IMG/VR virus record: IMGVR_UViG_3300011008_000006
Length of the DNA: 64,000 nucleotides
Source of the DNA: a virus
Lineage: Duplodnaviria; Heunggongvirae; Uroviricota; Caudoviricetes
Strand: one strand, 5' to 3'
A model generated the notes under the pieces. The model worked only from the letters and a program-made list of their open reading frames with translations. It was not told the DNA's origin and ran no database searches. Positions 1-64,000 of this stretch are shown here, piece after piece. The position numbers were made by a program, and so were the translations under genes. The first letter of the stretch is position 1; each line of letters opens with the position of its first letter.

Positions 1-72
1 TAAATAATTAGTTTCAGCAGTAGTTTTATCCATGACGTCCGCGATTTCACCTAATGCAACTAAATCTAAGAA

Positions 73-705
73 ATTACGAGATAATTCTACTCCTAATGTA
101 TCATCTAACACTTCACAAAATTTATAAGTCACGCCTGCACCACAAAGTGATTTATTTTCATAGTTTTTAGATAATTGATTATTAATAATAATAGTATTAG
201 TAGCAGTAGAAACTACTGGCTCTCCATTGTCATTATATAACTATTCGTGATGGTCTAAAATAAGACAATCAATTCCTAATTGTTCCAGCCGCGAATGTTC
301 TTTTACATCAAAGCTAGCACTATCAGGGCAAATAACTAAATTATATACTGGATCATCTTCAATTTCATCAATTACATCACTTAAGCCGTGTTGTTTATGA
401 CTATGTACCATAAAATTTAAAGAAGCATTTGGAAATATATGCTTTATATATAGCCAAAGAATAGCAGAACTTGTAAATCCGTCTGCATCAGCATCTACAA
501 TAAATAATATATTATTATTTGCTCGCAGATGTTTTAACAACATTTCTACTCCTGCTTCTATATTATCTAAATCATATGGATTTAATTCACAAGCAAATGT
601 AGGATGTAAAAATTTATCAATTTCTTTTACTCCTCTATCTATTAAAATTGCTTGTAAAGCCTAATCTGGATTTGATGGATAATTATTTCTTAACTTATAT
701 CTCAT
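73..705 (-). CDS. DHH-family phosphoesterase (RecJ/NrnA-like); read through 3 in-frame TAGs
   Basis: ORF 241..543 has the DHH motifs (IVDADADG, LILDHHE). It continues in the same frame across TAG at 661-663, 241-243 and 94-96, up to ATG at 703-705 (RBS GGAGAA) and stop TAA at 73-75. Confidence 0.6.
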
Positions 706-716
706 TACTATTCTCC

Positions 717-1841
717 TTACTTTACTTTTACTCTTGTTTTATATAAATGTTCAAATACATCTTTACCTCGGTCATAAGGTGAATCTTTTTCTTTTAGGAC
801 ATTATCAAAGTCCCATATATATGAAAAGGTTGCTTGATTTCTATACTTTCTACAAAGAGAAATTAATTTTTCTCTATACTTTTTTGCTTTTTCATCATGA
901 CAATCTTCATATTCTTTATCAAGAGCAACAATTATTTCATTTGCTCCAAGAATATTTGTTAATAAACTAATATGATATTTATTAAAAGTTGAACCACAGC
1001 AGGCGACTGCGTTACTTAAATCTCCATAATAACCATCATCAAGTAGTACTGATTTTTCACCTTCAACAATAATAGCACTTCGTCTATATTGAATACCAAT
1101 TTGATGTTCATAAATACCATATAGATTAAACTGTAACTGATGTGTATATATTTTATCTCCTATTTGAATAGGACGATATTTACCTAATTCAATATCTTCT
1201 GGCTCAATAGAACGTGCGCGAATACCTATTAGACGCCCATTTATATCAAAATGTGGAATAATGATTTTATTTTGTCCAATTGAAAAACTAATTTGAAATC
1301 TATCCATAGACTCTTTTGTTATTCCATCTCTTAACCATAATGGATGATAATATTTTGTAAAATATGATAATACAACTTCAGGATATTCATCTAAAATAGG
1401 AATATTTTTTGTATATTTATATCTATCTCTATCTAATTCTTCTCCACGATTTTTTCGTTCTTTAATATGTGTAATTTGTTTTAAGCAATGTTTTACATAG
1501 TCTTCTGCTTCATCATCTGTGATGTCTCGGTTTTCATTTACACTAATAAATTTTTTATATAATGTAAAAATTGACATTGCTTCATTACATTCTGTATAAC
1601 AGCGAAAAATTTTATTATTTTGATACCAATATAATTTCATGCTTTCCGCCGCGTGAAGAGGATTATGACAAATAGTAGGACAAATTAAATAATCTTTTTC
1701 TTTATATACTGCTATTTGATCTACACCCAAACTTTCTAAAAAAGTTTTTACATCTTCTAAGGTAATAGAGTTTATAATATCTTGTTTAGTTATATCTATA
1801 TAATCTAATTCAGTATCTTGCTCTTTTAATGTCGTCAACAT
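717..1841 (-). CDS. DNA primase (DnaG-like; CHC2 zinc finger plus TOPRIM)
   Basis: Cys/His zinc-finger segment CPTICHNPLH...CYTEC and TOPRIM segment IIVEGEKSVLLDDGYY; complete 374 aa ORF. Confidence 0.8.
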   Translation of the reverse strand: MLTTLKEQDTELDYIDITKQDIINSITLEDVKTFLESLGVDQIAVYKEKDYLICPTICHNPLHAAESMKLYWYQNNKIFRCYTECNEAMSIFTLYKKFISVNENRDITDDEAEDYVKHCLKQITHIKERKNRGEELDRDRYKYTKNIPILDEYPEVVLSYFTKYYHPLWLRDGITKESMDRFQISFSIGQNKIIIPHFDINGRLIGIRARSIEPEDIELGKYRPIQIGDKIYTHQLQFNLYGIYEHQIGIQYRRSAIIVEGEKSVLLDDGYYGDLSNAVACCGSTFNKYHISLLTNILGANEIIVALDKEYEDCHDEKAKKYREKLISLCRKYRNQATFSYIWDFDNVLKEKDSPYDRGKDVFEHLYKTRVKVK

Positions 1842-3445
1842 TTAAGTTCATTCTCCCAATCTTTTATTGGTTCTTCTATTAATGGTGCAACTATTTCTAT
1901 TATTCCATTATTAGATATTGGACAATTATCTGCATTTGTTATAAATAAATCTTTTCTATATCCAGTTCCCAAGTGAAGACTTAACCATATTCTAACATTT
2001 TTATATTGACCGCGGCGCATTTTATAAATATCAATAATATGAGTTGGTTTATTTTCAATCAAACTTGCATCTAATCTACCATCTCTCGCGGCCATCTTAA
2101 ATGTAGGGAGTAAGTTATTCCATACTTTATCGCTTACTCTTGTCATTATATAACCCATATCTGCTTTATCAGCAATACTTTTTGCACCACGAATACAAGT
2201 TTCATTTTTAAATTCACCATCATCCATCATTGCACCAGCGTTTACCTGTGTTGCTGAAAAGATAAATACATTATAATCTTTTGCCAATTGTTTTAATTGA
2301 TTTGCCATCATCATAAGAATACTATCTTCACGCAGATTATTTTTTGCAAACTGGTTCATCATACTTGCTGTTGTATGGATGTAGTCAAAAAATATATATT
2401 TAACTTGGTCAATTGTAGTATATTTTTTAATTGTTGCTTCTACATTGACAAGATTTGGTTCACTAATCTCTTCAATGATAAAATATCCGCTATAATCTTT
2501 CATAATTTTTGCCGCATACTTAACTCTAGTTAATTCTCCTAAATCATATTTCCCACGGAGGATATGGTCTTCATCTACTCCAGATAAATATGCCAGCATA
2601 ATAGTTTGTAATTCTTCTTTATCCATCTCTGTTACGATGAATAATACTTTTCGTGGTTGTAAAACTTCACCCGTTTCTTTTTCTATATCATGTATAAAAC
2701 ATCGTAAGTCATGAGACCACCTAACAGGATAGGCTAACTTACATGCATCAAAAACTGAAGTTCTTGTTTTACCTGCATTAGTGCTTGCAGATTTTAAGTA
2801 AAAACATCCTTGTCTTGCGCCGCGGCAAGCATGATTGAATATTTTCCCTTCTAAGCATGGGCCAATATTTGGATTTTTTTGTAATGATTCAATTAATTCA
2901 ACTACTCCTTCTGCAGGGTCTCCTTTTGTTTTGCCACCATTTAAAAAGTCTCGTCTAATAATATTATATTTACTTTCAACTGAATTTAAAATATCTTCAA
3001 GAGAAGAATCATCAAAATGTTTTTGTGTTTGTGTTTCTTTCAATGGATCATTATTTTCTTTATCATCAATATAAAACTCGCTAATATCATATTTTTCTGC
3101 TTTTAATCGACGAAGTAAAGCATATTTCTTTACTCTTTTATAAAACATATCAAAATTACTTGGCTTCGCGTTTTCATAGGCATCTTTTATAAAATCTAAT
3201 CCATTTTCTCTTTTATATATATCAAGAGCTAGATTATTTGTTCTATATAGTTCTTGGTCTACTTCAATTGGAGTAATACTTTTTGCTCCATTATCATATA
3301 AATGCTGTATTGTAATTAAGCATACTCTATATATTGACCCATCAAAATCTGCTGGTGATAAATCTGTGTATTCTAAAAAAAGAAGCGGATTTTGCATTAA
3401 AGACCCTATAACTTCACGATAAGCTGCCTTATCTGATAAAGTCAT
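1835..3445 (-). CDS. replicative DNA helicase (DnaB-like)
   Basis: Walker A NAGKT, DnaB H2-like FFDYIHT and an H3/H4-like region. Start re-assigned to ATG 3443-3445 behind RBS AGGAGG; stop TGA overlaps the primase start. Confidence 0.75.
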   Translation of the reverse strand: MTLSDKAAYREVIGSLMQNPLLFLEYTDLSPADFDGSIYRVCLITIQHLYDNGAKSITPIEVDQELYRTNNLALDIYKRENGLDFIKDAYENAKPSNFDMFYKRVKKYALLRRLKAEKYDISEFYIDDKENNDPLKETQTQKHFDDSSLEDILNSVESKYNIIRRDFLNGGKTKGDPAEGVVELIESLQKNPNIGPCLEGKIFNHACRGARQGCFYLKSASTNAGKTRTSVFDACKLAYPVRWSHDLRCFIHDIEKETGEVLQPRKVLFIVTEMDKEELQTIMLAYLSGVDEDHILRGKYDLGELTRVKYAAKIMKDYSGYFIIEEISEPNLVNVEATIKKYTTIDQVKYIFFDYIHTTASMMNQFAKNNLREDSILMMMANQLKQLAKDYNVFIFSATQVNAGAMMDDGEFKNETCIRGAKSIADKADMGYIMTRVSDKVWNNLLPTFKMAARDGRLDASLIENKPTHIIDIYKMRRGQYKNVRIWLSLHLGTGYRKDLFITNADNCPISNNGIIEIVAPLIEEPIKDWENELKC

Positions 3446-3458
3446 CCAAATCCTCCTC

Positions 3459-3941
3459 TCATAACCAATCTTCAAAATTCCATTGCTCTTTTTGTTTTTC
3501 TTTATTTTCTTGTATAGGAGCACTATATTCTTTTATTTCAACTGACGCCGCGGCGGCAATTGTTCCTACAGAAGCAGTTTGATTTCTTTTATATTTTTTC
3601 ATTTCTTCCACATTTCTTGGATTAACTAAGGCTAATGAAGAAGACAATTTTTTTACCTTCTTTACATTATACAAATAATCTAAACAATCTGCGATTACAT
3701 TATCTGTATATCCATAAGTATCCATTATTCTTTTTCTATCTGTATTAATTCGCGGCCAGTTAGCACTATCTCCAAATATAAGATATACTCTTAATCTAAA
3801 ATGATCATTTGCCTATTTTTCAGCAAGACATTTCGGACAATAATTATGTAGTGTTTTTACCCCAGGCGAGGCATATGCTACTAATTCTTCTCTTAATGTA
3901 TCTGTCTTACACTTAAAACACTTTAATGTTTTTTTAGTCAT
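3459..3941 (-). CDS. zinc-ribbon protein (CxxC...CxxC); 1 in-frame TAG
   Basis: Extends ORF 3459..3725 upstream through TAG at 3813-3815 to ATG 3939-3941 (RBS GGGGTGA). N-terminus CFKC...CPKC. Confidence 0.45.
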
Positions 3942-4053
3942 AATCTCACCCCTTATAATAAGTATATCATAATTTTGATAAAAAGTCAAATAAAACGAGA
4001 GCGTTCTAAAACTAGAACGCTCTCTCCGCTCCTTCTACACATGGTAGATGAGC

Positions 4054-5052
4054 TTACATAAGTTCTTTCATTTCATCTATAAACAATTCAACCAAGTCAG
4101 TTTGAGAAGGAACTGCTTGACTGATTTTAAATTCTTCTGAGCCAAATACTCGTTTAATAATATCACGCATGATATTTGCTCGTCTGTCAGTATCTTCATC
4201 ATCTTTAGCTTGACCGAGATAAGTCATCCAGATTTCTTTAGCTTCATCCATAACCTCTTGGAAAGGACGAGCTTTTACTTGAGCAATTTCAGTGTTATCT
4301 GTTACTTCTGCCCCATCTTTTTCAACGGCGGCATCAATAGCGTCACCAATTGCTGATACTAATTCTTTATAACCGAATTTAATCTTTGGAGCAAGGTATT
4401 GATATCTAGAACCTGCAAAAACATTTGGTGTTGAGCGAGTATATAGATAACGCTCTGTGGAACCATCGGGGTTCATTTGAACTTGTAGATAACCAATAAT
4501 GTCAACAATACTATTAATAATTGTATAGGCATTGTTTGGAAGGTCAGGAGCAACTGCGGTAATAGCATTTCCTTCTTCATCCCGCATTTCAGTTGGTCTA
4601 TCTTTTGCGTGAGCAATAAATAAAATACCAAAACCAAGTAAAGTAATTTCACGCCAACATTCAGAGAACTCTGTCTTTACCATATTCCAACCTTGACCCC
4701 AAGGAACATCACGAATACTATCAACACTTTCACGCTGACATATATATTGTTCACAAAGCTGCCAAGCAATAGACGCAGTATCTACTACAATACTATCATA
4801 CATTTCTTTAGCTTGTGGCTTCCTTAACTGGCTCAAAACCTTTTTAAAGTCCGTCCAGCGAAGGATTGGAACACCACGAATACCAGCTAAAGCATTTGTG
4901 CCTTGCTCAAAATTTAGGAATAGTGCACGAGGCAATTGAGAGCCAAAAGTGGATTTACCACTTTTAGGCTAACCATAAATTAAAAGGAACTTTCCCTTGA
5001 GGTCACGAGATATTTTTGATGGCTCAAGAGAAAAAATATCAATATTCGCCAT
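4054..5052 (-). CDS. P-loop ATPase, Sak4/RecA-like recombination or replication protein; 1 in-frame TAG
   Basis: Walker A IYG(TAG)PKSGKST lies across the TAG at 4969-4971. ATG at 5050-5052 with RBS AGGAGG; in frame with ORF 4054..4935. Confidence 0.6.
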
Positions 5053-5081
5053 ACATCATACCTCCTAAAAAACTGGGAATA

Positions 5082-5972
5082 TTATTCCCAGTTATATTTA
5101 GAAGCGTTAGAAGTCGTAGCAGAAGCAGTACTCTTATTTTTAGCATCAATTTGTAACTGTTCAATTTCTGCCTTACGAACATTAAATCCTTTCTTAATTT
5201 CTGCAGGATCATAAGCAAAATCTTCTTCTTTACCTTCATCATCACCCTTAGTGATAATAAGTTCACGAATCATACGAGTTGTAGTTTCGGGAATTTCTTC
5301 ACCCCAAGAACTTGAAGAGGGAGCAGGCTTTTCTTCCATAGAAGTTACGCGAATACGACCACGAACAGAGTTTGTATCATTTACATTCCAGTGTTCGCTG
5401 ATGTAATCTACTGTGTCAGGATTTTCTACGATGAACTGTAGAACATCTACCTTACCACCATACTGAACAATTGCACCCTTGATAACTAAACGACCAGTTT
5501 CATCACCTTCGCGGTCAATTTCAGGACTCATATCCATAATGAAAATATCGAGATTAAAAGAAGCTACATCCGCAGTTGAACCACTATTAATGAAAGAGGT
5601 GTTAATTTGCCAACCACTAATTAATTGACCGCTCTTAGATATAAAGTTATTTTCACGAATATTCGCACCGGTAATACGAACTGTATCCGCGCCATCAATA
5701 CCGTTATCCTGCGCGGTTTTCATATTACGAAGATCTTGAATACTTTTGAAAGCTGGATTTGCAGTGCCATCTTTCTTAAACTTAGAAGCAAACATACTTA
5801 CAGGAATTTCACTTACTTCTTCGTGGCCGCCAAAAGTCTAAGCTACGCGAACAGTAATGTTTGCCCTATCATAAGGGGCACCATCTTTTGTCTTTCCACT
5901 ATTAAAAGTTGCATCTAATAATTTACCTACAATTGTTACTTTATTATTTCCTTGATCTGCTAATGTTTTCAT
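5082..5972 (-). CDS. putative ssDNA-binding protein (OB-fold N-terminus, acidic or low-complexity tail); 1 in-frame TAG
   Basis: ORF 5082..5795 extends through a TAG near 5838-5840 to ATG 5970-5972 (RBS GGTGGA). N-terminus NKVTIVGKL...ANITVRV is SSB-like. Confidence 0.4.
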
Positions 5973-6000
5973 ATTTCATTCCACCTTATTTTTTTCTTTT

Positions 6001-6029
6001 ATTATATTATAATTTTTAATAATTGTCAA
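6001..6029 (-). promoter_or_regulatory. sigma-A-type promoter (TTGACA, 17 nt spacer, TATAAT) for the SSB-like gene
   Basis: Plus strand shows attata (6001-6006) and tgtcaa (6024-6029). Confidence 0.6.
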
Positions 6030-6040
6030 TAGAATTAATG

Positions 6041-6060
6041 GCCCCACTTTTGTGGGGCCA
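6041..6060 (-). terminator. terminator-like hairpin downstream of the HTH gene
   Basis: ggccccac-tttt-gtggggcc (8 bp stem). On the minus strand it is followed by ATTAATTCTATT (a weak U-tract). Confidence 0.45.
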
Positions 6061-6117
6061 CCACAAGAACCGCTTTCACGATTCCGAAAACTGTTTCCAC
6101 ACCTGGTGGATCAGATA

Positions 6118-6477
6118 TTATTCAGCTTCCTTCGCGGCCTTGGCAGCAGCACGTTCTGCGGCGCGAGCAGCCTTAGCAGCTTCCCTTTCAGCTAACTTTT
6201 GAGCTTCTTCGGCTACGGGGTCATAAGCTAGACCGGCTTCAGTTAGGGTGTGATATAGAACATTCTTAACCTGAGCCTTACGAGTTTCAGTAGCTTCAGT
6301 TACGACTACTTCTTCAGTACGAGTAGTAGCAGCATAGCCCTTCTTAATTAGACCATTTAGACTACCAGTTACAGCGGGTACGGATACACCAACAGCTTCA
6401 GCGATTTCGGCCTTACTAAATTCCTTGCCATAGTTCTTCTTTAGAAAGTTTAGTACTAATTCTGAGTTCTAAGTCAT
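6118..6477 (-). CDS. small HTH DNA-binding protein with an Ala/Lys-rich histone H1-like tail; TAG at codon 3
   Basis: Absent from the ORF track because TAG is codon 3 (M T TAG N S E...). The tail reads AKAARAAERAAAKAAKEAE. Stop TAA at 6118-6120. Codons are GC-richer than in neighbouring genes. Confidence 0.45.
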
Positions 6478-6566
6478 AGTTAATCAATCTCCTTTGTTTT
6501 GTTTATTCAATTAATTATATTATTTATATTAAAGCGGCAGGAATTTTCCTTCCTCTTTATATATCT

Positions 6567-6595
6567 ATTATAACAGAAATTTGTGAAATTGTCAA
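6567..6595 (-). promoter_or_regulatory. consensus promoter (TTGACA-17-TATAAT), proximal of a tandem pair upstream of the HTH gene
   Basis: attata 6567-6572; tgtcaa 6590-6595. Confidence 0.6.
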
Positions 6596-6643
6596 ATATT
6601 AGATTTTTTTCTTTATTCAACTTTTTCCCTTCTTTCTGTATAT

Positions 6644-6672
6644 ATTATAACATAAATTTTTATAGAAGTCAA
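6644..6672 (-). promoter_or_regulatory. consensus promoter (TTGACT-17-TATAAT), distal of the tandem pair
   Basis: attata 6644-6649; agtcaa 6667-6672. Confidence 0.6.
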
Positions 6673-6675
6673 ATA

Positions 6676-7059
6676 TTAGTTTTCAGAAATTTTAAATAAT
6701 TCTTTAGCTAATGTTTTTGTTTTTTCAGGATCATCTTTTGTTTCATCAATAATACGGGAGAGCTTAGGAATTACATCTATTTTATAATTATTTATTGCTT
6801 GCTGACTGGCTTTAATACGATCTTGAATATTATTTATAATAATATAACTAGCTGCGAGAAGTTTAGTATATTCATTATAAGTAAGTTCTTCGTTAGTTGT
6901 AAGATTATCTTCTAATTTTTGATAATCATTACGCATAACCTCCGCAGTATTATAACCCTATGTGTCTCCCTACTTTTTATCATAGTCCATTACCTATTCT
7001 GCTAATACCGCAGTAGTGTGGCACATTTCGGTAAATAACTTTTTATATGCACTATCCAT
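6676..7059 (-). CDS. hypothetical protein (3 in-frame TAGs near the N-terminus)
   Basis: ORF 6676..6936 extends in frame to ATG 7057-7059 (RBS GAGG) across TAGs at 6994-6996, 6970-6972 and 6958-6960. Confidence 0.35.
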
Positions 7060-7068
7060 ATTTATACC

Positions 7069-9441
7069 TCACATAATTTCAATATTTTTACTGCGGGTAT
7101 CAATAATACGGACACCCACTGTAGAACGATTTTGAACAGGAATTGTATTTATATCTAATAATACAGCCTTATTATTTGCTGATACAAATAACTTTGTTTG
7201 AGAAAGAGGAACTGCATATATCGCGGCAATTTGTTCTTCTTTTAATGTCATAACCTGACTGCCGCGACTACCACGAGAAATCATATTAAAATCTTCAATC
7301 GCAGTAATTTTTCCCCTACCTGATGTATCTATTGTTAAGATACCTTTATATTCAACATCCTTTTTAATAATTGTTGCTGATTGGATATATTCATTTTTCA
7401 TTAACTTAATAGCTTTCACACCTTTAGTAACACGGCCGGTAAATGATATATCTTCTACTGAATAGAAATTATAATAACCAGAAGAATTAACAACGAAGAT
7501 TTTATCTTCACCAGTTAAAGAAAGATATGCACCAATTAAAGTATCATTTTCTTCTAACTTTACTGCGACGACGCCTTTTTTCGCACGAGCACTATATTCT
7601 GTAATAGAACTCTTTTTAATATATCCATTTTTACTAATAGTAATCAAACTATTATAAGCATTAAATGACGTAGCATCAATTAATAGGATGACTTTTTCAT
7701 TTTCTTGTAAAGCAAGTAGTTCATAAATACTATAATCTTTACCATACTCTAAATTACTAATAGAAAGATTATACATTCTACCAATATTTGTAAAAGCAGT
7801 AATTAATCCCAGATTAGTAGTATATAAAGTATTGATTAAGTTTGTATTCTTAGGAGGCTTAATATTTACGCCTTTATTACCACGTTTGCCGCCTTGTAAA
7901 TCTTCCTTTTTGATTACACGAAGCATATTATTATCAAATAACATAACTCCTACTTCTTCTTCAGGAGTAGTTTCTACTGGTTCATCTTCGGTAGGTAAAA
8001 TATTCGTTATTTTTGTGCGTCGTGCATCGCCATATTTATTAGCTACTTCTTGTAAAGTTTTAATTAGTTCATTGTTTAAAGCCGTAGTATCAATTAATAA
8101 GTGTTGATACTCCGAGATTTTTCTACCAAGTTCTTCCAATTCATCATTTAATTTTATAATGTCTAATTTGGTTAAACTTGATAGTTTCATCGCAAGAATT
8201 GCCTTTGCTTGTTCTTCATTAAATCCATATGTAGCAATTAATTTTTGTGATGCTTCTGTTGGATTTGAAGAAGAACGAATAAGCGCAACAACTTCATCAA
8301 TAATTGAATATGCTTTTATTAGACCTTCTACGATATTTTTTCTAATAAGAGCTTTATCTAAATCAAATTGAATAATATTACATTTACATTCATGAATATG
8401 ATTAATATAGGCATCACATGCTTCTCTCCAACCAAATACACGAGGGAAACGTCCTTTATCAAGTAAAATCATATTGATTGAAAACCAATTTTCAAGAGAA
8501 GTATCTTTATACAGTTTTTCAATCATTTTTTTTGGATTTGCGCTTTTTGTTAAGTAGATACGAATATCTGCAACTTTTTTTGTATGGTCTACAACTTTAT
8601 CAATACCATAGTTTGGGTCATTAGTTGTTAGTTCAGCTAATTGGTCTATAATAGTATTTGTAAAAACTCCATGAGGAAGTTCAGTTGCTTTAATTAAGTT
8701 TTGATCTGGAATATATTCTAATGTTGCTCTTAGTCTAACAGAAGCACCCTTACCATATCTTAAACTTTCTTTTACAGCTTGAGAATTTGTAATGATTCCG
8801 CCGCATGCAAAGTCAGGAGCACAGTAAATTTCATCAAAACTTATTTCTGGATTTTGGATAATTTTAATTAGTGCTTCATTTACTTCTTTCAGATTAAATT
8901 GAGGAACACTTGTTGCCATAGCCACAGCAATACCGGAACAACCATTTACAATATTCCAATATCCAATAGAAGGAAATACAGATGGAATTTCTTCTGTATC
9001 GTCATAGTTCCAATACCATTGTTCTCCAATAGCATTTTTCTTTAATCCATTAAATAGATAATCTGTTAATTCGCTAGAACGCATTTCAACATAGCGCGCG
9101 GCCGCATGACTATCTGGAGAAGAAGGATTACCATAGCTACCTTGAACTTCTTCAAGTGGGTAATGATAAGACCAAGGACGAGCAGAACGAATAAATGTAT
9201 CATACATTGCCACATCGCCATGGACATATGATTGCGTCATCGCGGCGGCGACAGATTTCTGGGCTTTCTGGAATTTATCTTTATGCGTTAATTTGTTGGT
9301 GTATTGAGCATAAAGACCTTGTCGTAAGCCAATTTTCAACATGTCACGTACATCTGGAATAGCACGCTCTTGCGCGACTGATGCAGCATATTTTAAGAAG
9401 GCTTCTTCTGTCGTTTTTTGAAAGTCTACATTCTTAATCAT
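7069..9441 (-). CDS. DNA topoisomerase II subunit A (GyrA/ParC-like, T4 gp52-like)
   Basis: Active-site region HGDVAMYDT...AAARYVE matches GyrA AAMRYTE (catalytic Tyr); 790 aa. Confidence 0.85.
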   Translation of the reverse strand: MIKNVDFQKTTEEAFLKYAASVAQERAIPDVRDMLKIGLRQGLYAQYTNKLTHKDKFQKAQKSVAAAMTQSYVHGDVAMYDTFIRSARPWSYHYPLEEVQGSYGNPSSPDSHAAARYVEMRSSELTDYLFNGLKKNAIGEQWYWNYDDTEEIPSVFPSIGYWNIVNGCSGIAVAMATSVPQFNLKEVNEALIKIIQNPEISFDEIYCAPDFACGGIITNSQAVKESLRYGKGASVRLRATLEYIPDQNLIKATELPHGVFTNTIIDQLAELTTNDPNYGIDKVVDHTKKVADIRIYLTKSANPKKMIEKLYKDTSLENWFSINMILLDKGRFPRVFGWREACDAYINHIHECKCNIIQFDLDKALIRKNIVEGLIKAYSIIDEVVALIRSSSNPTEASQKLIATYGFNEEQAKAILAMKLSSLTKLDIIKLNDELEELGRKISEYQHLLIDTTALNNELIKTLQEVANKYGDARRTKITNILPTEDEPVETTPEEEVGVMLFDNNMLRVIKKEDLQGGKRGNKGVNIKPPKNTNLINTLYTTNLGLITAFTNIGRMYNLSISNLEYGKDYSIYELLALQENEKVILLIDATSFNAYNSLITISKNGYIKKSSITEYSARAKKGVVAVKLEENDTLIGAYLSLTGEDKIFVVNSSGYYNFYSVEDISFTGRVTKGVKAIKLMKNEYIQSATIIKKDVEYKGILTIDTSGRGKITAIEDFNMISRGSRGSQVMTLKEEQIAAIYAVPLSQTKLFVSANNKAVLLDINTIPVQNRSTVGVRIIDTRSKNIEIM

Positions 9442-9461
9442 CTTCTCATCTCCTTTCTTAT

Positions 9462-9490
9462 ATTATATCATAATTTTATTAACCTGTCAA
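9462..9490 (-). promoter_or_regulatory. consensus promoter for topo II subunit A gene
   Basis: attata 9462-9467; tgtcaa 9485-9490. Confidence 0.6.
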
Positions 9491-9718
9491 GTAACTACTT
9501 TTAGTGCCGTCTTCAAATTCAATAATGCATTCACTTTGATAGCCAGAAAGTAATACATTGCTCGCGCGAACTTCTATCCGCCCATACAATTCATCACAAA
9601 TCCATTCACAATAATTATTTTTTATATCTTCTACTGTTGCGTCAGGATCTTCTCTTTGATGCTCTTCAAGATTAAGATCGTCTTCCATTTTATATGTTAT
9701 TGTAATTTTTGCTTTCAT
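9479..9718 (-). CDS. hypothetical protein
   Basis: Complete minus-strand ORF with phage-like codon usage. Confidence 0.3.
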   Translation of the reverse strand: MKAKITITYKMEDDLNLEEHQREDPDATVEDIKNNYCEWICDELYGRIEVRASNVLLSGYQSECIIEFEDGTKSSYLTG

Positions 9719-9878
9719 TTTTAAACTCCTTGTTATTATAACAGTCTATTGTATAAAGTAGTTCATTTTTAAAATCTTTTAATAGACATTCATCACAACT
9801 ATGAAAACAGCCATCATTACAGTAATAATCAATTAAATTTTCAATATCTGTTATTGTTAAATTATTCTTATTAATCAT
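9690..9878 (-). CDS. hypothetical Cys-rich small protein
   Basis: 62 aa ORF with several Cys; overlaps the downstream gene. Confidence 0.3.
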   Translation of the reverse strand: MINKNNLTITDIENLIDYYCNDGCFHSCDECLLKDFKNELLYTIDCYNNKEFKNESKNYNNI

Positions 9879-9941
9879 TTGTTACCTCAATTATTTATAA
9901 TATTAAAATCAACATTTTCAAACAATTATATGTTTCCAATT

Positions 9942-10637
9942 CTAATAACACCATACTTGCTTGAAACTTCTTTCTGTAATTCCAGTATTTTTATAATCTT
10001 CATAAACTTGCTTCATAGTTTCGCCATTCTTTTTTCTTAAACGAATATTTTTGACCATATCTTCATTTAATTTTGCTCTTCCATTAGAAGAGCCCTTGTG
10101 GGAATTACGTTGAAATAAATAATATTGTCTATTTTCTTCTGTATAAACATCCATATGAACTTCACGCCAATTCTCGCCCAACCAAATCTTATGAAACCCG
10201 CCTTCACTTATTCTATCAGAAAATTCATTATAAACGTCTTCTTTTTTTAAATGTTGATTATAACATTCTCTAATATAATAAATATCATCAATAGTTAATT
10301 TGTGATTAGGATGTTTTTCACCAGACATGCCATATTGTGGAAAATCATACCCACAAGTTTCATTATATCCATAAGTATCTATACAGCTATGAAATTGACG
10401 AATATACTAATTTTCTTTCGCATCTAATTCTTCTACTTGACATTCTTCAAGGATTTCAAATGAAAAAGCATCTAGGCCATATTTTCTAAAAGCTCGATAT
10501 AAATATTTATCATATTCTTTATTTAGTATAAATGCTCTATTTTTATGAACTGTCCACCTATGCATTATATCTTTTGACTATCCAATATAGACTTTACCAT
10601 TGATATTATTTGTTATTTTGTAAATGCCAGTAATCAT
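9942..10637 (-). CDS. GIY-YIG homing endonuclease; 2 in-frame TAGs
   Basis: N-terminus GIYKITNNINGKVYIG(TAG)SKDIMHRWTVH. The first TAG sits in the conserved YIGxS position and a second lies at 10407-10409. Start ATG 10635-10637 with RBS AGGAGG. The gene sits between the topo II A and B subunit genes. Confidence 0.7.
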
Positions 10638-10690
10638 ATACAAGCACCTCCTGATTTCCTTCTATCAGAAAGTAATCTCACCTAGTCCTT

Positions 10691-12565
10691 TTACTGGCAT
10701 TTTCCGCTTTGAAGAATAGAAAAATCTACATTTTCAAATAGAAAATTTCTGCGATCTTCTACTTCTTCTCCCATAAGCATCTTAAGAGAGTCCGCCGCGG
10801 CCTGAGCATCATAAATTGTAAGTATTTCTAAATGTCTTTTTTCTGGATGCATCATAGAATTTTCCATATCTTCTACTGTCATTTCACCCAACCCTTTGTT
10901 GTAGCCTTGCTGCCAATTAGGGTACTGTGCATGAATTTTTGCCGCCTCTTCTTCATCATAAGCAAACATTCGTTTATCTCCATTTATAAATCTATAAAGC
11001 GGAGCGCGTAGCCAACAAAGTCTGCCTTCTTCAATAAATTTAGGCATTAAAACATAAAACATAGTAGCAATCAAACACATAATAGCATAACCATCAACAT
11101 CGGCATCTGTCGCAATTGCTACTTTACCATAATTTAGTTTCTTGCTGTTATATCTATCTTGAATACCACAACCAAGTGCCATAATAATATCACTTACTTC
11201 TTGATTTTCAAGACATTCATCTAATGGGTGCTTCATCAAATTCTTAACTTTACCACGAACAGCATAAAGAGCTTCTGTCTTTACGTCACGAACTGGCATT
11301 AACCCACCAAGAGCACTATTACCTTCGCTAATAATTAGCATAGAATCAGGTCCATGTTTTTCACAATCTTTAAATTTATCAGAAGAAGTAATTTTCTTTT
11401 TCTTATATTCTACTTCTTTATGCTCTTGATTTAAAACAGCATTATATTCTCTTTCTGCTGCCTTAGCTGCTTTTTCTATCTTACGAAGCATATCAGCAAT
11501 TGTATTAAACTCTGCCGGATAACGCATATTCATTTCTTTCAATGCTGCAGTAAAAGCAGTTGAAGCGAGTTGCCGCAATGAAGCGTTATTAATTTTAGAT
11601 TTTGTTTGATTGGCAAAAGAAGGATTTTCTACCTTACAATTTATTACATAAAATAAATTTTTACGGATATATTCGCCCTCAAAGTTCTCATCTGCTAAAT
11701 TATTAAAAGTTTTTGTAATAGCAGTTTTCGCACCTGTAACAGGGGTCCCTAATTCAGGACAACGTAAACCATTTACAAATACATATGAAGTTTCATTCTT
11801 TGCTCCCCACTGGAAAGCAATTTCTACACTATCTGTACCATCTGTGGCAGAACCTGTCATAATATGTTTTTGTAATGGATTAGTTATCATATCAGAAACG
11901 AAATCAACAATACCATTTTTAGCACAATAGACTTTTTCTTCTGCACCATTAGAAACAATAAATTCAATTCCTGGATAAAGATAAGAAATATCTTTTATAT
12001 CACTACAAATACGTTTATAAGAGTAGCCAATTGCGCCATTACAAAAAACTTCTGGGTCGGGAATAAACCAAACCCAAGTACCATTTTTTTCTTTAGTAGT
12101 AATTTCTTTATATCCTACTAACTCACCTTTTGTAAAATCAGCAATAGCTTTCTTGCCATCACGAATACTATGAACCTCAAAACTTAAAGAAGAAAGGCAA
12201 ACACAACTACCACCAATGCCGTTTAATCCCGATGCGTTTTTATACACTTCATGATTAAATTTACCGCCGGTATGAGACTGAGTATATATAGAAACTAATA
12301 CATTTTCACCATCTTCTCGTATACCAAAAGGGACGCCGCGGCCATAGTCACGAACACTTACACTATTCTCTTCTTCGTTTACAGTAATTTCAATTTTTTT
12401 ACCATAACCGGCCAATGCTTCGTCTGTACTATTATTAATAATTTCTTTTAGGGCTTGATATGTACCTTCAATATCATCGCTACCTAAATACATTTGAATA
12501 CGACGACGCACACCTTCTTTAAAACTAAGGCTTTCAATTGAATTTATATCATATGTATTACTCAT
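10691..12565 (-). CDS. DNA topoisomerase II subunit B (GyrB/ParE-like, T4 gp39-like)
   Basis: GHKL ATPase TDEALAGY, TOPRIM EGNSALGG and AVRGKVKN; 624 aa. Confidence 0.85.
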   Translation of the reverse strand: MSNTYDINSIESLSFKEGVRRRIQMYLGSDDIEGTYQALKEIINNSTDEALAGYGKKIEITVNEEENSVSVRDYGRGVPFGIREDGENVLVSIYTQSHTGGKFNHEVYKNASGLNGIGGSCVCLSSLSFEVHSIRDGKKAIADFTKGELVGYKEITTKEKNGTWVWFIPDPEVFCNGAIGYSYKRICSDIKDISYLYPGIEFIVSNGAEEKVYCAKNGIVDFVSDMITNPLQKHIMTGSATDGTDSVEIAFQWGAKNETSYVFVNGLRCPELGTPVTGAKTAITKTFNNLADENFEGEYIRKNLFYVINCKVENPSFANQTKSKINNASLRQLASTAFTAALKEMNMRYPAEFNTIADMLRKIEKAAKAAEREYNAVLNQEHKEVEYKKKKITSSDKFKDCEKHGPDSMLIISEGNSALGGLMPVRDVKTEALYAVRGKVKNLMKHPLDECLENQEVSDIIMALGCGIQDRYNSKKLNYGKVAIATDADVDGYAIMCLIATMFYVLMPKFIEEGRLCWLRAPLYRFINGDKRMFAYDEEEAAKIHAQYPNWQQGYNKGLGEMTVEDMENSMMHPEKRHLEILTIYDAQAAADSLKMLMGEEVEDRRNFLFENVDFSILQSGKCQ

Positions 12566-12597
12566 ATATATATAAAACTCCTTTCCTCTTTTCTTTT

Positions 12598-12626
12598 ATT
12601 ATAACATAAATTAAAGAAAAAGTCAA
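12598..12626 (-). promoter_or_regulatory. consensus promoter for topo II subunit B gene
   Basis: attata 12598-12603; agtcaa 12621-12626. The -35 lies in a 9 bp palindrome agtcaacta / tagttgact that overlaps the MTase stop. Confidence 0.6.
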
Positions 12627-12635
12627 CTATTTGAT

Positions 12636-13183
12636 TAGTTGACTTGTAATTCTTCAAAAATTAAATCTTTTGGCAAAAATTTTCTACATAAATAAAAACT
12701 TCCAAAACTAACTCCTTTTTGAATTTGTTTCTTTGCAATATCAGTATAATAATTAATTCTTTTATCAAAAATTAATGCTTGGCAATCTTGCATATAAGGA
12801 AAACGTTTTTGTCCCTATAATGATGGAATTGGTAATAATAAAGCATATGGTTTATTTAATTCATATAATCTTTTAATTATGTCATCTTTAAGAGAAAAAG
12901 GTGGATTTGATATAATTAAATCATAATGTTGTGAAGGTTCATATTCAAAAAAATTATGATTTTCTGTATCATCTATATGTGTTGCTATTACATTATATCC
13001 TTCTTTTTTAAAGATTTTAACATATTCACTATCTTGTGTATCAAATGGACACCAGATTGTACAATTATCATCAAAATAAATTGTTATATATTTTAATAGC
13101 GGCTAAACAGCATAAGCAGGCGTGTAGACTTCATCAGATGCTTTATCTGTTTTTGCTGTTAAATATCCTTTATTTAGTGGCAT
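12636..13183 (-). CDS. N6-adenine DNA methyltransferase (NPPF motif); 2 in-frame TAGs
   Basis: Not in the ORF track. ATG at 13181-13183 behind RBS AGGAGG. DLIISNPPFS catalytic motif. TAGs lie inside the reading frame; stop TAA at 12636-12638. Confidence 0.6.
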
Positions 13184-13642
13184 TTATTCTCCTCCTAAAA
13201 TTTCATAATCACATCCAGGAACTTCTTTAATATATTCTAATGAATCTTTATATTTATCATCTTTAAACCATTTATCAAGAGTATAAATATATTTTACATT
13301 TTCTGATGGAATACCAATTATTTTACACACTTTTCGAATTTGTCTAATTTTATATGCACAAGTTTGAAGTTTTTCATCAGCAGAGCCACCGCCATTTTGA
13401 GATTTTTTTTCATAAGCAGTAAAAGTTTTATTTTTTAAATCAAGATAACATTCATCTGGTATAATTCTTTTACTAATAAATTGCGTATATTGACTATATG
13501 GAATCCCAAGTTTCTTACAAGCTAGATGATAAATTTCATGTCCAGATACTAGTGTTCCCTTTGGATGTAGATGTGTATGAAACGTTATTGGGTTATTTTG
13601 AAATTTTAAACCAGTAGTAGTATTTCTAGAAGCATATGTCAT
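13184..13642 (-). CDS. hypothetical protein
   Basis: 152 aa ORF; no confident domain call. Confidence 0.35.
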   Translation of the reverse strand: MTYASRNTTTGLKFQNNPITFHTHLHPKGTLVSGHEIYHLACKKLGIPYSQYTQFISKRIIPDECYLDLKNKTFTAYEKKSQNGGGSADEKLQTCAYKIRQIRKVCKIIGIPSENVKYIYTLDKWFKDDKYKDSLEYIKEVPGCDYEILGGE

Positions 13643-13716
13643 TTTAATTTTATCCTTTCTTTCTTCATAATTAATTATAATATAAATTTTATTATAAGTT
13701 AATTATTTAAGTTGAC

Positions 13717-14490
13717 TTATAAATTTAAATAAAAATATTCTATATTATCTGATTTATTATCATTTAATTTATGTATGCCATAATATTTATTTAAATTAAT
13801 TCGATAATAACAGTTACATTTATAACCCACAATATTTCTAATATAGTGAAAAGAATGATACGACGCATTAGAATTATATTGACAATATTCTAAAATTATT
13901 TTTCTTAATAATAAATCTTTGTCTTTATCTATTTTTTTATTTTTACTTAAATCAACTACTAAATATATTATATTTTCAGATTTACATTCTTTTTCTATAA
14001 AAGGCATTACTTTTAATAAATAAAATTCTTGTTCATTATACGAGCGCGCAAACCAGTATTTAATTTCTGTATAATTAATATTATATAATTTAATTAATTT
14101 TTGTATTGTTTCTTGGAAGCTAGGAGTTTCTATCATTTTTATAAGTCTAGTACAATCTTCTTGAGAAAAATCAAAATTAATATAATAAATAATATCAGAA
14201 TTAATTATAATTTCATATTTAGAATTATTTCCAGATGTTTTATTTAACCCATTATGATAACTATCATAATAATTAATCCAGTATTTTTCGCGCGCATTAA
14301 GTAAATTTGGTGTACATGTTTCTAAAATATTAAATGAAAAATTTTCTGGACTATTATGAAAATTTTGATGCCAATCATCTAATTGACATTCTTGATGTTC
14401 TTTTAATCTACGAAATATATCAATTGATTGCCCTATATAGCATTTTCCACTAGATTTTTCTTCTATTTTATAAATTCCACAAATTGACAT
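13717..14490 (-). CDS. GIY-YIG homing endonuclease
   Basis: N-terminus GIYKIEEKSSGKCYIGQSIDIFRRLKEH; the rest is Asn/Tyr-rich. Confidence 0.7.
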   Translation of the reverse strand: MSICGIYKIEEKSSGKCYIGQSIDIFRRLKEHQECQLDDWHQNFHNSPENFSFNILETCTPNLLNAREKYWINYYDSYHNGLNKTSGNNSKYEIIINSDIIYYINFDFSQEDCTRLIKMIETPSFQETIQKLIKLYNINYTEIKYWFARSYNEQEFYLLKVMPFIEKECKSENIIYLVVDLSKNKKIDKDKDLLLRKIILEYCQYNSNASYHSFHYIRNIVGYKCNCYYRINLNKYYGIHKLNDNKSDNIEYFYLNL

Positions 14491-14823
14491 TATTTTCCCT
14501 CTTTAATAATTATATCGCAAATCTTTTCTCCATTTTCAATTCTTAAATCAAATTTAATCATGCTTCTAAAATATTCTTCTTGTTCTTGTGTCAAATTACA
14601 TTTTGTAATTGTTTCATCAATTATTTGACGTATTTTTTTGAACTATTCTCCATATCTTTTTCTTATATATTGAATTGCTTGTTCAATTATTATATTATCA
14701 GAATGAAGAAGAATATATTCGTTCTACATATATGATTGAAATTCTTTTTCTGCAATTGTTTTTAACATTTCTGGTGTTAAAATAGAACTAATTTGTTCGT
14801 GTATTAAATCTATTAATGACATT
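14490..14823 (-). CDS. hypothetical protein (2 in-frame TAGs)
   Basis: ATG 14821-14823 behind RBS AGGTGAG. Reads through two TAGs to a TAA that overlaps the downstream ATG (ATAATG). Confidence 0.3.
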
Positions 14824-14838
14824 TTCTCACCTCTACAT

Positions 14839-15051
14839 TTATTCTTCTTTATATAATTCACCATATTTAGTAGCATAAGTAAATTCGCGGCCGCAATTAC
14901 AACATTGGCAATAATAAGTTGTAATATTACCATCTGGATTTATATTTATGCCATCTTTGTAAACAGGTGGAAAGTACATAGCGGTTGTAGTGCAATATTT
15001 TGGCATGTAATATGATTCACCGCATTGAGGACATTTAATATTTGTATTCAT
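14839..15051 (-). CDS. zinc-ribbon protein
   Basis: CPQCG...CQCCNCG pattern; RBS AGGAG. Confidence 0.4.
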   Translation of the reverse strand: MNTNIKCPQCGESYYMPKYCTTTAMYFPPVYKDGININPDGNITTYYCQCCNCGREFTYATKYGELYKEE

Positions 15052-15307
15052 ATTTATCTCCTATCTTTATATTATTAATATTAGTAAAATTTTTATAAAA
15101 ATTTTTAATATACTTACATACTTCTTCATCAAGTGCTTCTATAATTAATTGATTAAGAATTAATTTTGAGGGTAATGTTCTATCTTTTAGATTAGTTTTT
15201 CCACGCAATACTGGTAAACCAGCAATACGTCTTTTATTATTAGACCAGTGTAATGGATTTTGCTTCCATTGAATTAAATATTCTATAATTTTATTTACTT
15301 TATCCAT
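15035..15307 (-). CDS. hypothetical protein
   Basis: 90 aa ORF. Confidence 0.3.
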   Translation of the reverse strand: MDKVNKIIEYLIQWKQNPLHWSNNKRRIAGLPVLRGKTNLKDRTLPSKLILNQLIIEALDEEVCKYIKNFYKNFTNINNIKIGDKYEYKY

Positions 15308-15509
15308 TACTTTTCCCTTTCTTATTCTTCTTTCCTTTTATTTTCGTTTTCTTTTTTGTTACTTTAATAGTATAGGGGCCCATAATCTCATATAAATTTC
15401 TTAATGATTTTTTAAACTATTCTGTATCATATTCTACTTTTTCTTTATTAATCCCAAAAGGAATTTTATCATTATTATCTTTATAATAATAATCAGAAGG
15501 GTCAAACAT
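15300..15509 (-). CDS. hypothetical Lys-rich protein (1 in-frame TAG)
   Basis: ATG about 15507-15509 behind RBS GGAGGAA; reads through a TAG near 15417-15419. Confidence 0.25.
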
Positions 15510-15511
15510 TT

Positions 15512-15784
15512 TTATTCCTCCGTAGCAGAAAAGCCAATTACTTTATTTTCAAAGATATAATTAATAAATTTATCTAAATTATGAATAACAATTTTATTAG
15601 GAATTTCTAACATATGTGTTAAATCATCCCAAGCAATAATATCAACATCAGGATAACCATATCCTTCTGCTTTTACTTTAAAAGCAAAAGGATTTTCAGT
15701 AACAATTGTTGCATTATTTTCCGCGGCGAAGGTAATCAATTCTCGCGCCTTTCCGCTATCACGTCCACGAATAATTTGTTTCAT
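15512..15784 (-). CDS. hypothetical protein
   Basis: 90 aa ORF. Confidence 0.35.
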   Translation of the reverse strand: MKQIIRGRDSGKARELITFAAENNATIVTENPFAFKVKAEGYGYPDVDIIAWDDLTHMLEIPNKIVIHNLDKFINYIFENKVIGFSATEE

Positions 15785-15785
15785 A

Positions 15786-16325
15786 TTATTCCTCCATATA
15801 CTCTTTTAGAGTAATTACTTTAAATTGACAAGATTTAAAAACTTGTAGTGCGGCCGCGTGGTCTTCTTCACTCAGGCCAGCAGAAGCATCGCTAATGATT
15901 GTCATAGGAATTTCAGGAACAATTGCTTTAATATATTGAGCATTCGCCATTACACAAATACTGCTTACAAAGCCGCATAATACAATTTCATTATAATCTT
16001 CTAAATTAAGATTATTCCAATAATTATAGCCAAAAGTATTTTTTTCAATGACTGCGCATGGTCTTTCTACTACAAGACCTGGATAAATACGCCAACCTTC
16101 TGTATCAGCAACACAATGAATAATAGGAAGGTTTTTTCCTTCTTGAGTTTTTAGATAATTATTATCATGTGTATCCATTGTATAAATAATATCTTCATTA
16201 TTATTATTCATATAGTGAATAAGTTCTTTTAGAGTAGGAATTGCGGCTAAAGCTAATGGATTTGCTAAAGAACCAGTAATAAAATCATTTTGTGCGTCTA
16301 CTACAATTAAACATTTCTTATTCAT
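15786..16325 (-). CDS. isochorismatase-family hydrolase (nicotinamidase PncA-like)
   Basis: CLIVVDAQNDF and catalytic Cys in LCGFVSSICV. Confidence 0.7.
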   Translation of the reverse strand: MNKKCLIVVDAQNDFITGSLANPLALAAIPTLKELIHYMNNNNEDIIYTMDTHDNNYLKTQEGKNLPIIHCVADTEGWRIYPGLVVERPCAVIEKNTFGYNYWNNLNLEDYNEIVLCGFVSSICVMANAQYIKAIVPEIPMTIISDASAGLSEEDHAAALQVFKSCQFKVITLKEYMEE

Positions 16326-16345
16326 TATTTTTCTCCTTTTCTTTT

Positions 16346-16374
16346 ATTATATCTTAATTTTAATTATTTGTCAA
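16346..16374 (-). promoter_or_regulatory. consensus promoter for the isochorismatase-family gene
   Basis: attata 16346-16351; tgtcaa 16369-16374. Confidence 0.6.
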
Positions 16375-16804
16375 ATATTTTTTTTATAATTTCAGGATAT
16401 ACTTCATATGCACTAACATAATATTTATTGATTTGATAATCTGCATAAGAAACAGTTCTTTTTTGATAATAAATTTTTACTTCACTTTTATCATTAATAG
16501 TAAGCCATATATATTTTATATTATCATAACGAGGATCAAGTCTATATTCCTGTTTTGGAGCAATAATATATAAATCTTTGTTTGCTTGTTCACTTGAAAA
16601 TTCTACATAAGCTCCATAATCTCCTATAACAATACGATCGAAGCTAGAACAAATTAATGAACCTGTTGATGTATATAACGGCTATTGATTTTGTAAAAAA
16701 TTAGGAATTAAAGTTTCATAAAGTGTTCGTGAGATTGTAGACTTTTCTATTGATAATTTTTTATACTTGTATTTTTCTGTTAATATATCTTCTAATTTTT
16801 TCAT
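16371..16804 (-). CDS. hypothetical protein (1 in-frame TAG)
   Basis: Not in the ORF track. ATG 16802-16804 behind RBS GAGGAG; TAG near 16682-16684; stop TGA at 16371-16373. Confidence 0.3.
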
Positions 16805-16829
16805 ATTAAATCTCCTCGCGGCTATGCCG

Positions 16830-17028
16830 CCATACTTTTTATTTTTTATTTTTATTTATATATTTATATTATATATTTATATTATATTTATATTACTCAC
16901 ACGATTTTCGTGGATAATGCCACGATTTTCGTGGGAACCTCACACGATTTTCGTGTAAGGTATGCCACGATTTTCGTGGATGAATGCCACGATTTTTGGT
17001 CCAATCAATGCCACGAAAAAAGTGGCAT
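16830..17028. repeat. iteron array plus AT-rich tract (candidate replication origin) next to the Rep-like gene
   Basis: AT-only tract TTTTATTTTTATTTATATATTTATATTATATATTTATATTATATTTATATTA at 16836-16890. Then five or six copies of palindromic CCACGATTTTCGTGG-like repeats at 16901-16913, 16920-16935, 16941-16956, 16964-16979, 16986-17000 and 17008-17028, spaced about 22-30 bp apart. Confidence 0.55.
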
Positions 17029-17418
17029 TTAAGAGTCGTCTTCACTCCAATCTTCTTTATTTTTTAAATTTTCATAATCAATAGGAAGAACAGGTGTAAA
17101 TGTATAAATGTTTTCTTTATCTGGCACAGAAGAAATATATCCTTTTGCTTCAAGTTCTTTTCTTGCTGTTGTAGCACCGTTTTCACCTAATCCTATTTCT
17201 CTTTTAATTGCCGCGGGAGAGTAGAAAAATTCTTTCTTACCATACCAACGTAATAGATAACGCCATACTTTAAAAGCATTACCATTAAGATTTCTCATTG
17301 CTGCGGCTTCATATTTGAAATCAATAGGTTGAATAAATCTATTTCTAGTCTGTGTTTTATGAGTAATTTTTTCTAAATCTACAAGTTTAATTTTTAATTG
17401 ATTTGTATAATTTGCCAT
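17029..17418 (-). CDS. replication-initiator-like winged-helix protein (RepA/Rep_3-like)
   Basis: WRYLLRW...AAIKREIGLGENGATTARKELEAKGYI. It sits immediately adjacent to the iteron array. Start taken at MANYTNQ (RBS GAGGAGG). Confidence 0.5.
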   Translation of the reverse strand: MANYTNQLKIKLVDLEKITHKTQTRNRFIQPIDFKYEAAAMRNLNGNAFKVWRYLLRWYGKKEFFYSPAAIKREIGLGENGATTARKELEAKGYISSVPDKENIYTFTPVLPIDYENLKNKEDWSEDDS

Positions 17419-17431
17419 ATTAGATACCTCC

Positions 17432-17623
17432 TCACTTCTTCGTAATAGAAGAAAGGGCTTGGTGAAGTTCAGGAGTATCTTCAAATAAGTAAACTAAAAA
17501 CTGCGGAAAGTTTTTATTTATATCTGTTCCTATAAATTTAAAACCTTTTTTCCGCAGTTCATATGCTATTCTTTTCGTATATATTTTATAAATTTTAATT
17601 TCTTGTGTCATTAAATAATCCAA
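17432..17623 (-). CDS. hypothetical small protein
   Basis: 63 aa ORF. Confidence 0.3.
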   Translation of the reverse strand: MDYLMTQEIKIYKIYTKRIAYELRKKGFKFIGTDINKNFPQFLVYLFEDTPELHQALSSITKK

Positions 17624-17635
17624 CCTTTTTCTTTT

Positions 17636-17664
17636 ATCATATCATAAACTAAAATATAAGTCAA
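17636..17664 (-). promoter_or_regulatory. promoter (TTGACT-17-TATGAT) for gene 17432..17623
   Basis: atcata 17636-17641; agtcaa 17659-17664. Confidence 0.5.
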
Positions 17665-17668
17665 ATAA

Positions 17669-17690
17669 AAGGGAGGAGGTCCTCCCTTTT
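17669..17690 (-). terminator. rho-independent terminator after the adenine deaminase / permease operon
   Basis: GGGAGGA-GG-TCCTCCC hairpin. On the minus strand it is followed by TTTTATTT. Confidence 0.55.
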
Positions 17691-19458
17691 AAATAACTTG
17701 AGGAACAAATTGTAATGTTTCACCGCGAATTATACCTTTATCAGTAATAATAATACCAGGACGAACAGGTAATGCTAAAATAGCAATAGCTAATAGCATA
17801 GGGCTTAAATTATCAGAAGCATATTCAACCCATTTATCCATTTCTTTAATTTTTTCAGCAATTTTTTGTGCTGGAAGATTAGACATTAATCCGGCGACTG
17901 GTAGCGGTAATGAATATTTTACTTCACCATTTTCGACAAAACACATGCCGCCGCCAATGCGTTCAAGTTCTTTTGCGGCGATATAAGCATCTTTAGAATG
18001 TCTGTAAACAATTGTCATATTATGACTATCATGTGAAATAGTTGAAGCGATACAACCATACATTAAATGAAAATCGCTACAAACAACAGTTGTAATATCA
18101 CCTGAGCCATGTCTATTTACAATACTAAGAAATTGATATTTATTTAAATCTGGAATTACAACTTTCCCATTATAAGCAGGGAAATTCTCATATACTAATT
18201 CTTGATTTGGTACCATACTACTTCTGGCCGCGCTAAATACTAAATGCTTTTCTTCGCTAAATTTTGATGGGATAGTAAATACTTCAGGTGAAGTTATCTG
18301 TGGAATATTTACAGTATTGATATTTGGAATAGTTGTTGCTATTGCTGGTTCAGTTAATAATTTACCATTTTCAACAACCAATTCTCCAGCTACATATACT
18401 TGAAGAGGTTTCTTATCAAATTTTAGATTTGAAACTAATTGCATATCAGCAACATATCCAGGAGCAATTGCGCCGCAATCTTCAAAATGTAATTCACGTG
18501 CAGCATTAATTGTACCAAAACGAATTGTATCAATTGGATCTAAACCACCTTTAATACATTCATTTACAATATGATTAATATGCCCAGTTGTAAGTAAGTC
18601 TGCGGCATGGACATCATCTGTACATAATGATACTAAGTCATGAATAGGAACATTTTGTATACCTTTTAAAAATTCTTGCACTGTATCAGAAAGAGACGAG
18701 GATTTAATATTTACATGCATACCCATGCGAAGCTTTTCACTTAATTCTTCGGCTACGCGAACTTCATGATCACTCACGGGGCCGCCGCATAAATAAGCAC
18801 ATAAATCATTTCCTCTTACATAAGGCGCATGACCTTGAATAAAACCATTTACTTCTTTACCAGCATCAATAATATCGTGCATTCGTTTGTTATCATGGAT
18901 TACTCCAATATAATCCATTACTTCAGCAATACCAATTACTTCTTCTTCTTTTAAAAGTTCTTGTACTTCTTCTTTTAGGAATGAAGCACCAGCGCTTTCC
19001 ACAGAAGGTACAGCAGGAACACAACTTGGTGCGAGTGTAAAAATACGTAATGGAGAATGTCTTGCACTTTCTAACATATACTTTACACCTGGAACACCAG
19101 AAACATTAGCAATTTCATGTGGGTCAGTAACTGCTGTTGTAGTTCCCCAAACAACAGCGGCTTTACCAAAATTTTCTGGAACCATCATTGTACTTTCTAC
19201 ATGCATATGAACGTCAATAAAACCAGGTAATAGATAATAATTATGACCATCTACTTGCTTTTTAGCTGGTGGATTACATTTTTCACCATATGGTCTTACT
19301 CGAACAATTACACCATCTAAAATATCTACTCCGGCGCTATATATTTCACCAGTAAAAACATTAACTAAATAAACATTGTCAATGGAGAGGTCACAAGGGA
19401 CCTCTCCAATGGCAGCCTTAGTTAAGCGAGTTCTATTTTTATTCTTAATAATTTCCAT
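17689..19458 (-). CDS. adenine deaminase (amidohydrolase superfamily)
   Basis: GFIDVHMHVESTMM metal-binding motif; 589 aa; the fold is conserved throughout. Confidence 0.8.
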   Translation of the reverse strand: MEIIKNKNRTRLTKAAIGEVPCDLSIDNVYLVNVFTGEIYSAGVDILDGVIVRVRPYGEKCNPPAKKQVDGHNYYLLPGFIDVHMHVESTMMVPENFGKAAVVWGTTTAVTDPHEIANVSGVPGVKYMLESARHSPLRIFTLAPSCVPAVPSVESAGASFLKEEVQELLKEEEVIGIAEVMDYIGVIHDNKRMHDIIDAGKEVNGFIQGHAPYVRGNDLCAYLCGGPVSDHEVRVAEELSEKLRMGMHVNIKSSSLSDTVQEFLKGIQNVPIHDLVSLCTDDVHAADLLTTGHINHIVNECIKGGLDPIDTIRFGTINAARELHFEDCGAIAPGYVADMQLVSNLKFDKKPLQVYVAGELVVENGKLLTEPAIATTIPNINTVNIPQITSPEVFTIPSKFSEEKHLVFSAARSSMVPNQELVYENFPAYNGKVVIPDLNKYQFLSIVNRHGSGDITTVVCSDFHLMYGCIASTISHDSHNMTIVYRHSKDAYIAAKELERIGGGMCFVENGEVKYSLPLPVAGLMSNLPAQKIAEKIKEMDKWVEYASDNLSPMLLAIAILALPVRPGIIITDKGIIRGETLQFVPQVI

Positions 19459-19468
19459 AATTTACTCC

Positions 19469-20809
19469 TTAAGCAATAAACTGTAGGCAACATAGAATTG
19501 TAATTACAATTGTAAACCAGCCGGGTGATTTTTCACGACTATCAGTAAATAGATAACGAGCCCAGTGTGTTAGACAATAAGTCACTAGACCAAGTGCAAT
19601 AGCATTAGCTAATCCACCAAAAATTGATACAATTAGCATAACGCCAACTGGGAACCATTCTACACTCTTAAAATCTACATCTTTCAATGTTTGCATCATT
19701 GAAATACCGATAAGAATAAGAGCAGGGGCTGTCGCCGCGGTAGGAACCATTAAGAATAATGGCGCAAATAGCATTGACAAGAAGAAACAAATTGAGGTAG
19801 TAATTGCAGTTAAACCAGTGCGGCCACCTGCTTCTACACCAGAGGCAGATTCAACATACGTTGTAATTGTTGTTAAACCAGTTAAAGCGCCAGCAACTGT
19901 CGCGCAACTATCTACTAAGAAAATACGCCCAATAGCTGGAAGATTACCATTTTCATCTAACATTCCTGCTTTACCTGCTACGCCAAGAGCAGTACCTAAA
20001 GTAGAAAAGAAGTCAGACATAAAGAACATTAGCATAAAAGTAAATAATGCTGGTCTTAATGCTCCTAAAATATCAAGCTTAAATGCTACGTCTCCAATAT
20101 TAGAAAGAGCATTTGTAGTGATAATTGAAGAAGGAATACTTACTTGTCCCATACAAATTCCGATTATTGTAATTAAAATAATTGAAATAAGTAATGCGCC
20201 ACGAATATGATATGTTTTTCCTTTAATTCTAATTCGTAAGAAATATAGAATTAATGTAATTGCTAATCCAATCCAAGAAAGTAGTACTGATGGATCAGAA
20301 AAATTTAGATTAAGAGCAAAAGAAGAGCCGCTTACATTAATCATTCCTGCATTAGCAAGAGATAGACGAATTAAGAAAGCACCAACTGATGCACCAACAC
20401 CAATTTTTAAAACTTTAGGAATTACTTCTACTACTTTTTCACGCACTTTAAATACACTTAGGAGGACGAAGATTGTACCTGAAATAAATACAATACCTAA
20501 TCCTTGTTGCCAAGTACAAATACCTTGCGCTACTAGTGTGTAAGCTAAAATAGCGTTAGTGCCCATACCAGGAGCAAGTGCGAATGGCATTTTAGCATAC
20601 AATCCCATTGCTAGTGTTGAAAGACCTGACATTAGAGCGGTCATTAACATAACGCCTGTGCCATTCATTCCTGCCGCAACCATCATATTGGCTTGAACAA
20701 TTAGGATATATGCCATAGTTGCGAATGTAACTACACCAGCAAGTATTTCTGTTCCAATACTTGAACTGCGTTCTTTTACATGAAAATGGCGTTCAATAAA
20801 TTCACTCAT
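19469..20809 (-). CDS. purine (adenine/guanine/hypoxanthine) permease, AzgA/PbuG-like NCS2 family
   Basis: Multi-TM protein; N-terminal region SIGTEILAGVVTFATMAYILIVQANM is AzgA-like. Confidence 0.7.
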   Translation of the reverse strand: MSEFIERHFHVKERSSSIGTEILAGVVTFATMAYILIVQANMMVAAGMNGTGVMLMTALMSGLSTLAMGLYAKMPFALAPGMGTNAILAYTLVAQGICTWQQGLGIVFISGTIFVLLSVFKVREKVVEVIPKVLKIGVGASVGAFLIRLSLANAGMINVSGSSFALNLNFSDPSVLLSWIGLAITLILYFLRIRIKGKTYHIRGALLISIILITIIGICMGQVSIPSSIITTNALSNIGDVAFKLDILGALRPALFTFMLMFFMSDFFSTLGTALGVAGKAGMLDENGNLPAIGRIFLVDSCATVAGALTGLTTITTYVESASGVEAGGRTGLTAITTSICFFLSMLFAPLFLMVPTAATAPALILIGISMMQTLKDVDFKSVEWFPVGVMLIVSIFGGLANAIALGLVTYCLTHWARYLFTDSREKSPGWFTIVITILCCLQFIA

Positions 20810-20852
20810 ATAAATTTCCCCTTTTAAATATATTTAATCGCATTAAATGCGA

Positions 20853-22190
20853 TTATAAATCTTCTTTTTCTGGGTAAACAATTTTAATAGGTTCATCTAT
20901 TTTTATTTTTTCTTCTTTTAAAATAAGATTTAAAATAATACCAATAATAATTGCAAGACAAATACCAGTAATATTAAATGAACCAGAATTAATTGCTAAT
21001 CCAGAGGTGCCAATCATTAGCATAACTGCAAACATCCACATAGTTTTTTGATTGTCAAAATCAATTGATGTTTTCTTTAAGAATTTGATGGCAGAAGCAC
21101 CAATCATACCATAACAGCAAATACTCGCGCCAGCGAATACAGCATTAGGTAGTGCAAGAATAAAACTACTAAATGGCCCAAAGAAGCCAAGAATAATTAG
21201 TTCAATAGCGGCAAGTAAGGTAACATAAACACTCGCGCACTTACTAATTAGAATTGTAGATAGATTTTCTGTATAGGTAGTATTAGGTTGGGCGCCAATA
21301 ATAGTACCGATAAATGAACCAAAGCCATCACCAATTAAAGTACGATGAAGTCCTGGATCAGTTAGGAAGTCACGCTCACAAATATTAGAAGCATTAATTA
21401 CATCACCTAAATGTTCTGCTAAGGCTCCAAGAGCAACTAAGCTGAAACTAATTAAAATTTGAGGGACAACACTCCAATCAAAATTTGTGAATGAAACGTG
21501 CATAAAAGCAAAGTCAGGAATAACAAATAGCTTCATATTCTGGAAGTGAGATAAATCTACTAAATTCTGGATACCACATAGTGCAAGAATAATACTTACA
21601 ATATACCCACCTAGTACGCCAAATAGAATAGGCCATCGCTTCATTAATCCTTTACCATAGAAAGCGCATAATAGTACAAGTATCATTGTAAGGAACATAA
21701 TACCAATACCAAGTAGAGAATATTCACCATTGATTTGTGCGTATGTTGGAATAAAGAAGCCGAGTTGTATTGAAATAATTAAAATAATTGCGCCTGACAT
21801 TACAGGTGTAATTAATTTTGTAATCCAATCAACACCAAATTTCTTTACTAAGAGTGCGGCAAGACTATAAATAATTGCTACTGTTAAGCCGCCAATCATA
21901 ACACCTAAGAAATTCTTTTCTACTGGGCCAGCCAGAGCAATCGCACCAATTACCGCAGAGACTGTTGCACCACTATTAGAAATAACAAGTGGCGCGCGAA
22001 ATTTTGTTATACATAAGAAAAATATTGTTGAGACACCTGCCGCGACAAGACCGGCAGTAAGATTTGTGCCACAAATAAGGGCAATAAGTAATGTCGCTGT
22101 AATACAAGAGAACATTACTTGTAGAGAATAGCCAAGCATTTCTTTTATTGTGTTTGGTTTTTCATTAATACGATAGGTTAAATTACTCAT
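20853..22190 (-). CDS. nucleobase:cation symporter (NCS2-family permease)
   Basis: Multi-TM protein. Start re-assigned to MSNLT (ATG 22188-22190, RBS AAGGAGA). Confidence 0.6.
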   Translation of the reverse strand: MSNLTYRINEKPNTIKEMLGYSLQVMFSCITATLLIALICGTNLTAGLVAAGVSTIFFLCITKFRAPLVISNSGATVSAVIGAIALAGPVEKNFLGVMIGGLTVAIIYSLAALLVKKFGVDWITKLITPVMSGAIILIISIQLGFFIPTYAQINGEYSLLGIGIMFLTMILVLLCAFYGKGLMKRWPILFGVLGGYIVSIILALCGIQNLVDLSHFQNMKLFVIPDFAFMHVSFTNFDWSVVPQILISFSLVALGALAEHLGDVINASNICERDFLTDPGLHRTLIGDGFGSFIGTIIGAQPNTTYTENLSTILISKCASVYVTLLAAIELIILGFFGPFSSFILALPNAVFAGASICCYGMIGASAIKFLKKTSIDFDNQKTMWMFAVMLMIGTSGLAINSGSFNITGICLAIIIGIILNLILKEEKIKIDEPIKIVYPEKEDL

Positions 22191-22539
22191 TTTCATTCTC
22201 CTTTTCAAAATATTTGCCCCAATGATTACACCAATCTGGGACAATAACTGCATTTATTTTATTTAATTCTGGAACACAAATTATTGGGTTAGTATAAATT
22301 TTACCTATAAGACCAATATCTTTTGCATCTTTTTCATCTAAATTTTTATAATAAATATCATTATTTATAGATTCATCAATAATAGAAGCATTGAATAATT
22401 TAGTTGATAATTTTACGCAGAAGCCAACAGAACCATATATAATACAACCAATGCCGTATTGATTTCTTATATATCCTATAATATGTTTTATTTTTTCTTC
22501 ATCAACATTATTTAATATAAAAGAAGTAGGTTTATTCAT
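22183..22539 (-). CDS. hypothetical protein
   Basis: 118 aa ORF. Confidence 0.3.
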   Translation of the reverse strand: MNKPTSFILNNVDEEKIKHIIGYIRNQYGIGCIIYGSVGFCVKLSTKLFNASIIDESINNDIYYKNLDEKDAKDIGLIGKIYTNPIICVPELNKINAVIVPDWCNHWGKYFEKENENE

Positions 22540-22852
22540 TATTTTCTCCTAAATAAATATCTGGTGATTTTCCAGTATAAATATAATACTTATCAAAAAA
22601 TGAGATTTGTTCTGTTATTTTATTTGTAATTGCTTCTTGTTCATCTTTACATAATTTCATTTCTTGTATCTTTTTATCTAAAAGTTGTAAAATTTCATCC
22701 TCTTCTAAATAAAAAATATCTTTATCTTTTGTTAGTATAGAAATTAATTGACCAAAACGTAAGTCAGGGAAATTATGCTCCCATAATTGAGCAAGTGCGT
22801 AGCAGAAAACTGGAATACGATTTACATCACGCATTTTTTCATTTCCTCCCAT
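22532..22852 (-). CDS. hypothetical protein
   Basis: 106 aa ORF; an internal RBS suggests the start may instead be at MRDV. Confidence 0.3.
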   Translation of the reverse strand: MGGNEKMRDVNRIPVFCYALAQLWEHNFPDLRFGQLISILTKDKDIFYLEEDEILQLLDKKIQEMKLCKDEQEAITNKITEQISFFDKYYIYTGKSPDIYLGENNE

Positions 22853-22987
22853 TTTGTAGCAATTTCTTCTACAATATCAAATATTGAACGATATTGCCCG
22901 TATTCATTAAATAAACTAACACCTAATTTTTCTAATAATTCTTTTATTTCTTGAAGATTTGGCTTCTAAAAATTAACATCTGGCATT

Positions 22988-23506
22988 TTATTCTTCATAT
23001 TCATGTTCCTTATTTTTAATAAAATCAATAGCGTCATCAATATTAGACACTAAAATACCACCTTGTTTAATAAGTCCAGTAACATACAAATTTTGATAAC
23101 TATATTGTTGTTCGCCCAATGAAGCTGCGCCACCTTTATCTTTTGCTTCACTATGAGTTAAAAACATTTGTCGATTATCTGTACAAATGCCTACAATATA
23201 TTTGTGATCACCGCGTTCAATTTTTTCGTGGAATTTACCTATCTCTGCGCAGGTTCCTGCGGGTAAAACATCTCCATCAATACAAGCTATAAGAATATCA
23301 GTATTATTTAGACGAATATTATCACCATTTGCAATTTCTTGAGATCCAGCAAATTTTTTCTTCCCTTCAACACCATTTATTTCTGTATTTTCAACTGGTG
23401 AATATAAATCTACTTTTGGTATACTCTTACGAATTTTTTCTGCCCATTCTGTATTACGAAGTAAGTCTCCATATGTAAAAATTGGCCCTGCTAAATAAAT
23501 TTTCAT
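22988..23506 (-). CDS. nucleoside 2-deoxyribosyltransferase-like protein (NDT/Rcl family)
   Basis: N-terminus MKIYLAGPIF is typical of NDT/DNPH1. Confidence 0.6.
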   Translation of the reverse strand: MKIYLAGPIFTYGDLLRNTEWAEKIRKSIPKVDLYSPVENTEINGVEGKKKFAGSQEIANGDNIRLNNTDILIACIDGDVLPAGTCAEIGKFHEKIERGDHKYIVGICTDNRQMFLTHSEAKDKGGAASLGEQQYSYQNLYVTGLIKQGGILVSNIDDAIDFIKNKEHEYEE

Positions 23507-23507
23507 A

Positions 23508-24242
23508 TTATTTTACCTCCAATTCATCTAAAAAATTTTTTAATTCGTCATAATTTATTTTTCTATTATCATAAAATAAATGTAATAATGGAATATTATT
23601 ATTTTTACAATACTATTCTTTTAAAGTAGCATTAATTTCTACACCATCATTGTACCAAGAGTTATTTTCATTATAGTGCTAAACACCATCTACTTCAATA
23701 AAGCCTATTGGTTTATTGTTTTTCATAATTGCGAAATCTATTCTTGTAATACTTTTAGGAATATTTCGTAAATTTCCTAAATTATATTCTTGCTAGAATA
23801 AGATATCGTTCTCTTTTAAATAATTAGATACTAATGTCTCTCCATAAGACTTTAAGCAACCACAAGATAAAGTTTGACCACTAAGTAAATTATTACTGGT
23901 CGCCTATTTAATATTTCCACATTTACATCTGCATTCCCACAATACTGTATGACCATATTTTCCAATAGGTTTAATCACAGTTAAATAACCAAATTGTTGC
24001 CCTGTTAAATTTGCTCTTGTTCTTTTAGAAGTAATTTCTTTTTGTAAACATCCACAACTTTTTGTCCAACCGCTACGAAGTTTTGTACCATCTGCACTAA
24101 ATATTTTCCCACATTCACACTAGCATATCCATTTAGTTATTTTACTTTTATTTTCAGTATCACACCTTAATACAGTAATACGACTTTCAGGAACGCCATG
24201 TTCTTTCATTATCCACCCGGTCATATCAATAAATTTACCCAT
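23508..24242 (-). CDS. zinc-finger plus PD-(D/E)xK (Vsr/DUF559-like) endonuclease, putative homing endonuclease; 5 in-frame TAGs
   Basis: Not in the ORF track. ATG 24240-24242 behind RBS AAGGAAG. Three W.C.C.CG...SCGCL zinc-finger repeats, then RIDFAI...IEVDGV(TAG)HYN nuclease motif. Stop TAA at 23508-23510. Confidence 0.5.
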
Positions 24243-24529
24243 AAAATCACTTCCTTTATAATTGAAGATATTTCTTCTAATTATTAGTGATTATACCAAA
24301 GAAAAACTTTATCAAATTACTCTTTGGTATTATAGGTTATTAAAATTTATCCATTAGATGATAATAAATTTCATCATAATATTTTCTTTTAATTTCTTCT
24401 AATTCTTGAATATATTTTATCATACTTTCTGGCATTATAATATGACCAATCCAGGCATTATCTGAAATAGCGTCGATTTGAAATCCTCGAAAGGTTCCTA
24501 TAAATTTATTTTCCATATTATATCCTCAT

Positions 24530-24841
24530 TTAATCCATAGTTTCAAAATACCAATGTTTTTCTTCATCTGTACCATATTTTTCAAGCCAATCCCAAGCCT
24601 TATCATTATATTTATAATACAATTCTGCATATAAATCTGATAGAATTTGATTATTATGTTCATAATAATACCAGCATTTATGGTTTAATACAGTTACTAA
24701 TGCTGCAACTTCCTCAATATTGCTTTCAAATTCACCATAATACTTTTCTGCTAATTCAGTAATTGCTTCTTGTTTTACTAAATCAAAAACCGACCATAAA
24801 ATTTGCTTGGTGCTTTCAAATAATGAATTATTATTTTCCAT
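24530..24841 (-). CDS. hypothetical protein
   Basis: 103 aa ORF. Confidence 0.35.
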   Translation of the reverse strand: MENNNSLFESTKQILWSVFDLVKQEAITELAEKYYGEFESNIEEVAALVTVLNHKCWYYYEHNNQILSDLYAELYYKYNDKAWDWLEKYGTDEEKHWYFETMD

Positions 24842-24862
24842 ATTTTTTCTCCTTTTTCTTTT

Positions 24863-24891
24863 ATTATATCACAATTTTTTAAAAAAGTCAA
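24863..24891 (-). promoter_or_regulatory. consensus promoter for gene 24530..24841
   Basis: attata 24863-24868; agtcaa 24886-24891. Confidence 0.6.
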
Positions 24892-24915
24892 GTAAAAAGA
24901 AAAGTGGGGAGCATT

Positions 24916-26034
24916 TTATGCTCCCCAAATTTTGCTAAGTGTACAATCCTTAACATCTATATCATTCTTTCTAATTGATTTTAGAATAGGGTGACGAATT
25001 GAAATATTTTCGTGCGCGGTAGATACCATCATACCACTAATACTAACTGGACACATATACCAATCAGTTTCAAAATTATCTCTTAATTCGCTTTTAAAAT
25101 CCTCTGTTAATCCAGCTACTTTGCATAGTTCAACAATTTTACCATCACCGTCATAAACACCAACGATAATACTAGCTGGCCAATTATAATAATAATTTTT
25201 AGAAATTGGAATGTATGGTCCGCCAATTTGATATTCACCAAAATATTCACCACAAAGTTTTTCGCCCGTGCGAGAATTTTCCCAAAATTGCCAATGCCCA
25301 ATATCTGCACCATTATAATTCTTTTCACATGGTACTGGTGCGAGAATAAAACAATCAATATCAGAAGAAATTTCTTGTTTTACTTTTACTGTATCCCAAG
25401 CATGGGGGCCTCGCTTACCTGGCTCATAAATAGCGGAACGACGATAACATACAGCTCCTTCACCACCGGTCGCGAAGATTTCTGCCATTTTATCAAAAAA
25501 TGTATTATCCATTGGGAAATATTCTACTCCTTCTACTAAAGGAGAATTAATACGTCCAACAACTTCTGGAATATGTTCAATACGATATTCAAAAGGCTGA
25601 TCCATATAATTATCACCATCAAGGGCTAATACATCGAATATTCTCCATTTCAATGGATTACCTTTTTGACGAGCTAATGCTTTTGGAGTGAGACAACGAA
25701 GAACTGAACCAATATCTTTGTCAATGTCGCCATCGCGATAAACCTCACCTAAAATTATAGTATCACCATAAGGGAAAGCATTAACAATACTATTCCAAAA
25801 CATTACTTTATCTTGAATTTCACCATAGGTGCCTGTAACCTTTGAAATACCACGGGTTTGTAAAGCATTTCGTTCTTTAGTAATAACTGCGCGAGACCAA
25901 TTACCATCTGTCTTGAGGCCAACTAAATAATCACCGCTTTCGCTCATTTGTTCTAATTTCATTTGCCTTTCAGTTGCGGAAATAGTTGAACTCATAGACC
26001 AATACTTCATGGGTTCCATTTCAAAATAATTCAT
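24916..26034 (-). CDS. ATP-dependent nucleic-acid ligase (KxDG nucleotidyltransferase; DNA ligase or Rnl1-like)
   Basis: Motif I LVGLKTDGNWSR, motif IV EGAVCY, motif V WDTVKVKQE; 372 aa. Confidence 0.55.
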   Translation of the reverse strand: MNYFEMEPMKYWSMSSTISATERQMKLEQMSESGDYLVGLKTDGNWSRAVITKERNALQTRGISKVTGTYGEIQDKVMFWNSIVNAFPYGDTIILGEVYRDGDIDKDIGSVLRCLTPKALARQKGNPLKWRIFDVLALDGDNYMDQPFEYRIEHIPEVVGRINSPLVEGVEYFPMDNTFFDKMAEIFATGGEGAVCYRRSAIYEPGKRGPHAWDTVKVKQEISSDIDCFILAPVPCEKNYNGADIGHWQFWENSRTGEKLCGEYFGEYQIGGPYIPISKNYYYNWPASIIVGVYDGDGKIVELCKVAGLTEDFKSELRDNFETDWYMCPVSISGMMVSTAHENISIRHPILKSIRKNDIDVKDCTLSKIWGA

Positions 26035-26036
26035 AT

Positions 26037-26585
26037 TTACTCCCCAATTTCTTCAATAATTAGATTAACAGAATTTTCTAAATCTTCTAATGTACCACGA
26101 TTTTCAATAACCCAATTAAAAGCAAAATCATCTAATTGTGTTTCACTTATATGATTTAATTGTTCTTCTGTCATATTAGGATTAATGTATAAACTACCAT
26201 CTTCGTTATACCTATTAACTCTAATAGTAATGACATTTTCATTATAATCATCTACATCTTCATATTCATTAATGAAACGCCAATCAGGAATTAATACTAT
26301 ATCAAAATCATTCTTCGCGGCGTCAATAAATTTAGCTACAATCATTGCCCAATAATCTGGATCATAATTACGCATCATTTTTGTTCCAATACCTTGTAAT
26401 AGATTGCGGCCGGCTTCATCTTTTTCACCATTCCAGCCATAATATTGAATAGCGTAATATTTAACTAAATCCGCGAAATGAATAATTAGCGTTCTTTTAT
26501 TTTGTTCTTTAAAATGTTTTTCCATTTGGTTAGCAACAGCATCTTTACCAGAGCCGCTCTTACCGCTAAACATTATTACTCGCAT
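26037..26585 (-). CDS. deoxynucleoside monophosphate kinase (T4 gp1-like P-loop kinase)
   Basis: MRVIMFSGKSGSGKD resembles T4 gp1 MKLIFLSGVKRSGKD; start taken at MRVIM. Confidence 0.55.
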   Translation of the reverse strand: MRVIMFSGKSGSGKDAVANQMEKHFKEQNKRTLIIHFADLVKYYAIQYYGWNGEKDEAGRNLLQGIGTKMMRNYDPDYWAMIVAKFIDAAKNDFDIVLIPDWRFINEYEDVDDYNENVITIRVNRYNEDGSLYINPNMTEEQLNHISETQLDDFAFNWVIENRGTLEDLENSVNLIIEEIGE

Positions 26586-26777
26586 TAATGAGTTCCTCCA
26601 TTCTAAGATTGAAGTAAAAATGCACAAAAGTACGTTCTTCTTCATTAGGACAATTATTTACATAATTATTTAAAATATTTGTCATCTAAATTACATCTTT
26701 TGTTTTTATAGCAGAATCAAATACTAGTTTTGCTCCATACTTTACTTCATCTGAAATATCAGCAAAAATTTCTTCCA

Positions 26778-27095
26778 TTATTTGCTCTCCTTTGTGGCTT
26801 TAGATAAAATATCAAAAAAAGTTTGAACTTCTTCTGGTGTTTCTAAAATAATTTTTTTTATTGGACGACCGGCTTGTCGTTCCTCATCTTCAGGCATATT
26901 AAAAATATAATAATGTTCTTCTTCATTTTCTGGAATAATACGAGTGCATAAATGAGTGCCAGTTTTTTTACTTAATACTTTTATAATCGTATTATCTTCT
27001 AAATGAGAAATTTCTGTATCTCTATATTCAGGTTTTAACTAACTCATAAAACCAACATATTCATCTCTTGTTACTTCATAAATTTCATTATTCAT
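26778..27095 (-). CDS. hypothetical protein (1 in-frame TAG)
   Basis: ATG 27093-27095 behind RBS AAGAGGT; reads through one TAG to TAA at 26778-26780. Confidence 0.3.
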
Positions 27096-27096
27096 A

Positions 27097-27588
27097 TTAA
27101 CCTCTTTTAAGTTCTTCAGCTTGGGCTTGGGCGATTTCATCACAGCATTCATTCCAATAATTGCCAGCATGTCCTGGTACTTTTTTGAAATCATACCAAA
27201 AATTATCAAAGTAAGGGATAATCTTATACCATAGATCTTGATTAGCAACAGGCTGTCCTTTAGAATTTACCCAACCATTAGAAAGCCATCCTACATACCA
27301 ATCTTGTTCAAAACAATTGATAGCATAAGCTGAATCACTATAAATAATAATTTTTTCATTTGGGCGGCGGACGGATGAAGCATACTCTAATGCTTTAACA
27401 ATAGCTGTTAATTCCATTCTTTGATTAGTAGTATTCTTCTCTCCGCCCGCAAGAGCATTTACTTGCTGACTATCACGAACAGCAATAAATCCCCATCCAC
27501 CAAATGTTTGCTTCCCGCTCTTTTTTAAAGAGCCATCAGTATAGATTTCCAGATTTAAAACTCGTTCTTTACTTCGTCTTTCTTCCAT
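27097..27588 (-). CDS. rnhA: ribonuclease HI
   Basis: IYTDGS...TTNQRMEL...SDS...VPGHAGN..NE.CDEIA aligns with E. coli RnhA motifs. Confidence 0.85.
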   Translation of the reverse strand: MEERRSKERVLNLEIYTDGSLKKSGKQTFGGWGFIAVRDSQQVNALAGGEKNTTNQRMELTAIVKALEYASSVRRPNEKIIIYSDSAYAINCFEQDWYVGWLSNGWVNSKGQPVANQDLWYKIIPYFDNFWYDFKKVPGHAGNYWNECCDEIAQAQAEELKRG

Positions 27589-27617
27589 TCAAATAAATCC
27601 TCCTTTTCTTTAATTTT

Positions 27618-27646
27618 ATTATATCATAAAATTAAAGAAAAGTCAA
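27618..27646 (-). promoter_or_regulatory. consensus promoter for rnhA
   Basis: attata 27618-27623; agtcaa 27641-27646. Confidence 0.6.
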
Positions 27647-27650
27647 AGAT

Positions 27651-27872
27651 TTAATCTTCAACTTCTTCTGATTCATCATCTTTTACTTCTGGTAACCCAG
27701 CAAGACTGGTTAGAAGACTATAAATTGCAGCTACAGCCGCGGCAGAAAATACTACTCCCCAGTTAATATCAGAGAGTACTGCGCCTACTGTAATTAATGA
27801 ACCTGCTGTTTGCGCGAATGTTTTGATAGCGCGAATACCAGCGGCTATAATCCATTTTTTAGCGTTTTTCAT
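27651..27872 (-). CDS. holin (LL-H-type, 2 TM)
   Basis: 73 aa, two hydrophobic helices, acidic C-terminus DDESEEVED. Confidence 0.5.
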   Translation of the reverse strand: MKNAKKWIIAAGIRAIKTFAQTAGSLITVGAVLSDINWGVVFSAAAVAAIYSLLTSLAGLPEVKDDESEEVED

Positions 27873-27886
27873 AATTAACGACCTCC

Positions 27887-28345
27887 TTACAGAAAATCAT
27901 TTGTTTTTAGTTTTTGAGCATATAATTCTTTAATATATTCATATTCAACTTCAAAAACACCATTTTCATCATTTGTAAGTTTAAGAAGATTTTTATATTT
28001 TTTATTAAGTGTAATTATATGTTCAAATTCATCTTTTGTATGCCGCCTCCCATTTCTACAGGAATTAGCAAAATCTAAAATTTCCCAACGTATTCTATCT
28101 TTTTCATTTTCATTTAAATTAGTTTGGACGGTTTGAATATTTGCTTCTAATGAATTAGTTTTTTTAATTAATTCATCTATTTTTTTATCGGATTCTTGAG
28201 TAATTATTTTCCCGATCCATTTAAATAATGTTGACCAAGGGTTTAGTTTGATTGGAGCAATTTGAATAAAAATCGAAAGAAGTAAAATTAGTTGAACGAT
28301 ATTATGACCTATCCAATCACCCACCTATTGCCAATCTATTTCCAT
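27887..28345 (-). CDS. membrane-anchored coiled-coil protein (possible lysis-associated); 1 in-frame TAG
   Basis: ATG 28343-28345 behind RBS GGAGGGG; TAG is codon 7; N-terminal TM segment. Confidence 0.35.
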
Positions 28346-28433
28346 AGTGTTATCCCCTCCTAAGTAGTATTGGGAATGCCAATACTTCTAATGAGTATGT
28401 AATATAAAAAGGGAGGAAATTGGGGAAATTATT

Positions 28434-30380
28434 TTAATCAGGGCTAGATAATAAATTTTCTAAGAGATTCATAAAATGTACTAAAAATTTCATTTTTATT
28501 TTAGTAGAATTTAAAGCTGTTTGTGCAGTTTCTGTCCAAGTATCTATAGAATATGTTGTAGGCTTATTTACGTAGCCATAAATTTCTGTTGTTATACCTT
28601 GTGTAGTTATTTCATCTTCAATTCTATTAAAATTTTTATAAAGATCATCGTAAGTTAATTTTAATACATATGATAGAGGATAATAACCATTATTAACAGA
28701 AAATAAATGAATTTGATGTACATTTGTATCAATATTTTTTGAAGTATATTTTAAAGCATCTTGTACAATGTTTATCTAGCTATCAAATAATAAAATACCA
28801 GCAAAAATAGCTAAATAATTTTCTAATTGGTTTTTTTGATTTTTAGCTACCATATTTGGTCCACTATTTATAATTGCAGCAGTTAGCCATTTTTTATCAA
28901 TTAATTTAATACTTCCTGCGTTAGTTAAGGCTTCAATTTTATTTAACTAATCATCTAGTTTTGCTCCAAGAGAACCACCATGTACTCCATGAGACTGTGA
29001 ACTTCCTTCTTGTCTAGCATAAAGAGAAAGGTAATTTTTTGTTGAATCTTCAATCAAGAAGCATTGGGCTAACGTATTATAACTTTGCGATATTTCCTAT
29101 AATATTTTATCAATTTCTTTACAAGTTTCTCTCCAATTATTAGCCTAATCTTGATAATATTGTGTTGTATTAGTATTACGAAGATGATTAATTAAATCAT
29201 CAATTTTTTTTATAATAGCTTCAATTTTTTTTAACAATTGAGAATTATTATTATTTCCTGTTATAGGAGATAAATAATCAGTATCAATAGCTAAAAATCC
29301 AATTATATTATCTGGTTTAGCCCCAGTAGCTCCAGTATTTCTTGAAGTTAATGCTCCAGCCATTTCAAATGTTAGCAATGATTGAATTTCTGCAAGATCA
29401 TTAGGGTTTGAAATAATACGAAAAGCTTTTTCAGGAACAGTATATTTTTGTAAATTAGCCCATAAAATATCTACTAATTGATTACTATCTTCTATTAATT
29501 CTCCTTGAGAATTAAGCCATTGATTGGCGGAAATGCTATTATTATTTTTTTTAGGAGTAATATGATATGTTTGCATAAGGTTTCTTTGGGTCCAAGGCTA
29601 TTTTTTCGTTCGTTCAATTAGATTATTAATCTGAATAGTTAAGTTTTCATCTAAAATTTCATCTAATTTTTCTATTGTTAATGTAGTATTGCCACCCTCT
29701 CTTCGAGTTATATCAATTTTAGAAAAATAGACTGACATGATAATCTATGATATTTCTATAATTAGAGCCATTAGCTAATCACGATTAAAATCAAGTTTTT
29801 TATTTGTAATAGTAAATAAAGAATTTTTAAAGCGGTTTACAATTTCAGTAATAATTTTACGGGCATTAGTATTATTAATTGGTTCTTCTTGTAATTTTAT
29901 TAATAAATCTTTTAAAAAAGAAGAAGTTCTTTTTATATTATCAATATTATAATAAGTTCTTGTTTTATCTGCGGCTTGAGCATAATTTTCTGAGTTAGCT
30001 TGTAAACGAGCTAACTCATTTTGTAGGTCTGTTAAACCAATGTTTCCAATTTTTAAATTCTATTGAATTTCTTTAACAAAATGTTCCCAATTATCTTCTA
30101 AAGAAGGAATTTCTATATTTAAAATATCTTTTGTTTCACCCTTTAGATAATTTAAAAAAGCTTCTTCTTTACGTCTTTCAGACAAAATTATCTATTGTAA
30201 AAACATAAGAGCATCATTAATAGAATTTGTATTTGTTTCTGGGGAAATCATATCAGTTAAATTTGTTGAAAATTCTTTTGCTATAATATTTAATATTTCA
30301 TCATCTAAATCATCAAAATAAACATATGGTGTTAATGGTTCAAAGATATTTTCTGGGTATGCATTACGGTTTAAAGCCAT
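28434..30380 (-). CDS. large TAG-rich hypothetical protein (about 648 aa), possibly virion-associated
   Basis: ORFs 30192..30380 and 29145..29576 plus unannotated stretches share one frame (high coordinate congruent to 2 mod 3) across at least 10 TAGs, down to TAA at 28434-28436. Confidence 0.4.
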
Positions 30381-30442
30381 CTATATCACCAACCAAAAAA
30401 GACAAGCAATGCTTGTCTTGTTATATTCTATATATATAAGTA

Positions 30443-31345
30443 TTATTCTTCTTCAGAAATTATTTTATATTCTTCAATAACCTTAATTTCTCCTTCTTCT
30501 TTTCTTACAGTAGGGTCATCAAATCCAATAACTTTCATAGTAAGTACATCAAGTACAAATGCTCTTCCAGTAAACGCCGCGGCAGTATCCATATCAATTT
30601 TTTTGCCACCGCGTTTATCTTTTGCACCCATCATATCTCCCCAACAAGCAGGATGAATAGATGCTAATGGTTTATTATGGCTGCCATACGCTTTGTCAGG
30701 TAAATATATTGTAGGAGTATGTCCATGTACACAAATTCTTCCGGTCTTCCACCCCAAAGGAATAAATGTACGGTTCCAAAGAAGAGAATATTCAGCAGTA
30801 TAATGAATGTACATATTATTATATTCTGCATTTGCTACTTCTTCAAAAATATTATATGTAGCACCAGCATGACAGAAATCTACATTTTCATATGAAAATG
30901 TATATGGAAGAATACGGAGTTTATCAATAATATCTTCATCCGCACCATTTACTAGCCAATCAATTAGAGTAATGTCGCCGCCGTTAGCACAATGTAAATT
31001 CACATCTGGATTACTTTGAAATTGATGAATAAATATAGTTGCTTCTTCTTTAGTATAATTATGAAGTTTATTATATTTTTCATCACTACTCGCGTGGTAG
31101 CCAATAATAGCATCACAAGCATCAATAAACATTTGTTCATGATTGCCCATTAAATAAATAATTTGAGGGTCAGAAAGAAGATGTTGCATAATTTGATACC
31201 CATCTGGCCCACGATCAATAGCGTCGCCAAGAAATACAACACAACATTCTGGATCTTGTTGTTTGCAATAATTAATAATAGTTTCATATAATCTTAATTG
31301 TCCATGAATATCACCAAAAGTATATATATTATGCATCTTTCTCAT
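30443..31345 (-). CDS. Ser/Thr protein phosphatase (calcineurin-like metallophosphoesterase, lambda-PPase/ApaH-like)
   Basis: GDIHG, GDAIDRGPD and GNHE motifs. Confidence 0.75.
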   Translation of the reverse strand: MRKMHNIYTFGDIHGQLRLYETIINYCKQQDPECCVVFLGDAIDRGPDGYQIMQHLLSDPQIIYLMGNHEQMFIDACDAIIGYHASSDEKYNKLHNYTKEEATIFIHQFQSNPDVNLHCANGGDITLIDWLVNGADEDIIDKLRILPYTFSYENVDFCHAGATYNIFEEVANAEYNNMYIHYTAEYSLLWNRTFIPLGWKTGRICVHGHTPTIYLPDKAYGSHNKPLASIHPACWGDMMGAKDKRGGKKIDMDTAAAFTGRAFVLDVLTMKVIGFDDPTVRKEEGEIKVIEEYKIISEEE

Positions 31346-31363
31346 CCTCCTTTTTACATAAAT

Positions 31364-31392
31364 ATTATATCATAAATTTTAATATAAGTCAA
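31364..31392 (-). promoter_or_regulatory. consensus promoter with TG-extended -10, for the phosphatase gene
   Basis: attata 31364-31369; agtcaa 31387-31392. Minus strand reads TTGACTtatattaaaatttatgaTATAAT. Confidence 0.6.
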
Positions 31393-31399
31393 TAAAAAA

Positions 31400-31537
31400 G
31401 AACCGTTAAAGTTCTTCAACGGTTCCACCAAGTTGTCTAATTTTTCGTGCAATTTTTGCTGCGATCTTTGCATTATGAAAACCACGTGTTAATAGAAGTT
31501 TACGTCGGGCTGTAAGAATTGCAATTTTTGCTTCATT
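31400..31537 (-). CDS. small basic hypothetical protein (45 aa)
   Basis: ATG 31535-31537 behind RBS GGAGGAA; ends inside a terminator-like hairpin. Confidence 0.25.
31401..31428 (-). terminator. terminator-like hairpin after the small gene 31400..31537
   Basis: gaaccgtt-aaagttcttc-aacggttc (8 bp stem). Confidence 0.4.
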
Positions 31538-32459
31538 ACTCATAAGCAATTCCTCCAAGATTAATAATAGACATAGCATCACTTGTAGTTACAGTAGGAA
31601 GCTTACCATCCCAATTGTTAACTGTATTATATTGAATTAACTCATTGCTGAGAGAAGCGGCGAGTTCTTTATTTGCAGTTGCTTGCGCTTCGGCTTGTAC
31701 TTTTACAGCATATGCGGCGGCATCAGCTTCAATTTTTTGAACTTCCGCGGCTGCGCTAGCCTCAATTTTCTTACGCTCTGCGGCTTGCTGTGCTTCCATA
31801 GTTTTCTGCTCCTGCTCAGTTTGAGCGCGTTGCTTTTCTTGTGTTGCAACTTGCTTGGCTTCAACCGCGGCTTCAAATACATCTGTGAAATCAATATTTT
31901 CAACAGCAAGAGAAATTACATTAATACCTTTTGCTTCTAATTCACTCTTAATTAACTCATAAATAGCATCAGACGCTTCTTGACGATGTTCAATTAATTC
32001 TTCTGCTGTGTAACGAGCAATAACAATTTTAACATCTTCTTGAATACGAGGAGTTACGAAAATATTTACATAATTAATACCAACTTCACGATATAAAATC
32101 ATAGCAGTAGGTTTATTAATATTAATATTAATGCTACCTTGAACATCTACTTGTTGAATATCTCGTGAAAAAGATTGTAAAGCAAATGGAACACGCTGCT
32201 CACGGTTATCCATATTAATTACATTATCCCAAGGCGCATGTGGAGCTAAACCCTCATCTAGTATTTCATCGTGTACCCTACCAAATGTAGTTACAATACC
32301 AGTATGGCCTGTTGGTACATATGAAATGCAAGAACAAATAATTAAAATAATACCTAAAATACTTGCAATTGTTACAGTCACGCCTTTATATTCTGTAAGG
32401 ATAATTGCTAAAATTAAACCGGCTAGAATTATTAAAATACCAAATACAAATAATATCAT
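31536..32459 (-). CDS. SPFH/Band-7 (prohibitin/HflK-like) membrane protein
   Basis: N-terminal TM, PHB-like core, Ala/Gln/Glu-rich coiled-coil tail. Confidence 0.65.
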   Translation of the reverse strand: MILFVFGILIILAGLILAIILTEYKGVTVTIASILGIILIICSCISYVPTGHTGIVTTFGRVHDEILDEGLAPHAPWDNVINMDNREQRVPFALQSFSRDIQQVDVQGSINININKPTAMILYREVGINYVNIFVTPRIQEDVKIVIARYTAEELIEHRQEASDAIYELIKSELEAKGINVISLAVENIDFTDVFEAAVEAKQVATQEKQRAQTEQEQKTMEAQQAAERKKIEASAAAEVQKIEADAAAYAVKVQAEAQATANKELAASLSNELIQYNTVNNWDGKLPTVTTSDAMSIINLGGIAYE

Positions 32460-32812
32460 TATTTATTATCCTCCGTACCATACTTATCAATAATAACTTC
32501 CCAATTCTCTGGATGATTATTAATTTCATCAACAGGAGTGTCTTCTTTTAGTTTATATACTTCAAATAGAGCATCCTCTTCAATTAATTCCCAAAGATAA
32601 TCACTATATTCTTCAGTAGTAGAATTAAAGCGCTCTTCAGCCTTTTCTTCAAGCTCATCCATCACACAAGAATATGATTGAACCACATCCAAAGCCATTT
32701 CATATCCCATTTCGCATGCTTCATCATAATCACCTTCAAAGCATACCCAATCTTCTACATTATTAGAACCGCCATATATTTCATCATAAGCTACAATTAA
32801 ATATTTTGCCAT
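32459..32812 (-). CDS. acidic hypothetical protein
   Basis: 117 aa ORF. Confidence 0.35.
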   Translation of the reverse strand: MAKYLIVAYDEIYGGSNNVEDWVCFEGDYDEACEMGYEMALDVVQSYSCVMDELEEKAEERFNSTTEEYSDYLWELIEEDALFEVYKLKEDTPVDEINNHPENWEVIIDKYGTEDNK

Positions 32813-33225
32813 TCTTCTCTCTCCTTTGTATATACATCTTGAATTTGTTTCATATCGTTATTAGAAATTCCGCCACATATATATTTTTCGTAAAGATTCC
32901 AACAACAAATTTCTAAATAAATATCGTCCATTTTTTCTGGATAAACATCTACTAAATTAAGAAGTTCCCAATCAGGCTTTAGGGCTACAATTTTATTCCA
33001 TACGCTATCCATAGTACGATAACCACGATGTGTCATTTCTTGACGCACATAATAGGCATAAGAGATAAAGTGGTTATAATCATAATTAAGTACAAAATTT
33101 ACGAGAAGATGATTTGGAGTTCCATTCTTCTGAATGGCTCCTGCAATTGCAGATAATTCTCTCCAAGCCGCAACTAATTGTTCTCGTGGTAAAACTTTGA
33201 TAAGTGATGTATGCCATAGCCTCAT
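32797..33225 (-). CDS. pyrimidine-dimer DNA glycosylase-like (T4 endonuclease V/DenV-like)
   Basis: N-terminus LPREQLVAAWRELSAIAGAI parallels DenV [20 protein letters not shown]. Confidence 0.45.
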   Translation of the reverse strand: MRLWHTSLIKVLPREQLVAAWRELSAIAGAIQKNGTPNHLLVNFVLNYDYNHFISYAYYVRQEMTHRGYRTMDSVWNKIVALKPDWELLNLVDVYPEKMDDIYLEICCWNLYEKYICGGISNNDMKQIQDVYTKEREEWQNI

Positions 33226-33446
33226 TAATTACTATCCTCCAAATAATCTTCACTATGTATATCAATATTACAACCCGCAAGCTTTTCTAGAGCAGTAGTA
33301 ATTCGAGCGAAAGTTTCGATTTTTAATATTTCATACATTTCATCTTGTGCTTTTTTAAGTATTGCTTTTTCTATGTCATTGTCAGTTTTAAGATATGTTT
33401 CTGCGAAAGTTGTACCAATTTTATGCACCATTTCATACCAAGTCAT
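33225..33446 (-). CDS. hypothetical protein
   Basis: 73 aa ORF. Confidence 0.3.
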   Translation of the reverse strand: MTWYEMVHKIGTTFAETYLKTDNDIEKAILKKAQDEMYEILKIETFARITTALEKLAGCNIDIHSEDYLEDSN

Positions 33447-33472
33447 ACTATCTATCTCCTTTCTTATATAAA

Positions 33473-33501
33473 AATTATATTATAATTTTAAGAAAAAGTC
33501 A
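33473..33501 (-). promoter_or_regulatory. consensus promoter for the PurA/PurZ-like gene
   Basis: attata 33473-33478; agtcaa 33496-33501. Confidence 0.6.
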
Positions 33502-34575
33502 ATTATATAATTCAATATGAGTTTTATTATCAGAAACGTATAAATTAGTACAAAAATCTGGTTTTACAATTTCTTGCTGTCCGTTAATTGTTTCAATTTT
33601 ATTATCTGTATAATTTAATTGTGTAAATATTAAATTAATATTTGCTTTATTAGGGTATTTACTTGCATCATTTTGAACACGTTTATATAGAGTATCCAAA
33701 TTAACACGACCAAAACGAAGATTACCTTGCCACGGATTTGGTTGATTAACTAAATCAACAATATCAGGATTAATATCTTCTTTTAAACACTCCGCTTCCA
33801 TTGGTCCCGCGCCATGTCTAGTCATATAAGTGCGTGAAACATAATATAAATCTGGAATACAATTTAATTTAGCAATATCTTGTGCAATATTAAATACACC
33901 TACGCAAGATGGCGTCAAATGTGGGAAATCATCTTTATTGGTTTGATCTAATAGTAATCCTTGTCCACCTTCATAAATAATTGTATCATAATGATTTTTC
34001 TTTAATAGCTCTTTAAAATCAATAATTTCACAAGTATTTACAATATATGTAGTGGCGCGCATAAAATTATCCATATTGTAAATTTCATCATAGTCTTGAT
34101 TCCCAATTTCACGTAATTTATTATATAAATAATATGGTTGTGATAACATTTCTGCGAAAACAACCTTATCTAATCTTATACTACGCGTTACTGCCGCAAA
34201 AAGGCCGAAACCACATGAACCATGACGTTTATCGCCGCGTGAAGTTTCTAATTTTCTATTAGCAGCAATATCACAAGGAAGAATTAAGCGACAATTTGGA
34301 CTAAGATAGACTTTTGATTGAGTAAGCCAAAGTGTAATAGGGTCAACTACGAACATAGAATGATAGTAGGTATCGCTACCAAATTCTTCTCCTGCGGCTA
34401 AACAATGACGAACAGTATCTCCAAAACTATGCGCACGTTGTACAGTGCCATTATAAAATACAGTTAAAATTTTCTTATTCTCTTTTGCGGCTTCACGAGC
34501 AAGATTACCAGAAACTAAGCCTTTTCCTTCATCGCCGTAGTTGGCCCCGATTACAACTTTAACTTCCATTACCAA
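33499..34575 (-). CDS. adenylosuccinate synthetase homolog (short, archaeal-type; PurA/PurZ-like)
   Basis: P-loop YGDEGKG, EGGQGLLLD, YMTRHGAGPMEAE (matches YSTRVGAGPFPTE) and GNLRFGRVNLD (matches GRRRCGWLD). Only 358 aa. The guanine-binding TKLDVLD of bacterial PurA reads TQLNYTD here. Confidence 0.65.
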   Translation of the reverse strand: MVMEVKVVIGANYGDEGKGLVSGNLAREAAKENKKILTVFYNGTVQRAHSFGDTVRHCLAAGEEFGSDTYYHSMFVVDPITLWLTQSKVYLSPNCRLILPCDIAANRKLETSRGDKRHGSCGFGLFAAVTRSIRLDKVVFAEMLSQPYYLYNKLREIGNQDYDEIYNMDNFMRATTYIVNTCEIIDFKELLKKNHYDTIIYEGGQGLLLDQTNKDDFPHLTPSCVGVFNIAQDIAKLNCIPDLYYVSRTYMTRHGAGPMEAECLKEDINPDIVDLVNQPNPWQGNLRFGRVNLDTLYKRVQNDASKYPNKANINLIFTQLNYTDNKIETINGQQEIVKPDFCTNLYVSDNKTHIELYN

Positions 34576-35417
34576 CTAATTCCTTCCTCTGTTACAGTAA
34601 TAGCATTTGAATAATTGTTTTCATGTTCTGCTACAATTTCGCTGATAATTTTCGGAAGTTCATCACTAGTGGCAATGATTAAATGCTGATTTAGTAATTT
34701 ACCCCAAGAATTTTTAATTTCATCTCTATAGCGATTATAACAACTATTGTTTGTAATAGCAATATGATATACATCATATTTTTCACAAACTTCTTTATAT
34801 AAAATTTCAGTATCAACATCTTGAGTTGAAGTACCCAAAACTTCACTTAAGCGGCGTCCTGGCAGATAAGGATTTAGAGGTTCATCTCCCATTGTGATAA
34901 TAATACCTTTCTTGCCACGTTTCCAACAATCTAATTTAGTATTATGAAGTCCGAAATACCAAGCAGCGGTATAAGATTCATAAGCATTACCACCACCACC
35001 GCCTTCAAAATAAACTTTAGTAGTCTGATCTAAAATACGAATATCAGATTCAAACTGAGAAGCTTGAATAGGAGCATCATCACAAGCGAGGTCGCCAATT
35101 CCCATCATTAAGAACTCTACATCCTTAACCTTATTATAAAGTTCTTGCATAATTTCATCTAGTTTACTCGCACACATAGTCGCGGCGGAACCCATACTAC
35201 CAGTTACATCAAGTGCAAGAATAACAGGAATTGTTTCTGGATGCTCTTCTGTGTCTAAGCATTCACGTACTACATTCTTAGGGTTAAGTAAAGGGTTTAG
35301 CCGATTTTCACGATAAACTTCTTGCACATTAGCAGAAGCCATAGCGGTTGTTGAGCTAAATCCCATAGTTCTGACTGCGGTATTGTAAGAAGCAGAAGTC
35401 CAAGAACCCCATCCCAT
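34569..35417 (-). CDS. von Willebrand factor A (vWA) domain protein
   Basis: MIDAS motif ILALDVTGSMG. Confidence 0.55.
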   Translation of the reverse strand: MGWGSWTSASYNTAVRTMGFSSTTAMASANVQEVYRENRLNPLLNPKNVVRECLDTEEHPETIPVILALDVTGSMGSAATMCASKLDEIMQELYNKVKDVEFLMMGIGDLACDDAPIQASQFESDIRILDQTTKVYFEGGGGGNAYESYTAAWYFGLHNTKLDCWKRGKKGIIITMGDEPLNPYLPGRRLSEVLGTSTQDVDTEILYKEVCEKYDVYHIAITNNSCYNRYRDEIKNSWGKLLNQHLIIATSDELPKIISEIVAEHENNYSNAITVTEEGISW

Positions 35418-35419
35418 AA

Positions 35420-36004
35420 TTACTTGTCCTCCTCAATTTCTTCATCAAAGTTAAACATATTATCCATGAAATTAGTACCACCATTCATAAACATCATCAT
35501 AGGAAGCATACTACCAAAATTACTGAGATTATTATTATTATTATTTCCTTTGAACATTTCAGTCATCATCATGTATTTCATTAAGTTGTTCATTCCATTT
35601 TTGCCTTCCATCATATTGCCAAACATGGATACAATCTTACCATAAAAATACTGTTTACCCATAAATACATGATGTTCTGGAACAATAGTTCCAATAGTTC
35701 CATCTTCATAACAGAAGGTTTTAATTTCATTATCGCCCACGTCAATTACGCAACGAGGACGTCCGCCCGCGAGAATAATATCACCCTTTGCTACTTTATT
35801 AGTAGGAATAATAAAGAACCAATCCTCACCAATATCAAGCGCAAAGTTATCGCAGTTAGTTAATGTATTTGTATTTACATTATAAGTTTTATAACCGTTG
35901 GAAGTTTTAATAGCGATTTCGCCATTAATAGATACACGACACATACCGGGAGCAACCTTACCAAACATTCCATTAAATAAATTATTCATTTTTATTTCCT
36001 CCAT
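35420..36004 (-). CDS. hypothetical protein with Met/Asn-rich C-terminus
   Basis: 194 aa ORF. Confidence 0.35.
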   Translation of the reverse strand: MEEIKMNNLFNGMFGKVAPGMCRVSINGEIAIKTSNGYKTYNVNTNTLTNCDNFALDIGEDWFFIIPTNKVAKGDIILAGGRPRCVIDVGDNEIKTFCYEDGTIGTIVPEHHVFMGKQYFYGKIVSMFGNMMEGKNGMNNLMKYMMMTEMFKGNNNNNNLSNFGSMLPMMMFMNGGTNFMDNMFNFDEEIEEDK

Positions 36005-36007
36005 AAA

Positions 36008-37369
36008 TTAAGTTAATTCTTGTGCCTCTTCAATATCAGGAGCAGTAGCTTCATCCTTCGCAATACCTTCCAGTACTTTAAAAGAGAAGTTCTTATGCTT
36101 ATATACAGCAAAGTTAGAACGGTTCAAGATACGAGCGACAACACCTTCGCGTACATGGGTTTTACCAATTGGGTCAGGACCGTCAAAGTATTCTTCTACG
36201 CGACGAAGTACATATTCACCTGGATTTACAGGAATATAATCACCATGAAGGCCAGGCACAGAGTCAGGCACGAAGAAGCGACAAAATTCAGGTACAACAT
36301 TTACGCCCATTTGTTCGCAACGCTCACGAATTTGGTCAGGAGAATATTCAACTACATCGCCATCTTCGTTTACCATAGTCATACGATAAACATATACTTC
36401 ACAACAAGGTGCTTCTATTGCAGTTTCTTCCCAAGGTCCATGCTGATCACAGCCATATGCAAAAGTAGTAGTGTCTCCATATAGCTTAGTAAATTCTGGA
36501 TCTTTTACTTTGTTATTGGCAACCTGGCTCATAATAGGTGCTCCATCTGGGCCCTGGAAACCTACAATTTCGTAATATACTACTTCACCCTTATGAAGTT
36601 TTCCTTCAAACTTTGCTGCCATTGCATGACGGAAATCATCACTTTCATAGAAACCGCCATTGCGTATTCCATCAAGTACCACGCGACGAGTACCAGTAAT
36701 ATAGCCATATTCCATATAGTCCTTACCATGACGATGGAACAATTTATCAAGCCAAGTGCGCTTAGTATGAAGTAAAGGTAAATAGCCAGTACGCCCTGAA
36801 GTTCCGTGCATTTTTAGAGTGAGTTGTACTAGGTCACCAGGCTTAAATACATCTAGATTATAAGCGAGCTGCGCAGTATCTACATGTTCGTAGAAGGTAG
36901 GCGCAATATTAGCTTTTGCCTTTTTAGTGGCATTAGCTCCGTGACTGCGAGAATAAGTATTCGCGCGAGGAATATATTTCTGACAAATTAGTTCACCATT
37001 AACAGTATCAATAGTATCTCCAACCTTTAGATCAGAAATCTTACAAAAATCAGCAAGAGAAGTCAAAGGCATAAAAAGACCGTCAGATTTTTCGCCGCGA
37101 AGCTTTAGTGCCTTAATGTTGCGCTTATCGGGGTCAAGATAACCGCCACAAGGTTTACCATTTTCATCTTTACGCCGCACTAGGTCATTTACAGCGCAAT
37201 AACGCTCGGAGAGTTGACCGTCTACAGGGAAATAAATTCCCTTATCTCCAATATGAGTATCAAGACTTACAATAGTATCATTACCAAAGAAGGTAGCAAT
37301 TTGCAGTCTATCAGCATTAGAATGTTTACGAAGTTCTTTTACTTCAACAATATATCCACAATAAGGCAT
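36008..37369 (-). CDS. RNA ligase (Rnl2-like KxHG nucleotidyltransferase) fused to an N-terminal tRNA-binding (Trbp111/EMAP-like) domain
   Basis: N-terminal HSNADRLQIA...GDKG OB-type tRNA-binding motif, then motif I LKMHGTSGR; 453 aa. Confidence 0.5.
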   Translation of the reverse strand: MPYCGYIVEVKELRKHSNADRLQIATFFGNDTIVSLDTHIGDKGIYFPVDGQLSERYCAVNDLVRRKDENGKPCGGYLDPDKRNIKALKLRGEKSDGLFMPLTSLADFCKISDLKVGDTIDTVNGELICQKYIPRANTYSRSHGANATKKAKANIAPTFYEHVDTAQLAYNLDVFKPGDLVQLTLKMHGTSGRTGYLPLLHTKRTWLDKLFHRHGKDYMEYGYITGTRRVVLDGIRNGGFYESDDFRHAMAAKFEGKLHKGEVVYYEIVGFQGPDGAPIMSQVANNKVKDPEFTKLYGDTTTFAYGCDQHGPWEETAIEAPCCEVYVYRMTMVNEDGDVVEYSPDQIRERCEQMGVNVVPEFCRFFVPDSVPGLHGDYIPVNPGEYVLRRVEEYFDGPDPIGKTHVREGVVARILNRSNFAVYKHKNFSFKVLEGIAKDEATAPDIEEAQELT

Positions 37370-37383
37370 TTATATCATTCCTT

Positions 37384-37599
37384 TCAATCAATAGAATAAG
37401 AGCTTATCTTCTTATCAATTGATATTTTAATTGTTACTTTAATTTCTTCCGCGGCAGATTCTGACCAAATACGACCATGAAAAATATATCCATTAGAACT
37501 TGGATCAAAATACGGTTCATAAGAGTCAATAGTATCAACAAATTCACTTACGCGTTCTTGTACTTCATCAAGTAACCAATCTTTATATTCATTACTCAT
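37384..37599 (-). CDS. hypothetical protein
   Basis: 71 aa ORF. Confidence 0.3.
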   Translation of the reverse strand: MSNEYKDWLLDEVQERVSEFVDTIDSYEPYFDPSSNGYIFHGRIWSESAAEEIKVTIKISIDKKISSYSID

Positions 37600-37846
37600 T
37601 TACAGTACCTCGTAGATATTTTAAAATTGTAACTACTGATTTACCTAATTCAGCATATTCACTATTTTCTTTAACAAATTGAGCATCTTTAATAGCTGCA
37701 GTTTTTAATTCCATGTATTCTCTTTCAAGATTATGTAATTTTTCTAATGTTTTATTAAGTTCTTCTTTATCTTCATTTTTAGCTTTCGTATAGCCTTCTA
37801 AAAAGTCTGGGCTATATGAAGACTGTGATTCTGTTGCCATTACCAA
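37592..37846 (-). CDS. hypothetical protein
   Basis: 84 aa ORF. Confidence 0.3.
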   Translation of the reverse strand: MVMATESQSSYSPDFLEGYTKAKNEDKEELNKTLEKLHNLEREYMELKTAAIKDAQFVKENSEYAELGKSVVTILKYLRGTVNE

Positions 37847-38112
37847 ATGTCCTCCGAAAATAAACTTTTATTAGTTTTATCTATTTGTTTTAGTTGTCTA
37901 CATTGATAGGCTTCTTCCCAAGCCTCTCGACGGTTTAAAAATTCACCTTTGTGATTTAAAAAACCCTGTTCTATTTCTTTATATTCTTTATGCGGTGTAT
38001 AACCAAATGCTTTTAAAATAATATACAAGTCACCGTGACGCATTAAAGGAATAATTAATTCTTTCCCATCTTGACGGTAATCTTTAATTTTCGTCGCGGC
38101 CTTTGTAATCAT
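37840..38112 (-). CDS. hypothetical protein
   Basis: 90 aa ORF. Confidence 0.3.
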   Translation of the reverse strand: MITKAATKIKDYRQDGKELIIPLMRHGDLYIILKAFGYTPHKEYKEIEQGFLNHKGEFLNRREAWEEAYQCRQLKQIDKTNKSLFSEDIW

Positions 38113-38374
38113 TATATAGCTCCTTATCTACCCAAAAATATTCGGAATGAGAGCCTACATCATACCAAGTCCTACCATTTTCACTCCATACGCGGGTATA
38201 ATAAGATTTAAATTGTTTTTCTTTTGGTTTATTTTTATTACAATTATCAATAAATTTCTTAATCTCTTGCGAAATTTCTTCTAGTGTTTTAACTTCTGCA
38301 ATAACACGAGATTCGCCGTATGAATTTTCAAAATAAAGTTTCATATTATTTACTCTCCTTACAATACCATACAA
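38084..38374 (-). CDS. hypothetical protein
   Basis: 96 aa ORF. Confidence 0.3.
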   Translation of the reverse strand: MYGIVRRVNNMKLYFENSYGESRVIAEVKTLEEISQEIKKFIDNCNKNKPKEKQFKSYYTRVWSENGRTWYDVGSHSEYFWVDKELYNDYKGRDEN

Positions 38375-39275
38375 TAGTTTGTTTTACACCATTATAGTCA
38401 CTGTGGTTTTTAACTTTCATTTTAAGTTTAAGAACTTTACCTTCTTCAAGGTTTTTAGAACCTGTAGTCCAAACATACTCATTTCCATCTTCATCATGAA
38501 GAATATGCATATGAGAATCACCATAACTATTGGAGAAGGAAATATTTTTAATAACTTTTACTTCAATAGGTTCAAGCCAATCACCAATGATACCTTGCCA
38601 TTGACTTTTACTTTCACCAACAGTAAGACTAACAACAATTTTATGCGCGTCTTCGTTACTAATCATTTGCAGATTTTCTTCATCATCTATATTGCGTACT
38701 TGTTCCCATTGAAGTACGGCAGAATGAATTTTAGAAGGAATAATAAGACCTTCAATCATTTTGGTAGAAGGAATAAACCAACCAAAGGTATTGTTATACC
38801 ACACAGTATGTTCGGGCAAATCTTCGCGCCACTTTTTGATAGTATCATTATCACCATAGATGAGAGTAATATAACCTTTTTCACCAAAACCAAAAGCATT
38901 ACGCGCGGCGGACTTAATACGGCGCTCTTCTTGTTTTACAGCCGCGGCGGCCTTGCGCTTTTCAGTGGCTTTATCCATAGTCGCACGTTGAGCATCAGTA
39001 TACCAACGTACAATCATAGAAGTTTTACCGGTACCATTACAGCCGAAACAAGTGGTACCATCCATAGGATTATAAGAGTAATGGCCGCTACCACCGCAAC
39101 GCTTACAAGGACCAATTACTTTTACATACATTTTCCCATCTTCTTTGTAAGGCTCGCCACAGATTGTCATATTTTCATAAGATTTCGCAACAGCCATTTC
39201 ATTTCTCCCCTTTCCTCTTATATATCTATTATAACACAAATTTGGGTAAAAATCAAATAATAAAATTTTATTCAA
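38346..39275 (-). CDS. hypothetical protein with N-terminal zinc ribbon
   Basis: CKRCGGSGHY...CFGCNGTGK. The true start is probably internal (MAVAK behind an RBS). Confidence 0.35.
   Translation of the reverse strand: MNKILLFDFYPNLCYNRYIRGKGRNEMAVAKSYENMTICGEPYKEDGKMYVKVIGPCKRCGGSGHYSYNPMDGTTCFGCNGTGKTSMIVRWYTDAQRATMDKATEKRKAAAAVKQEERRIKSAARNAFGFGEKGYITLIYGDNDTIKKWREDLPEHTVWYNNTFGWFIPSTKMIEGLIIPSKIHSAVLQWEQVRNIDDEENLQMISNEDAHKIVVSLTVGESKSQWQGIIGDWLEPIEVKVIKNISFSNSYGDSHMHILHDEDGNEYVWTTGSKNLEEGKVLKLKMKVKNHSDYNGVKQTIVWYCKESK
39229..39256 (-). promoter_or_regulatory. promoter variant (TTGATT -35) for gene 38346..39275
   Basis: attata about 39229-39234; aatcaa about 39251-39256. Confidence 0.45.
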
Positions 39276-39474
39276 TTTTTACCCAAATTAAAATTTGATT
39301 TGCTTCTTGTTCTATATCAATCGGTAATTTATCTATTGTTTCAAATGAAGCAATATAAGTAAGATTTTTAACTTTTATTACAAACATTATATCTTGTGAT
39401 GTAGAATATAAGTTAATTATATTTTTATAAAAGTTTTCAATAGGATAATTTTCTTTCGCGCATTTCCATTTCAT
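39268..39474 (-). CDS. hypothetical protein
   Basis: 68 aa ORF. Confidence 0.25.
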   Translation of the reverse strand: MKWKCAKENYPIENFYKNIINLYSTSQDIMFVIKVKNLTYIASFETIDKLPIDIEQEANQILIWVKIE

Positions 39475-40070
39475 TTATTAGCCTCCCATACATCTTGAAG
39501 ATAACCATTTTTAATTAAATCTTCTGGAGAAGGGAAAGTAAAATCTAAATAATGATGTGCTTCTGCCTGGGCAAGATCAGAAAAAATAATATCAAGCATT
39601 TTTTTATTTTTCTCATTCATGGCTTTATTATTTATTTCTCTATCTTTTTTCCACCATTCATATTCATTATTATATGAAAAAGTATCTTTAGTATAAGCTC
39701 TTGCCGCGCCTAAAAAATCACAGACTAATTCTACAAAATCATCTTTAGGCATAGGATAAACGGTTGTTCCTTCACTAAAATTATCAGTCCAATAAGCCCA
39801 ATGATGACGATTTCGTCCTTTGTGATGAAGCCATGCTTTTGAATATCCTTGCTCTTTTTTTGCTTCATTAATGGGAGAACTAATTCCTACATAAAATTTA
39901 ACACTTTCCCAAAATTCAATAGGAGAATATTTGGATAAATCATGTGTTAAACCACGCCAAGGAATACCAGCAAGAAAACAATAATGCCTAACCCATTTAC
40001 GATGGGTTTGAATTTTACGTAAATGCGCGAAAGTATTTTTTAAAGTAATTTTTTTCATGGTGTTCTCCAT
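39471..40070 (-). CDS. putative HD-domain-like metal-dependent phosphohydrolase
   Basis: H...THD...WLHHKGRNRHHW...D pattern; assignment is tentative. Confidence 0.35.
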   Translation of the reverse strand: MENTMKKITLKNTFAHLRKIQTHRKWVRHYCFLAGIPWRGLTHDLSKYSPIEFWESVKFYVGISSPINEAKKEQGYSKAWLHHKGRNRHHWAYWTDNFSEGTTVYPMPKDDFVELVCDFLGAARAYTKDTFSYNNEYEWWKKDREINNKAMNEKNKKMLDIIFSDLAQAEAHHYLDFTFPSPEDLIKNGYLQDVWEANK

Positions 40071-40867
40071 ACTAATCCATTTAATTCAAAATATTTATTA
40101 AATAATTTATATTCAAATCTATCAATATTATGCTCGGCTAAATATTCAATTCTTTTTTCTGCTTCACTTACTTGATAATATTTTTTAAAGGTATTTAAAT
40201 CATCTCTAATTTCTTCATATTTTTGTTTTAATTCTTCTTCAGTAAAATTTTCTGGATGATTTTTGGCTTTAAAAGCTATTTCTAATACTTTAGGATCAGG
40301 AATTAAATATTGAGAAGGAAAAGCACTGATATTTAAATATTTATCAAGTAAATTTTTTAATCGTAAAGCATGAGCATATTTTTTACCTAATGACATATTA
40401 CGCCCATGTAAACTGCCAACTGTTCCTGCGATTGCATCTACCATATTTTTATAATTACAATGAGTTAGATAAAATAGTGTATCGTCATTATTTAAATAAT
40501 TACTAAGTACTTCATCAAAAAAAGGATCATAAACTTTATAAGCACTTAAAAAACATTCTACACTATTAGGAGAAGATTTACGAAGTGAATTTAGGCCAAG
40601 ACGAATATCCCGAATATATGCCTTACTACCATCTGCTAAATTAATTTCTTTACTAATGAGTGGGCCACTATTAGTAATAAAATTTAAATAGCTAGGAAGA
40701 ACATATGAATATGTATCCACATCACTGTCAGCAGTATCTAAACAATAGTTTTGACTGCCTATCAAAACAGTCATTAGTACATATTGATAGCCGTATTCTT
40801 CCCCATAAGCCTTAACTAACTCGTGTTTGACTTTTACTAAGTTAAAAATTTCTTGTTTTTTTTCCAT
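40055..40867 (-). CDS. Pol-beta-superfamily nucleotidyltransferase
   Basis: GSQNYCLDTADSDVDTY matches GS...D.D. Start taken at MEKKQ (ATG 40865-40867, RBS AGAGG). Confidence 0.4.
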   Translation of the reverse strand: MEKKQEIFNLVKVKHELVKAYGEEYGYQYVLMTVLIGSQNYCLDTADSDVDTYSYVLPSYLNFITNSGPLISKEINLADGSKAYIRDIRLGLNSLRKSSPNSVECFLSAYKVYDPFFDEVLSNYLNNDDTLFYLTHCNYKNMVDAIAGTVGSLHGRNMSLGKKYAHALRLKNLLDKYLNISAFPSQYLIPDPKVLEIAFKAKNHPENFTEEELKQKYEEIRDDLNTFKKYYQVSEAEKRIEYLAEHNIDRFEYKLFNKYFELNGLVWRTP

Positions 40868-40868
40868 A

Positions 40869-41498
40869 TTATGCCTCTTTCTTCTCAAAACGCCACATAT
40901 ACGTACCATAAGACTGATTTTCCCTGATTGCCATAGCAATATGATCAAAGACATCTTTTTTAAGCGGAGTTTTCCCACCAAATTTAATTGCTTTTAAAAT
41001 GTCTTGATACTCATTTACTAACGTATCATTATAAAATAATTTAATTCTATTTTCTGTAAATAATTTTAATAAAATACTGCCAGATCTATTAGGGTCTTCA
41101 TTAAATTTTTTAATAATATCTTCAGTTTGTTCAATACACTCAATAGAATCTACCCTTAAATTTGTATGAGTATATTTGGCATAATCAGTATTTAATTGTA
41201 CTTCAATCCAGCGTAAATTTTTAATAGAATTATCACGTTTATTACTATTAATATGATCAATATTATATTTTTCGTTACGTTTACCACCAAGCCAAGTGTA
41301 AGCGACAAGTCTATGGACGAATTGCGGCCCTTTATTAGTAAATACAACACAATAACCCTCTTGATTAATACGAATATTTAAAAACTCTTTATTTTGAATA
41401 AGACGAATACGCCCGAGTGTACTTACATAAACTCCATACTCTTCATTTTTCTTCCATCTTTCTATAGAGATATGAATATTGGGGAGCATATAAATCAT
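40869..41498 (-). CDS. HNH homing endonuclease
   Basis: HRLVAYTW...IDHINSNKRDNSIKNLRW. Confidence 0.65.
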   Translation of the reverse strand: MIYMLPNIHISIERWKKNEEYGVYVSTLGRIRLIQNKEFLNIRINQEGYCVVFTNKGPQFVHRLVAYTWLGGKRNEKYNIDHINSNKRDNSIKNLRWIEVQLNTDYAKYTHTNLRVDSIECIEQTEDIIKKFNEDPNRSGSILLKLFTENRIKLFYNDTLVNEYQDILKAIKFGGKTPLKKDVFDHIAMAIRENQSYGTYMWRFEKKEA

Positions 41499-41523
41499 CC
41501 TTTCCTTTCTTTCTTACATATAT

Positions 41524-41552
41524 ATTATATCATAAATTTCAAAAAAAATCAA
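41524..41552 (-). promoter_or_regulatory. promoter variant (TTGATT-17-TATAAT) for the HNH endonuclease gene
   Basis: attata 41524-41529; aatcaa 41547-41552. Confidence 0.5.
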
Positions 41553-41591
41553 GGGTTAGATTTTTAAAATCTAACCCATATTTAATTTTTA

Positions 41592-43094
41592 TTATTTAAT
41601 GTTAGCGTATCTAGGCTCATTTAATTTTTCAAACATTAAAGCCATTCCGTCTTTACCAGAAAGAATAGTCTTTACCATATTCATGGAAAAACCGCTTACA
41701 TAGGAAAATTTATCTCCGATAGCAGGAATATTCTCGTGACGAGCATCAAGATTCCAGAAGATAATACGAGGTGTAGTGTATCCATGCGCTTTCCACTTTT
41801 TCATCTGCGCTTCAATTAGAGTATTGATATTATCTGTTGTGCTAAGTGGTTTGCGGATACGACGACCCCACATATCATAAGCCCATTCATTAGAAGTAAG
41901 AGTATGATTAAACTCCATATCACTGAAGATATATAGAGTCTTAGGCATATCTTCTGGTTTTACTTTTTTCTGAATGGCAGTATGAAGTAGCAAATCAAAT
42001 ACGGATTCAATATTAGTAGAATTATTCCAATTTGCATTTCTAGCGCGCCAGAATTTATCATAAATATCAATACCTTTAAACTCAACAAGTTCAGGATTAT
42101 CTGAGAAGGTGATGAAGTGATTATGGAATGGGCCCTTACCACGTTCAGCAATATAAGCGCCCATAGATACCGCAGCGTTTAATGGTTGACCGTACATACT
42201 ACCACTAACGTCAACAATAGCAATACCGGGCTCTTCGCGGCCAGCATAATAGTCTTCAAGATTATCCCAATACTTTTGCCAAGTAAGACGCTCAATTTCA
42301 GTTGTGCGCCAAGAATTAGAAAAAATTTGATTAGCAATATCAACAGGATTTAGTACCTTAGCATTTACTTTAGTAGTCTTATCAGACATAAATGCCTTGT
42401 ACTGTTCTTTGATAATATCTCTCTTCGCAAAAGCATTCTTATAAATTAGACCAGCGCGAGAAGGAATTTTATCAAATTTAATTTCATCCCAACGATTTTG
42501 AGACATTAAGGTTTCGACAATGTTGATGCGGTTGCGGAGTAGAGATAGCATCTTACGGTATGCACGAGGAGTTAGGTCAAGAGCTTCACGAGTTTTCTGG
42601 CCTAATCTGCGGCTTTCATAAGAAGAAGTATTTTCACTCTTACACCACTTTGCAAGCAAAGAAGGAGTGTTGCATTCAACGTCAAGAATTAACTGCTTGC
42701 AAATAAACTCAAACATTTCCTTTTCAACAGGAGTATCTACTAGGGAATATAGGTCATCCCAACGTCCCATTTCAGGGATAAATTTCATGTTGCGAATTAC
42801 TGCATCTTTATTTTCGCGCGCGAGCCATTTAATAACTATACGGAAGAAACGACGTTCGCCTGCGCCGCCGCGGCAGTCACGAAGATAGAATAAACACTTT
42901 AGCGCGTATTCTGGATTTTCTTCATATGCATTTTTAAACATTAGAATAACGTCATCGTCAGAACGATTACGCATAGAACCGCCCATACCAAACATATCTA
43001 ATAGCGCGGATTTAGTAGTCTTATGAGTGATAGCACCATTTTCGGTGTGAGTATAATTAAAATTGTCCTTTAACCCATTTAGTAATGTATTCAT
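41592..43094 (-). CDS. DUF2828-like / Ro60(TROVE)-like protein with C-terminal vWA domain
   Basis: YLRDCRGGAGERRFF, typical of DUF2828, plus MIDAS IVDVSGSM; 500 aa. Confidence 0.45.
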   Translation of the reverse strand: MNTLLNGLKDNFNYTHTENGAITHKTTKSALLDMFGMGGSMRNRSDDDVILMFKNAYEENPEYALKCLFYLRDCRGGAGERRFFRIVIKWLARENKDAVIRNMKFIPEMGRWDDLYSLVDTPVEKEMFEFICKQLILDVECNTPSLLAKWCKSENTSSYESRRLGQKTREALDLTPRAYRKMLSLLRNRINIVETLMSQNRWDEIKFDKIPSRAGLIYKNAFAKRDIIKEQYKAFMSDKTTKVNAKVLNPVDIANQIFSNSWRTTEIERLTWQKYWDNLEDYYAGREEPGIAIVDVSGSMYGQPLNAAVSMGAYIAERGKGPFHNHFITFSDNPELVEFKGIDIYDKFWRARNANWNNSTNIESVFDLLLHTAIQKKVKPEDMPKTLYIFSDMEFNHTLTSNEWAYDMWGRRIRKPLSTTDNINTLIEAQMKKWKAHGYTTPRIIFWNLDARHENIPAIGDKFSYVSGFSMNMVKTILSGKDGMALMFEKLNEPRYANIK

Positions 43095-43143
43095 ATCCTT
43101 TTATCTCTCCTTTTTATCTTAGTCTACTATCTAGACCGTAGGT

Positions 43144-43743
43144 TTATAGTGGGTAATTGTAAAGTTCTTTCATAGGAACTCCAAATTTTTGCATTTCATT
43201 CCATCTATTTCGAATATCGGTAATTGCTTCATCAATATGCACTGGTGTACAATTATGACTATCCATACCAACATGGTACATAAATGGATTATCTGGCTGA
43301 AGCCAATTTTTTTGTTGATGAGTGTGCCCGTGCATATTAATTACATGCTGTGAAAAATGTTTATCATCATAATTTGCAGTTAATGTTGGATAATGCGAAA
43401 GATAAATAGAATATTTTCCATATTTAAACATATGTGCATATCCAAGTGTAATAATATTTGGGCACTCTGTATGAATGAGCATTTGCCGCGATGGCGAATC
43501 ATGGTTGCCCCAAATGATATTAATTGTTCCATTAAGACTCTTTAGACATTCTAGACCAATTTTATTATTTGTAAGCATAATATCACCAAGATGAATTACT
43601 GTATCATCTGGCTTTACCACCTTATTCCATCTTTCAATGATAGCTTCATTCATTTCTTCTACACTTTGAAAACCACGTGGTTCCCATAGGAACATGGGCT
43701 GATGCGCGAAATGAGTGTCGCTGGTGAGAAAAATTTCGCCCAT
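43144..43743 (-). CDS. calcineurin-like metallophosphoesterase
   Basis: SDTHF, GDI, GNHD and GHTH motifs. Confidence 0.7.
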   Translation of the reverse strand: MGEIFLTSDTHFAHQPMFLWEPRGFQSVEEMNEAIIERWNKVVKPDDTVIHLGDIMLTNNKIGLECLKSLNGTINIIWGNHDSPSRQMLIHTECPNIITLGYAHMFKYGKYSIYLSHYPTLTANYDDKHFSQHVINMHGHTHQQKNWLQPDNPFMYHVGMDSHNCTPVHIDEAITDIRNRWNEMQKFGVPMKELYNYPL

Positions 43744-44225
43744 TAAACTTCTCCTTCAATAAACCACTTACCTATTTCGCGTGAATCTTCTTTATCTGGA
43801 ATAGTAAGTTTCGCGCGCATATCACGAATTACATCTTCTGGAACATTTGCATGCCCAACACGATTTTTATTATGTTCAATGCATACTTCCGCGGAGGCAA
43901 GAAATACAATATAAATAATATTATAATCTGTATAATATTTATCAATCGCATTTGTAAGTTTCTTACGGGCCGCAGTATTTAAATGAGTAGCATCAGCAAC
44001 TGCATTATAGTTATTTTTTAAAGCGGTAACAATTTCATTAATAAAATCATTATAAACTTCATTTTCAAAATCAAAATAATGCGCATTTGGATTTTTATCA
44101 AGATAACGGAATCGAATAGTGTCACGAGATACCCAAACAATATGTCCATTATTAGAAAAATTTGCCGCGAAAGTTGACTTGCCGCACCCGGGGGCACCAA
44201 TTAAAATATATAAAGTAGATTTCAT
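43743..44225 (-). CDS. P-loop polynucleotide-kinase-like kinase (Pnk kinase-domain-like)
   Basis: LIGAPGCGKST resembles T4 Pnk TIGCPGSGKST; start taken at MKSTLY. Confidence 0.5.
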   Translation of the reverse strand: MKSTLYILIGAPGCGKSTFAANFSNNGHIVWVSRDTIRFRYLDKNPNAHYFDFENEVYNDFINEIVTALKNNYNAVADATHLNTAARKKLTNAIDKYYTDYNIIYIVFLASAEVCIEHNKNRVGHANVPEDVIRDMRAKLTIPDKEDSREIGKWFIEGEV

Positions 44226-44226
44226 T

Positions 44227-44505
44227 TTATTCCTCTTCTTGATAATTAAGTTTATCAATTTGTTTTCTATCTCTCATGCTCCAATTGGTATTAGGAAGCC
44301 AAGAATTTTTAATATGTTTATTATTTGTTTTTTCAGCACATAGAGGACAAGAACAATGAATTTTATTTTTTGAATATTGATGTAAATTATCATACCAGTC
44401 ATGATGATAGGTACCCGTATCAAGCGCACGATCAAGATTTCGTTTACGAATTGCTTTTTTCCAATCATTATGGCGTTTTTCCGCGGTGTCTCTCATAATA
44501 ATCAC
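44227..44505 (-). CDS. hypothetical protein (Cys/His pairs)
   Basis: 92 aa ORF with CSCPLC. Confidence 0.3.
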   Translation of the reverse strand: MIIMRDTAEKRHNDWKKAIRKRNLDRALDTGTYHHDWYDNLHQYSKNKIHCSCPLCAEKTNNKHIKNSWLPNTNWSMRDRKQIDKLNYQEEE

Positions 44506-44884
44506 TCCAAATTATAATACTCAAAGTCTGGTTTGTTATATGGATAATTACTATGTACCCAAATGCATTTTTTAAATTTTATTTGTTCAGGGTCATCTTT
44601 ATTCCACCAATCAATATCATTATATGTAGCAATATAAGCATTTGGTGGAAGTTTCTTTAATTCTTCAATTAGTTGCTAAACTGTCATAAAATCATCCTTT
44701 ATTTTAAATGGCGACAGACGGAGGTGTCGATCCCCATACCATCCCTGGTACCACCCGCTTTCAAGGCGGAGCACAGCGCCGGCCATGTTCATCTGCCATA
44801 ATCCCGCTAGACACATCCTTTGGGGCAGGTTTCATCCGAAGACTTCAACCGCAATTCATAATAATAACTAGACCATATTTTAAG

Positions 44885-44950
44885 GTTGGGACTCGAACCC
44901 AAATATTTTGATTATCAATCAAATGCCTGATCCAATTCGGCTACCCTCGC
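44885..44950 (-). tRNA. tRNA-like (Ile-GAU-like anticodon arm, imperfect acceptor)
   Basis: T-arm TTGGG-TTCGAGT-CCCAA, anticodon stem TTTGA/TCAAA, loop TTGATAA. The 3' acceptor strand does not pair; likely a pseudogene or unusual. Confidence 0.3.
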
Positions 44951-45017
44951 TGAGAGCGAGACAACTTGCTGTAATGGCCTAAAGTGTTTTAGATGGTGTT
45001 ATCGCTTCACCAACTAG

Positions 45018-45089
45018 AGCCCTCGCGCGGACTCGGACCGCGAACGAAGGATTACAAATCCATCGTTTTACCAATTAAACTACAAGGGC
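45018..45089 (-). tRNA. tRNA-Thr (anticodon TGT)
   Basis: Acceptor GCCCTTG/CGAGGGC, D-arm GTTT/AAAC, loop TTTGTAA, T-arm CGCGG-TCCGAGT-CCGCG. Confidence 0.7.
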
Positions 45090-45164
45090 ATATCAAGACC
45101 CATTGCCATATCGTGTCAAATTTACTGTTTGATGATTAATAAAATTTGCTGTATGGGTCTTAAA

Positions 45165-45238
45165 TGGCAGCCGGAGAAAGAATTGAACTTTCACAAGCGG
45201 AGTCAAAGTCCGCTGCCCTTCCATTAGGCTATCCGGCT
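45165..45238 (-). tRNA. tRNA-Gln (anticodon TTG), CCA encoded
   Basis: Acceptor AGCCGGA/TCCGGCT, discriminator G73, loop CTTTGAC, T-arm GAAAG-TTCAATT-CTTTC. Confidence 0.8.
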
Positions 45239-45246
45239 ATATTAAG

Positions 45247-45321
45247 TGGGCCAGGGGAGAGTTGAACTCCCAAAACCTAGATTCTTAGTCTAGTACCTAT
45301 GCCAAATTCGGTTACTCGCCC
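45247..45321 (-). tRNA. type-I tRNA with anticodon AAG (identity unclear)
   Basis: Anticodon stem CTAGA/TCTAG with loop CTAAGAA; T-arm GGGAG-TTCAACT-CTCCC; acceptor GGGCGAG/CTGGCCC has one mismatch. Confidence 0.5.
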
Positions 45322-45323
45322 AT

Positions 45324-45416
45324 TGGCGGAGCCAGAAGGACTTGAACCTTCACACCCTTTAACAGATTACTCGCGCGTTAGCAGTGCGCTGCCTTACCAA
45401 TTAGGCTTATGGCTCC
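45324..45416 (-). tRNA. tRNA-Ser (anticodon GCT), type II, CCA encoded
   Basis: Acceptor GGAGCCA/TGGCTCC, G73, loop CTGCTAA, long variable arm, T-arm GAAGG-TTCAAGT-CCTTC. Confidence 0.75.
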
Positions 45417-45420
45417 GTAA

Positions 45421-45960
45421 AAGAAAAAGCCGATGAAAATGATGAAAGTGGGCGGTACATCATTTACTTCTTTATTCCGCTTTCTTGGCTATCGGCTTAG
45501 CCACTTTATATCAACTGATATTAATTCGGTTATCAGTTAAACCTGTGTGGTTTTCCACCTATTAGTGAGGCAATTCACCACCTAACCCCAATGCATTGTG
45601 AGCCTTTTATTAGTCCTCTCGTGATGCTGTTTTCACAGGTACTGCGGTTGCTCAGCCGCCAACACGTCCCATAGGCATTTAATTCGATCTCACCGCACAC
45701 GGAAGTTGCGTTAGGGCTAACCATCTCCACGGAAAGAATCCTATTTTTATATACCGTCGGGATTCAATTAGGGAACGGTTTCTTTTATATTTCGGCTGGC
45801 CAACTTACTTTATAAAAGATAACGGTGGCGCCGTATAACGACTTACCGTAAATTCGTACTACTTCTTAGTAGTAAAGCGCCCATTTCTGATACTCGTCAA
45901 GTTCCTTAGCTTGACGCACCTTAGACCAGGAGGAGGAAAACACTAGGTGAGAATTATACA
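45421..45960 (-). ncRNA. about 540 nt GC-richer non-coding leader transcribed from promoter 45993..46021, upstream of the tRNA-Ser / tRNA(AAG) / tRNA-Gln / tRNA-Thr run
   Basis: No ORF even when TAG is read as sense; GC about 45-50% against about 30% in genes; sits between a consensus promoter and four tRNAs. Confidence 0.4.
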
Positions 45961-45992
45961 TCGTCAACTACCCCTTTCTTCCTTACATATCT

Positions 45993-46021
45993 ATTATACC
46001 AAATTTTTTACAAAAAGTCAA
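45993..46021 (-). promoter_or_regulatory. consensus promoter driving the 540 nt leader plus four tRNAs
   Basis: attata 45993-45998; agtcaa 46016-46021. Confidence 0.6.
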
Positions 46022-46027
46022 ATATTT

Positions 46028-46311
46028 ATTCCATTATTTTTTAAAGCATTTTTCAAAAAATTTGTCGTGGTACAAGTAATTTGATCGCTATTTACTGTTT
46101 TAGGCTCGCAGATAACATCCCAATTAATCATTGGATTAGTCCACCAAGGAGCAGGTTCATATTCTACTGGTTTTGGATTTTCTATTATAATTTTATTACC
46201 TGTAACAGTAGTAGTATGATTACTACCTAAACAATTTATACATGATTTCTACCAGGGAGCCATTACAGCATTACATACTGGGCATTTCCATCCATATTCA
46301 ATTTTTCCCAT
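46028..46311 (-). CDS. zinc-ribbon protein (1 in-frame TAG)
   Basis: ATG 46309-46311 behind RBS AAGAGGTG; CPVC...(TAG)...CINC. Confidence 0.3.
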
Positions 46312-46333
46312 TATATACACCTCTTTAAAATAA

Positions 46334-46409
46334 TCGGGCACCTGGGACTCGAACCCAGATAAAACACGGCTTATAAGGCCGCCGCTACCACCAATTTAGC
46401 TAGTGCCCG
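46334..46409 (-). tRNA. tRNA-Ile (anticodon TAT)
   Basis: Acceptor CGGGCAC/GTGCCCG, D-arm GCTA/TAGC, anticodon stem GCGGC/GCCGT, loop CTTATAA, T-arm CTGGG-TTCGAGT-CCCAG. Confidence 0.6.
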
Positions 46410-46418
46410 AAGGGAGAG

Positions 46419-46607
46419 TTATTCCTCTCCAAGATATTTATCAATAGTAGTAGGGCTAAAACTTAAAGCAATTGCAAAACGACGAAAGTAACTTAAAAGC
46501 TCTCCAAAATCTAAATCTTCACTACAACGGAAAGTTAAATCAACGTCAGCATAATCTTCAGGGTAAAAACTAAAACTTATGGTTGCATTTTTATTCTCGT
46601 TTTCCAT
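46419..46607 (-). CDS. hypothetical protein
   Basis: 62 aa ORF behind a consensus promoter. Confidence 0.3.
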   Translation of the reverse strand: MENENKNATISFSFYPEDYADVDLTFRCSEDLDFGELLSYFRRFAIALSFSPTTIDKYLGEE

Positions 46608-46636
46608 TTTTAATTCTCCTTTCTCTTTGCATATTT

Positions 46637-46665
46637 ATTATATCATAAATTTATATTTATGTCAA
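46637..46665 (-). promoter_or_regulatory. consensus promoter for gene 46419..46607 and tRNA-Ile
   Basis: attata 46637-46642; tgtcaa 46660-46665. Confidence 0.6.
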
Positions 46666-46669
46666 ATAA

Positions 46670-47068
46670 TTATTTTCCTACTCTATGAGGAAATAAATTT
46701 TCTAAAATTTGTAAATATTCTCTATCTATATGATGTTGCATATCGGCAATTTCATCTTCAATTTGTAAACGTGATTTAAGAAAAGATTTATGTTCATTAG
46801 TAATTTTTCTTAATTGTTCACGAGCATCTTCTTCGCTTATTTTATCATTATAATAGCGCATAAGTTGTTTATCTTCACGTTCACCGCATAGAACACATAC
46901 ATAAGGTTCTATAATTTTAATTTCTACTCTACCATATGGACCACTTAAATATCTATTATATTCCATTTCAATATACCAATCAAAATCTTTCCATTTATGA
47001 TGACATTCATGTTTTATTTCTGGCGGCGGTTGAGCAACTTCTGGCTCTTTTTTCTTAAACCAAATCAT
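46670..47068 (-). CDS. hypothetical protein
   Basis: 132 aa ORF. Confidence 0.35.
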   Translation of the reverse strand: MIWFKKKEPEVAQPPPEIKHECHHKWKDFDWYIEMEYNRYLSGPYGRVEIKIIEPYVCVLCGEREDKQLMRYYNDKISEEDAREQLRKITNEHKSFLKSRLQIEDEIADMQHHIDREYLQILENLFPHRVGK

Positions 47069-47336
47069 TTTTTATTTCTCTCCAAGGTAAATCTCTTTCT
47101 TCGCGATTTGGAAATAATTCCCAACATCTTGCTTGGCCATTTTCAATATACCACCAAGCATCATTTGGATTTGTTTGATACCAAATAAAATTTTCTGCTG
47201 TAACAACTTCTGGCTCAAAAGTAGATACATCTACATCTTTCCATTGGATAAAACAGGTAGTTTCATTTTCATATGCTTTTTCAATAGCATCCATAAAACC
47301 CTGTTCTGTTATTATTGGTTGTTGTCTAATTGCCAT
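47055..47336 (-). CDS. hypothetical protein
   Basis: 93 aa ORF. Confidence 0.3.
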   Translation of the reverse strand: MAIRQQPIITEQGFMDAIEKAYENETTCFIQWKDVDVSTFEPEVVTAENFIWYQTNPNDAWWYIENGQARCWELFPNREERDLPWREIKNDLV

Positions 47337-47764
47337 TCTCGTATCTCCATATTATGTTTTTTAAACCATTTTTGTATAGGCCAACGTTCACTACATGGAC
47401 TATTATATTTTTCATAGACAATAAAAGCAAAATCTACATCTTCAAGATTTTCTCCGGTACAAATATCATCATGTAATTTTTGAAGTTGATATATAAAATG
47501 ATCAAAATCAATTTGTTCTAACTGATAATAATAAGTACGTAAAAATAGACAATTATGAGATTCGTTATATCTACAATCATCTGGTCCATTACATAAACCA
47601 CTACATTCCGCGCCAGGTTTTAATGGAGGGCAATCAATTACAAGAACTCCATTCTTATCTTTTCCCATAGGACGCCATCGTGGCGGCCATACAGTGGTAT
47701 TTAAACCGACAAGATTTTTTGGAAAATTTCTTACTTGTGCCCAATAGGAAGTATATAATTTCAT
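47312..47764 (-). CDS. conserved phage protein of unknown function
   Basis: 150 aa ORF; N-terminus MKLYTSYWA. Confidence 0.35.
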   Translation of the reverse strand: MKLYTSYWAQVRNFPKNLVGLNTTVWPPRWRPMGKDKNGVLVIDCPPLKPGAECSGLCNGPDDCRYNESHNCLFLRTYYYQLEQIDFDHFIYQLQKLHDDICTGENLEDVDFAFIVYEKYNSPCSERWPIQKWFKKHNMEIREWQLDNNQ

Positions 47765-47781
47765 ATTAAATATTCTCCTAT

Positions 47782-48135
47782 TTAATAAGCAAAATGATGA
47801 AAAATTTCTGGTTCTTCTGCTTCAAAGAAGCCTTCTCTTTCATCATCCCAAACAAAGTAAATTCTTTCTTGATTAGTAGCGGCAGGATACAAACCAGGCT
47901 CATGTTTTATGACAAACGCGGCATAGAAACAATGATCCTGAATATCACACCAATTTTCATGTAAGGCTTGAATAGCAGTTTCTTTTTCATAATAAAAGCC
48001 AACATCATTTATTTCACCAGTATCTGGCCAACCTGTAGGTGTTCCCACTGGCGTTAGATGTTCACAATTAGGTTTTTCAAATACGAAAATACGATAAATA
48101 GGTTGTCTTTCTTCCATAATAACCTCCTTATTCAA
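47782..48135 (-). CDS. hypothetical protein
   Basis: 117 aa ORF. Confidence 0.35.
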   Translation of the reverse strand: MNKEVIMEERQPIYRIFVFEKPNCEHLTPVGTPTGWPDTGEINDVGFYYEKETAIQALHENWCDIQDHCFYAAFVIKHEPGLYPAATNQERIYFVWDDEREGFFEAEEPEIFHHFAY

Positions 48136-48205
48136 GCCCTATGAAGGATTTGAACCTTCATAAAATGATTACGAAACATTTATGTTGCCATTACATTAAT
48201 AGGGC
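48135..48205 (-). tRNA. tRNA-Thr (anticodon CGT)
   Basis: Acceptor GCCCTAT/ATAGGGC, D-arm ATGT/ACAT, loop TTCGTAA, T-arm GAAGG-TTCAAAT-CCTTC. Confidence 0.6.
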
Positions 48206-48210
48206 AATCA

Positions 48211-48777
48211 TTATTTATTCTGATTTAATAATTGTTCTAATGTATATAAATGTAGAGTTAAATATTTATGACAGATAGGACACAATATTATCAAATTAGA
48301 TATATTGTTATTATTTCTATTTTCATCTATATGATGCACTTCTAATATTCTTTCATCTTTATCCCAACCACAAATTTTACATTTATGAGGATAATATAAG
48401 AAAGCATTTCTACGATATGCAAAACCATCAATAATATTTATCCTACTATGATTTTTATACCTATTACCACATTTTATTGAACAAAAATTTTGTTCTTTTA
48501 TTTTAGATTTTAAAATTTTAAATGTTTTACCACATTCCTAACAAGTAGTTTCTATATATTTACAATTAGGGCATCCTTTAAAATGATATTTTTTCTAAGA
48601 AGAAGGCATTAATGATAAAGGAGAATAAGACCATTGATAGTGACAAGTTTTACATTCTATTTCAACCGGTGTTTTTCTATTTATATATTGCCCAATTACT
48701 ATTACAGTATCATTGCTATATTCTTTTATTTTTTGTTCAAAAGTTTCTTGCGTCCATTTTTTAGGCATAATTTTCAC
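48211..48777 (-). CDS. HNH endonuclease with N-terminal zinc ribbons; 2 in-frame TAGs
   Basis: ORF 48595..48777 continues through two TAGs to ...ILEVHHIDENRNNNNISNLIILCPICHK (HNH); stop TAA at 48211-48213. Confidence 0.5.
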
Positions 48778-48851
48778 CTCTATTGAAAATTATGGCTGAG
48801 TGATAGAGGCACTCTTAAATCCCGTATAAGGAGCTACCTTTCCGTTCCCCA

Positions 48852-48924
48852 TGGTACAAGATGTCGGATTCGAACCGCTACTTCGCATCCCAAATGCGAC
48901 ATGTTACCATTACACCACATCCTG
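48852..48924 (-). tRNA. tRNA-Pro (anticodon TGG), weak T-stem, CCA encoded
   Basis: Anticodon stem TCGCA/TGCGA, loop TTTGGGA, D-arm GTGT/ACAT, acceptor CAGGATG/CATCTTG. The T-stem has only 3 clean pairs. Confidence 0.45.
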
Positions 48925-48948
48925 TAAGTATCTATTCTTTATATTTAT

Positions 48949-48977
48949 ATTATATCACAATTTTCTCCGAAAGTCAA
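48949..48977 (-). promoter_or_regulatory. consensus promoter upstream of tRNA-Pro
   Basis: attata 48949-48954; agtcaa 48972-48977. Confidence 0.6.
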
Positions 48978-49212
48978 TTGTTTTAATTTGTAAAAATTCA
49001 TAAATAGCATTTTTATCTACAGGGGGAAAATCACGATATTCATTATATAATTCTTCTTCGCCTTCCTGTTTACAAGTTGCTTCAAATACATCTTCCCACG
49101 CGGATGAGCCAATTTTTGGTTCGTCAACGGTTTTTAGATTTTGTAAAAATTGATAAAAGAAATGATTAGTAATTTTTTCTTTCCATTCATTGATTCTATC
49201 CACATTATACAT
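48955..49212 (-). CDS. hypothetical protein
   Basis: 85 aa ORF. Confidence 0.3.
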   Translation of the reverse strand: MYNVDRINEWKEKITNHFFYQFLQNLKTVDEPKIGSSAWEDVFEATCKQEGEEELYNEYRDFPPVDKNAIYEFLQIKTIDFRRKL

Positions 49213-49230
49213 AATAATTCCTCCTTATTA

Positions 49231-49302
49231 AGCGCCGAGTAGGAGTTGAACCTACTAACAAAGCATTTGCAGTGCTTCACCCGGCCGACGAGTATTCGGC
49301 GC
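49231..49302 (-). tRNA. tRNA-Cys (anticodon GCA)
   Basis: Acceptor GCGCCGA/TCGGCGC, loop CTGCAAA, T-arm GTAGG-TTCAACT-CCTAC. Confidence 0.8.
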
Positions 49303-49306
49303 GTAT

Positions 49307-49382
49307 TGGTGCCGAGGGGCGGAATTGAACCACCGGCACGGAGATTTTCAGTCTCCTGCTCTTCCTGCTGAGCTACCTCGGC
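49307..49382 (-). tRNA. tRNA-Phe (anticodon GAA), CCA encoded
   Basis: Acceptor GCCGAGG/CCTCGGC, D-arm GCTC/GAGC, anticodon stem GGAGA/TCTCC, loop CTGAAAA, T-arm GGTGG-TTCAATT-CCGCC. Confidence 0.85.
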
Positions 49383-49392
49383 GTAAATAAAA

Positions 49393-49465
49393 TTGGAAGG
49401 ACAGGAGTTGAACCTGCGTCTTCGGAGCCACAATCCGAGGTTTTACCGTTAAACTACCGACCACA
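49393..49465 (-). tRNA. tRNA-His-like (anticodon GTG), acceptor-stem mismatches
   Basis: Anticodon stem TCGGA/TCCGA, loop TTGTGGC, D-arm GTTT/AAAC, T-arm GCAGG-TTCAACT-CCTGT. Acceptor TGGTCGG/CCTTCCA has 2 central mismatches. Confidence 0.4.
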
Positions 49466-49471
49466 TATAAG

Positions 49472-49542
49472 CAGGAGTTGAGTGATTTGAACACCCACCA
49501 CTTGTTTTGGAGACAAGTAGACTACTATTATCCTAAACTCCT
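49472..49542 (-). tRNA. tRNA-Trp (anticodon CCA)
   Basis: Acceptor AGGAGTT/AACTCCT, anticodon stem CTTGT/ACAAG, loop CTCCAAA, T-arm GGGTG-TTCAAAT-CACTC. Confidence 0.8.
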
Positions 49543-49543
49543 A

Positions 49544-49695
49544 TGAGGGAAAGTGAGGAATCGAACCTCAACCAAGAAGCAATGCCCATACACCACATTC
49601 CCATAAATCCCACAATTTACCATTCCATATGCCCTTATGTTCTGGTAGTAGAGAATGGTGGGTTTCTACTCTACATTTCCCTCCTCAACGGGCGA
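49544..49695 (-). ncRNA. about 150 nt elongated tRNA-like RNA
   Basis: T-arm TGAGG-TTCGATT-CCTCA. Terminal 8 bp stem GAGGGAAA/TTTCCCTC. D-like stem GTAGAG/CTCTAC. About 90 nt GC-rich insert. The region carries only a spurious ORF (49543..49788). Confidence 0.3.
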
Positions 49696-49828
49696 GGTGT
49701 CCGGCGTACTCTTATGGTGGCCGCGCTTCACCTTTTGGGAGTTGCCGCTCCCGCACTACTTTCGGCAACAAGTAGACTGGCATTTTAAATAGAACAGGTT
49801 GTTCGCGTGTTGGTCATATATTTAATAA

Positions 49829-49901
49829 TGCACACAGACGGACTCGAACCGCCGACACCCACGGTGTAAACGTGGTGCTCTCCCAACTGAGCTATGCGTG
49901 C
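49829..49901 (-). tRNA. tRNA-Val (anticodon TAC)
   Basis: Acceptor GCACGCA/TGTGTGC, D-arm GCTC/GAGC, anticodon stem CCACG/CGTGG, loop TTTACAC, T-arm GGCGG-TTCGAGT-CCGTC. Confidence 0.85.
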
Positions 49902-49905
49902 ATAT

Positions 49906-49981
49906 TGGAGCCTACGGTCAGATTTGAACTGACTACCTCTTCTTTACCATAGAAGTGCTCTACCAATTGAGCTACGAAGGC
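49906..49981 (-). tRNA. tRNA-Thr (anticodon GGT), CCA encoded
   Basis: Acceptor GCCTTCG/CGTAGGC (1 mismatch), D-arm GCTC-AATTGGTA-GAGC, anticodon stem CTTCT/AGAAG, loop ATGGTAA, T-arm GTCAG-TTCAAAT-CTGAC. Confidence 0.7.
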
Positions 49982-50078
49982 ACGCGTCGCAACTTTTTTA
50001 GCTTTACATGTGAAGTTGCGGAACGCACATGGGTCGGTTTTGTGTTGATCAGACACTGCTGACGGGCGCCGCCGCCAC

Positions 50079-50153
50079 TGGTACCTCACCAGGGACTTGA
50101 ACCCTGACAACTTTGATTAAGAATCAAATGCACTACCATTATGCTAGTGAGGT
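50079..50153 (-). tRNA. tRNA-Lys (anticodon CTT), CCA encoded
   Basis: Acceptor ACCTCAC/GTGAGGT, anticodon stem TTTGA/TCAAA, loop TTCTTAA, T-arm CAGGG-TTCAAGT-CCCTG. Confidence 0.85.
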
Positions 50154-50157
50154 ATAT

Positions 50158-50231
50158 GGTGCGGGTATTGGGAGTCGGACCCAACGTGCTCACATTAAAA
50201 GTGTGATGCCATACCGCTTGGCTATACCCGC
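50158..50231 (-). tRNA. tRNA-Lys (anticodon TTT), CCA encoded
   Basis: Acceptor GCGGGTA/TACCCGC, D-arm GCCA/TGGC, anticodon stem TCACA/TGTGA, loop CTTTTAA, T-arm TTGGG-TCCGACT-CCCAA. Confidence 0.8.
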
Positions 50232-50301
50232 TAACGTACAAATTATATTTTACATCGACCTGTACCCGATGACTGGTCTTATAGGCAGAACCAGCGTGCC
50301 T

Positions 50302-50460
50302 TGGTGGAAAGTGGGGGATTTGAACCCCAGGTGATGTGCGGACCACCTTCGGTGCGTGCAATTAAAATGCTCATATGACCCTTACGCATAGACCTCTGTT
50401 TGCCCGAGGCCGGTGACGATTGCCACAGCGGACGCTACCCTGATGCGTCAATCACTTCCC
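50302..50460 (-). ncRNA. about 159 nt elongated tRNA-like RNA with encoded CCA
   Basis: 5' GGGAAGT pairs with 3' ACTTTCC (7 bp, one G.U), followed by A-CCA. T-arm TGGGG-TTCAAAT-CCCCC. D-like stem GACGC/GCGTC with GG loop. About 95 nt internal GC-rich insert. Confidence 0.4.
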
Positions 50461-50646
50461 ATTAATAATTTCCCATTCATCTTCACCTGGGACAATAGCA
50501 CAACCGCCCCAAGTTCCATGAATTAGTCCCGCATCATCAATATATTTAACAATTCCTTCTTTTCCAGTATACTGTGGTTCACCAGACATAAAGATAATTC
50601 TAACTTTATCTCCAACCTTAGTCATCTTTTTCTCCCCTTTCAACAT
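50452..50646 (-). CDS. hypothetical small protein
   Basis: 64 aa ORF. Confidence 0.35.
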   Translation of the reverse strand: MLKGEKKMTKVGDKVRIIFMSGEPQYTGKEGIVKYIDDAGLIHGTWGGCAIVPGEDEWEIINGK

Positions 50647-50650
50647 ATTT

Positions 50651-50679
50651 ATTATAACATAATTTTAATATAATGTCAA
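50651..50679 (-). promoter_or_regulatory. consensus promoter for gene 50452..50646
   Basis: attata 50651-50656; tgtcaa 50674-50679. Confidence 0.6.
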
Positions 50680-50683
50680 TTAA

Positions 50684-50926
50684 TTATTCCCATTGAAATT
50701 TATTAATTTTTCTTGGAATATCATTATACCATTTTTTATGTGCGCCGCAATTGGGACAATAATGATATATTTTATTTAAGTCAATTTCTGTTTTAAAAAT
50801 ATCTGTACTATGAGATATTTTATGACAAGGATAATAAAATCCACATTTACAATAGGCATAAAAGGCACAATCACCTTTATATCTTCGTATATCCCAATTA
50901 TGATCAATTTGCCTACCTTTTCGCAT
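50684..50926 (-). CDS. hypothetical Cys-rich small protein
   Basis: 80 aa ORF. Confidence 0.3.
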   Translation of the reverse strand: MRKGRQIDHNWDIRRYKGDCAFYAYCKCGFYYPCHKISHSTDIFKTEIDLNKIYHYCPNCGAHKKWYNDIPRKINKFQWE

Positions 50927-50948
50927 AAAATCTCCTTAGAAACAAAAT

Positions 50949-50985
50949 AACTAGGAAATTATTCCTAGTTATTCAATTTTAAAGC
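50949..50985 (-). terminator. rho-independent terminator after the tRNA-Gly(GCC) unit
   Basis: aactaggaa / ttcctagtt stem. On the minus strand it is followed by TTATTTTGTTTCT. Confidence 0.55.
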
Positions 50986-51053
50986 GGCTAACCAGGCTCG
51001 AACTGGTGATGGATGCATGGCAAGCATCAATGTTACCGCTACACTATAGCCGC
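50983..51053 (-). tRNA. tRNA-Gly (anticodon GCC)
   Basis: Acceptor GCGGCTA/TAGCCGC, D-arm GTGT/ACAT, anticodon stem GATGC/GCATC, loop TTGCCAT, T-arm ACCAG-TTCGAGC-CTGGT. Confidence 0.8.
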
Positions 51054-51142
51054 ATAAAACTAGACCATTTAATTTGAGAAAGGATTTGTAGCAAAAATAT
51101 TTTCTTTAATTCATTAAATAATTGCTGTAATGGTCTAAACTA

Positions 51143-51237
51143 TGGCAACCCCTCTGGGAGTCGAACCCAGAACAACCTGCTTCAGAGGCATATCACGGTT
51201 TTAGAGACCGGTGCTCTACCAATTGAGCTAAGGGGCT
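51143..51237 (-). tRNA. amber-suppressor tRNA (anticodon CTA, reads UAG); type-II-like with about 24 nt variable region; G73; CCA encoded
   Basis: Minus-strand sequence AGCCCCT-TA-GCTC-AATTGGTA-GAGC-A-CCGGT-CTCTAAA-ACCGT-[GATATGCCTCTGAAGCAGGTTGTT]-CTGGG-TTCGACT-CCCAG-AGGGGTT-G-CCA. The anticodon loop is CTCTAAA, so positions 34-36 read CUA. Confidence 0.7.
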
Positions 51238-51327
51238 ATAATAAATAACACGACGATTTAAAATTAGCTACATAATTTAAAAGATTATTGCTTATATTAT
51301 TATAAAAATTTGCTGTAATCGTCGTAA

Positions 51328-51403
51328 TGGTCTCCCGTGAAGGATTTGAACCCTCATTAATAGATCCGTAGTCTATTGTCCTAGTCCATTAGACGAACGA
51401 GAG
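51328..51403 (-). tRNA. tRNA-Arg (anticodon ACG), CCA encoded
   Basis: Acceptor CTCTCGT/ACGGGAG, D-arm GTCT/GGAC, anticodon stem ATAGA/TCTAT, loop CTACGGA, T-arm GAGGG-TTCAAAT-CCTTC. Confidence 0.8.
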
Positions 51404-51543
51404 ATAGTGGAGGGAGAATATTTACGACCTTCTCCTCCCGTTACAGGTCCACTGACGTGCAAGTCTTCTAAGGTAACTTGTTCCCTTCACGTTTAGCTAA
51501 TGTTAAGAGTCGCCGCTATATGTCCCACGCTCTTAACATAATT

Positions 51544-51572
51544 ATTATAACATAATTTTAGAAAGAAGTCAA
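51544..51572 (-). promoter_or_regulatory. consensus promoter driving the tRNA-Arg / suppressor tRNA / tRNA-Gly unit
   Basis: attata 51544-51549; agtcaa 51567-51572. Confidence 0.6.
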
Positions 51573-51575
51573 ATA

Positions 51576-51905
51576 TTAATATTCCTTATATCCATAATGG
51601 GTAAGTAGTTGCCGCATATTCTGTACACCAACAGGATTCATACTATGGATGTGAAAACCGGCAAGTGGAATTCGGTGTTGAATAATAAACTTACAAATAT
51701 CATAACCAGAATATTCATAATTATCATCATCAAAACCAAGATCATGGTCAAGGTCAATGAAAATTTCATCTGTAAGATGTTGAGTGAGAACTTGTACAGT
51801 CTGATTATAATCGCGACAGATGATTAGACGCCACTCGGGATAAAGATTCATATTATAATAAGTATCATCATCACGAATATCATCTACGTAAATGTAAATT
51901 TTCAT
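51576..51905 (-). CDS. hypothetical protein
   Basis: 109 aa ORF; its 5' UTR shares a motif with the gene at 52015..52353. Confidence 0.35.
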   Translation of the reverse strand: MKIYIYVDDIRDDDTYYNMNLYPEWRLIICRDYNQTVQVLTQHLTDEIFIDLDHDLGFDDDNYEYSGYDICKFIIQHRIPLAGFHIHSMNPVGVQNMRQLLTHYGYKEY

Positions 51906-51989
51906 ATTGCTCCTTTCAATATAAAAGACACTTTGTTTAACAATTATTGCGGCCTTCTTTTCGTACTTCCGCCTGCTCCTCGCAATATT

Positions 51990-52018
51990 ATTATACTATA
52001 AATTTTATACAATGTCAA
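51990..52018 (-). promoter_or_regulatory. consensus promoter for gene 51576..51905
   Basis: attata 51990-51995; tgtcaa 52013-52018. Confidence 0.6.
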
Positions 52019-52353
52019 CTATTAAAATTATTAATTGTTTCTAACAAATAATTAATAATTTCTCTAATTGATTCAATAGTATAATCAATATTAGATTTAG
52101 TAGCTAATTCTGCAACCTGCATCTCAATTAACGTAGTTTTATTAGGAATAAAAATTGCTAATAAAATTAAAATTATAGGAATTATGTAAAAAATAATTTT
52201 CCATTTTGGGAATTTATTATTTTCTACTACGAATTCAATTAATGTAACTATAATACTAATACCATATAGCACTGAAAATACAATTAAAAATATTTTAAAA
52301 CCATCACAAACATTTAGCCAGTAGAACCACATTGGATTAATAATATAATTCAT
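52015..52353 (-). CDS. hypothetical membrane protein
   Basis: 112 aa, hydrophobic; preceded by a roughly 585 nt GC-rich leader. Confidence 0.35.
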   Translation of the reverse strand: MNYIINPMWFYWLNVCDGFKIFLIVFSVLYGISIIVTLIEFVVENNKFPKWKIIFYIIPIILILLAIFIPNKTTLIEMQVAELATKSNIDYTIESIREIINYLLETINNFNS

Positions 52354-52379
52354 TTAATACTCCTTTCTGTATAGAAAAC

Positions 52380-52965
52380 TCTCTGTTTAACAATTAGCGT
52401 GACCTTCGCCATACCAATTATCTTCTTCTTGTATATTATGCTACTATTGACCATTAGGCTGTAGCATGAGTAGCGACCTCATACCATCTAATAGCCGCGC
52501 TTTCGCGCCGAGAATAGGAAGGATTGTCTACCTTCAAGTTTCACCCAAGCCATTCAGCAATATGAAAAGAATTAAAACGCTTCTTTTTAATAACATATTC
52601 ATTTGCTGTCTTGAGCTACTCCAACCGTAAACCTCACTTATATGCCATTTCTGACTTTCACCGACAGTAGCGACTTGTGGTTATTTCCAGAGGTTGTATT
52701 GGCTACCACCCCAACACCTTATCTGGATTCGGCCTGGCTCTTAACCTAGCTTTCTATTGTGCCGCCGTGAGGAATCGTGCATTTACAAGCGAAGTAATCG
52801 GCGCCTACCCTTAACATTTGGAGTTTCTCCCTTATCGCTAACTATTACTAGTTTCGCGTCGCATACTTGAAAGTATCCCATCAAGGTCTGCGATGTTATC
52901 CAGGTAGCCCAAGCTGTGTGGCTAACACATCTTCACTTGGTTCGTAATTGCTAAACAGAGAGTTC
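52380..52965 (-). ncRNA. about 585 nt GC-rich structured RNA element in the 5' leader of gene 52015..52353, closed by an 18 bp terminal helix
   Basis: 5' end CTCTCTGTTTAGCAATTA and 3' end TAATTGTTAAACAGAGAG are reverse complements with one G.U. The paralogous leader of gene 51576..51905 has the same AATTGTTAAACA motif without the insert. No ORF. Confidence 0.45.
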
Positions 52966-52989
52966 TTTGTTTCCCTTTCTTACATATTT

Positions 52990-53018
52990 ATTATAACATA
53001 AATTTGGAAGAAAGTCAA
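52990..53018 (-). promoter_or_regulatory. consensus promoter driving the 585 nt structured leader and gene 52015..52353
   Basis: attata 52990-52995; agtcaa 53013-53018. Confidence 0.6.
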
Positions 53019-53329
53019 GTATTTAATTCATATTTTTCCTGTTCTTTTTCCCATTGACTTACTGGCGGAAAATAACGTCCACATAGTGGACAATGAAATA
53101 ATCTTTTATTATATCCGCCACCATTTGTTTCATATAGTATTGGATAATCTACTCTTAGATAAACTTCTGCTTCTGTTTCAACTGGAATATAATCACAAGT
53201 ATAGCCACCATGCCCATCATGACCTTCATAATGATAATTTACAATTTTATCATATTTAATACGTTTTTTAATACCTAATGGATAATATGGGCCATTACGA
53301 GGAGTATTTTTTTCACAGACGCAGGACAT
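53015..53329 (-). CDS. hypothetical zinc-binding protein
   Basis: 104 aa ORF with C..C...C..C. Confidence 0.35.
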   Translation of the reverse strand: MSCVCEKNTPRNGPYYPLGIKKRIKYDKIVNYHYEGHDGHGGYTCDYIPVETEAEVYLRVDYPILYETNGGGYNKRLFHCPLCGRYFPPVSQWEKEQEKYELNT

Positions 53330-53361
53330 ACTTTTACCTCTTTCTTCCTTTTATATATTTA

Positions 53362-53390
53362 TTATATCATAGATTTTGAGAAAAGTCAAA
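53362..53390 (-). promoter_or_regulatory. consensus promoter for gene 53015..53329
   Basis: attata 53362-53367; agtcaa 53385-53390. Confidence 0.6.
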
Positions 53391-53394
53391 TAAT

Positions 53395-53467
53395 GTCCAA
53401 TAAAGGATTTGAACCTTCAAAAACATGGTCCTTAGCCATGCGCGTCTGCCGTTGCGCCAATTGGACA
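53395..53467 (-). tRNA. type-I tRNA with anticodon AAG (second copy; identity unclear)
   Basis: Acceptor GTCCAAT/ATTGGAC, D-arm GCGC/ACGC, anticodon stem CATGG/CCATG, loop CTAAGGA, T-arm GAAGG-TTCAAAT-CCTTT. Confidence 0.5.
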
Positions 53468-53471
53468 TAGT

Positions 53472-53551
53472 AGCCCGCCTCAGATTTGAACTGAGAACCC
53501 GAAGGCACGCATTTTGAGTGCGCTGCGTAAACCAATTTCGCCAGCGGGCCA
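53472..53551 (-). tRNA. tRNA-Leu (anticodon CAA), type II
   Basis: Acceptor GGCCCGC/GCGGGCT, A73, 3-bp D-stem, anticodon stem GCGCA/TGCGT, loop CTCAAAA, variable arm GCCTTCGGGTT, T-arm CTCAG-TTCAAAT-CTGAG. Confidence 0.7.
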
Positions 53552-53559
53552 TACGTAAA

Positions 53560-53986
53560 TAGGCTGTTCGTCAAATTCCATTTAACATTGCGGGCATAGG
53601 GATTTCACCTTACCTCAGATTCATCATTCTGCACCTATTTACACAATAATTAGCTGTTCATCTAACTCCATTTACTACTGCTGCTTTTCCCGCGTGAGCA
53701 ATCTCAACACTGTCTTAGGATTTTTCCTCGGAATTTTTGATTGCTCTTGTTTCAGCGTACATCTCCACAAGGACTTAGCTGATTGGCTTCGTAGCACTAA
53801 TTATTTTACATAGGTTATTGTTCCACTATCAACTACTTACAGGGTCCTCTTACCCAAGCCAACAATAGGCTGGTTTTCAATACCATTTAACTTCTGCCTT
53901 TTGACGCCCAAGTCTTTTGGTACAGCTCATCAAACAGCACTCTTACCATATCCTTGATTCGTTACGAAAGTACCTATTTTCAAAAA
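53560..53986 (-). ncRNA. about 430 nt GC-moderate non-coding segment between the 134 nt tRNA-like RNA and tRNA-Leu
   Basis: No ORF; transcribed within the tRNA operon that starts at promoter 55627..55655. Confidence 0.3.
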
Positions 53987-54120
53987 TGGTGCTGGTGGCC
54001 GGACTCGAACCGGCACGCTCAAAGAGCATCAGATTTTAATGGTACTCGGCACTGGTGCTGCCCCAGCGAAAGTCACTGGACACCGAGTGTCTGAGGTGTC
54101 TGCCATTCCACCACACCAGC
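53987..54120 (-). ncRNA. about 134 nt elongated tRNA-like RNA with encoded CCA
   Basis: Acceptor GCTGGTG/CACCAGC (perfect) followed by A-CCA. T-arm GCCGG-TTCGAGT-CCGGC. About 60 nt extra GC-rich sequence between the D region and the T-arm. Overlaps spurious ORF 54055..54252. Confidence 0.4.
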
Positions 54121-54273
54121 ATGAATGCTACTATTAACCGTCGTAGCCACGTGCTCCCCTGGTACGCATTGTTAAGAGGCGTGGGCAAGTCTATTAAAAC
54201 TAGATACGCTTATCTTCCCGGAGCCGACCCGGTGCTTCAAAATACCGCTTGAGAAGAAAAATTGCTGACGTAT

Positions 54274-54344
54274 CTCGGCTTGGAGCGGCATACCCGATTT
54301 GAACGGGCGAAATTTGCTTGGAGGGCAAAGGTGTTACCACTACA
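54274..54344 (-). tRNA. tRNA-Gly (anticodon TCC)
   Basis: Acceptor GCGGCAT/ATGCCGC, D-arm GTGT/ACAC, anticodon stem TTTGC/GCAAA, loop CCTCCAA (C33 is unusual), T-arm GCCCG-TTCAAAT-CGGGT. Confidence 0.6.
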
Positions 54345-54424
54345 CTAATGCCGCATTGCCTACTTAACCCAATAGGTTTAGATATAAAAGTGATCTCTTA
54401 CGAGGGTAGAAAGAGAAGAGAGCA

Positions 54425-54661
54425 TTATTCTTCTTTTATTTGAGTTCCAGTTATAATACTACGCTTGTATTTAACATAATCAGGGTCTAGGCACTTATAC
54501 TTTACTGGCTTACTCGAATTAGGCACACGATCAAGTATAGAGCGAACAGGAGGATCGAATGATGTCTCCTTCGTGGGATATAGTAATTCGTCACGTGGGA
54601 CTCTGTCTTGTGGCGCATCTCTTCCATTCTTCCTTTTTTCTTTTATTTGAGTCTCAGTCAT
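54425..54661 (-). CDS. hypothetical protein with internal T.TQIKE repeat
   Basis: 78 aa ORF lying between tRNAs. Confidence 0.25.
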   Translation of the reverse strand: MTETQIKEKRKNGRDAPQDRVPRDELLYPTKETSFDPPVRSILDRVPNSSKPVKYKCLDPDYVKYKRSIITGTQIKEE

Positions 54662-54756
54662 AGTTATTCTTCCTTTTTTTATTTTAGTTTCCGTTATAAC
54701 GAGAAAGTAGTTTACCTACTTAACTCAATAAGCTAGAGTATCTTTAATAAAGGTAG

Positions 54757-54831
54757 TCGAGCATCTTCGATTCGAACGAAGCATCTCGCGCTTATCAGGC
54801 GCGCGCACTAAACCAACTGTGCTAATGCTCG
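54757..54831 (-). tRNA. tRNA-Ile (anticodon GAT)
   Basis: Acceptor CGAGCAT/ATGCTCG, D-arm GCAC/GTGC, anticodon stem CGCGC/GCGCG, loop CTGATAA, T-arm CTTCG-TTCGAAT-CGAAG. Confidence 0.8.
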
Positions 54832-54853
54832 ATAGCGGCTTTCGCCGCGTTAA

Positions 54854-55393
54854 TTAGGGCCACTCTCCTAATGGCATACCAAGACCAGCACGTTCAACAT
54901 TAGTATTATAAAATACACCTGCTGTTGCTGGGCCAGTAAGAAGTTCATTAGCAATAGTTTCGTATAGGGTACTAATAATACCGTGGCAATCATTCAGATT
55001 ATCTGCGGCAAATTGTACCACGCAATTATTAAATACTACATAAGTTGTACCAATCCACATATAACCTTCTTCTGCAGGACATACAGAATAAGCATAAGCA
55101 GGATTGCCGCTAAAAGCTGTATCAAATAGTTCAACCTTACTTGTAAAAGCGCGATTACTAGGTGTGCCATCAATAATAACCTTTAGAGAAATATTACCAA
55201 AATTAACTTCTTCTGGAAGAATCTGTAGTAAAGCCGCAACCTTATCGCCATTATTGCAAGCAAGTATTACAGTAGGATGACTACCAGAAAAATCACAATT
55301 GAAAGCAATCTGAGGGTCACCATCAAATAGAGCTTCAAGTTTACGAATTACAATAGTCCAAGGGGGTAAAATCTTTAAACGTACATCACTCAT
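54854..55393 (-). CDS. hypothetical protein
   Basis: 179 aa ORF lying between tRNAs. Confidence 0.4.
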   Translation of the reverse strand: MSDVRLKILPPWTIVIRKLEALFDGDPQIAFNCDFSGSHPTVILACNNGDKVAALLQILPEEVNFGNISLKVIIDGTPSNRAFTSKVELFDTAFSGNPAYAYSVCPAEEGYMWIGTTYVVFNNCVVQFAADNLNDCHGIISTLYETIANELLTGPATAGVFYNTNVERAGLGMPLGEWP

Positions 55394-55473
55394 ATTATAT
55401 ACCTCACATAATAAAATAGCAGTAGGTTGCTAGCCGCACATCGGTTTAGTCACCACTTTTGCTCAGGTGAGAG

Positions 55474-55544
55474 CGGCCGATGAGAGAATTGAACTCCCCT
55501 GGGGTGGTTAACAGCCACCTGCCATACCACTTGGCGAATCGGCC
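55474..55544 (-). tRNA. tRNA-Asn (anticodon GTT)
   Basis: Acceptor GGCCGAT/ATCGGCC, D-arm GCCA/TGGC, anticodon stem GGTGG/CCACC, loop CTGTTAA, T-arm GGGAG-TTCAATT-CTCTC. Confidence 0.8.
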
Positions 55545-55626
55545 ATATCATACCCGAAGGTATGATGACGGAGTTAATTTATGATTGGTAGTAAGAAGAG
55601 CGACCTTTTCTCTTTCTTACATATTT

Positions 55627-55655
55627 ATTATAACATAAATTTATATCTATGTCAA
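55627..55655 (-). promoter_or_regulatory. consensus promoter driving the tRNA-Asn ... tRNA-Leu unit
   Basis: attata 55627-55632; tgtcaa 55650-55655. Confidence 0.6.
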
Positions 55656-55799
55656 ATAATAATCTGGTAAATTTTCAAATTGTTTTAAATTAGAAATAAA
55701 GCGTTTTACATTTATATTTCTTATCCCTGCTCGTAATAGATGCTTCATTTTCTAACTAATAGCAATACCTAACGCATCTTCACTTTTACTTTCATATTT

Positions 55800-57323
55800 C
55801 TAATATACTTCAAAATAAAATTGCCTAATATAATACCAATTATCATATAATAAATCAGGCCGTTTTTTCGCGCATAATAGAAAACTTTCATATAATCCAA
55901 CAAATAATACATTTAATTCATTTAATAATACATATATATTTATATTATTTTTTTCTGCATTATCTATTACATGTTTAGCATTAGCCGCTAATCCAGCAAT
56001 TTGTTTTGTATAATAATATTCTTTTCCACCTGCATGAGTAATAGAATTAGCATCATAAGTATAGAAATAAATTGGATATTCATAAAATACTTTATGTTCT
56101 GTAGTATCATACATCTCAATATGATTTAAAATCATATCACAAGTATGATTAAAACCTATATCTTCATTAGAGTAAGAAGATTCTTTACAAAAATCAATAT
56201 CATATAATTCTAAAAATTCTCGCTTATAAATATGCCCGTGCATTAATGGATTCCAATCTGTACTAAATTGTTTATTTTCTTCATTATACCATTGATATAA
56301 ATATATATCTGGCATTGTATTATTTTTTATATCATTTAATATTCTATCAAGAACTTCATTTGAATATAAATAATCACCAGTATCAATAAACATAAGATAT
56401 GGATTACTAGTATTTTTTATACCTATTTCACGAGCAACACCAGGGCCAGAATTTTTCTTTAATGTTATCCAATTTACATATGGAAATAATGAAAATATTT
56501 TCTTCTTATAAGAAATTGGAGAAGCATCATCAATAATATTAATTGTAATTTCTTCTCGATTTGGAATACTCTTTAAAGTAGTAATTAATCCCTATTCATT
56601 ATTATAAGTCGGAATTATAATATCTAAATTAAAATTATCTTCTTTATTTCTTACTAATTCCATTTTTTCATAATAAGAAATAAGCGGCAAGTCTTGCCAT
56701 TTTTTTATTGCAGCATAATGAATAATTTTTCTATGTGAGGCTTTCTATGTATAATTATTTATATTATAATCTGCTGGCAAATTATAAATATAATTTTGAC
56801 ATAAAATATTAATTGCATCTTGCTCTGGATAACCTAATTTTATTGAATTAAGAAGATAAATAATTTCATCATCTTTTTTATCTTCTCTCATTTTTTTTAA
56901 ATTAAATAAAGCAACGCCAACATTAATATAAGTAAAGTCATCATATGTTTTATCTGGTTCAGGAACTGCCGCGACATAATAATTAGATATATCTATATCC
57001 CATAAATTAGATATATTCTCATTTATAATTGTATCAACATCTAATGATAAAATTGTATCTAACTATGGAAAAATTTTAGTAAAGGCTGCTTTTATTAGTG
57101 CCATATAAGTCCAAGAACTTTTATAATTTGGGCCATTCTTTCTAAAATAATTCTAATTACTTATATTTATACATTCTATTCCCTATGGTACTTCATAAGG
57201 AAAAATATCATCTTCAATAAGAAAATAAATTTTTTCTACATTAGAATGAATAAGTAATGATTTCGCCGCAATTACCATATTTTTATATAAATTTCTCGTA
57301 CCACAATAAACTGCTGCTCTCAT
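55800..57323 (-). CDS. two-domain glycosyltransferase (GT8-like plus GT2-like); 5 in-frame TAGs
   Basis: ORF 55800..56393 extends upstream through 5 TAGs to ATG 57321-57323 (RBS GGTGAT). DXD motifs LDVDTII (GT8-like) and IIDDAS (GT2-like). Confidence 0.5.
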
Positions 57324-57334
57324 TATATCACCAC

Positions 57335-58279
57335 TTATTCATAAGGGACATTAATATAATCTAATACTTCTTTTAATCCTAGGCCGCCTTCTTCCCAAGG
57401 ACGCATACAATATTCCCAAATTTTTGGATGTGATACCTTTAATTGTTGAAAACGATTTGGACATTTTTCACAATGTGCACCAAAACCACAAAAAATACAA
57501 CCAGTTCTTTTAATACCTGTTGTAGTCCAATTACCTTTTTTATCTTTTATAATATCACCATATAAAGGACAATATGGAATATTATATTTTACTAAATATT
57601 CTAAAATATCATTATCAGTCCAGAAAGATAATGGCTTACATGTAGGTTTATCGCTATCAAATAAATTACAACCGCTACGCATCCATTCATTACGACGAGC
57701 AATAGATTCAGATGCTAATGTTCCAAGAATTGGAAAACGACCAGTTTCTTTTGAATAGTGATGATTTGGTTGTTTTTTCATTACATCACAACAATAATCA
57801 CTAATTTTAAATGGTGCTTGAACTAAGAAATTCCATTTACCATCACCAAAACCAAATATTTTACTATCATATTCACCGCTCAAAAATTTTGCGCGTGCGG
57901 AATTAGGATTTCGTTTTGCAGTAGCAACATAGCCAGCAATTTTTTTACTTACAATTGGATAGCCAAATTCTTCAATTACTTGTCTAAACGTTTTCTTAGG
58001 TCTAATAACTTCTGTATTTTCGTGTGATTTTACAAATTCTTTTAGTTCTGGATATTCTAAGCCTGTGTCAATAAAAACAGCAGGAGTATCGGGAAATACA
58101 CGTCTTACTAAATCAAGTAAAACTGTACTATCTTTTCCACCGCTAAAAGCAACAAAAATCTTTCCATTAAAATGGTCACCAAATTCAAGAATCCTTGTCT
58201 AAGAAACTTGAATTTTTCTTTCTAGCGGCCATGCCTACATTTCTTTTAAATCAGTTGCGGTATATTTGTTTTCTGCCAT
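57335..58279 (-). CDS. PAPS-reductase-family PP-loop ATPase (CysH/DndC-like); 2 in-frame TAGs
   Basis: ORF 57335..57883 extends upstream through 2 TAGs to ATG 58277-58279. FSGGKDS PP-loop; C-terminal Cys cluster. Confidence 0.5.
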
Positions 58280-58544
58280 ATTATCACCATATAAAAAAAA
58301 TAAACTAGACGGTCTTTTTTAATGCGACCAACTACACCACGCGGCCGGAGCCCACCCGACCACGGAGGGAATCGAACCCTCGCCTTAATTTTACAGAATT
58401 ATTTTCAAAGAAAAAAATTGCTGACCCGTCTTATGGGCTATGGTGTAGCAAGTAAGATTTGAACTTACAGTGTTAGACGGCCCGTCGGCAAAAACATCTA
58501 ACAACTCTCCCGCGTAAGCATTACTTTGGTCGCTTACTGGTTGC

Positions 58545-58570
58545 CACATAAAAGCCGAGCACACCCTCGG
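58545..58570 (-). terminator. rho-independent terminator ending the 1.9 kb non-coding transcript
   Basis: Minus strand reads GCCGAG-GGTGTG-CTCGGC followed by TTTTAT. Confidence 0.55.
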
Positions 58571-58817
58571 CATGGGCTATTATGGTTGTCTCCCTTATAA
58601 GGGGTGCATTTGACTCCATTACAGGCACCATATTGTTATAGTGTGTAGCCGCGCACTGCACTTTACTTCGCTTCATTTATACTCTTTTCCGCTAAGCCAC
58701 ATATCACGTGCCTCGAAGAGGGCTGCTCAGAAACTTGCTTCGATATTTGGACGTGCCGATGGTAGTTTAAGTGCTAAATTCGTGTTAAGAGTTGCATCAT
58801 TAAGGAGGTGATGCAAA

Positions 58818-58893
58818 TGGCGGTGCATACGAGATTTGAACTCGTGTTTCCAGTGTGACAGACTGGGGATTTAACCAATTAAACTAATGCACC
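58818..58893 (-). tRNA. tRNA-Asp (anticodon GTC), CCA encoded
   Basis: Acceptor GGTGCAT/ATGCACC, G73, anticodon stem CCAGT/ACTGG, loop CTGTCAC, T-arm ACGAG-TTCAAAT-CTCGT. Confidence 0.8.
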
Positions 58894-60431
58894 CTATAAT
58901 ACCCACATCCGGGAACGATCCGGAATTTTCACCTTGAAAGGGTGACGAACTAACCAATTATTCGATGCGGGCATAATTCCAGTGTTGGCGCACCGGAATA
59001 GCGAAACGCCGCCGACTAGTTATTATTACGCCAATAATAATAACAAACTTTTTTTAAACTTTTAATCTTTGTTTTTCATCGACTTTGCTTCTCACATTTT
59101 TACACAGATACGTGTCAACTGTTTGCTCTTCATTGGAATCGAACCAATCCTTCCGGGCGTGCTTTCCATTACACTATCAGAGCATAACTGCGCGTTTTGA
59201 TAACCCAGACGCGAAGTCACTCTACTGGGGAGGGAAATTCATCCACTCATACTGCGTTCAACTGTTGATCAAGCAATCGTAATTATGGGTTAGCTTTCAC
59301 CCATACCCCATATCCGTCGGGTCGCATTTACCTACACATTGTGACGGGTGCGGAGGGCCCTTCCACCGCTTTTCTGATTTATCGACAATCAGTAAGGACT
59401 TCACCCATTACTTTCCTTCCATCCCGTTTTTCGGCATCCTTTTTAAGTGTAAGGTCACTAATTTTCCCATCCCATTTTTTGAAAGGCTTAGTTTGGAAAA
59501 TCTAACGTCCTGTCGTTGCCTTTTATAACCATTTCACAGAATGGACTCACTTATTTATACTAGGTCTCTCCTAGATTTAATTGGCTGTTCTTCAAACTCC
59601 ATTTAGCCCATTCTTCACTTTGCTTGTATAGCTGCTTGCAAGCCAGCTTTGCTTTTCAAAAGCTAATACATTGAGCATTTGGGCACCATACTATGCGCTT
59701 CCCGTCATCCCTGGCGGAGCCATGTCCATAGCGTTATGTAATGAGAATCTCGCATTACATCCATACAACTAGTTGTGAAAACGATTCATTTCCACTTTTT
59801 CGATAACTAGTAATTACTTTGGCTATCAGGTTGCCATCCCAATCTAACGATGATTGACGACCTGTGAATAAGGTTTTAACAGGTTTTACTTACCGCACCT
59901 GTACCATCGGTAGCTTACGCCGCACTTATTGGTGTTTTGGAACCATACGCTCTCCAGTTGCCACCTTTGAGCGGGGCTAGACTCTAAGTGCATCAGGGTT
60001 TTCTGACATCATTGTGCCTCTACCTTTTCGCCCTAACATCACTACGTCGATGTTTCTCATCTTGAACGGATACCTTCTAACGGTCTGGTATCAACCGTTG
60101 GTCGCAGATAATGGAGTTGGACCATTTCCTCAAGCGTTATGAGCGCCGCGGCTTAACCGTTTGCCCTATCTGCGATAAAGAGAAAATATTTTCTCTTTAC
60201 GATACTTACAGCATAATTTTAAAAAAAGTCAAGGCACATAAAATTCTTTTGCATTACCATACTATGCTACTTGCCCAATGGGGCGAGACGAGATTTGAAC
60301 TCGCGATTCAAAGATTATCTTTGATTTTGCTGTATGTGCCTTTAAATGGAAAGTACGAGAATCGAACTCGTGTCCGCTGCGTGCAAAGCAGCAATTCTAG
60401 CCCCTAAACTAACTCCCCATCTCATATATCT

Positions 60432-60460
60432 ATTATATCATAATTTTAGAAAGAAGTCAA
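60432..60460 (-). promoter_or_regulatory. consensus promoter driving the 1.9 kb non-coding transcript
   Basis: attata 60432-60437; agtcaa 60455-60460. Confidence 0.6.
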
Positions 60461-60588
60461 ATATTTAACTTCTACTTGATTTTGAAGCTCAAGCCAAGCT
60501 TCAAATTCTTCTTCAAGTTCCTCACAATTCGGTTCACAGAGAAAATCATCAAGTTCATACATACTCTTTCCTTCCTCCTTACATATCT

Positions 60589-60617
60589 ATTATATCAGAA
60601 TTTTAAAGAAAAGTCAA
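60589..60617 (-). promoter_or_regulatory. consensus promoter upstream of a small ORF and the 60.6 kb leader
   Basis: attata 60589-60594; agtcaa 60612-60617. Confidence 0.55.
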
Positions 60618-60980
60618 ATAATATCCATACTAAATTTTAGTATTAAATTTAAGATTGGGTCTTAAAATGTATAACCGTAATTTAGTATGGATAGCAATTT
60701 CCTCTTGAAATTACAAAGTCATATCTATATCGAAGATAAACCGAGCCATTGATAGCTGGTATTCTCCACTAACAACTTCCATTATCGTAAAAGTTGCCCT
60801 ACGTCATAGTATTACTCCGGATTAACTTACATGGCTATGAACTCATGGCGGTCATTCACGCAGACCATAATTAGCCCCGACGTTTATTCTACTTATCCAT
60901 GGAAAGGCGAGAATAAAAGAAACCTTTAATAAAATGTCCTATTGGGTGCGCATTGTAAAGAGGCGTAATAGGAACTTTGG
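60600..60980 (-). ncRNA. about 380 nt non-coding leader upstream of tRNA-Arg(TCT), starting with a 13 bp hairpin
   Basis: Stem tccatactaaatt / aatttagtatgga at 60608-60675. No ORF. Lies behind promoter 60589..60617. Confidence 0.3.
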
Positions 60981-61052
60981 TACAGGCGCCCAGAATCGAA
61001 CTGAGATTGTAGACTTAGAAGGACTATGTTCTGTCCGTTGAACTACGCCCGC
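60981..61052 (-). tRNA. tRNA-Arg (anticodon TCT)
   Basis: Acceptor GCGGGCG/CGCCTGT (2 G.U pairs), D-arm GTTC/GAAC, loop CTTCTAA, T-arm CTCAG-TTCGATT-CTGGG. Confidence 0.6.
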
Positions 61053-61079
61053 ATGGGGTTGATTACTCAACCCTTAATT

Positions 61080-61421
61080 TTATAGAAGTTTTGGAAGCCA
61101 ATCAAAAACATCAAAGAGAGTTGGCACATCTTCAAAATTATTTGTAGAATAATGATATGTACCATACTTCTTTACAAACTTTTCAATTGCTTCACGATAA
61201 GACTTCTGAGCGGCGACCATAGCCTTGCGCGCTTCATCTACTTCCGCCGCCATAGCCTTGCGTTCTGCGGCTTCCTTTTCTTTCTTCGCCTTTGCTTCTG
61301 CGGCTTCGCGCTCCTTGCGGATCTTATCAAGATTTTCTTGTTCCTTAGCCTTAAATTCTGCACTCTGGCAATCTTCTGCACTGTCAAAAAGACGATTTAG
61401 TTTTTCACTATAAAATTTCAT
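61080..61421 (-). CDS. hypothetical coiled-coil protein (Ala/Lys/Glu-rich)
   Basis: 113 aa ORF. Confidence 0.35.
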   Translation of the reverse strand: MKFYSEKLNRLFDSAEDCQSAEFKAKEQENLDKIRKEREAAEAKAKKEKEAAERKAMAAEVDEARKAMVAAQKSYREAIEKFVKKYGTYHYSTNNFEDVPTLFDVFDWLPKLL

Positions 61422-61505
61422 ATAAGTTCCTCTCCTTATATAATGTGGTTCCTATCCCACATATTTAATATGTAAGAAGGGAACTATTTCCCCTCTTACA
61501 TATAT

Positions 61506-61534
61506 ATTATATCAAAAATTTTAAAAAAAGTCAA
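61506..61534 (-). promoter_or_regulatory. consensus promoter for gene 61080..61421
   Basis: attata 61506-61511; agtcaa 61529-61534. Confidence 0.6.
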
Positions 61535-61537
61535 ATA

Positions 61538-61945
61538 TTAGACTTCTCGCCAACCAGCAGGATATGCCGCGGGAGACCAAATATTATTATCAATTGTACT
61601 TTCATATACTTTATCATTAAATAATACTTTATCTCCTATCATATAACCATTAGTACTTCCAGGTTGTTCCCATGCAGGAATAACATTTTCATCTGGAATT
61701 AATACTTTAGCCCAAAGACTTGGGGCGTCAATTGGATTCCAAGCTACTTGTGGTATATGCTATTGTAAGCATTTATATAATATTTCATTATAACGTACTC
61801 TATCTCCAACATTATACATATCTTCTTTATTTGGATTCCAAATAGGAAATAATTGCGGCGCTTCAAGCGCATCTATATCATCTAATGAAATTGCTGCCTT
61901 TTCTATTAAAGGGCGTAATTTTCTTGCTAATTCAATTAATGTCAT
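61538..61945 (-). CDS. protein with two CBM5/12-type carbohydrate (chitin)-binding repeats; 1 in-frame TAG
   Basis: NVGDRVRYNEILYKCLQ(TAG)HIPQVAWNPIDAPSLWAKV fits the CBM5/12 pattern Y.C.QAHTS..W.P..LW.V. The TAG sits where Ala or Ser normally occurs. Confidence 0.5.
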
Positions 61946-61959
61946 AATTACTCAACTCC

Positions 61960-62193
61960 TAATAGAATTTTTGCCGCGGCAAGTTCTTCTGCAAGTTGTT
62001 TAGATTGAGAAGATAATAATTGAATATATTCATCTTTATCATATTCAATATAATCATATTCATAACCATTTTCTTCATATCCACCAATATTTGTATTAAA
62101 GGAAGTAATATTAGAAGATACAAATACTTTTGTTTCAGTAAAAGTTACTTCTGTTGGCTATGAAGAACTTTGTACTTTACCATAATTTTTCAT
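61960..62193 (-). CDS. hypothetical protein (1 in-frame TAG)
   Basis: ATG 62191-62193 behind RBS AGGAGG. Confidence 0.3.
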
Positions 62194-62198
62194 AGCAA

Positions 62199-64000
62199 TC
62201 AACCTCCTATTTTACTTTGCCATAAAGCATAATTATTATTATGGATAGAATTTTTAGTAGGAATATAAACAAGACGCGCGCCAAAAGGTGCAGCATAATA
62301 ACTTGGGTTTTTATCGCAAGCATAATAAAATATACCATCTTTTTGCTGGAATAACCAATTACCACCATGAGCAACATAATTAACACCATTTAGATTTGTA
62401 GTAACCCAAATGCTATCTCCTACTGGTGTTGCGCTATTGGCCCCACTTGCTTCTGCGGGTAAAAATACCCAGTCATATTTTTCATTACCATAACCCATAC
62501 CAGAAATCCAATCACTATTATTGGGGAGACAGAAGCCTACACTTTTATAGTCGTCTGTAATAGTAGTTGAATAATTAGAATTTGTACAAATATATGGAAT
62601 ACCGCCCTATTGAACACCATTACCTGAAATATTTATATTGCCAATGAATTTCCAAATATTACCAAATAGATTTTCTTCACCGCGATAAGAGATACAACGC
62701 TTACCATTTGTATTATATGTAGTATTTAACATTGTATTTACACTACTTTCTGCCGCGCCAGAGTTATTACCCAATGCCGCGGTAGAACCTGTATTATTTG
62801 CATAGTTTCTATCATAAGCATTATTAATACTACATACGCCGTTTTCAATTGCATTTTGAAGATTTAAAGTACCATATTCTATAATACTTAACATCTAGTC
62901 AATACTACGAGTTTGCATTGTTTCAATGTGCCAACCTTCACCGCGATTTCTAGCGAGTTGTTCTGCTTTATCAATTGTTAAAGCATTATTTTTACCACTA
63001 ATAGGTTGAACATTTGCAATTGAAGATAATTTATCTTCTGAAAAATTAATTCCACTTACGTCTGTAGTAAGATATGTATTCGCAGAAGTATCATAAGCAG
63101 AGCCTTCGTAAGCAGATAATAGAATATATTCTAATTCATTTCCTGCATTATCAATAAAAGCTGGATGAAGTTTAAATCCTGACTAAGCAATTGGAGAAAT
63201 AATTAATGATTCTTTATGAATAACTTTACCCATTAAGCCATTGGTAGTATTAATTGGAACGCGCTGATAATAAAATTTTGGTTGATAAACCATTACCTAC
63301 CCATTAGAGCCATCTTCTCTATAATTATTATCTCCATAGAAAGCAGTAATAGTACCATCATCTGCTACATTACAACGCATACGTTTATACATTAAGTAAT
63401 CAGTAAAATTAGTATTAGATGTCGCTTCTTGTGTGCGCCCAACAGATTTATTTTCATAATCAATATTTAAACCTACTGCATCTCGCGCCTAATATGTACC
63501 AGTACGTAGAAGTAGTTCAATTAAGGCTTGTTCTGTAGTGGTACTTGCAGTAATATTCCCATCAGAACCAATAACTACCATTTGGCCTGCATTATTAGAA
63601 CCAAGATTAGAGGTTCCACCACTATTGCCGCCGCTAGAATTAATTTGAGATTGTAAATTATTTTTTACATTTTCAACATAAGTCTTAATGGCTTTCTAAG
63701 TCATAGAGCCATCTTCATTGGTTCCTTCACTAGTATAATTTTTTTCTACTATATAATTAGTAGTAGTACCATTTTTTGTTACGCTTGCTTGTCTAATTTT
63801 TGCTGCGGAAGTATTTGCGTCAGTAACCGTTACTGTCCCACCAGCATTAGCAATTTGACTTTCTAACGTAGTTGTTCTTGATTTTAAATCAGCAACATCT
63901 TCAACTGTTGTTCCAAGTTGTTCAGCCACAACAGCGGTTGCCGCGGCCTCAAAATCTGCTTTAATTTCTGCTAATTCACCTGCGGCCGCGCTTGCTGCTT
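62199..64000 (-). CDS. tail-fiber / receptor-binding-like protein, partial (5' end lies beyond the window); many in-frame TAGs
   Basis: ORFs 62199..62498, 62607..62894 and 63696..63929 plus the stretches between them join in one frame across at least 6 TAGs. Ser/Thr/Asn/Gly-rich; stop TGA at 62199-62201. Confidence 0.45.

Follow-up and report, generated by a model that had tools for sequence, protein, structure and literature searches.

Phages that read the amber codon TAG as Gln (genetic code 15) are known from the crAss-like, Lak, and Garnet/Amethyst clades and from Phass-1 (Ivanova 2014; Yutin 2021, PMC7886860; Borges 2021/2022; Peters 2022, PMC9523058; PMC10607447). In E. coli extract, Gln was inserted by 28 of 29 phage tRNA-CUA and Trp by 13 of 13 tRNA-UCA (PMC12636597). 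Amber tRNA-Trp gets glutaminylated, E. coli su+7 (a tRNA-Trp with the anticodon CUA) being charged by GlnRS, and an amber tRNA-Ser with a long variable arm switches its identity to Gln upon acceptor-stem changes; G36 and U35 are GlnRS determinants, and determinant mutations cost up to 1e5-fold (PMC9976931). ThrRS and further synthetases are bound by anticodon-loop mimics located in mRNAs (the E. coli thrS operator, yeast AspRS, GlnRS, and other mRNAs); for a synthetase that reads the anticodon, a 7-nt loop on a stem suffices for recognition if it displays the cognate anticodon (PMC9976931). Long variable regions are found in class II tRNAs (Ser, Leu, Tyr), allo-tRNAs, and tRNA-Pyl, and some allo-tRNAs and Ser-type tRNAs bear stop anticodons (PMC5389517).

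Here we have analysed a window of 64,000 nucleotides (the whole stretch, from IMG/VR record IMGVR_UViG_3300011008_000006), part of a phage genome of ~165–190 kb from a rumen or gut community, with a probable host among the Clostridia. There were no nucleotide-level relatives among 50,697 GenBank phages, and the phage family is represented solely by IMG/VR contigs and MAG bins. As in the code-15 phages, conserved genes hold in-frame TAGs aligned with Gln, TAG is avoided as a terminator and is unevenly spread with a standard-code-compatible gene set present, and a tRNA(CUA) is encoded in a low-GC genome. Unlike in those phages, the window has no RF2 or aaRS gene, and its TAG-rich genes go beyond structural and lysis functions to include glycosyltransferase, PAPS-reductase-like, and homing-endonuclease genes. 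Neither lysis nor capsid genes were found in the window. Amber recoding is already known from large gut phages and this phage is an additional case; what looks new is the architecture of an extra arm in its suppressor tRNA, of which we found no published description in the literature searched. We regard it as very likely (roughly 0.85) that this is a code-15 phage in which TAG means Gln and is read by a suppressor with a Trp scaffold and a Gln-mimic arm, the function of the arm being inferred.

TAG as a sense codon for Gln

The genes lie almost all on the minus strand of the window. With TAA and TGA as sole stops and a minimum of 50 aa we obtained 91 ORFs, 31 of which contain a total of 71 in-frame TAGs; about 6–10 of these sit just upstream of a likelier start codon, and the credible TAGs number ~55–65. 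The 90 complete ORFs end with TAA (72) or TGA (18) and none needs TAG. The coding density rises from 72.6 to 86.0% when TAG is read as sense, and reaches only 75.7% in a control with TGA as sense. The principal TAG-bearing genes are the following.

1..705, minus strand: DHH phosphoesterase (PF01368), 2 TAGs in the window, 3' end outside it
4054..5052, minus strand: AAA_24 ATPase (PF13479, E 2.5e-47, residues 22–217), 1 TAG inside the Walker A box
5082..5972, minus strand: conserved phage protein phrog_2367, 1 TAG
9918..10643, minus strand: GIY-YIG homing endonuclease (PF01541), 3 TAGs
12635..13183, minus strand: DNA methyltransferase (phrog_799, E 5.5e-35), 2 TAGs
23508..24242, minus strand: HNH-type homing endonuclease (phrog_374, phrog_559, phrog_9084), 5 TAGs
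28434..30380, minus strand: 648-aa protein of unknown function without Pfam or PHROG match, 9 in-frame TAGs and a tenth just upstream of the likely ATG
55641..57323, minus strand: GT8 + GT2 glycosyltransferase (Glyco_transf_8, residues 48–210, and Glycos_transf_2, residues 235–366, spanning TAGs), 8 TAGs
57335..58279, minus strand: PAPS-reductase-like protein (PF01507, E 4e-22), 2 TAGs near the N-terminus
61538..61945, minus strand: CBM_5_12 carbohydrate-binding protein (PF02839, E 4.5e-18, residues 36–78, spanning the TAG at residue 62)
62199..63998, minus strand: tail protein (phrog_5302, E 3e-78, residues 45–582 across six TAGs), 5' end outside the window

Homology or domain support extends across a TAG in 18 genes, the in-frame TAGs falling within Pfam and PHROG domain matches. 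In the two off-frames of called genes, 5.2 and 12.2% of the triplets are TAA or TGA, so that a noncoding stretch of 650 codons without either would have P < 1e-15; such stretches of ~650 codons still hold 8–10 TAGs. The base 3' of the in-frame TAGs (A 0.34, G 0.30, T 0.18) resembles that after CAA, unlike the base after terminating TAA (T 0.53). At the same sites relatives have sense codons or TAG, and their alignments contain 216 in-frame TAGs vs 42 TAA and 18 TGA, the latter two located mostly at alignment ends. TAG is thus a sense codon wherever it is present and never a terminator, in the absence of any proteomic or biochemical evidence for this phage.

The original prediction, made from the sequence alone, that TAG is reassigned to sense as in large gut phages has held, as have its claims that at least 25 genes contain in-frame TAGs (31 ORFs counted) and that genes end with TAA or TGA but never TAG (90 complete ORFs); the comparison of codes by coding density that it called for favours TAG as sense (86.0 vs 72.6%). 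Its wording that this applies throughout the genome was overstated, with TAG in 31 of 91 ORFs only. Also confirmed were the Walker A box IYG-TAG-PKSGKST (LLIYG-TAG-PKSGKST, 4054–5052), the GIY-YIG motif YIG-TAG-S (VYIG-TAG-SKD, 9918–10643) and a paralogue with YIGQS (13717–14490, TAG-free), the TAGs upstream of FSGGKDS in the PAPS-reductase (two), the CBM5/12 motif CLQ-TAG-H (KCLQ-TAG-H, 61538–61945, one TAG), and at least six TAGs each in the tail-fiber protein (six, in the tail protein 62199–63998) and the 648 aa protein (nine). Three details failed: the DHH gene, said to have three TAGs, has two inside the window and runs off its left edge; the TAG placed directly after the DHH motif comes after DHH-E; and the GT8+GT2 gene has eight TAGs instead of five.

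Comparison with phage relatives, not with cellular homologues, shows that TAG encodes Gln, i.e., genetic code 15. The TAG sites of the window are mostly CAA or CAG in relatives, and Gln holds the majority at 15 of the 33 sites for which at least five relatives could be aligned. Summed log-odds over these 33 sites give +30.3 bits for Gln, the sole positive residue, followed by Lys (-36), Tyr (-99), Ser (-109), and Trp (-133). In the reverse check, the window has Q at 26 of 157 TAG sites of relatives, ~6x background. Single sites include those in phrog_2367 (Q in 43/46 relatives), DHH (site 155, 28/33), the Walker A box (26/41), the methyltransferase (site 123, 10/10), the HNH-type endonuclease (site 188, 11/14), and the PAPS-reductase-like protein (site 27, 16/29; site 15, CAA in 13 relatives and TAG in 6). 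Q or TAG is found in 6/6 relatives at site 57 of the glycosyltransferase and at several sites of the 648-aa protein (site 482, Q 8, TAG 2, n = 20), and one relative of the tail protein has CAA, CAG, and CAG at 3 of 5 aligned sites. The aligned codons, CAA and CAG, stand for Gln in all known codes. Some TAG sites face K, E, P, or Y, and one faces a conserved Tyr (residue 79 of the GIY-YIG endonuclease 9918–10643, Tyr in 26/28 relatives). The inserted residue, previously left unsettled, is now resolved by the log-odds over 33 sites, and the tabulation of consensus residues at TAG positions that had been proposed, done here against relatives, favours Gln. The Ser or Ala noted earlier at the I-TevI and CBM5/12 positions is attributed to variable columns; the GIY-YIG-motif site itself has Q in 14 relatives, TAG in 5, and other residues in 9.

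TAG-bearing and TAG-free genes

Two thirds of the ORFs have no TAG at all and the dispersion of TAG across genes departs strongly from evenness (p = 1e-10). Three TAG-free regions can be located as follows.

7069..9441, minus strand: gyrA-like topoisomerase gene (Pfam), TAG-free
10691..12565, minus strand: gyrB-like topoisomerase gene (Pfam), TAG-free
30443..44505, minus strand: 14-kb block with 0 TAG in 4,337 codons vs 17 expected (P ~4e-8)

The block comprises, by Pfam, genes for a phosphoesterase, an SPFH protein, DenV, an adenylosuccinate-synthetase-like protein, an RNA ligase, DUF5662, a DUF2828/DUF7788 protein, a Metallophos_2 phosphatase, and an AAA_33 kinase, which are TAG-free in relatives too. 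A TAG-bearing GIY-YIG gene sits between the gyrA-like and gyrB-like genes (7069..12565), for which relatives have 0 TAG in 36,207 and 29,100 aligned codons, respectively; the small gene 6676–7059 adjoining the gyrA-like one has 4 TAG per 1000 codons in the same loci of relatives, and the GT8 + GT2 gene 7.4 per 1000. This split is conserved across >100 related phage contigs, the TAG-bearing set consisting of the tail protein, glycosyltransferase, PAPS-reductase-like protein, homing endonucleases, methyltransferase, and a few replication proteins, and the TAG-free set across the family of topoisomerase, helicase, primase, ligase, RNA-repair, and nucleotide-metabolism genes. The partition, which is shown, agrees with a model already published, in which early genes can be read in the standard code and others depend on the suppressor, with expression timing inferred only. 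It is not cleanly early/late, because the AAA_24, DHH, and methyltransferase genes carry 1–2 TAGs.

An amber suppressor tRNA with a second, anticodon-like arm

A tRNA array includes the amber suppressor and the window's only sense Gln tRNA.

44879..61052, minus strand: array of 29 tRNA genes among small ORFs, suppressor included (ARAGORN, Rfam)
45165..45238, minus strand: ordinary tRNA-Gln(UUG), A1-U72, G73
51143..51237, minus strand: amber suppressor tRNA, anticodon CUA, 95 nt with encoded CCA (ARAGORN; Rfam tRNA model 55.4 bits)
51178..51190, minus strand: second anticodon-like arm in the variable region, stem U48-G49-C50 / G58-C59-A60 (from sequence)
51181..51187, minus strand: 7-nt loop of the second arm, C51-U52-C53-U54-G55-A56-A57 (CUCUGAA)
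51183..51185, minus strand: decoy "anticodon" CUG in the second arm
51202..51204, minus strand: anticodon C34-U35-A36 (CUA), loop CUCUAAA (sequence, Rfam alignment)
60102..60174, minus strand: further tRNA(CAU), found by Rfam only

The label "tRNA-Pyl" given by ARAGORN to 51143–51237 rests on the anticodon alone; the program calls any CUA tRNA "Pyl". The suppressor is a tRNA-Trp scaffold with C35 changed to U: its D and anticodon arms are common to E. coli tRNA-Trp (alignment A5), and over nt 2–41 a relative (L011) shares 92.7% identity with that E. coli tRNA. Its acceptor end reads A1-U72, G2.U71, and G73, and its anticodon stem has 4 bp and a C27xU43 mismatch common to 30 of 77 long CUA tRNAs. 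We conclude that this tRNA decodes TAG, although there is no biochemical evidence for this phage. It resembles su+7 in its Trp scaffold, the C35 to U change, the A/U 1-72 pair, G73, and Gln insertion. The su+7 tRNA, however, is a laboratory mutant of a cellular gene with a normal 5-nt variable loop, whereas the suppressor described here belongs to a conserved phage gene family, has the C27xU43 mismatch and bears a 20-nt insertion hairpin, placed in the variable region by the Rfam alignment, with a Gln-anticodon-like loop.

This loop (CUCUGAA) copies the anticodon loop of tRNA-Gln(CUG); ordinary phage tRNA-Gln have CUUUGAC or CUCUGAC. The arm is independently predicted by RNAalifold, and 60 of the 77 unique long CUA tRNAs have a 7-nt NU(C/U)UGNN loop on a closing stem; shuffled controls averaged 1.3 such cases and never exceeded 7. 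The consensus of the 60 loops is YU(C/U)UGAN; positions 33, 35, and 36 are invariant by construction of the search motif, position 37 is A in 55, and the decoy wobble position 34 is only C or U (CUG 49, UUG 11), giving the two Gln anticodons. The stem covaries, from UCC/GGA in relatives to UGC/GCA here, with five pair types at the second pair. Phass-1 (GenBank OQ749652, "Caudoviricetes code 15 clade") has a tRNA-Sup-CTA with an extra arm of the same kind, AUUCC[CUCUGAA]GGGGU. Among opal (UCA) suppressors with a long variable region, 15 of 27 unique ones have a Trp-like CCA loop (NUCCANN), and neither loop was found in 252 unique sense tRNAs with long variable regions (Ser, Leu, Tyr, Cys, Trp, and others; Fisher p = 1e-50 and 7e-18). 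Loop identity thus tracks the amino acid of the stop codon, Gln-like with CUA and Trp-like with UCA, with one exception in 76. It must be considered that the tRNA set was retrieved by a pattern fixing the Trp-like anticodon arm and that these sequences share descent, which means that they cannot be counted as independent events.

Suppressors on Ser-like or Leu-like scaffolds lack decoy loops. The synthetases for these scaffolds, in turn, ignore the anticodon. Related phages have CUA suppressors of normal length as well (L001, L008, L127, Phass-1), and therefore the second arm is not obligatory. Among decoy-arm CUA tRNAs G73 is present in 51/60 and a 1-72 pair other than G-C in 55/60; the combination is found in sense tRNAs for Gln (27/33) and Trp (22/26) but in 0/58 for Ser, and also in part of tRNA-Phe, tRNA-Arg, and tRNA-Asn. 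Class II tRNAs share the long variable region, but their arms have 3–5-nt loops, with an anticodon-like sequence in 0/187 Ser, Leu, and Tyr tRNAs, and the acceptor and D arms of the phage suppressor are Trp-type, not Ser-type. In contrast to tRNA-Pyl, there is no Pyl machinery among the scanned window proteins and TAG is not aligned with Lys or Pyl. Unlike the mRNA mimics, which share the stem and 7-nt loop with a cognate anticodon and regulate synthetase translation, the phage mimic is part of a tRNA, and the true anticodon of that tRNA reads a stop codon. A role of the arm in charging is inferred, not shown.

Alternative explanations and the proposed decoding

The alternative that survives best, to which we would give clearly less than even odds, is that the second arm is not a charging determinant and that, as in su+7, U35, C34, the weak 1-72 pair, and G73 account wholly for Gln identity. 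The arm could be a leftover of anticodon-arm duplication, a structural or processing element, a modification-enzyme site, a decoy for host anticodon nucleases or other defences, or an antideterminant blocking TrpRS only. In its favour, su+7-type tRNAs are glutaminylated without an extra arm (PMC9976931), Phass-1 has a normal-length CUA suppressor beside its long one, other phage tRNAs bear unrelated extra hairpins with GNRA loops, and the arm of UCA suppressors resembles a tandem copy of the Trp anticodon arm, making a duplication origin plausible. In a normal L-shaped tRNA, moreover, the loop of a 3-bp variable arm lies far from the anticodon-binding site of GlnRS, so that the decoy arm could be recognised only through a different fold or mode of binding. 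Against it, the decoy wobble varies only between the two Gln anticodons, loop identity follows the assigned amino acid, and decoy loops are missing from suppressors on Ser-like or Leu-like scaffolds, whose synthetases ignore the anticodon; a neutral relic is further opposed by loop bases kept constant despite covariation in the stem and divergence of the acceptor, D, and T arms.

Far less probable is that TAG is sense for another residue (Trp, Ser, Tyr, Lys, or pyrrolysine) or is decoded ambiguously. The suppressor body is tRNA-Trp-like, and E. coli su+7 retains some Trp acceptance; the long variable region superficially resembles class II tRNAs; one TAG faces a conserved Tyr and several face Lys; and W lies opposite TAGs of relatives at 5/157 sites, a mild excess. 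The log-odds nevertheless oppose Trp, Ser, Tyr, and Lys, Ser-type features are absent (58/58 phage tRNA-Ser have G-C or C-G at 1-72, the suppressor A1-U72), and the scan of the window proteins revealed neither pyl genes nor an aaRS of any kind. That K, Y, W, and E are in excess at TAG sites is explained by their codons being one base from TAG.

That the TAGs are undecoded (pseudogenes, split genes, assembly errors, or a few codons read through by low-level natural suppression) is virtually ruled out, for although several small TAG-bearing ORFs have no homology support, a few TAGs precede likelier starts, decay is common in homing endonucleases, and one TAG stands in place of a conserved Tyr, the matches across TAGs in 18 genes, the complete lack of TAA and TGA from these frames over hundreds of codons, the TAG or CAA/CAG at the same sites in independent assemblies, the predominance of TAG over other stops in relatives' alignments, and the cognate suppressor encoded in the window all speak against it.

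In the reading we prefer, a code-15 phage with a Gln-mimic arm on its suppressor, the second arm would present the missing Gln anticodon determinant, G36 in a CUG/UUG context, to the Gln-charging enzyme of the host, either GlnRS or a non-discriminating GluRS with GatCAB. There would be a division of labour, one arm serving the synthetase and the other the ribosome, and the opal (UCA) phage suppressors show the same design with a CCA (Trp) loop. TAG-free genes would be translatable by the unmodified host, and TAG-bearing genes would have to await the accumulation of the suppressor tRNA before giving full-length protein. In line with the proposal of Borges et al., recoding would then serve as a switch for timing or containment, with the timing inferred. 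The second arm may explain how such suppressor tRNAs get the correct amino acid.

TAG as a sense codon and the residue it aligns with

The window has a G+C content of 32.9% and its minus strand carries nearly all genes. Calling ORFs of at least 50 amino acids with only TAA and TGA as stops gave 91 ORFs covering ~85% of the window, with 71 in-frame TAGs in 31 of them (some 55–65 are credible; 6–10 of the 71 lie just upstream of a likelier start codon). A TAG is crossed by a domain or homologue match in 18 genes, including the following.

Genes with a Pfam/PHROG match running across TAG
1–705 (−), DHH phosphoesterase
4054–5052 (−), AAA_24 ATPase
9918–10643 (−), GIY-YIG nuclease
12635–13183 (−), DNA methyltransferase
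55641–57323 (−), GT8+GT2 glycosyltransferase
61538–61945 (−), CBM_5_12 protein
62199–63998 (−), tail protein

The off-frames of these genes have TAA plus TGA at 5–12% of triplets, and both are missing from reading frames of 560–650 codons that contain 8–10 TAGs. Under a uniform greedy ORF call, coding density was 72.6% with the standard bacterial code (code 11, TAG as stop), climbed to 86.0% once TAG was read as sense and reached only 75.7% when TGA was, while mean ORF length rose from 158 to 187 amino acids with TAG as sense, a gain found for TAG only. Among the 90 complete ORFs the terminator is TAA in 72 and TGA in 18, none requires a TAG stop, and no overlap pattern among the called ORFs points to a hidden one. 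The base following an in-frame TAG resembles that following CAA and differs from that following a terminating TAA. Taken together, the long frames free of TAA and TGA but rich in TAG, the gain in coding density, the stop usage and the next-base context exclude chance as the cause, and TAG is a sense codon in the window. The original prediction, made from sequence alone, held in its claims that TAG is recoded (the coding density is better with TAG as sense, and domains run across TAGs) and that genes never end with it, and every motif it quoted was found in the window. Its counts failed for two genes, the glycosyltransferase having eight TAGs instead of five and the DHH gene two inside the window instead of three. 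Annotation of these genomes must read TAG as a sense codon; with TAG as stop, one gene in three looks fragmented.

The inserted amino acid had been left unsettled in that prediction, and tabulating the residues at TAG sites in related phage contigs gives glutamine. We used 115 related IMG/VR loci, on contigs mostly of 165–190 kb, seeded with three genes (PAPS reductase, gyrA and ligase); the Metallophos gene as a seed for related loci retrieved only one weak locus. Window proteins were aligned to these relatives and the codon facing each window TAG was read off.

Residues or codons of relatives facing window TAGs
1–705 (−), DHH phosphoesterase, site 155: Q in 28/33
4054–5052 (−), AAA_24 ATPase, Walker A site: Q in 26/41
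5082–5972 (−), phrog_2367 protein: Q in 43/46
12635–13183 (−), methyltransferase, site 123: Q in 10/10
23508–24242 (−), homing endonuclease, site 188: Q in 11/14
57335–58279 (−), PAPS reductase, site 15: CAA in 13, TAG in 6

A Codetta-style sum over 33 TAG sites, each with at least five aligned residues, gave +30.3 bits for Gln, the majority residue at 15 of them, and negative values for all others (log-odds of −36 for Lys, −56 for Glu, −99 for Tyr, −109 for Ser and −133 for Trp). In the reverse direction, the window residue facing a TAG of the relatives is Q at 26/157 sites, ~6 times the background, and the small excess of K, Y, W and E opposite TAG arises because their codons are one base away from it. 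Gln being the only positive residue at TAG sites, the code is code 15 (TAG read as Gln), already described in gut phages, with proteomic validation in crAss-like phages (Borges preprint; PMC9523058). The alignment of TAG with Gln is thus shown; the insertion of Gln is itself inferred by comparison, there being no proteomics for the window phage. At residue 79 of the GIY-YIG nuclease (9918–10643) TAG stands in place of a Tyr conserved in 26/28 relatives; in this selfish gene Tyr probably gave way to TAG recently.

A suppressor tRNA with a second anticodon-like arm

There are 29 tRNA genes in the window, between 44879 and 61052, and the suppressor is one of them. A further tRNA(CAU), at 60102–60174, was found by the whole-window Rfam scan and not by the sub-region scan, although its sequence is plausible as a tRNA.

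51143–51237 (−), suppressor tRNA, anticodon CUA, 95 nt

Aligned to the Rfam tRNA model, it forms a normal cloverleaf whose variable region contains an insertion of 20 nt. A single-sequence MFE fold gave no cloverleaf (z = −0.9), and the structure was taken from the Rfam model, a comparative alignment and RNAalifold. Over nucleotides 2–41 the tRNA of a close relative, locus L011, shares 92.7% identity with E. coli tRNA-Trp, its sole BLAST match in E. coli genomes, and in alignment it amounts to E. coli trpT with C35 changed to U plus the insertion. The window suppressor has the same D arm and anticodon arm, and its body is a tRNA-Trp scaffold; pairwise body scoring against 847 phage tRNAs indicated no clear isotype. 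The acceptor end is A1-U72 with G73, a type of combination seen in these phages in 27/33 tRNA-Gln, 22/26 tRNA-Trp and 0/58 tRNA-Ser, and also in some tRNA-Phe, tRNA-Arg and tRNA-Asn.

The tRNA-Trp scaffold, the C35-to-U change and the CUA anticodon are shared with su+7, an E. coli amber suppressor made of a tRNA-Trp body with a CUA anticodon and charged by GlnRS (PMC9976931). However, the canonical 76-nt cloverleaf of su+7 with its 5-nt variable loop is not kept, the window tRNA having the 20-nt variable-region insertion. We regard it as a structural variant working like su+7, with charging by GlnRS inferred from the Gln at TAG sites and from assays on other phage tRNA-CUA (PMC12636597). No release factor or aminoacyl-tRNA synthetase was found among the window proteins scanned.

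Other assignments fared worse. A body derived from tRNA-Gln or a class II tRNA was dropped, as BLAST against GenBank phages and E. coli genomes returned a tRNA-Trp-like result. A class II suppressor of tRNA-Ser type is ruled out by A1-U72, the Trp-type D arm, the 7-nt anticodon-like loop and the negative score of Ser at TAG sites. The tRNA-Pyl label given by ARAGORN, which stems from the CUA anticodon alone, is excluded by the Trp-like cloverleaf and the absence of pylS/pylBCD among the scanned window proteins.

Two features of the stems can be recorded here. A C27×U43 mismatch in the anticodon stem of the suppressor (window 51211 and 51195) leaves 4 bp and is common to 30 of the 77 long CUA tRNAs surveyed; 4-bp anticodon stems have been linked to relaxed wobble reading of stop codons (PMC13092985, 2026). 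Several relatives (L011, L116 and L117) have in the D stem U11-A24, the pairing made by the Hirsh G24A suppressor mutation of E. coli tRNA-Trp.

The variable region holds a hairpin, here called the decoy arm, with the stem U48-G49-C50/G58-C59-A60 and a 7-nt loop, CUCUGAA. Its U33, CUG and A37 are those of a tRNA-Gln(CUG) anticodon loop, the real anticodon loop being CUCUAAA and those of ordinary phage tRNA-Gln CUCUGAC or CUUUGAC. Scanning IMG/VR with a pattern of a Trp-type CUA anticodon arm, 22–34 unconstrained bases and a T loop yielded 77 unique CUA tRNAs 85 nt or longer. A stem-closed 7-nt loop NU(C/U)UGNN is present in 60 of them, whereas shuffled variable regions gave 1.3 on average and never more than 7. 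The decoy "anticodon" is CUG in 49 and UUG in 11 of the 60, which are both Gln anticodons, and position 37 is A in 55. The stems vary and covary (UCC/GGA, UGC/GCA, ACC/GGU, GCC/GGC, CUC/GAG, UAUC/GAUG, UACGG/CCGUA, CCAUCC/GGAUGG), with a covariation score of 0.555 versus 0.19 for shuffles and 0.12–0.17 for slid partners, and RNAalifold on full-length sequences recovered the arm. An alternative register, GCCU/AGGU with loop CUGAAGC, is possible for the window sequence alone, and the family pattern favours UGC/GCA with CUCUGAA. Shine-Dalgarno or anti-Shine-Dalgarno pairing, considered for the GGAGG in the arms of many relatives, was dropped, as it is the loop that stays constant and the stem sequence that changes.

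Parallel IMG/VR scans with the same pattern and UCA, CCA or GCA anticodons extended the comparison to opal suppressors and sense tRNAs.

Decoy loops in unique tRNAs with a long variable region
CUA (amber suppressors), n = 77: Gln-like loop 60, Trp-like loop 1
UCA (opal; 25 plus 2 mislabelled), n = 27: Gln-like 0, Trp-like 15 ([G/C]UCCAAA)
Sense tRNAs, n = 252 (Ser 86, Leu 73, Tyr 28, Cys 26, Trp 16, others): Gln-like 0, Trp-like 0

The loops are specific to their class (Fisher tests, p = 1e-50 and 7e-18). In the opal tRNAs with a Trp-like loop the variable-region stem is of 5–8 bp and its loop is the Trp anticodon loop (loci L236, L238, L243, L245, L247, L251, L260, L262, L275, L289, L291, L293, L294, L309 and L319). 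The arm is thus conserved, specific to suppressors and similar to a sense anticodon arm. Where a long CUA or UUA suppressor is built on a Ser-like or Leu-like scaffold, whose synthetase does not read the anticodon, its arm is of the ordinary class II kind. In the ochre control (UUA, same anticodon-stem pattern) there were few long tRNAs, the genuine ones being Leu-like class II without a decoy arm (L354, L356, L359, L360 and L363). Some sense tRNAs of these phages are long-armed as well; their loops are GNRA or of other kinds and do not mimic a Gln- or Trp-type anticodon, an Ile-type mimic being outside the test. They include tRNA-Ile(UAU) of 92–96 nt in L143, L177 and L226, His in L197 and L224, Lys in L227 and Asn in L228.

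Several individual tRNAs deserve mention. A number of opal arms resemble the Trp anticodon arm repeated in tandem, e.g., CGGGU[CUCCAAA]ACCCG. The 93-nt CUA tRNA of L228 has a Trp-type decoy loop in place of the Gln type (GAGGU[GUCCAAA]GCCUC), possibly an evolutionary intermediate or a hint that TAG is Trp in that phage. Eight CUA tRNAs of other phages have bodies that best match tRNA-Ser (L123, L185, L161, L166, L202, L180, L146 and L147): positions 1 and 72 form a G-C pair, the D arm is of Ser type and the variable arm is that of an ordinary class II tRNA. Judging from these bodies, Ser is the residue one would expect them to insert at TAG; the phage recoding surveys consulted do not report such a reassignment. 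Phass-1, a published code-15 phage in GenBank, encodes side by side a 75-nt tRNA-Sup-CTA and one of 91 nt whose arm reads AUUCC[CUCUGAA]GGGGU (L233 1408–1573; OQ749652 62445–62610), and the same normal and long pair occurs in IMG/VR locus L127; this pairing of both designs would suit comparative assays. The extra arm is not mentioned in the Phass-1 paper, and in the literature searched we came across no suppressor tRNA described as having a sense-anticodon arm, although absence there is not proof. As far as that search goes, the recoding is of a known type and the arm apparently undescribed.

Uneven use of TAG and the phage context

The use of TAG is uneven across genes (dispersion test, p = 1e-10), the clearest case being a block without any TAG in 4,337 codons, where 17 would be expected.

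30443–44505 (−), TAG-free block: phosphoesterase, SPFH, DenV, adenylosuccinate-synthetase-like, RNA ligase, DUF2828/DUF7788, phosphatase and AAA_33 kinase genes

The gyrA-like, gyrB-like, DnaB, primase, DNA ligase, RNase H and dNMP kinase genes are also TAG-free, as are an adenine deaminase and two permeases.

TAG use in relatives
gyrA: 0 TAG in 36,207 aligned codons
gyrB: 0 TAG in 29,100 codons
DNA ligase: 0 TAG in 12,586 codons
Small gene adjoining gyrA (6676–7059): 4.0 TAG per 1000 codons
Glycosyltransferase: 7.4 TAG per 1000 codons
Homing endonucleases: 4–7 TAG per 1000 codons

The partition between TAG-free and TAG-bearing genes is strong and conserved among relatives, so the claim that TAG is used throughout the genome held only in part. 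It is not purely one of structural versus replicative genes: the tail protein is TAG-rich, but some replication genes carry TAG, and lysis and capsid genes are absent from the window. The partition matches a published model (Borges preprint) with one gene set readable by the naive host and another needing the suppressor, the timing being inferred in the absence of expression data. In-frame TAGs are mildly skewed to the 5' side (21, 15, 12, 9 and 6 by gene quintile; p = 0.03 with TAGs possibly upstream of the true start removed), and with an early TAG and no suppressor present translation would be aborted cheaply. Such a family-wide, gene-by-gene partition makes a useful test bed for the idea of recoding as a timing switch. 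Four genes are of homing-endonuclease type, two GIY-YIG and two HNH (9918–10643, 13717–14490, 23508–24242 and 48211–48777, all on the minus strand), and TAGs are present in three of them, which marks these selfish genes as adapted to a recoded setting.

A 20-kb piece of the window returned no match in a Megablast search of GenBank phages. An Acutalibacteraceae MAG contig (33% GC) is syntenic with the window and is therefore phage DNA in a bin, while two rumen Clostridia contigs (48–56% GC) carry the permease and adenine-deaminase pair at 76–84% identity (L229, L230 and L231 are the loci of these comparisons). These matches suggest a rumen Clostridia host, with the permease and deaminase genes captured from such bacteria. 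Other genes and RNAs of the region are listed below.

Other genes and RNAs
17689–22253 (−), TAG-free auxiliary cluster: adenine deaminase and two xanthine/uracil-family permeases
33499–44258 (−), TAG-free RNA-repair/nucleotide-like cluster, with DUF5662 and the adenylosuccinate-synthetase-like protein
36008–37369 (−), RNA ligase
41592–43094 (−), DUF2828/DUF7788 protein
43144–43743 (−), Metallophos_2 phosphatase
43743–44258 (−), AAA_33 kinase
52380–52964 (−), ROOL RNA (Rfam RF03087, 317.7 bits, model positions 1–574 of 574)

The cluster at 33499–44258 may possibly shield phage tRNAs from host anticodon nucleases. The ROOL RNA lies inside the tRNA array; on the coding strand it is ~1.1 kb upstream of the suppressor. 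RNAs of this class are large and structured, have no known function and often occur beside tRNAs in phages. In L011 a tmRNA (12073–12367; tag peptide DEYNFALAA) sits in the tRNA array near the long CUA suppressor. The recoding adds one more code-15 phage lineage, ~170–190 kb in size, associated with rumen Clostridia and rich in tRNAs.

A possible role for the second arm

How a standard-code host charges a phage suppressor tRNA with the right residue is an open question of the recoding papers. In our proposal the host Gln-charging enzyme would, as with su+7, accept the suppressor through C34, U35, the weak 1-72 pair and G73, and the second arm would supply the G36-containing Gln anticodon absent from the real anticodon arm, either raising charging efficiency or steering identity from Trp towards Gln. 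GlnRS relies strongly on U35 and G36, with mutated determinants costing up to 1e5-fold, Gln identity is compatible with a long variable arm, and isolated anticodon-arm mimics bind synthetases (PMC9976931). In E. coli extract, 28/29 other phage tRNA-CUA insert Gln and 13/13 tRNA-UCA insert Trp (PMC12636597). Geometry is the weakness of this idea: the loop of a short variable arm lies away from the anticodon position, and recognition would need another binding mode or an alternative fold in which either hairpin stacks below the D stem. This function is inferred without charging data, and we give the decoy arm as an identity element for Gln charging a probability of roughly 0.5.

The main rival holds that the arm has a role unrelated to charging or is merely a retained duplication, and we rate it as less likely than not. 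The identity-element reading is a concrete hypothesis, testable by mutation, resting on the copy of the Gln loop, its Trp counterpart in opal suppressors and the lack of either in sense tRNAs.

A bolder form of the identity-element reading, to which we give the same probability, is that the suppressors of recoded phages are "two-armed", the one at 51143–51237 being one example. The real anticodon arm would read the stop codon on the ribosome and the variable-region arm would show the anticodon of the inserted residue, CUG/UUG (Gln, for UAG) or CCA (Trp, for UGA), which the host synthetase would read, so that tRNA identity would be separated from decoding. If true, this would be a natural uncoupling of tRNA identity from the anticodon, of interest to tRNA biology and relevant to genetic-code engineering, e.g., the design of efficient or orthogonal suppressors. 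The reassigned amino acid would then be predictable from the tRNA alone, and the two-armed design would account for the residues assigned in phage recodings, Gln to TAG and Trp to TGA.

Follow-up and report, generated by a model that had tools for sequence, protein, structure and literature searches.

The closest described enzymes fall into three groups. Bacterial adenylosuccinate synthetase (PurA; PF00709) is represented by the 432-aa E. coli protein, in which, according to mutagenesis, V273 and the T300/T301/R303/R305 loop determine aspartate recognition. PurZ and PurZ0 (NF038379; PDB 6FM1, 7ODX, 7VF6) synthesise succino-2-amino-deoxyadenylate in Z-genome phages; both are short PurA paralogues encoded by phages, and their gene partners are DatZ/MazZ/DpoZ or DutZ/DmtZ. 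PurA has Asp at position 13 in 99% of cases, whereas all 147 of 147 phage PurZ/PurZ0 proteins have Ser, which makes room for the 2-amino group of dGMP (PMC12884076). The third group, part of PHROG 1211, comprises the "PurA-like adenylosuccinate synthetases" of cluster C mycobacteriophages (Bxz1/Sebata type), Rhizobium Kleczkowskaviridae and Vibrio phage phiKT1024.

The stretch of DNA analysed here (the window, 64 kb) is quite likely part of a roughly 180-kb phage that carries two unrelated accessory units amid core replication genes (Table 1). TAG is a sense codon in this phage, and an r1t-type holin is encoded in the window. It is a gut or rumen phage whose host probably belongs to the Clostridia, an assignment that rests on metagenomic binning: contigs related to the window were binned in three Clostridia MAGs. 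Relatives of its nucleoside 2-deoxyribosyltransferase (NDT) occur in Firmicute phages (Bacillus, Geobacillus, Lactococcus).

A first-pass annotation had listed seven nucleobase and nucleotide genes. All seven are present on the minus strand, placed and classified as it had them and apparently intact, and the gene families found bear out its description of phage DNA with unusual genes of this kind. Its treatment of 15786..34575 as one block was rejected: besides core genes for replication, repair and lysis, it contains a variable accessory cassette and, separate from that, a conserved one around the PurA-like (PAL) gene.

Table 1. Genes of the two accessory units and their surroundings, in window coordinates
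Feature	Position	Strand	Evidence
Nicotinamidase-like isochorismatase-family hydrolase	15786..16325	-	PF00857 81 bits
Adenine deaminase (adenine to hypoxanthine)	17689..19458	-	Pfam Adenine_deam_C 134 bits; TIGR01178 427 bits
AzgA/AdeQ-type purine (adenine-family) permease	19469..20809	-	PF00860; 35% identical over 419 aa to E. coli AdeQ
NAT-type NCS2 permease	20853..22253	-	NCBIfam uracil permease E 1.3e-66; pbuX (xanthine) E 6.6e-33
NDT	22988..23506	-	PF05014 43 bits, cut-off 28.8; phrog_1817
ATP-dependent DNA ligase, core replication	24916..26034	-	Pfam, NCBIfam, PHROG
dNMP kinase, core replication	26037..26645	-	Pfam, NCBIfam, PHROG
RNase H, core replication	27097..27588	-	Pfam, NCBIfam, PHROG
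Metallophos phosphoesterase, recurrent PAL-cassette neighbour	30443..31345	-	Pfam
Band 7/SPFH protein, recurrent PAL-cassette neighbour	31536..32459	-	Pfam
DenV-like pyrimidine-dimer glycosylase, recurrent PAL-cassette neighbour	32797..33225	-	Pfam
PurA-like enzyme, PAL clade, 356 aa	33499..34569	-	Pfam PF00709 62.6 bits
VWA/MIDAS-domain partner, 282 aa	34569..35417	-	phrog_2971
Third cassette gene, 194 aa; beta-rich N-terminal part, Met/Gly/Asn-rich tail with acidic end	35420..36004	-	3804 homologues

Relation of the PAL enzyme to PurA and PurZ

The PAL gene had been drawn as 33499..34575, encoding 358 aa from a TTG at 34575. The gene stands; its most likely start is the ATG at 34569, which overlaps the stop codon of the upstream VWA gene as TAATG. 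The three motifs reported for its product are correct: GDEGKG (residues 12-17), TRHGAGP (250-256, the TRxGxGP of PurA) and TQLN (316-319), the last in place of the TKLD of PurA. Asp13, Lys16, His41, Gln224 and Thr239 are all kept. Across 150 diverse PAL sequences conservation is 98-100% at Gln224, Thr239, His41 (the catalytic acid) and Asp13 (the catalytic base, present in 150/150). The reported alteration of the guanine-specificity motif in a diverged PurA homologue also holds, and for the whole family: Lys331 is kept in no member, position 333 is Asn in 57% and Asp in 37% of members, and the motif reads T(H/Q/C/W)x(N/D). ATP-using PurZ likewise has Asn at the Asp333 position.

Three further positions are specific to PAL: His252 (E. 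coli V273, invariably His in the family), Cys119 (T129) and Gln44 (N38). The aspartate loop of PurA (GATTGRRRR) is replaced in the window protein by PNPWQGNLRFG, a segment aligned with E. coli PurA here only uncertainly. The loops of PurZ and archaeal PurA also diverge, and yet these enzymes use aspartate. We show by residue comparison that the predicted enzyme has all the residues with which PurA phosphorylates a 6-oxopurine nucleotide lacking a 2-amino group at O6, using the gamma-phosphate of an NTP, and that its putative counterparts of the aspartate-recognition elements (V273 to His, TTGRxRR loop) and of guanine-recognising Lys331 are replaced.

Family models place the protein outside both described enzymes. 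It scored 45-49 bits on the NCBIfam PurA models, about 10% of their cut-offs (about 400), and 24.8 bits on the NCBI PurZ model (NF038379), for which the cut-off is 300 and the controls gave 397 bits (true PurZ), 367 bits (PurZ0) and 127 bits (E. coli PurA). Its best non-PAL match is E. coli PurA (27% identity over 292 aa). The tblastn search with E. coli PurA does match the gene; those with phiVC8 PurZ and Wayne PurZ0 gave no match to it at E<=1. An earlier description as an archaeal-size homologue was right about size but not about sequence (phmmer E 5e-10 to E. coli PurA versus 0.07 to archaeal PurA); PurZ and PurZ0, in contrast, are close to archaeal PurA.

In a neighbour-joining tree in which PurA was represented by three bacterial sequences only, the splits defining PurA, PurZ plus PurZ0, and PAL each received 100/100 bootstrap support; the gene fell inside neither of the first two groups but in its own clade. 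Ser occupied the Asp13 position in 5/5 PurZ/PurZ0 references compared, and the phage records matched by PAL and by PurZ were largely separate sets. The earlier statement that datZ and mazZ are lacking was borne out and extends to DpoZ, DutZ and DmtZ, none of which was found in the window, a result that holds for the 64 kb of phage genome covered. Mycobacterium and Rhizobium phages are not listed among carriers of DatZ relatives.

The first-pass proposal that this gene is PurZ-type is thus contradicted by the kept Asp13, the failed PurZ model, the separate clade, the unmatched PurZ/PurZ0 searches and the Z-pathway partners not found in the window; the gene product is most probably not a maker of 2-aminoadenine DNA. 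The alternative offered there, a diverged PurA, comes nearer to the findings: the divergence is real, but the scores are not those of an ordinary PurA. Together, these comparisons show PAL to be a member of the adenylosuccinate-synthetase superfamily, distinct from housekeeping PurA and from PurZ/PurZ0 alike, that forms a large, separate, mostly phage-borne clade. The proteins of the third described group are its clade mates, sharing its signature residues and an upstream VWA gene. They are 24-32% identical to the window protein over trimmed alignment columns, and the isolate proteins differ from it in often having Asp at position 333 (TM30, Sebata).

Partners and neighbours of the PAL gene

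Unlike PurA and PurZ/PurZ0, PAL is encoded with a VWA protein. A VWA/MIDAS gene lies no more than 3 kb upstream of PAL in 15/15 loci examined and is directly or nearly adjacent in 14. The arrangement was seen in the window, L003, L004, L016, L017, L019, L022, L023, L025 (partial), L027, L029, L030 and L031, and in phiKT1024, TM30 and Sebata. The VWA protein begins with an invariant Met-Gly and contains DxT/SGS (the MIDAS motif), QFE(S/A)D and GGGGN..E.Y. It is usually preceded by a gene for a Met-rich protein: the third cassette gene of the window stands in this place also in L003, L004, L016, L019, L022, L027 and L031, and a second Met-rich type does so in phiKT1024, TM30 and L023. Sebata has a kinase-like gene instead, and the cassette of some loci starts with a gene for a J-domain/kinase-like protein. 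The predicted structure of the third cassette protein (pLDDT 47) was unusable.

Beyond these partners, a Band 7 gene is found near PAL also in L003, L004, L005, L019, L023, L029 and L031. Damage-reversal or counter-defence genes lie beside several cassettes: NADAR in L003 and phiKT1024, and a Macro domain with PRPS-like and NAMPT genes in L023. The cassettes of the window and L029 lie beside RNA ligase, Pnkp-like, RtcB and Thg1 genes.

The nucleobase-scavenging cassette

The second unit is a variable accessory cassette of NDT, uracil-type permease, AdeQ-like permease and adenine deaminase genes, which the window shares with contigs binned in Clostridia genomes. The deaminase scores just below the TIGR01178 cut-off of 472, aligns with E. 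coli AdeD over its full length at 29% identity, and by eye has apparently intact metal-ligand motifs. Clostridia MAGs include phage-like contigs that encode proteins 71-76% identical to it; genuine phage isolate genomes essentially lack adenine deaminase, as does IMG/VR at close range. The AdeQ-like permease gene lies 10 nt upstream. Of the two NCS2 purine permeases annotated previously, both are NCS2 proteins but this one alone is of purine type, the second matching uracil permease best; the latter probably starts near 22190, because its L015 homologue starts at an internal Met. Two catalytic-triad residues, Tyr and Glu, are recognisable by eye in the NDT, which matches a nucleoside transferase structure (PDB 7m5h, E 1.8e-22); it showed no similarity to DmtZ. 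The nearby isochorismatase-family protein carries VVDxQxDF, DxH, HCV and C..CV motifs, and its best solved relative is P. horikoshii nicotinamidase (E 2.4e-10), suggesting NAD salvage rather than purine metabolism.

The permease/deaminase cassette is rarer than the PAL cassette and is inherited independently of it; L003 and L004 do not have it at the corresponding place. Ligase, dNMP kinase and RNase H genes (24916..27588) lie outside both cassettes and keep the same order in relatives without the permease/deaminase cassette at that position. An adenine-depleting strategy, suggested on first inspection, is not upheld: permease and deaminase mirror the bacterial adeQ-adeD salvage pair, and the NDT is not DmtZ-like. 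The pair is adjacent in both E. coli and the window; it differs here in being phage-borne, co-oriented and joined to the uracil-type permease and NDT genes. Scavenging would be a simpler account of it than adenine removal. This unit (17689..23506) probably brings in bases and channels adenine to hypoxanthine, as bacterial adeQ-adeD does.

Proposed function of PAL

For the first unit (33499..36004; Met-rich protein, VWA/MIDAS protein and PAL enzyme) we infer, with a probability of about 0.4, that PAL would retain the two-step PurA reaction on IMP or dIMP. In the Asn variants, the window's included, the phosphate donor may be ATP or another non-GTP nucleotide; the amine would come from aspartate held in a new way or from a different donor. 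PAL would act in complex with its VWA partner, and its role may be to maintain or replenish adenine nucleotides in the infected cell.

A less probable reading makes PAL an ordinary auxiliary PurA (IMP + L-aspartate + NTP to adenylosuccinate) that raises AMP synthesis from the hypoxanthine of the deaminase cassette, the VWA neighbour being incidental or regulatory. The kept catalytic and IMP-contact residues fit this, as do the bacterial PurA affinity, the import of purines and production of hypoxanthine by the same genome, and the ability of PurZ to bind aspartate despite a divergent loop. Against it stand the PurA-model scores, the invariant His and lost loop, the constancy of the VWA partner, with genes usually overlapping or tightly spaced, and the fact that most PAL-carrying relatives have no deaminase cassette at the equivalent position.

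Counter-defence is an unlikely role, though the PurA reaction runs opposite to the deamination of adenine nucleotides: PAL could re-aminate IMP/dIMP made by host deaminase immunity (RADAR, Cad1, Kongming KomA) or withdraw dIMP, the precursor from which the dITP alarm signal is made. Kongming is triggered by a dNMP kinase, an enzyme that this phage encodes, and the cassettes recur beside damage-reversal or counter-defence genes. In large phages, however, gene context is a weak guide to function; PADLOC models gave no matches, the Kongming preprint text that was searched makes no mention of adenylosuccinate, and the VWA and Met-rich partners are left unexplained.

That PAL is a non-metabolic NTPase switch or scaffold for the VWA/MIDAS protein, as AAA+ and VWA proteins pair elsewhere, is improbable: the VWA pairing, the degenerate NTP-base motif and the J-domain/kinase-like genes, suggestive of protein-level action, are in its favour, but the active-site conservation exceeds that expected of a mere switch. 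Least credible is a PurZ-type region in which adenine is replaced by 2-aminoadenine or another modified base and removed by deaminase and NDT; the short length of PAL, its lack of guanine-specific Lys and Asp, the NDT-family enzyme (DmtZ) and adenine release of PurZ0 pathways, and the RefSeq and PHROG label "2-aminooxy adenylosuccinate synthetase" on PAL relatives speak for it, and the evidence against PurZ given above, joined by the separate inheritance of the two cassettes, speaks against it.

PAL is a large phage family without prior characterisation: the clade holds 594 clusters at E<=1e-30 and 3143 at E<=1e-10, and at the 90% level there are 6564 homologues of PAL and 7198 of the VWA protein. 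RefSeq names some of these relatives PurZ, which our scores and controls do not support. One PAL locus (L017) sits in a bacterial chromosomal context, and any purely phage-centred role for PAL must accommodate it.

Gene content and a PurA-like family with remodelled sites

Profile searches recovered every gene named in the first-pass annotation, and the motifs that it quoted for the adenylosuccinate synthetase (PurA) homologue were correct. All long ORFs of the window lie on the minus strand, at a G+C content of ~0.32. A megablast search of 15786-37369 against phage genomes gave no match.

Features of the window, with coordinates, strand and basis or remark
Feature	Coordinates	Strand	Basis or remark
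Gyrase A	7069..9441		phage-encoded
GIY-YIG homing-endonuclease-like genes	9918..10664, 13717..14490		flank gyrase genes; the first contains TAGs
Gyrase B	10691..12565		phage-encoded, apart from gyrase A
Isochorismatase-family protein, nicotinamidase-like	15786..16325	-	best solved relative Pyrococcus nicotinamidase; diagnostic motifs present
Adenine deaminase	17689..19458	-	profile searches
NCS2 permease, AdeQ-like	19469..20809	-	profile searches; 35% identity to E. coli AdeQ
NCS2 permease, uracil-type	20853..22253	-	uracil permease model best
Nucleoside 2-deoxyribosyltransferase (NDT)	22988..23506	-	profile searches; PF05014
ATP-dependent DNA ligase, dNMP kinase, RNase H	24916..27588	-	profile searches
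r1t-type holin	27651..27872		among replication genes
Metallophos phosphoesterase, Band 7 protein, DenV-like glycosylase	30443..33225	-	profile searches
Band 7/SPFH gene	31536..32459		the Band 7 protein of the preceding row
PF00709 protein (PAL)	33499..34575, likely start ATG 34569	-	profile searches
VWA/MIDAS gene	34569..35417
Met-rich protein gene	35420..36004
RNA-repair-like cluster	36008..44258		adjoins tRNA array
RNA ligase	36008..37369		part of RNA-repair-like cluster
DUF5662 protein	within 36008..44258		part of RNA-repair-like cluster
DUF2828/DUF7788 protein	41592..43094		part of RNA-repair-like cluster
Metallophos_2 + AAA_33 pair	43144..44258		part of the cluster; resembles polynucleotide kinase-phosphatase
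28 tRNA genes	44879..61052	-
Suppressor tRNA	51143..51237		95 nt, anticodon CTA, reads TAG; ARAGORN label Pyl
Genes whole only with TAG read-through	9918..10664, 23508..24290, 28434..30452, 48211..48789, 55641..57338, 57335..58318, 62199..63998

The PurA homologue had been proposed as a possible PurZ-type enzyme, that is, a synthase of phages with 2-aminoadenine (Z) DNA. Model score, P-loop aspartate, clade and companion genes all bore against this proposal. On the NCBIfam PurZ model NF038379 the window protein scored 24.8 bits against a cut-off of 300, compared with 397 bits for phiVC8 PurZ and 367 for Arthrobacter phage Wayne PurZ0. It also fell below the cut-offs of the PurA models TIGR00184, NF002223 and NF003295 (45, 49 and 30 bits; cut-offs 396, 402 and 368). 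E. coli PurA scored 697 bits on TIGR00184 and 127 on the PurZ model, the latter above every relative of the window protein. Among solved structures, the window protein matched E. coli PurA (E 5e-10), archaeal PurA at no better than E 0.07, and no PurZ or PurZ0 structure at E ≤1; Wayne PurZ0 matched PurZ0 (2e-78), archaeal PurA (1e-36) and PurZ (1e-31).

In PurZ and PurZ0 the residue that adjoins the dGMP 2-amino group is serine in place of the catalytic Asp13 of PurA (S-2L structure paper); this P-loop serine is found in 147 of 147 (100%) phage PurZ/PurZ0 sequences, and the aspartate is kept in 99% of PurA (PMC12884076). The P-loop of the window protein reads GDEGKG, not the PurZ-type GSxGKG. 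The phylogeny suggested in the first-pass annotation, here a neighbour-joining tree built from 52 sequences over 375 columns, placed the window gene outside the PurZ/PurZ0 clade: bacterial PurA, PurZ plus PurZ0, and the "PurA-like" (PAL) clade to which it belongs formed separate groups, each with 100/100 bootstrap support. Because PurA was represented by three sequences, none of them archaeal, the tree backs this separateness rather than a rooted history. Asp13 was present in 150/150 aligned PAL sequences, and serine in all five PurZ/PurZ0 references.

Searches of phage genomes with tblastn returned largely non-overlapping sets for the two proteins: Mycobacterium (200 records), Rhizobium and 191-kb Vibrio phages for the window protein, and Arthrobacter, phiVC8-like Vibrio, Microbacterium, Acinetobacter and Gordonia phages for PurZ. 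The genera listed with DatZ relatives include neither Mycobacterium nor Rhizobium phages, and DatZ, MazZ, DpoZ or PolA, DutZ, DmtZ and DUF5664 were absent from the 64-kb window (Pfam; tblastn at E ≤1).

The window protein carries the PAL signature (GSCG, NQxH, TRHG and PN..QG.LR.G, with Asp13 kept) and matched phrog_1211 at E 1.9e-34, PAL being a subset of PHROG 1211. Both RefSeq and PHROG 1211 apply the PurZ label "2-aminooxy adenylosuccinate synthetase" to PAL proteins (Rhizobium phage RHph_TM30, mycobacteriophage Sebata and other RefSeq phage records). With PurZ-model scores of 30-56 bits (cut-off 300) and Asp13 retained, the proteins so labelled are probably over-annotated.

The family comprises 594 clusters (50% identity) at E ≤1e-30 and 3143 at E ≤1e-10; at 90% identity there are >6500 clusters, many on 120-190 kb contigs. 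PAL homologues are 353-362 aa long. The window gene most likely begins at the ATG at 34569, which would give 356 aa; this ATG overlaps the stop codon of the upstream VWA gene as TAATG. Extension of the ORF upstream through an in-frame TAG at 34578 was rejected because homologues begin at the ATG.

Residue conservation was computed over 150 diverse PAL members. The window protein resembles housekeeping PurA in Asp13, Lys16, His41, Gln224 and Thr239 (98-100% kept across PAL); these and Glu221, which in PurA serve phosphoryl transfer and the holding of IMP, are invariant or nearly so in the family. It differs in the guanine-specific (N/T)KxD motif, which reads TQLN, and PAL does not keep V273 or the GATTGRRRR loop (T300, T301, R303, R305); in E. 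coli PurA, V273 and T300-R305 recognise L-aspartate. In PAL, V273 is replaced by His in 100% of members, T129 by Cys in 93% and N38 by Gln in 97%; the first two are His252 and Cys119 of the window protein. GATTGRRRR gives way to a loop PN(P/E)(W/F/H)QGx(L/I)R(F/Y)G in which a single Arg is conserved, the loop alignment being approximate.

Within the TKLD motif, position 331 of PAL is His (74%), Cys (12%), Gln (9%) or Trp (5%), never Lys, and position 333 is Asn (57%) or Asp (37%). A D333N mutation switches E. coli PurA from GTP to XTP, and PurZ0 uses GTP; in our alignment position 333 is Asn in the ATP-using PurZ and Asp in PurZ0. The altered motif across PAL suggests a non-GTP donor in the Asn333 variants. 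The earlier remark that TKLD reads TQLN was thus accurate and describes a trait of the whole family; as evidence for PurZ it did not hold. Searches of the literature on PurA-like phage enzymes gave genome announcements only.

A VWA partner and the PAL neighbourhood

The VWA partner of PAL is a feature that the first-pass annotation had not seen. At loci with upstream sequence at hand, a VWA gene lay upstream of PAL in 15 of the 15 examined, with at most one small ORF between them in 14. Homologues occupy this position in the window and its close relatives L003, L004 and L019, in the PAL loci L016, L017, L022 (MT835469), L023, L025 (partial), L027, L030 and L031, and in Vibrio phage phiKT1024 (E 1e-51), RHph_TM30 (2e-41) and Sebata (2.5e-33); in L029 a Band 7 gene intervenes and the homologue is 2.5 kb upstream of PAL. 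The window partner has a VWA fold with a DxSxS-type metal site (MIDAS), whose residues include Asp70 and Ser74, and its family is as large as PAL (7198 matches). A VWA protein identical to that of the window is encoded on a 179,680-bp contig, and the full genome is put at about 180 kb. Besides the MIDAS motif, the partner and its homologues invariably start with Met-Gly and share a glycine-rich GGG(N/Q)..E.Y loop that does not vary.

Most loci have, ahead of the VWA gene, a gene whose Met-rich product is about 190-260 aa long and acidic at its C-terminus. These proteins fall into two sequence types, weakly linked (E 8e-6). An AlphaFold2 model of the window's Met-rich protein reached a pLDDT of 47, too low for fold comparison. 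The Met-rich proteins end in an acidic or FD-type tail, which could be a MIDAS ligand. A kinase-like protein takes their place in Sebata, L017 and L029. The L017 protein, which has a J-domain-like HPD motif, is a homologue of the Sebata "Ser/Thr kinase" adjoining the pair and of an L029 gene. Pfam gave no match for the VWA or Met-rich protein, and PADLOC defence models gave no credible match for the three cassette proteins or for those of the bacterial locus.

That locus, L017 (Logan SRR27913906 contig, 2192-7227), has the VWA and PAL pair flanked by genes for RF1, a pseudouridine synthase, ribosomal protein L32 and arginyl-tRNA synthetase, which places the pair in a bacterial chromosomal setting as well. 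The genes that recur beside the cassette encode Band 7/SPFH and Metallophos proteins, NADAR or Macro domains, PRPS-like and NAMPT proteins, and the RNA-repair proteins RNA ligase, Pnkp-like, RtcB and Thg1. A Band 7/SPFH gene lies within a few kb of the cassette in the window and in L003, L004, L005, L019, L023, L029 and L031, loci that are otherwise divergent, and is often accompanied by a Metallophos phosphoesterase. No homologue of the NADAR, Macro, J-domain/kinase-like, TROVE or MoxR neighbours seen elsewhere was found within the window.

A separate, putative salvage cassette and apparent TAG recoding

The NDT, permease and deaminase genes form a separate, variable cassette, independent of the PAL cassette. 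Where relatives carry a PAL of 71% identity, the gene order is conserved from PAL through Band 7, Metallophos, RNase H and dNMP kinase to the ligase; past the ligase these relatives run into a Dam methyltransferase, not the NDT, permeases and deaminase. The cassette recurs on L015, a 112-kb phage-like contig with gyrB and PhoH binned in an Acutalibacteraceae MAG (NDT-like gene; uracil-type permease 79%, AdeQ-like permease 88% and deaminase 71% identical), and in part on two contigs of Clostridia MAG bins, of which one bears a rumen-derived label and the second comes from roe-deer omasum. Its G+C content is 0.34-0.36, and G+C and AT skew are unlike those of the flanks.

The description of two purine permeases was half right: the first is AdeQ-like, and for the second the uracil permease model is a far better fit than that of xanthine permease. 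The putative deaminase aligns with AdeD along its whole length at 29% identity, and the AdeQ-like and AdeD-like genes are neighbours, as adeQ and adeD are in E. coli. Both deaminase Pfam domains (amidohydrolase, Adenine_deam_C) scored well above their cut-offs; TIGR01178 gave 427 bits, short of its 472.5 cut-off. The NDT scored 43.1 bits on PF05014 (cut-off 28.8) and matched the NDT of PDB 7m5h at E 1.8e-22. Its identity as a DmtZ-like enzyme (the dAMP hydrolase/transferase of PurZ0 phages) was rejected, as it gave no match to Wayne DmtZ at E ≤1; the protein resembles nucleoside transferases instead. The nicotinamidase-like gene, earlier counted in the purine block, points to NAD salvage and not to purine metabolism.

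A scan of IMG/VR found no close relatives of the deaminase, an enzyme essentially missing from genuine phage isolates. Most "phage" tblastn matches for the deaminase and purine permease are records marked UNVERIFIED or lacking annotation. The OR84xxxx records are named Listeria phage LM 4-11-1 / LM 4-14-1, Staphylococcus phage SA 1306 Kay and Enterococcus phage Efs 1-1-1; OR847035.1 and OR844989.1 bear the mark UNVERIFIED_ORG and contain a bacterial-type PurA, and other contigs under the same phage names are unannotated, with deaminase or purine permease matches. These look like bacterial contigs giving false phage matches, and since both records inspected held a bacterial-type PurA, such matches were not counted as phage occurrences.

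The simplest reading of the cassette is nucleobase scavenging for an AT-rich genome. The permeases would import uracil and adenine-family purines, the deaminase would convert adenine to hypoxanthine, and the NDT would exchange bases on deoxynucleosides, with host phosphoribosyltransferases and kinases presumably completing the pathway. Two nucleobase importers and an adenine deaminase in one phage would make a rare example of a virus altering host uptake, from gut or rumen. NDT genes are frequent among phages of Bacillus, Geobacillus and Lactococcus; assignment to a probable Clostridia host draws on MAG binning, holin type and NDT relatives only.

With TAG read as sense, the summed length of long ORFs rose from 11,882 to 16,087 aa, an increase that suggests recoding of TAG by the phage. 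Genes completed by read-through include a 672-aa ORF with 10 TAGs, and glycosyltransferase-like, PAPS-reductase-like, tail-fibre-like and homing-endonuclease-like ORFs are among them. One TAG aligns with Gln in a TAG-less relative; TAG may perhaps encode glutamine. No in-frame TAG occurs within the flagged metabolic genes.

Possible chemistry and role of PAL

We assign a probability of about 0.4 to the reading, drawn from sequence comparison, that PAL forms a 6-phosphoryl intermediate on IMP or dIMP whose phosphate is displaced by an amine, with ATP or another non-GTP donor in the Asn333 variants, aspartate bound differently or replaced by another amine, and the VWA protein acting alongside. 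IMP or dIMP is the proposed substrate because Asp13 is kept, so that no 2-amino group would be accommodated.

A bolder and doubtful proposal is that the Met-rich/VWA/PAL cassette is an undescribed enzyme system, in which a ligase with a rebuilt amine pocket (the invariant His at V273, Cys at T129 and the new PN..QG.LR loop) would join an activated 6-oxopurine nucleotide not to free aspartate but to another group. Ammonia, a different amino acid and the N-terminal glycine that is invariant in the VWA partner would be candidates. The product would be an N6-substituted adenine nucleotide of a new kind, or else (d)IMP would be re-aminated directly, and phages would use the system to evade or undo host attack on the adenine-nucleotide pool.

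Two roles are considered for PAL: plain AMP supply, which is rather unlikely, and restoration of adenine nucleotides after attack by a host deaminase, which is less likely still. The text of the Kongming preprint does not mention adenylosuccinate. The PurZ reading is very improbable.

Phage homologues number 481, compared with 147 PurZ/PurZ0 (PMC12884076). Roughly two thirds of phage matches to the PurA Pfam family are thus not PurZ, and databases already give some of these members the PurZ-type label; that PAL fails every PurZ criterion open to testing prevents false predictions of Z-DNA phages. PAL is present in cultured, genetically tractable phages (cluster C mycobacteriophages, Vibrio and Rhizobium phages). 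With its large membership, its remodelled aspartate and guanine sites and its obligatory VWA partner, the family is therefore a well-defined target for new nucleotide chemistry or counter-defence.

What the first reader, a model, noticed from the sequence alone, without database searches (positions are those of the whole stretch)
49544..54120. Family of elongated (134-159 nt) tRNA-like RNAs near a Ro60/DUF2828-like gene; are they Y RNA-like?
There are three elements, at 49544-49695, 50302-50460 and 53987-54120. Each has a perfectly paired terminal stem of 7-8 bp (two followed by A-CCA), a canonical T-arm, and a D-like stem with a GG loop. Each also carries a 60-95 nt GC-rich insert where the anticodon and variable region should be.

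The inserts are too short for group I introns and do not sit in an anticodon loop. This architecture matches bacterial and phage Y RNAs, which have a tRNA-like domain plus a terminal helix and bind Ro60 (Rsr). The window also encodes a TROVE/DUF2828-like vWA protein (41592..43094), an RNA ligase with a tRNA-binding domain, a Pnk-like kinase and phosphoesterases. Together these could form an RNA-surveillance or tRNA-repair module.
Basis: inference. Interest (0 to 1): 0.7.

Follow-up and report, generated by a model that had tools for sequence, protein, structure and literature searches.

The report
Interrupted phage tRNA plus tRNA mimics
The three flagged RNAs are not one family of Y RNAs: one is a phage leucine tRNA gene split by a tiny tRNA-shaped intron, one is a conserved alanine-type tRNA look-alike of unknown job, and one is part of a larger knotted RNA, so together they point to unusual RNA processing in large rumen phages.

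Summary
The window is part of a roughly 180-kb rumen-type phage. It carries a minus-strand array of about 30 tRNAs, a ROOL RNA and an RNA-repair gene set. The three elements exist, but they are unrelated to each other and none fits a Y RNA.

- **E3 (53987-54120)** is a clean tRNA-Leu(UAA). A 49-nt insert sits between anticodon-loop nucleotides 32 and 33. The insert folds as a 7-bp stem plus a 5-bp/7-nt hairpin plus an ACCA tail, which is a tRNA acceptor/T minihelix. At least 10 distinct relatives interrupt Leu, Ile, Lys, Asn, Thr and Pro tRNAs by the same rule, with strong covariation. One of them is a complete nested tRNA(CUA).
- **E2 (50302-50460)** belongs to a conserved stand-alone family (14 full-length sequences aligned). 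It has an invariant G3·U70/A73/CCA acceptor (alanine identity), D and T arms, and about 80 structured nucleotides in place of the anticodon arm. It has no conserved ORF.
- **E1 (49544-49695)** is a composite. Its 5' two-thirds are the end of a conserved pseudoknotted RNA that starts about 90 nt upstream. Its 3' third is a T-arm remnant.

The parts
54089..54120 (-). E3, 5' exon of tRNA-Leu(UAA): acceptor 5' strand, D arm, anticodon stem 5' strand, C32
   Evidence: ARAGORN with introns. The spliced sequence is called tRNA-Leu(taa), 85 nt.
54040..54088 (-). E3 insert (49 nt), a tRNA-minihelix-like intron. P1 5' strand 54082-54088; linker GUCCAGUGACUUUC; hairpin GCUGG-GGCAGCA-CCAGU 54051-54067; P1 3' strand 54044-54050; tail ACCA 54040-54043.
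   Evidence: Strict structural scan. Covariation in alignment A4: 12/12 pairs 100% paired, 9 with changes on both sides, 0/500 shuffles reach the observed value. Model R1 scores 57.1 bits, E 1.6e-10.
53987..54039 (-). E3, 3' exon: U33-UAA-AA, anticodon stem 3' strand, long variable arm, T arm, acceptor 3' strand, ACCA
   Evidence: The 86%-identical homologue L002 8004-8137 has compensated changes in the acceptor, anticodon and T stems.
50302..50460 (-). E2, alanine-identity tRNA-like RNA. Acceptor 50454-50460/50306-50312 with G3.U70; D arm 50431-50449; about 80-nt central domain 50351-50430; variable-arm hairpin about 50329-50348; T arm about 50313-50329; ACCA 50302-50305.
   Evidence: 14 distinct full-length homologues aligned (A2). 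Structure counts: 98.2% of cells paired, 17 pairs with changes on both sides, 0/500 shuffles. RNAalifold consensus.
49600..49783 (-). Conserved pseudoknotted RNA ('X element') whose 3' part makes up the 5' two-thirds of E1
   Evidence: nhmmer hit to L091 1704-1900 and alignments. Compensated hairpins, kissing loops UUGCCG/CGGCAA (L091: UUACCG/CGGUAA) and pseudoknot CCCAC/GUGGG (L091: GUCGC/GCGAC), read from the sequences.
49544..49599 (-). 3' third of E1: T arm UGAGG-UUCGAUU-CCUCA plus an acceptor-like 3' strand, without a tRNA body. Probably a tRNA remnant.
   Evidence: There is no anticodon loop. ARAGORN's intron call is poor, with a mismatched D arm and pair 7-66. L091 has an intact tRNA-Lys(UUU) at this position.
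41592..43094 (-). Ro60-like protein (helical TROVE-like ring plus vWA domain; Pfam DUF2828 + DUF7788)
60228..60342 (-). YrlA-like RNA candidate: 10-bp terminal helix, V hairpin, T arm, closed acceptor-like stem-loop, D arm
   Evidence: Rfam RF02553 37.2 bits (gathering threshold 69), E 4e-5 over 18 kb. Sequence read.
43743..44258 (-). Pnk-like P-loop kinase (AAA_33; weak match to bacterial Pnkp)
   Evidence: Lies close to the Ro60-like gene in relatives.
43144..43743 (-). Calcineurin-like metallophosphoesterase (Metallophos_2)
36008..37369 (-). ATP-dependent RNA ligase with N-terminal OB domain (DraRnl/PHA02142 type)
   Evidence: Pfam RNA_ligase and PHA02142 matches, both below Pfam's cutoff. 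TIGR02306, E 4e-13, below its cutoff. Relatives have this ligase or a T4 Rnl1-type ligase in the same place.
51576..51905 (-). cREC_REC (cyclic-phosphate processing receiver domain) protein inside the tRNA array
   Evidence: Pfam, E 1.3e-17. Found in the tRNA arrays of relatives L001-L007.

Best explanation
The three elements are three different RNAs in a phage tRNA/ncRNA array.

(1) E3 is the phage's only UUA-reading tRNA, tRNA-Leu(UAA). Its gene is interrupted between nucleotides 32 and 33 by a 49-nt intron.
- Shown: the intron begins with a 7-bp stem (P1). It ends with a 5-bp/7-nt hairpin stacked on the P1 3' strand, followed by ACCA. This is the acceptor/T 'minihelix' half of a tRNA, with its 3' end directly abutting the 3' exon.
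- Shown: removing the intron restores a canonical 7-nt loop.
- Shown: the same rule holds for related inserts in other phage tRNAs.
- Inferred: the precursor is cut by enzymes that recognise tRNA ends. RNase P would cut at the 5' side of P1, and an unidentified nuclease would cut after the NCCA tail. This would leave 3'-OH and 5'-phosphate ends. The two tRNA halves, still held together by the cloverleaf, would then be sealed by the phage RNA ligase. The kinase and phosphoesterase would be available if the ends need healing.

(2) E2 is a stand-alone, independently transcribed tRNA-like RNA.
- Shown: it is conserved, it covaries, and G1-C72, G2-C71, G3.U70, A73 and CCA are invariant.
- Inferred: it is matured like a tRNA and charged with alanine. 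It acts in a translation-linked process through the structured domain of about 80 nt that replaces its anticodon arm. The exact role is unknown.

(3) E1 is not a unit. It is the 3' end of a conserved pseudoknotted RNA fused to a tRNA remnant.
For: E3:
- ARAGORN with introns calls tRNA-Leu(taa) with a 49-nt intron at 32/33. The spliced form is a normal 85-nt tRNA.
- UUA is 46% of Leu codons in 21 ORFs, and no other UUA reader is present.
- L002 has an 86%-identical copy with compensated changes in both the exons and P1.
- The same architecture occurs in Leu-UAA (two different positions), Ile-UAU, Asn-GUU, Lys-UUU, Thr-UGU and Pro-UGG tRNAs of relatives. Splicing by the rule gives clean tRNA calls in 10 of 11 cases.
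- In the mini-intron alignment 12/12 pairs are 100% paired, and 9 have changes on both sides.
- The model finds only copies inside anticodon loops in 766 kb, and none standing free.
- The L003 insert is itself called a complete tRNA(CUA), so RNase P must cut there.
- Two Lak megaphage introns (Supplementary Table 6 of PMC6784885) also end in a 7-8-bp stem plus a UUCGAUU/UUCGAAU T arm 2-3 nt before the 3' exon.
- Ligase, kinase and phosphoesterase genes are present. The kinase and phosphoesterase lie next to the Ro60-like gene in all relatives examined, and a ligase lies downstream in the two long enough to show it.

E2:
- 14 distinct full-length homologues were aligned. Acceptor pairs 1-3 never vary while pairs 4-7 covary. 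The D, H2, H3, variable and T helices are supported.
- L065 has a promoter-like site upstream and L068 a terminator directly downstream.
- E2 shares its acceptor, GCUGU and UUGCACGCA with the window's tRNA-Ala(UGC).

E1.
Against: - There are no expression, end-mapping or splicing data.
- No nuclease is known that cuts exactly after an encoded CCA and leaves the downstream piece intact. RNase Z normally cuts after N73.
- The tail is ACAA in L065 and only 2 nt in L032 and in the Lak introns.
- The Lak introns carry a leader of about 26 nt before the tRNA-like part, so RNase P cannot define their 5' splice site.
- No endonuclease, RNase Z or RtcB gene was found in the window.
- For the isolated type-A introns the minimum-energy fold prefers a different inner hairpin, and z-scores are modest at -1.2 to -2.0.
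- For E2, alanylation is inferred only from identity elements. U8 is replaced by G8.
- E1 rests on a single homologue.
Confidence: 0.65

Rival explanations
1. One reading: E1-E3 are Y RNA-like (YrlA-type) partners of the Ro60-like protein. They would tether it to effectors in an RNA-surveillance module.
For: The protein has a Ro60 fold. tRNA-like modules are a hallmark of bacterial Y RNAs (PMC4201824). The elements are on the same strand as the Ro60-like gene.
Against: There is no RF02553 hit at E1-E3. The topology is reversed, the GNCGAA motif is absent, and the elements lie 6.4-10.9 kb from the gene against a 4-kb criterion. E3 is explained as a tRNA, and E1 is not a unit. A better candidate exists at 60228-60342.
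Confidence: 0.06
2. The E3-type introns are removed by a dedicated endonuclease or by self-cleavage that leaves 2',3'-cyclic phosphate and 5'-OH ends. The ends are then healed by the Pnk-like kinase and the metallophosphoesterase and sealed by the RNA ligase, as in the T4 Pnkp/Rnl1 pathway. On this view the tRNA shape of the intron reflects its origin rather than its processing.
For: The kinase and phosphoesterase lie next to the Ro60-like gene in relatives, with an RNA ligase downstream in the longer contigs. A cREC 'cyclic-phosphate processing' domain gene sits inside the tRNA arrays of the relatives recovered with it. The leader in the Lak introns argues against RNase P setting the 5' site. 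The conserved linker and loop nucleotides CCAGUGRCUU / RGCAGCA could be a protein site or a catalytic core.
Against: No endonuclease candidate was found in the window. No known self-cleaving ribozyme family matches at E<=5. The junction positions follow tRNA-end geometry rather than any sequence motif.
Confidence: 0.25
3. The insert is never spliced out. The nested minihelix or tRNA would be the functional product, released by tRNA-processing enzymes. The outer tRNA would be only a scaffold, a decoy for anticodon nucleases, or a dead gene.
For: The L003 insert is a full suppressor tRNA(CUA). Insert sequences are highly conserved. Other acceptor/T-like RNAs ending in NCCA stand free in the array, such as 58441-58547.
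Against: The outer exons keep every tRNA feature through compensated changes. They restore a perfect 7-nt loop in 10 of 11 cases. E3 is the only UUA reader although UUA is the commonest Leu codon. The mini element is never found outside an anticodon loop.
Confidence: 0.12
4. E2 is a drastically reduced tmRNA, an alanine-charged ribosome-rescue RNA. Its mRNA-like part would lie in the domain of about 80 nt.
For: It has a G3.U70/A73/CCA acceptor and a T arm like the tmRNA tRNA-like domain. Its overall topology is that of a tRNA-Ala with a large insertion at the anticodon position. The H3 loop GGGCAAACAG contains GCA AAC, the first two codons of the E. coli tag (my own knowledge). The window has no tmRNA, while relative L032 has one.
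Against: No reading frame is conserved. The GCA frame gives ANRS*, ANRG*, a 10-12-codon ORF, or no stop at all, depending on the sequence. The hairpin loop carrying UAA varies from 6 to 9 nt and loses UAA in L091 and L094. E2 has a regular D arm, unlike tmRNA. Rfam and ARAGORN report no tmRNA there.
Confidence: 0.12

Closest known systems
'Enigmatic' tRNA introns of Lak megaphages (Devoto et al. 2019, PMC6784885)
   Same: They are inserts of tens to about 100 nt in the anticodon loops of phage tRNAs (Tyr, Phe, Gly, Thr) with no Rfam class. One was noted to look like a tRNA. On my reading of their Supplementary Table 6, the Tyr and Phe introns end in a 7-8-bp stem plus a T arm 2-3 nt before the 3' exon.
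   Different: The window's intron is a 49-nt minimal form. P1 starts right at the 5' junction with no leader, the tail is an encoded ACCA, and the host tRNA (Leu-UAA), insertion position (32/33) and phage group (about 180 kb, ROOL-bearing) are different. No mechanism was proposed in that paper.
Group I intron of tRNA-Leu(UAA)
   Same: It interrupts the same tRNA in the same loop. Relatives L032 and L065 carry an intron in their tRNA-Leu(UAA); the L032 intron is a group I intron by Rfam, and the L065 intron (198 nt) was not classified.
   Different: At 49 nt the insert is far too small to be a group I ribozyme. There is no RF00028 match, and the insert is a tRNA-minihelix mimic.
YrlA / bacterial Y RNAs with Ro60 (Rsr) (Chen et al. 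2014, PMC4201824)
   Same: They have tRNA-like D and T arms and are encoded near a Ro60-type protein and RNA-repair enzymes. M. smegmatis YrlA is cut by RNase P and receives CCA.
   Different: In YrlA the 5' and 3' ends form the Ro-binding helix and the acceptor-like stem is closed. E2 and E3 have open acceptor stems with NCCA. Only the separate RNA at 60228-60342 has the YrlA layout.
tmRNA (SsrA)
   Same: E2 shares the alanine identity set, the T arm, the CCA end and a large structured insertion at the anticodon position.
   Different: E2 is about 159 nt, keeps a D arm and a variable arm, has no conserved tag ORF, and gives no tmRNA model match.
T4 Pnkp/Rnl1 and bacterial Pnkp/Hen1 tRNA repair
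   Same: They comprise kinase, phosphoesterase and RNA ligase genes able to reseal a tRNA broken in the anticodon loop.
   Different: Here the break would be programmed by an intron in the phage's own tRNA rather than inflicted by a host anticodon nuclease. The enzymes are separate genes next to a Ro60-like protein.

Membership tests
YrlA / Y RNA-like (Rfam RF02553) | Covariance-model score at or above the gathering threshold (69 bits) | tested here: not met
   There is no hit at E1-E3 at E<=5 or E<=10. The only hit worth noting is elsewhere, at 60228-60342, with 37.2 bits.
YrlA / Y RNA-like (Rfam RF02553) | The 5' and 3' ends pair to form the Ro-binding helix carrying GNCGAAN0-1G, and the acceptor-like stem of the tRNA module is closed by a loop | tested here: not met
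   Read from the sequence: the ends of E2 and E3 form an open 7-bp acceptor stem followed by ACCA, and the motif is absent. Definition taken from PMC4201824.
YrlA / Y RNA-like (Rfam RF02553) | Encoded within 4 kb of the Ro60 gene and on the same strand | tested here: not met
   The strand is the same, but E1, E2 and E3 start 6.4, 7.2 and 10.9 kb from 43094.
YrlA / Y RNA-like (Rfam RF02553) | Bound by the Ro60 orthologue | not testable with these tools
   Needs immunoprecipitation.
tRNA with an intron (E3) | Removing one contiguous insert gives a full cloverleaf with a 7-nt anticodon loop, a T loop and a D loop | tested here: met
   ARAGORN calls tRNA-Leu(taa), 85 nt, after removal of 54040-54088.
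tRNA with an intron (E3) | Exon helices maintained by compensated changes in homologues | tested here: met
   Window versus L002: acceptor U3-A70 to C-G, anticodon stem UCAGA/UCUGA to CGAGA/UCUCG, T stem G-C to A-U.
tRNA with an intron (E3) | The spliced, aminoacylated tRNA is present in vivo | not testable with these tools
   Needs RNA-seq, Northern blot or acid gel.
Group I intron | Catalytic core (P3-P9), about 200 nt or more, RF00028 match | tested here: not met
   The insert is 49 nt with no hit. The homologous tRNA in L032 does have a 65.5-bit group I intron.
Archaeal/eukaryal bulge-helix-bulge intron | Two 3-nt bulges separated by a 4-bp helix at the splice sites | tested here: not met
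   Read from the sequence: the 5' site lies 1 nt after the anticodon stem at the base of P1. The 3' site lies 4 nt after P1, followed by 6 unpaired nucleotides. No BHB can be drawn.
Lak-type phage tRNA introns | A non-group-I insert in the anticodon loop of a phage tRNA, ending in a tRNA-like stem plus T arm | tested here: met
   for the window and its relatives. for two Lak introns, on my reading of their Supplementary Table 6.
tmRNA (E2) | tRNA-Ala-like acceptor (G3.U70, A73, CCA) and T arm | tested here: met
   Pairs 1-3 are invariant (GC, GC, GU in 14/14) while pairs 4-7 covary.
tmRNA (E2) | Conserved tag reading frame with a resume codon and an in-frame stop | tested here: not met
   The frames were read on alignment A2. 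They are not conserved, and the UAA-bearing loop varies from 6 to 9 nt.
tmRNA (E2) | Match to RF00023, or detection by ARAGORN | tested here: not met
   Only an 11.7-bit T-loop fragment matches. ARAGORN -m finds nothing.
Ro60 / TROVE + vWA protein (41592-43094) | Helical-repeat ring followed by a vWA domain, superimposable on Ro60 | tested here: met
Ro60 / TROVE + vWA protein (41592-43094) | Sequence match to Ro60 (PDB sequences) or assignment to a Ro/TROVE family by Pfam | tested here: not met
   Pfam reports only DUF2828 and DUF7788. Sequence and profile searches of the PDB do not reach Ro60.

The most novel reading that the evidence does not exclude
Phage tRNA genes carry a previously unrecognised class of protein-processed intron that is itself a miniature tRNA. 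Its boundaries would be set by the machinery that matures tRNA ends: RNase P at the 5' base of the mimic and a nuclease that measures the 3' end at its NCCA. The phage RNA ligase would then rejoin the two tRNA halves. Splicing would therefore be tRNA processing plus tRNA repair, possibly releasing a second functional RNA from the intron, as with the nested suppressor tRNA in L003. Independently, E2 would define a new class of alanine-charged tRNA-like RNA.
Probability: 0.25. Interest if true: 0.85.

Novelty: new variant of a known kind. Interest (0 to 1): 0.72.

Why it matters
- Introns in bacterial and phage tRNAs are thought to be essentially all group I ribozymes. The short introns reported in Lak megaphages were left unexplained.
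- A simple structural rule now covers inserts in six kinds of tRNA across a second group of large phages: P1 at the 5' junction, a T-like hairpin, and an NCCA tail at the 3' junction. The rule makes the splicing mechanism directly testable with RNase P and the phage ligase.
- It offers an explanation for why such phages carry tRNA-repair enzymes and a Ro60-like protein next to their tRNA arrays.
- It shows that standard annotation misses essential phage tRNAs, here the only UUA reader.
- The E2 family adds a conserved, probably alanine-accepting tRNA mimic that is in no RNA database. That is relevant to how phages manipulate translation or ribosome rescue.

Tried and rejected
- **E3 insert as a group I intron or known small ribozyme:** there are no Rfam hits at E<=5, and 49 nt is too small.
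- **E3 insert as a BHB intron:** the junction geometry does not fit.
- **E1 as tRNA-Ile(UAU) with a 45-nt intron (ARAGORN -i):** rejected. The D arm and pair 7-66 are mismatched and there is no credible anticodon loop. The homology with L091 runs across the supposed 5' end and stops before the T arm.
- **E2 as an ochre-suppressor tRNA(UUA):** a brute-force deletion scan gave 151 of 170 calls for this reading. It was rejected because the 'anticodon loop' is 6-9 nt long in homologues and loses UAA in two of them.
- **E2 as a classical tmRNA:** rejected because no ORF is conserved.
- **E2 as an E3-type interrupted tRNA-Ala:** no P1/hairpin/tail element is present and no anticodon stem can be restored.
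- **Searches that gave nothing useful:**
  - INPHARED phages returned only generic tRNA matches.
  - The genome contigs motif scan gave only chance matches among the first 120 rows.
  - Sequence and profile searches of the PDB with the DUF2828 protein did not reach Ro60.
  - Exact-protein look-ups returned only short contigs of the same phage.
  - Literature searches for nested or tRNA-like introns and for tmRNA-like phage RNAs found nothing.
  - One search was wasted on the word 'trove'.

Full report
**Context.** All genes in the window are on the minus strand. ARAGORN finds 28 tRNAs between 44.8 and 61 kb. Rfam adds a ROOL RNA at 52380-52964 (317.7 bits) and one more tRNA. The DNA is 33% G+C. 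The closest relatives are uncultivated viral contigs of roughly 100-190 kb that also carry ROOL, and nothing close exists among sequenced phages. None of the three flagged stretches is reported by ARAGORN or by Rfam, even at permissive thresholds.

**E3 (53987-54120) is an interrupted tRNA.**
- With introns allowed, ARAGORN calls a class II tRNA-Leu(UAA). It has a perfect acceptor stem, D arm, long variable arm, T arm and encoded ACCA, and a 49-nt insert between loop nucleotides 32 and 33.
- Deleting 54040-54088 leaves an ordinary 85-nt tRNA with the loop CUUAAAA.
- The tRNA matters to the phage. UUA accounts for 310 of 670 Leu codons in 21 long ORFs, and the array's other Leu tRNAs have anticodons AAG and CAA.

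**Anatomy of the insert.** It reads ACUCGGU | GUCCAGUGACUUUC | GCUGG-GGCAGCA-CCAGU | GCCGAGU | ACCA.
- A 7-bp stem (P1) starts at the first intron nucleotide.
- A 5-bp/7-nt hairpin is followed directly by the P1 3' strand, giving 12 stacked base pairs.
- A 4-nt ACCA tail abuts the 3' exon.
- This is the geometry of the acceptor/T half of a tRNA with its discriminator and CCA.

**Relatives of the E3 insert.** Loci fetched through the cREC protein, through a DNA motif and through other neighbouring genes contain the same arrangement in other tRNAs:
- An 86%-identical copy in tRNA-Leu(UAA) of L002.
- A 47-nt homologue sharing CCAGUGRCUU-N8-GCAGCAC, placed between nucleotides 35 and 36 of tRNA-Leu(UAA) in L003, L006, L012 and L018.
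- A 49-nt homologue in tRNA-Ile(UAU) of L009.
- A 49-50-nt type in tRNA-Asn(GUU) of L007 and L065, where the L065 tail is ACAA.
- Longer, cloverleaf-like versions in Ile(UAU) (L003 and L006, 77 and 74 nt), Lys(UUU) (L001, L005 and L015, 70-105 nt), Thr(UGU) (L065, 116 nt, tail UCCA) and Pro(UGG) (L032, acceptor plus D plus T arms, tail AC).

Further results on this family:
- Splicing by the rule gives default ARAGORN tRNA calls in 10 of 11 cases. The 77-nt L003 insert is itself called a tRNA with anticodon CUA.
- In an alignment of five mini-introns all 12 pairs are always paired. Nine have changes on both sides, and no shuffle or slid register comes close.
- A covariance model built from that alignment finds only these anticodon-loop copies in 766 kb. 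It finds none standing free, only one in the window, and nothing in E1 or E2.
- The same insert family occurs at three different positions and in two kinds of tRNA, which argues that it moves between tRNA genes.

**Relation to published work.**
- Lak megaphage genomes were reported to contain 'enigmatic' tRNA introns without an Rfam class. One of them was predicted to encode a tRNA.
- I read the Tyr and Phe introns in their Supplementary Table 6. Both end in a 7-8-bp stem plus a UUCGAAU/UUCGAUU T arm 2-3 nt before the 3' exon, but about 26 extra nucleotides precede the stem.
- The window's insert is thus a minimal variant of that phenomenon.
- I found no paper that proposes a mechanism.

**Mechanism for E3 (inferred).**
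- Bacterial RNase P accepts acceptor/T minihelices with a 3' CCA (established knowledge). It must in any case cut at the 5' end of the complete tRNA nested in L003.
- A cut there, and a second cut after the tail, would leave a 3'-OH on the 5' exon and a 5'-phosphate on the 3' exon. An ATP-dependent RNA ligase can seal these ends.
- The window encodes such a ligase at 36008-37369 (DraRnl/PHA02142 type, below family cutoffs). It also encodes a Pnk-like kinase, a metallophosphoesterase and a cREC domain protein inside the array. The kinase and phosphoesterase flank the Ro60-like gene in all relatives examined. A ligase lies downstream in L216 (the same type) and L217 (a T4 Rnl1-type ligase).
- Weak points:
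  - The nuclease for the 3' cut is unknown.
  - The tail is not always CCA.
  - The Lak introns have a 5' leader.
  - No endonuclease gene is in the window.
  - Isolated type-A introns have alternative inner folds.
- A route through cyclic-phosphate ends followed by healing and sealing is a serious rival.

**E2 (50302-50460) is a separate, conserved RNA.**
- Pattern searches recovered homologues in viral and metagenome contigs. Fourteen distinct full-length sequences were aligned.
- The consensus has a 7-bp acceptor stem, GA, a 5-bp D stem with loop AUCAGGGNA, a 6-bp variable-arm hairpin, a T arm with UUCAAWU, and then A-CCA.
- In place of the anticodon arm there are about 80 nucleotides. These comprise a variable hairpin often capped by GNRA, a hairpin with the invariant loop GGGCAAACA, the block GCGUAAGGG, a 3-bp hairpin whose loop varies from 6 to 9 nt, and the invariant AAUUGCACGCRCCGAAG.
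- Across 39 proposed pairs, 98.2% of cells are paired and 17 pairs change on both sides.
- Acceptor pairs 1-3 are GC, GC and GU in all 14 sequences, while pairs 4-7 covary. With A73, this is the identity set read by alanyl-tRNA synthetase (established knowledge), so alanylation is the natural inference.
- The acceptor, GCUGU after the D arm, and UUGCACGCA also match the window's own tRNA-Ala(UGC), which suggests descent from it.
- L065 has a consensus-like promoter ending 18 nt upstream of its copy. L068 has a terminator hairpin 3 nt downstream of its copy.
- E2 is not a suppressor tRNA, because the loop length varies. It is not a classical tmRNA, because no frame is conserved and it keeps a D arm.
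- Its function is unknown. A translation-linked role as an Ala-charged mimic is my best guess, for example tmRNA-like or interfering with alanine tailing.

**E1 (49544-49695) is not a unit.**
- Its only homologue, L091, aligns from about 90 nt upstream of E1 (window about 49783) to about 49600 and then stops. In L091 an ordinary tRNA-Lys follows.
- The shared RNA has several features that are compensated between the two sequences:
  - a hairpin pair changing from G-C to A-U;
  - kissing loops UUGCCG/CGGCAA against UUACCG/CGGUAA;
  - a fully replaced 6-bp hairpin;
  - a loop-to-downstream pseudoknot CCCAC/GUGGG against GUCGC/GCGAC.
- The remaining 56 nt of E1 are a T arm and an acceptor-like 3' strand without a tRNA body. 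The 8-bp 'terminal stem' is not conserved.

**The Ro60 idea.**
- Pfam sees only DUF2828 and DUF7788 in the protein at 41592-43094, and sequence searches of the PDB do not reach Ro60.
- An AlphaFold model built from 40 homologues (mean pLDDT 79.6) superimposes best on Ro60 proteins over both the helical ring and the vWA domain.
- A 115-nt RNA at 60228-60342 has the YrlA layout. It has a perfect 10-bp terminal helix, a V hairpin, a T arm, a closed acceptor-like stem-loop and a D arm.
- It does not overlap annotated tRNAs, so it is not the tRNA-dimer artefact that Chen et al. warn about. However, it scores only 37 bits and lies 17 kb from the gene.

**Verdict.** The Y RNA interpretation is not supported for these elements. 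The most interesting outcomes are the tRNA-mimic intron rule and the alanine-type tRNA-like family. Both are supported by covariation, and both still lack experimental evidence.

Noticed in passing
window 60228-60342 (-): A YrlA-like RNA candidate (Rfam 37.2 bits, gathering threshold 69). It has a perfect 10-bp terminal helix, T arm, closed acceptor-like stem-loop and D arm. It is a possible partner of the Ro60-like protein but lies 17 kb away. A partial YrlA hit also occurs at L065 1421-1485.
   Followed up: partly
window 52380-52964 (-): A full-length ROOL RNA (317.7 bits) lies inside the tRNA array, flanked by small ORFs. ROOL was also found in seven of the related loci scanned with Rfam (L001, L002, L003, L005, L006, L032, L065).
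   Followed up: no
window 58441-58547 (-): A 107-nt RNA with a 7-bp acceptor-like stem, two hairpins, a T-like hairpin and ACCA, not called as a tRNA. It is conserved in L002 4984-5090 and L065 353-460 with some compensated pairs.
   Followed up: partly
window 49600-49783 (-): A conserved RNA of unknown class with kissing loops and a pseudoknot, lying downstream of tRNA-Val(UAC). In L091 it starts 4 nt after tRNA-Val and ends at tRNA-Lys. Only one homologue was found.
   Followed up: partly
window 51143-51237 (-): A 95-nt class II amber-suppressor tRNA (anticodon CUA). None of 21 long ORFs ends in TAG (17 TAA, 4 TGA), which hints at TAG reassignment. Its homologues in L002 and L032 carry a 173-174-nt insert.
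   Followed up: no
L003 5741-5817: A complete tRNA(CUA) with its own acceptor stem, D, anticodon and T arms and ACCA is nested in the anticodon loop of tRNA-Ile(UAU). L006 has a degenerate 74-nt version with compensated acceptor changes.
   Followed up: partly
window 51404-51530, 54121-54280, 53551-53986 (-): Further G+C-rich intergenic stretches in the array are conserved in relatives (L065 4077-4190 and 1764-1841, L015, L087, L002, L003, L004). They match no Rfam family.
   Followed up: no
window 51576-51905 (-): A cREC_REC (cyclic-phosphate processing receiver) domain protein is encoded inside the tRNA array here. It is also found among the tRNAs of the related phages recovered with it (L001-L007).
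   Followed up: no
window 50452-50625 (-): The stop codon of a DUF4314-like small ORF lies inside the 5' acceptor strand of E2 (GGG AAG UGA), so the gene and the RNA overlap by 9 nt.
   Followed up: no
L002 2733-2787; L032 6872-7224; L087 6898-7030: Related arrays also hold an HDV-like ribozyme hit directly after tRNA-Ala (37.8 bits, gathering threshold 44), a tmRNA (95 bits), and drum, skipping-rope and cow-rumen-3 RNAs.
   Followed up: no
window 60102-60174 (-): A tRNA with anticodon CAU is found by Rfam (43.5 bits) but not by ARAGORN. It is the only Met/Ile2-type tRNA seen in the window.
   Followed up: no
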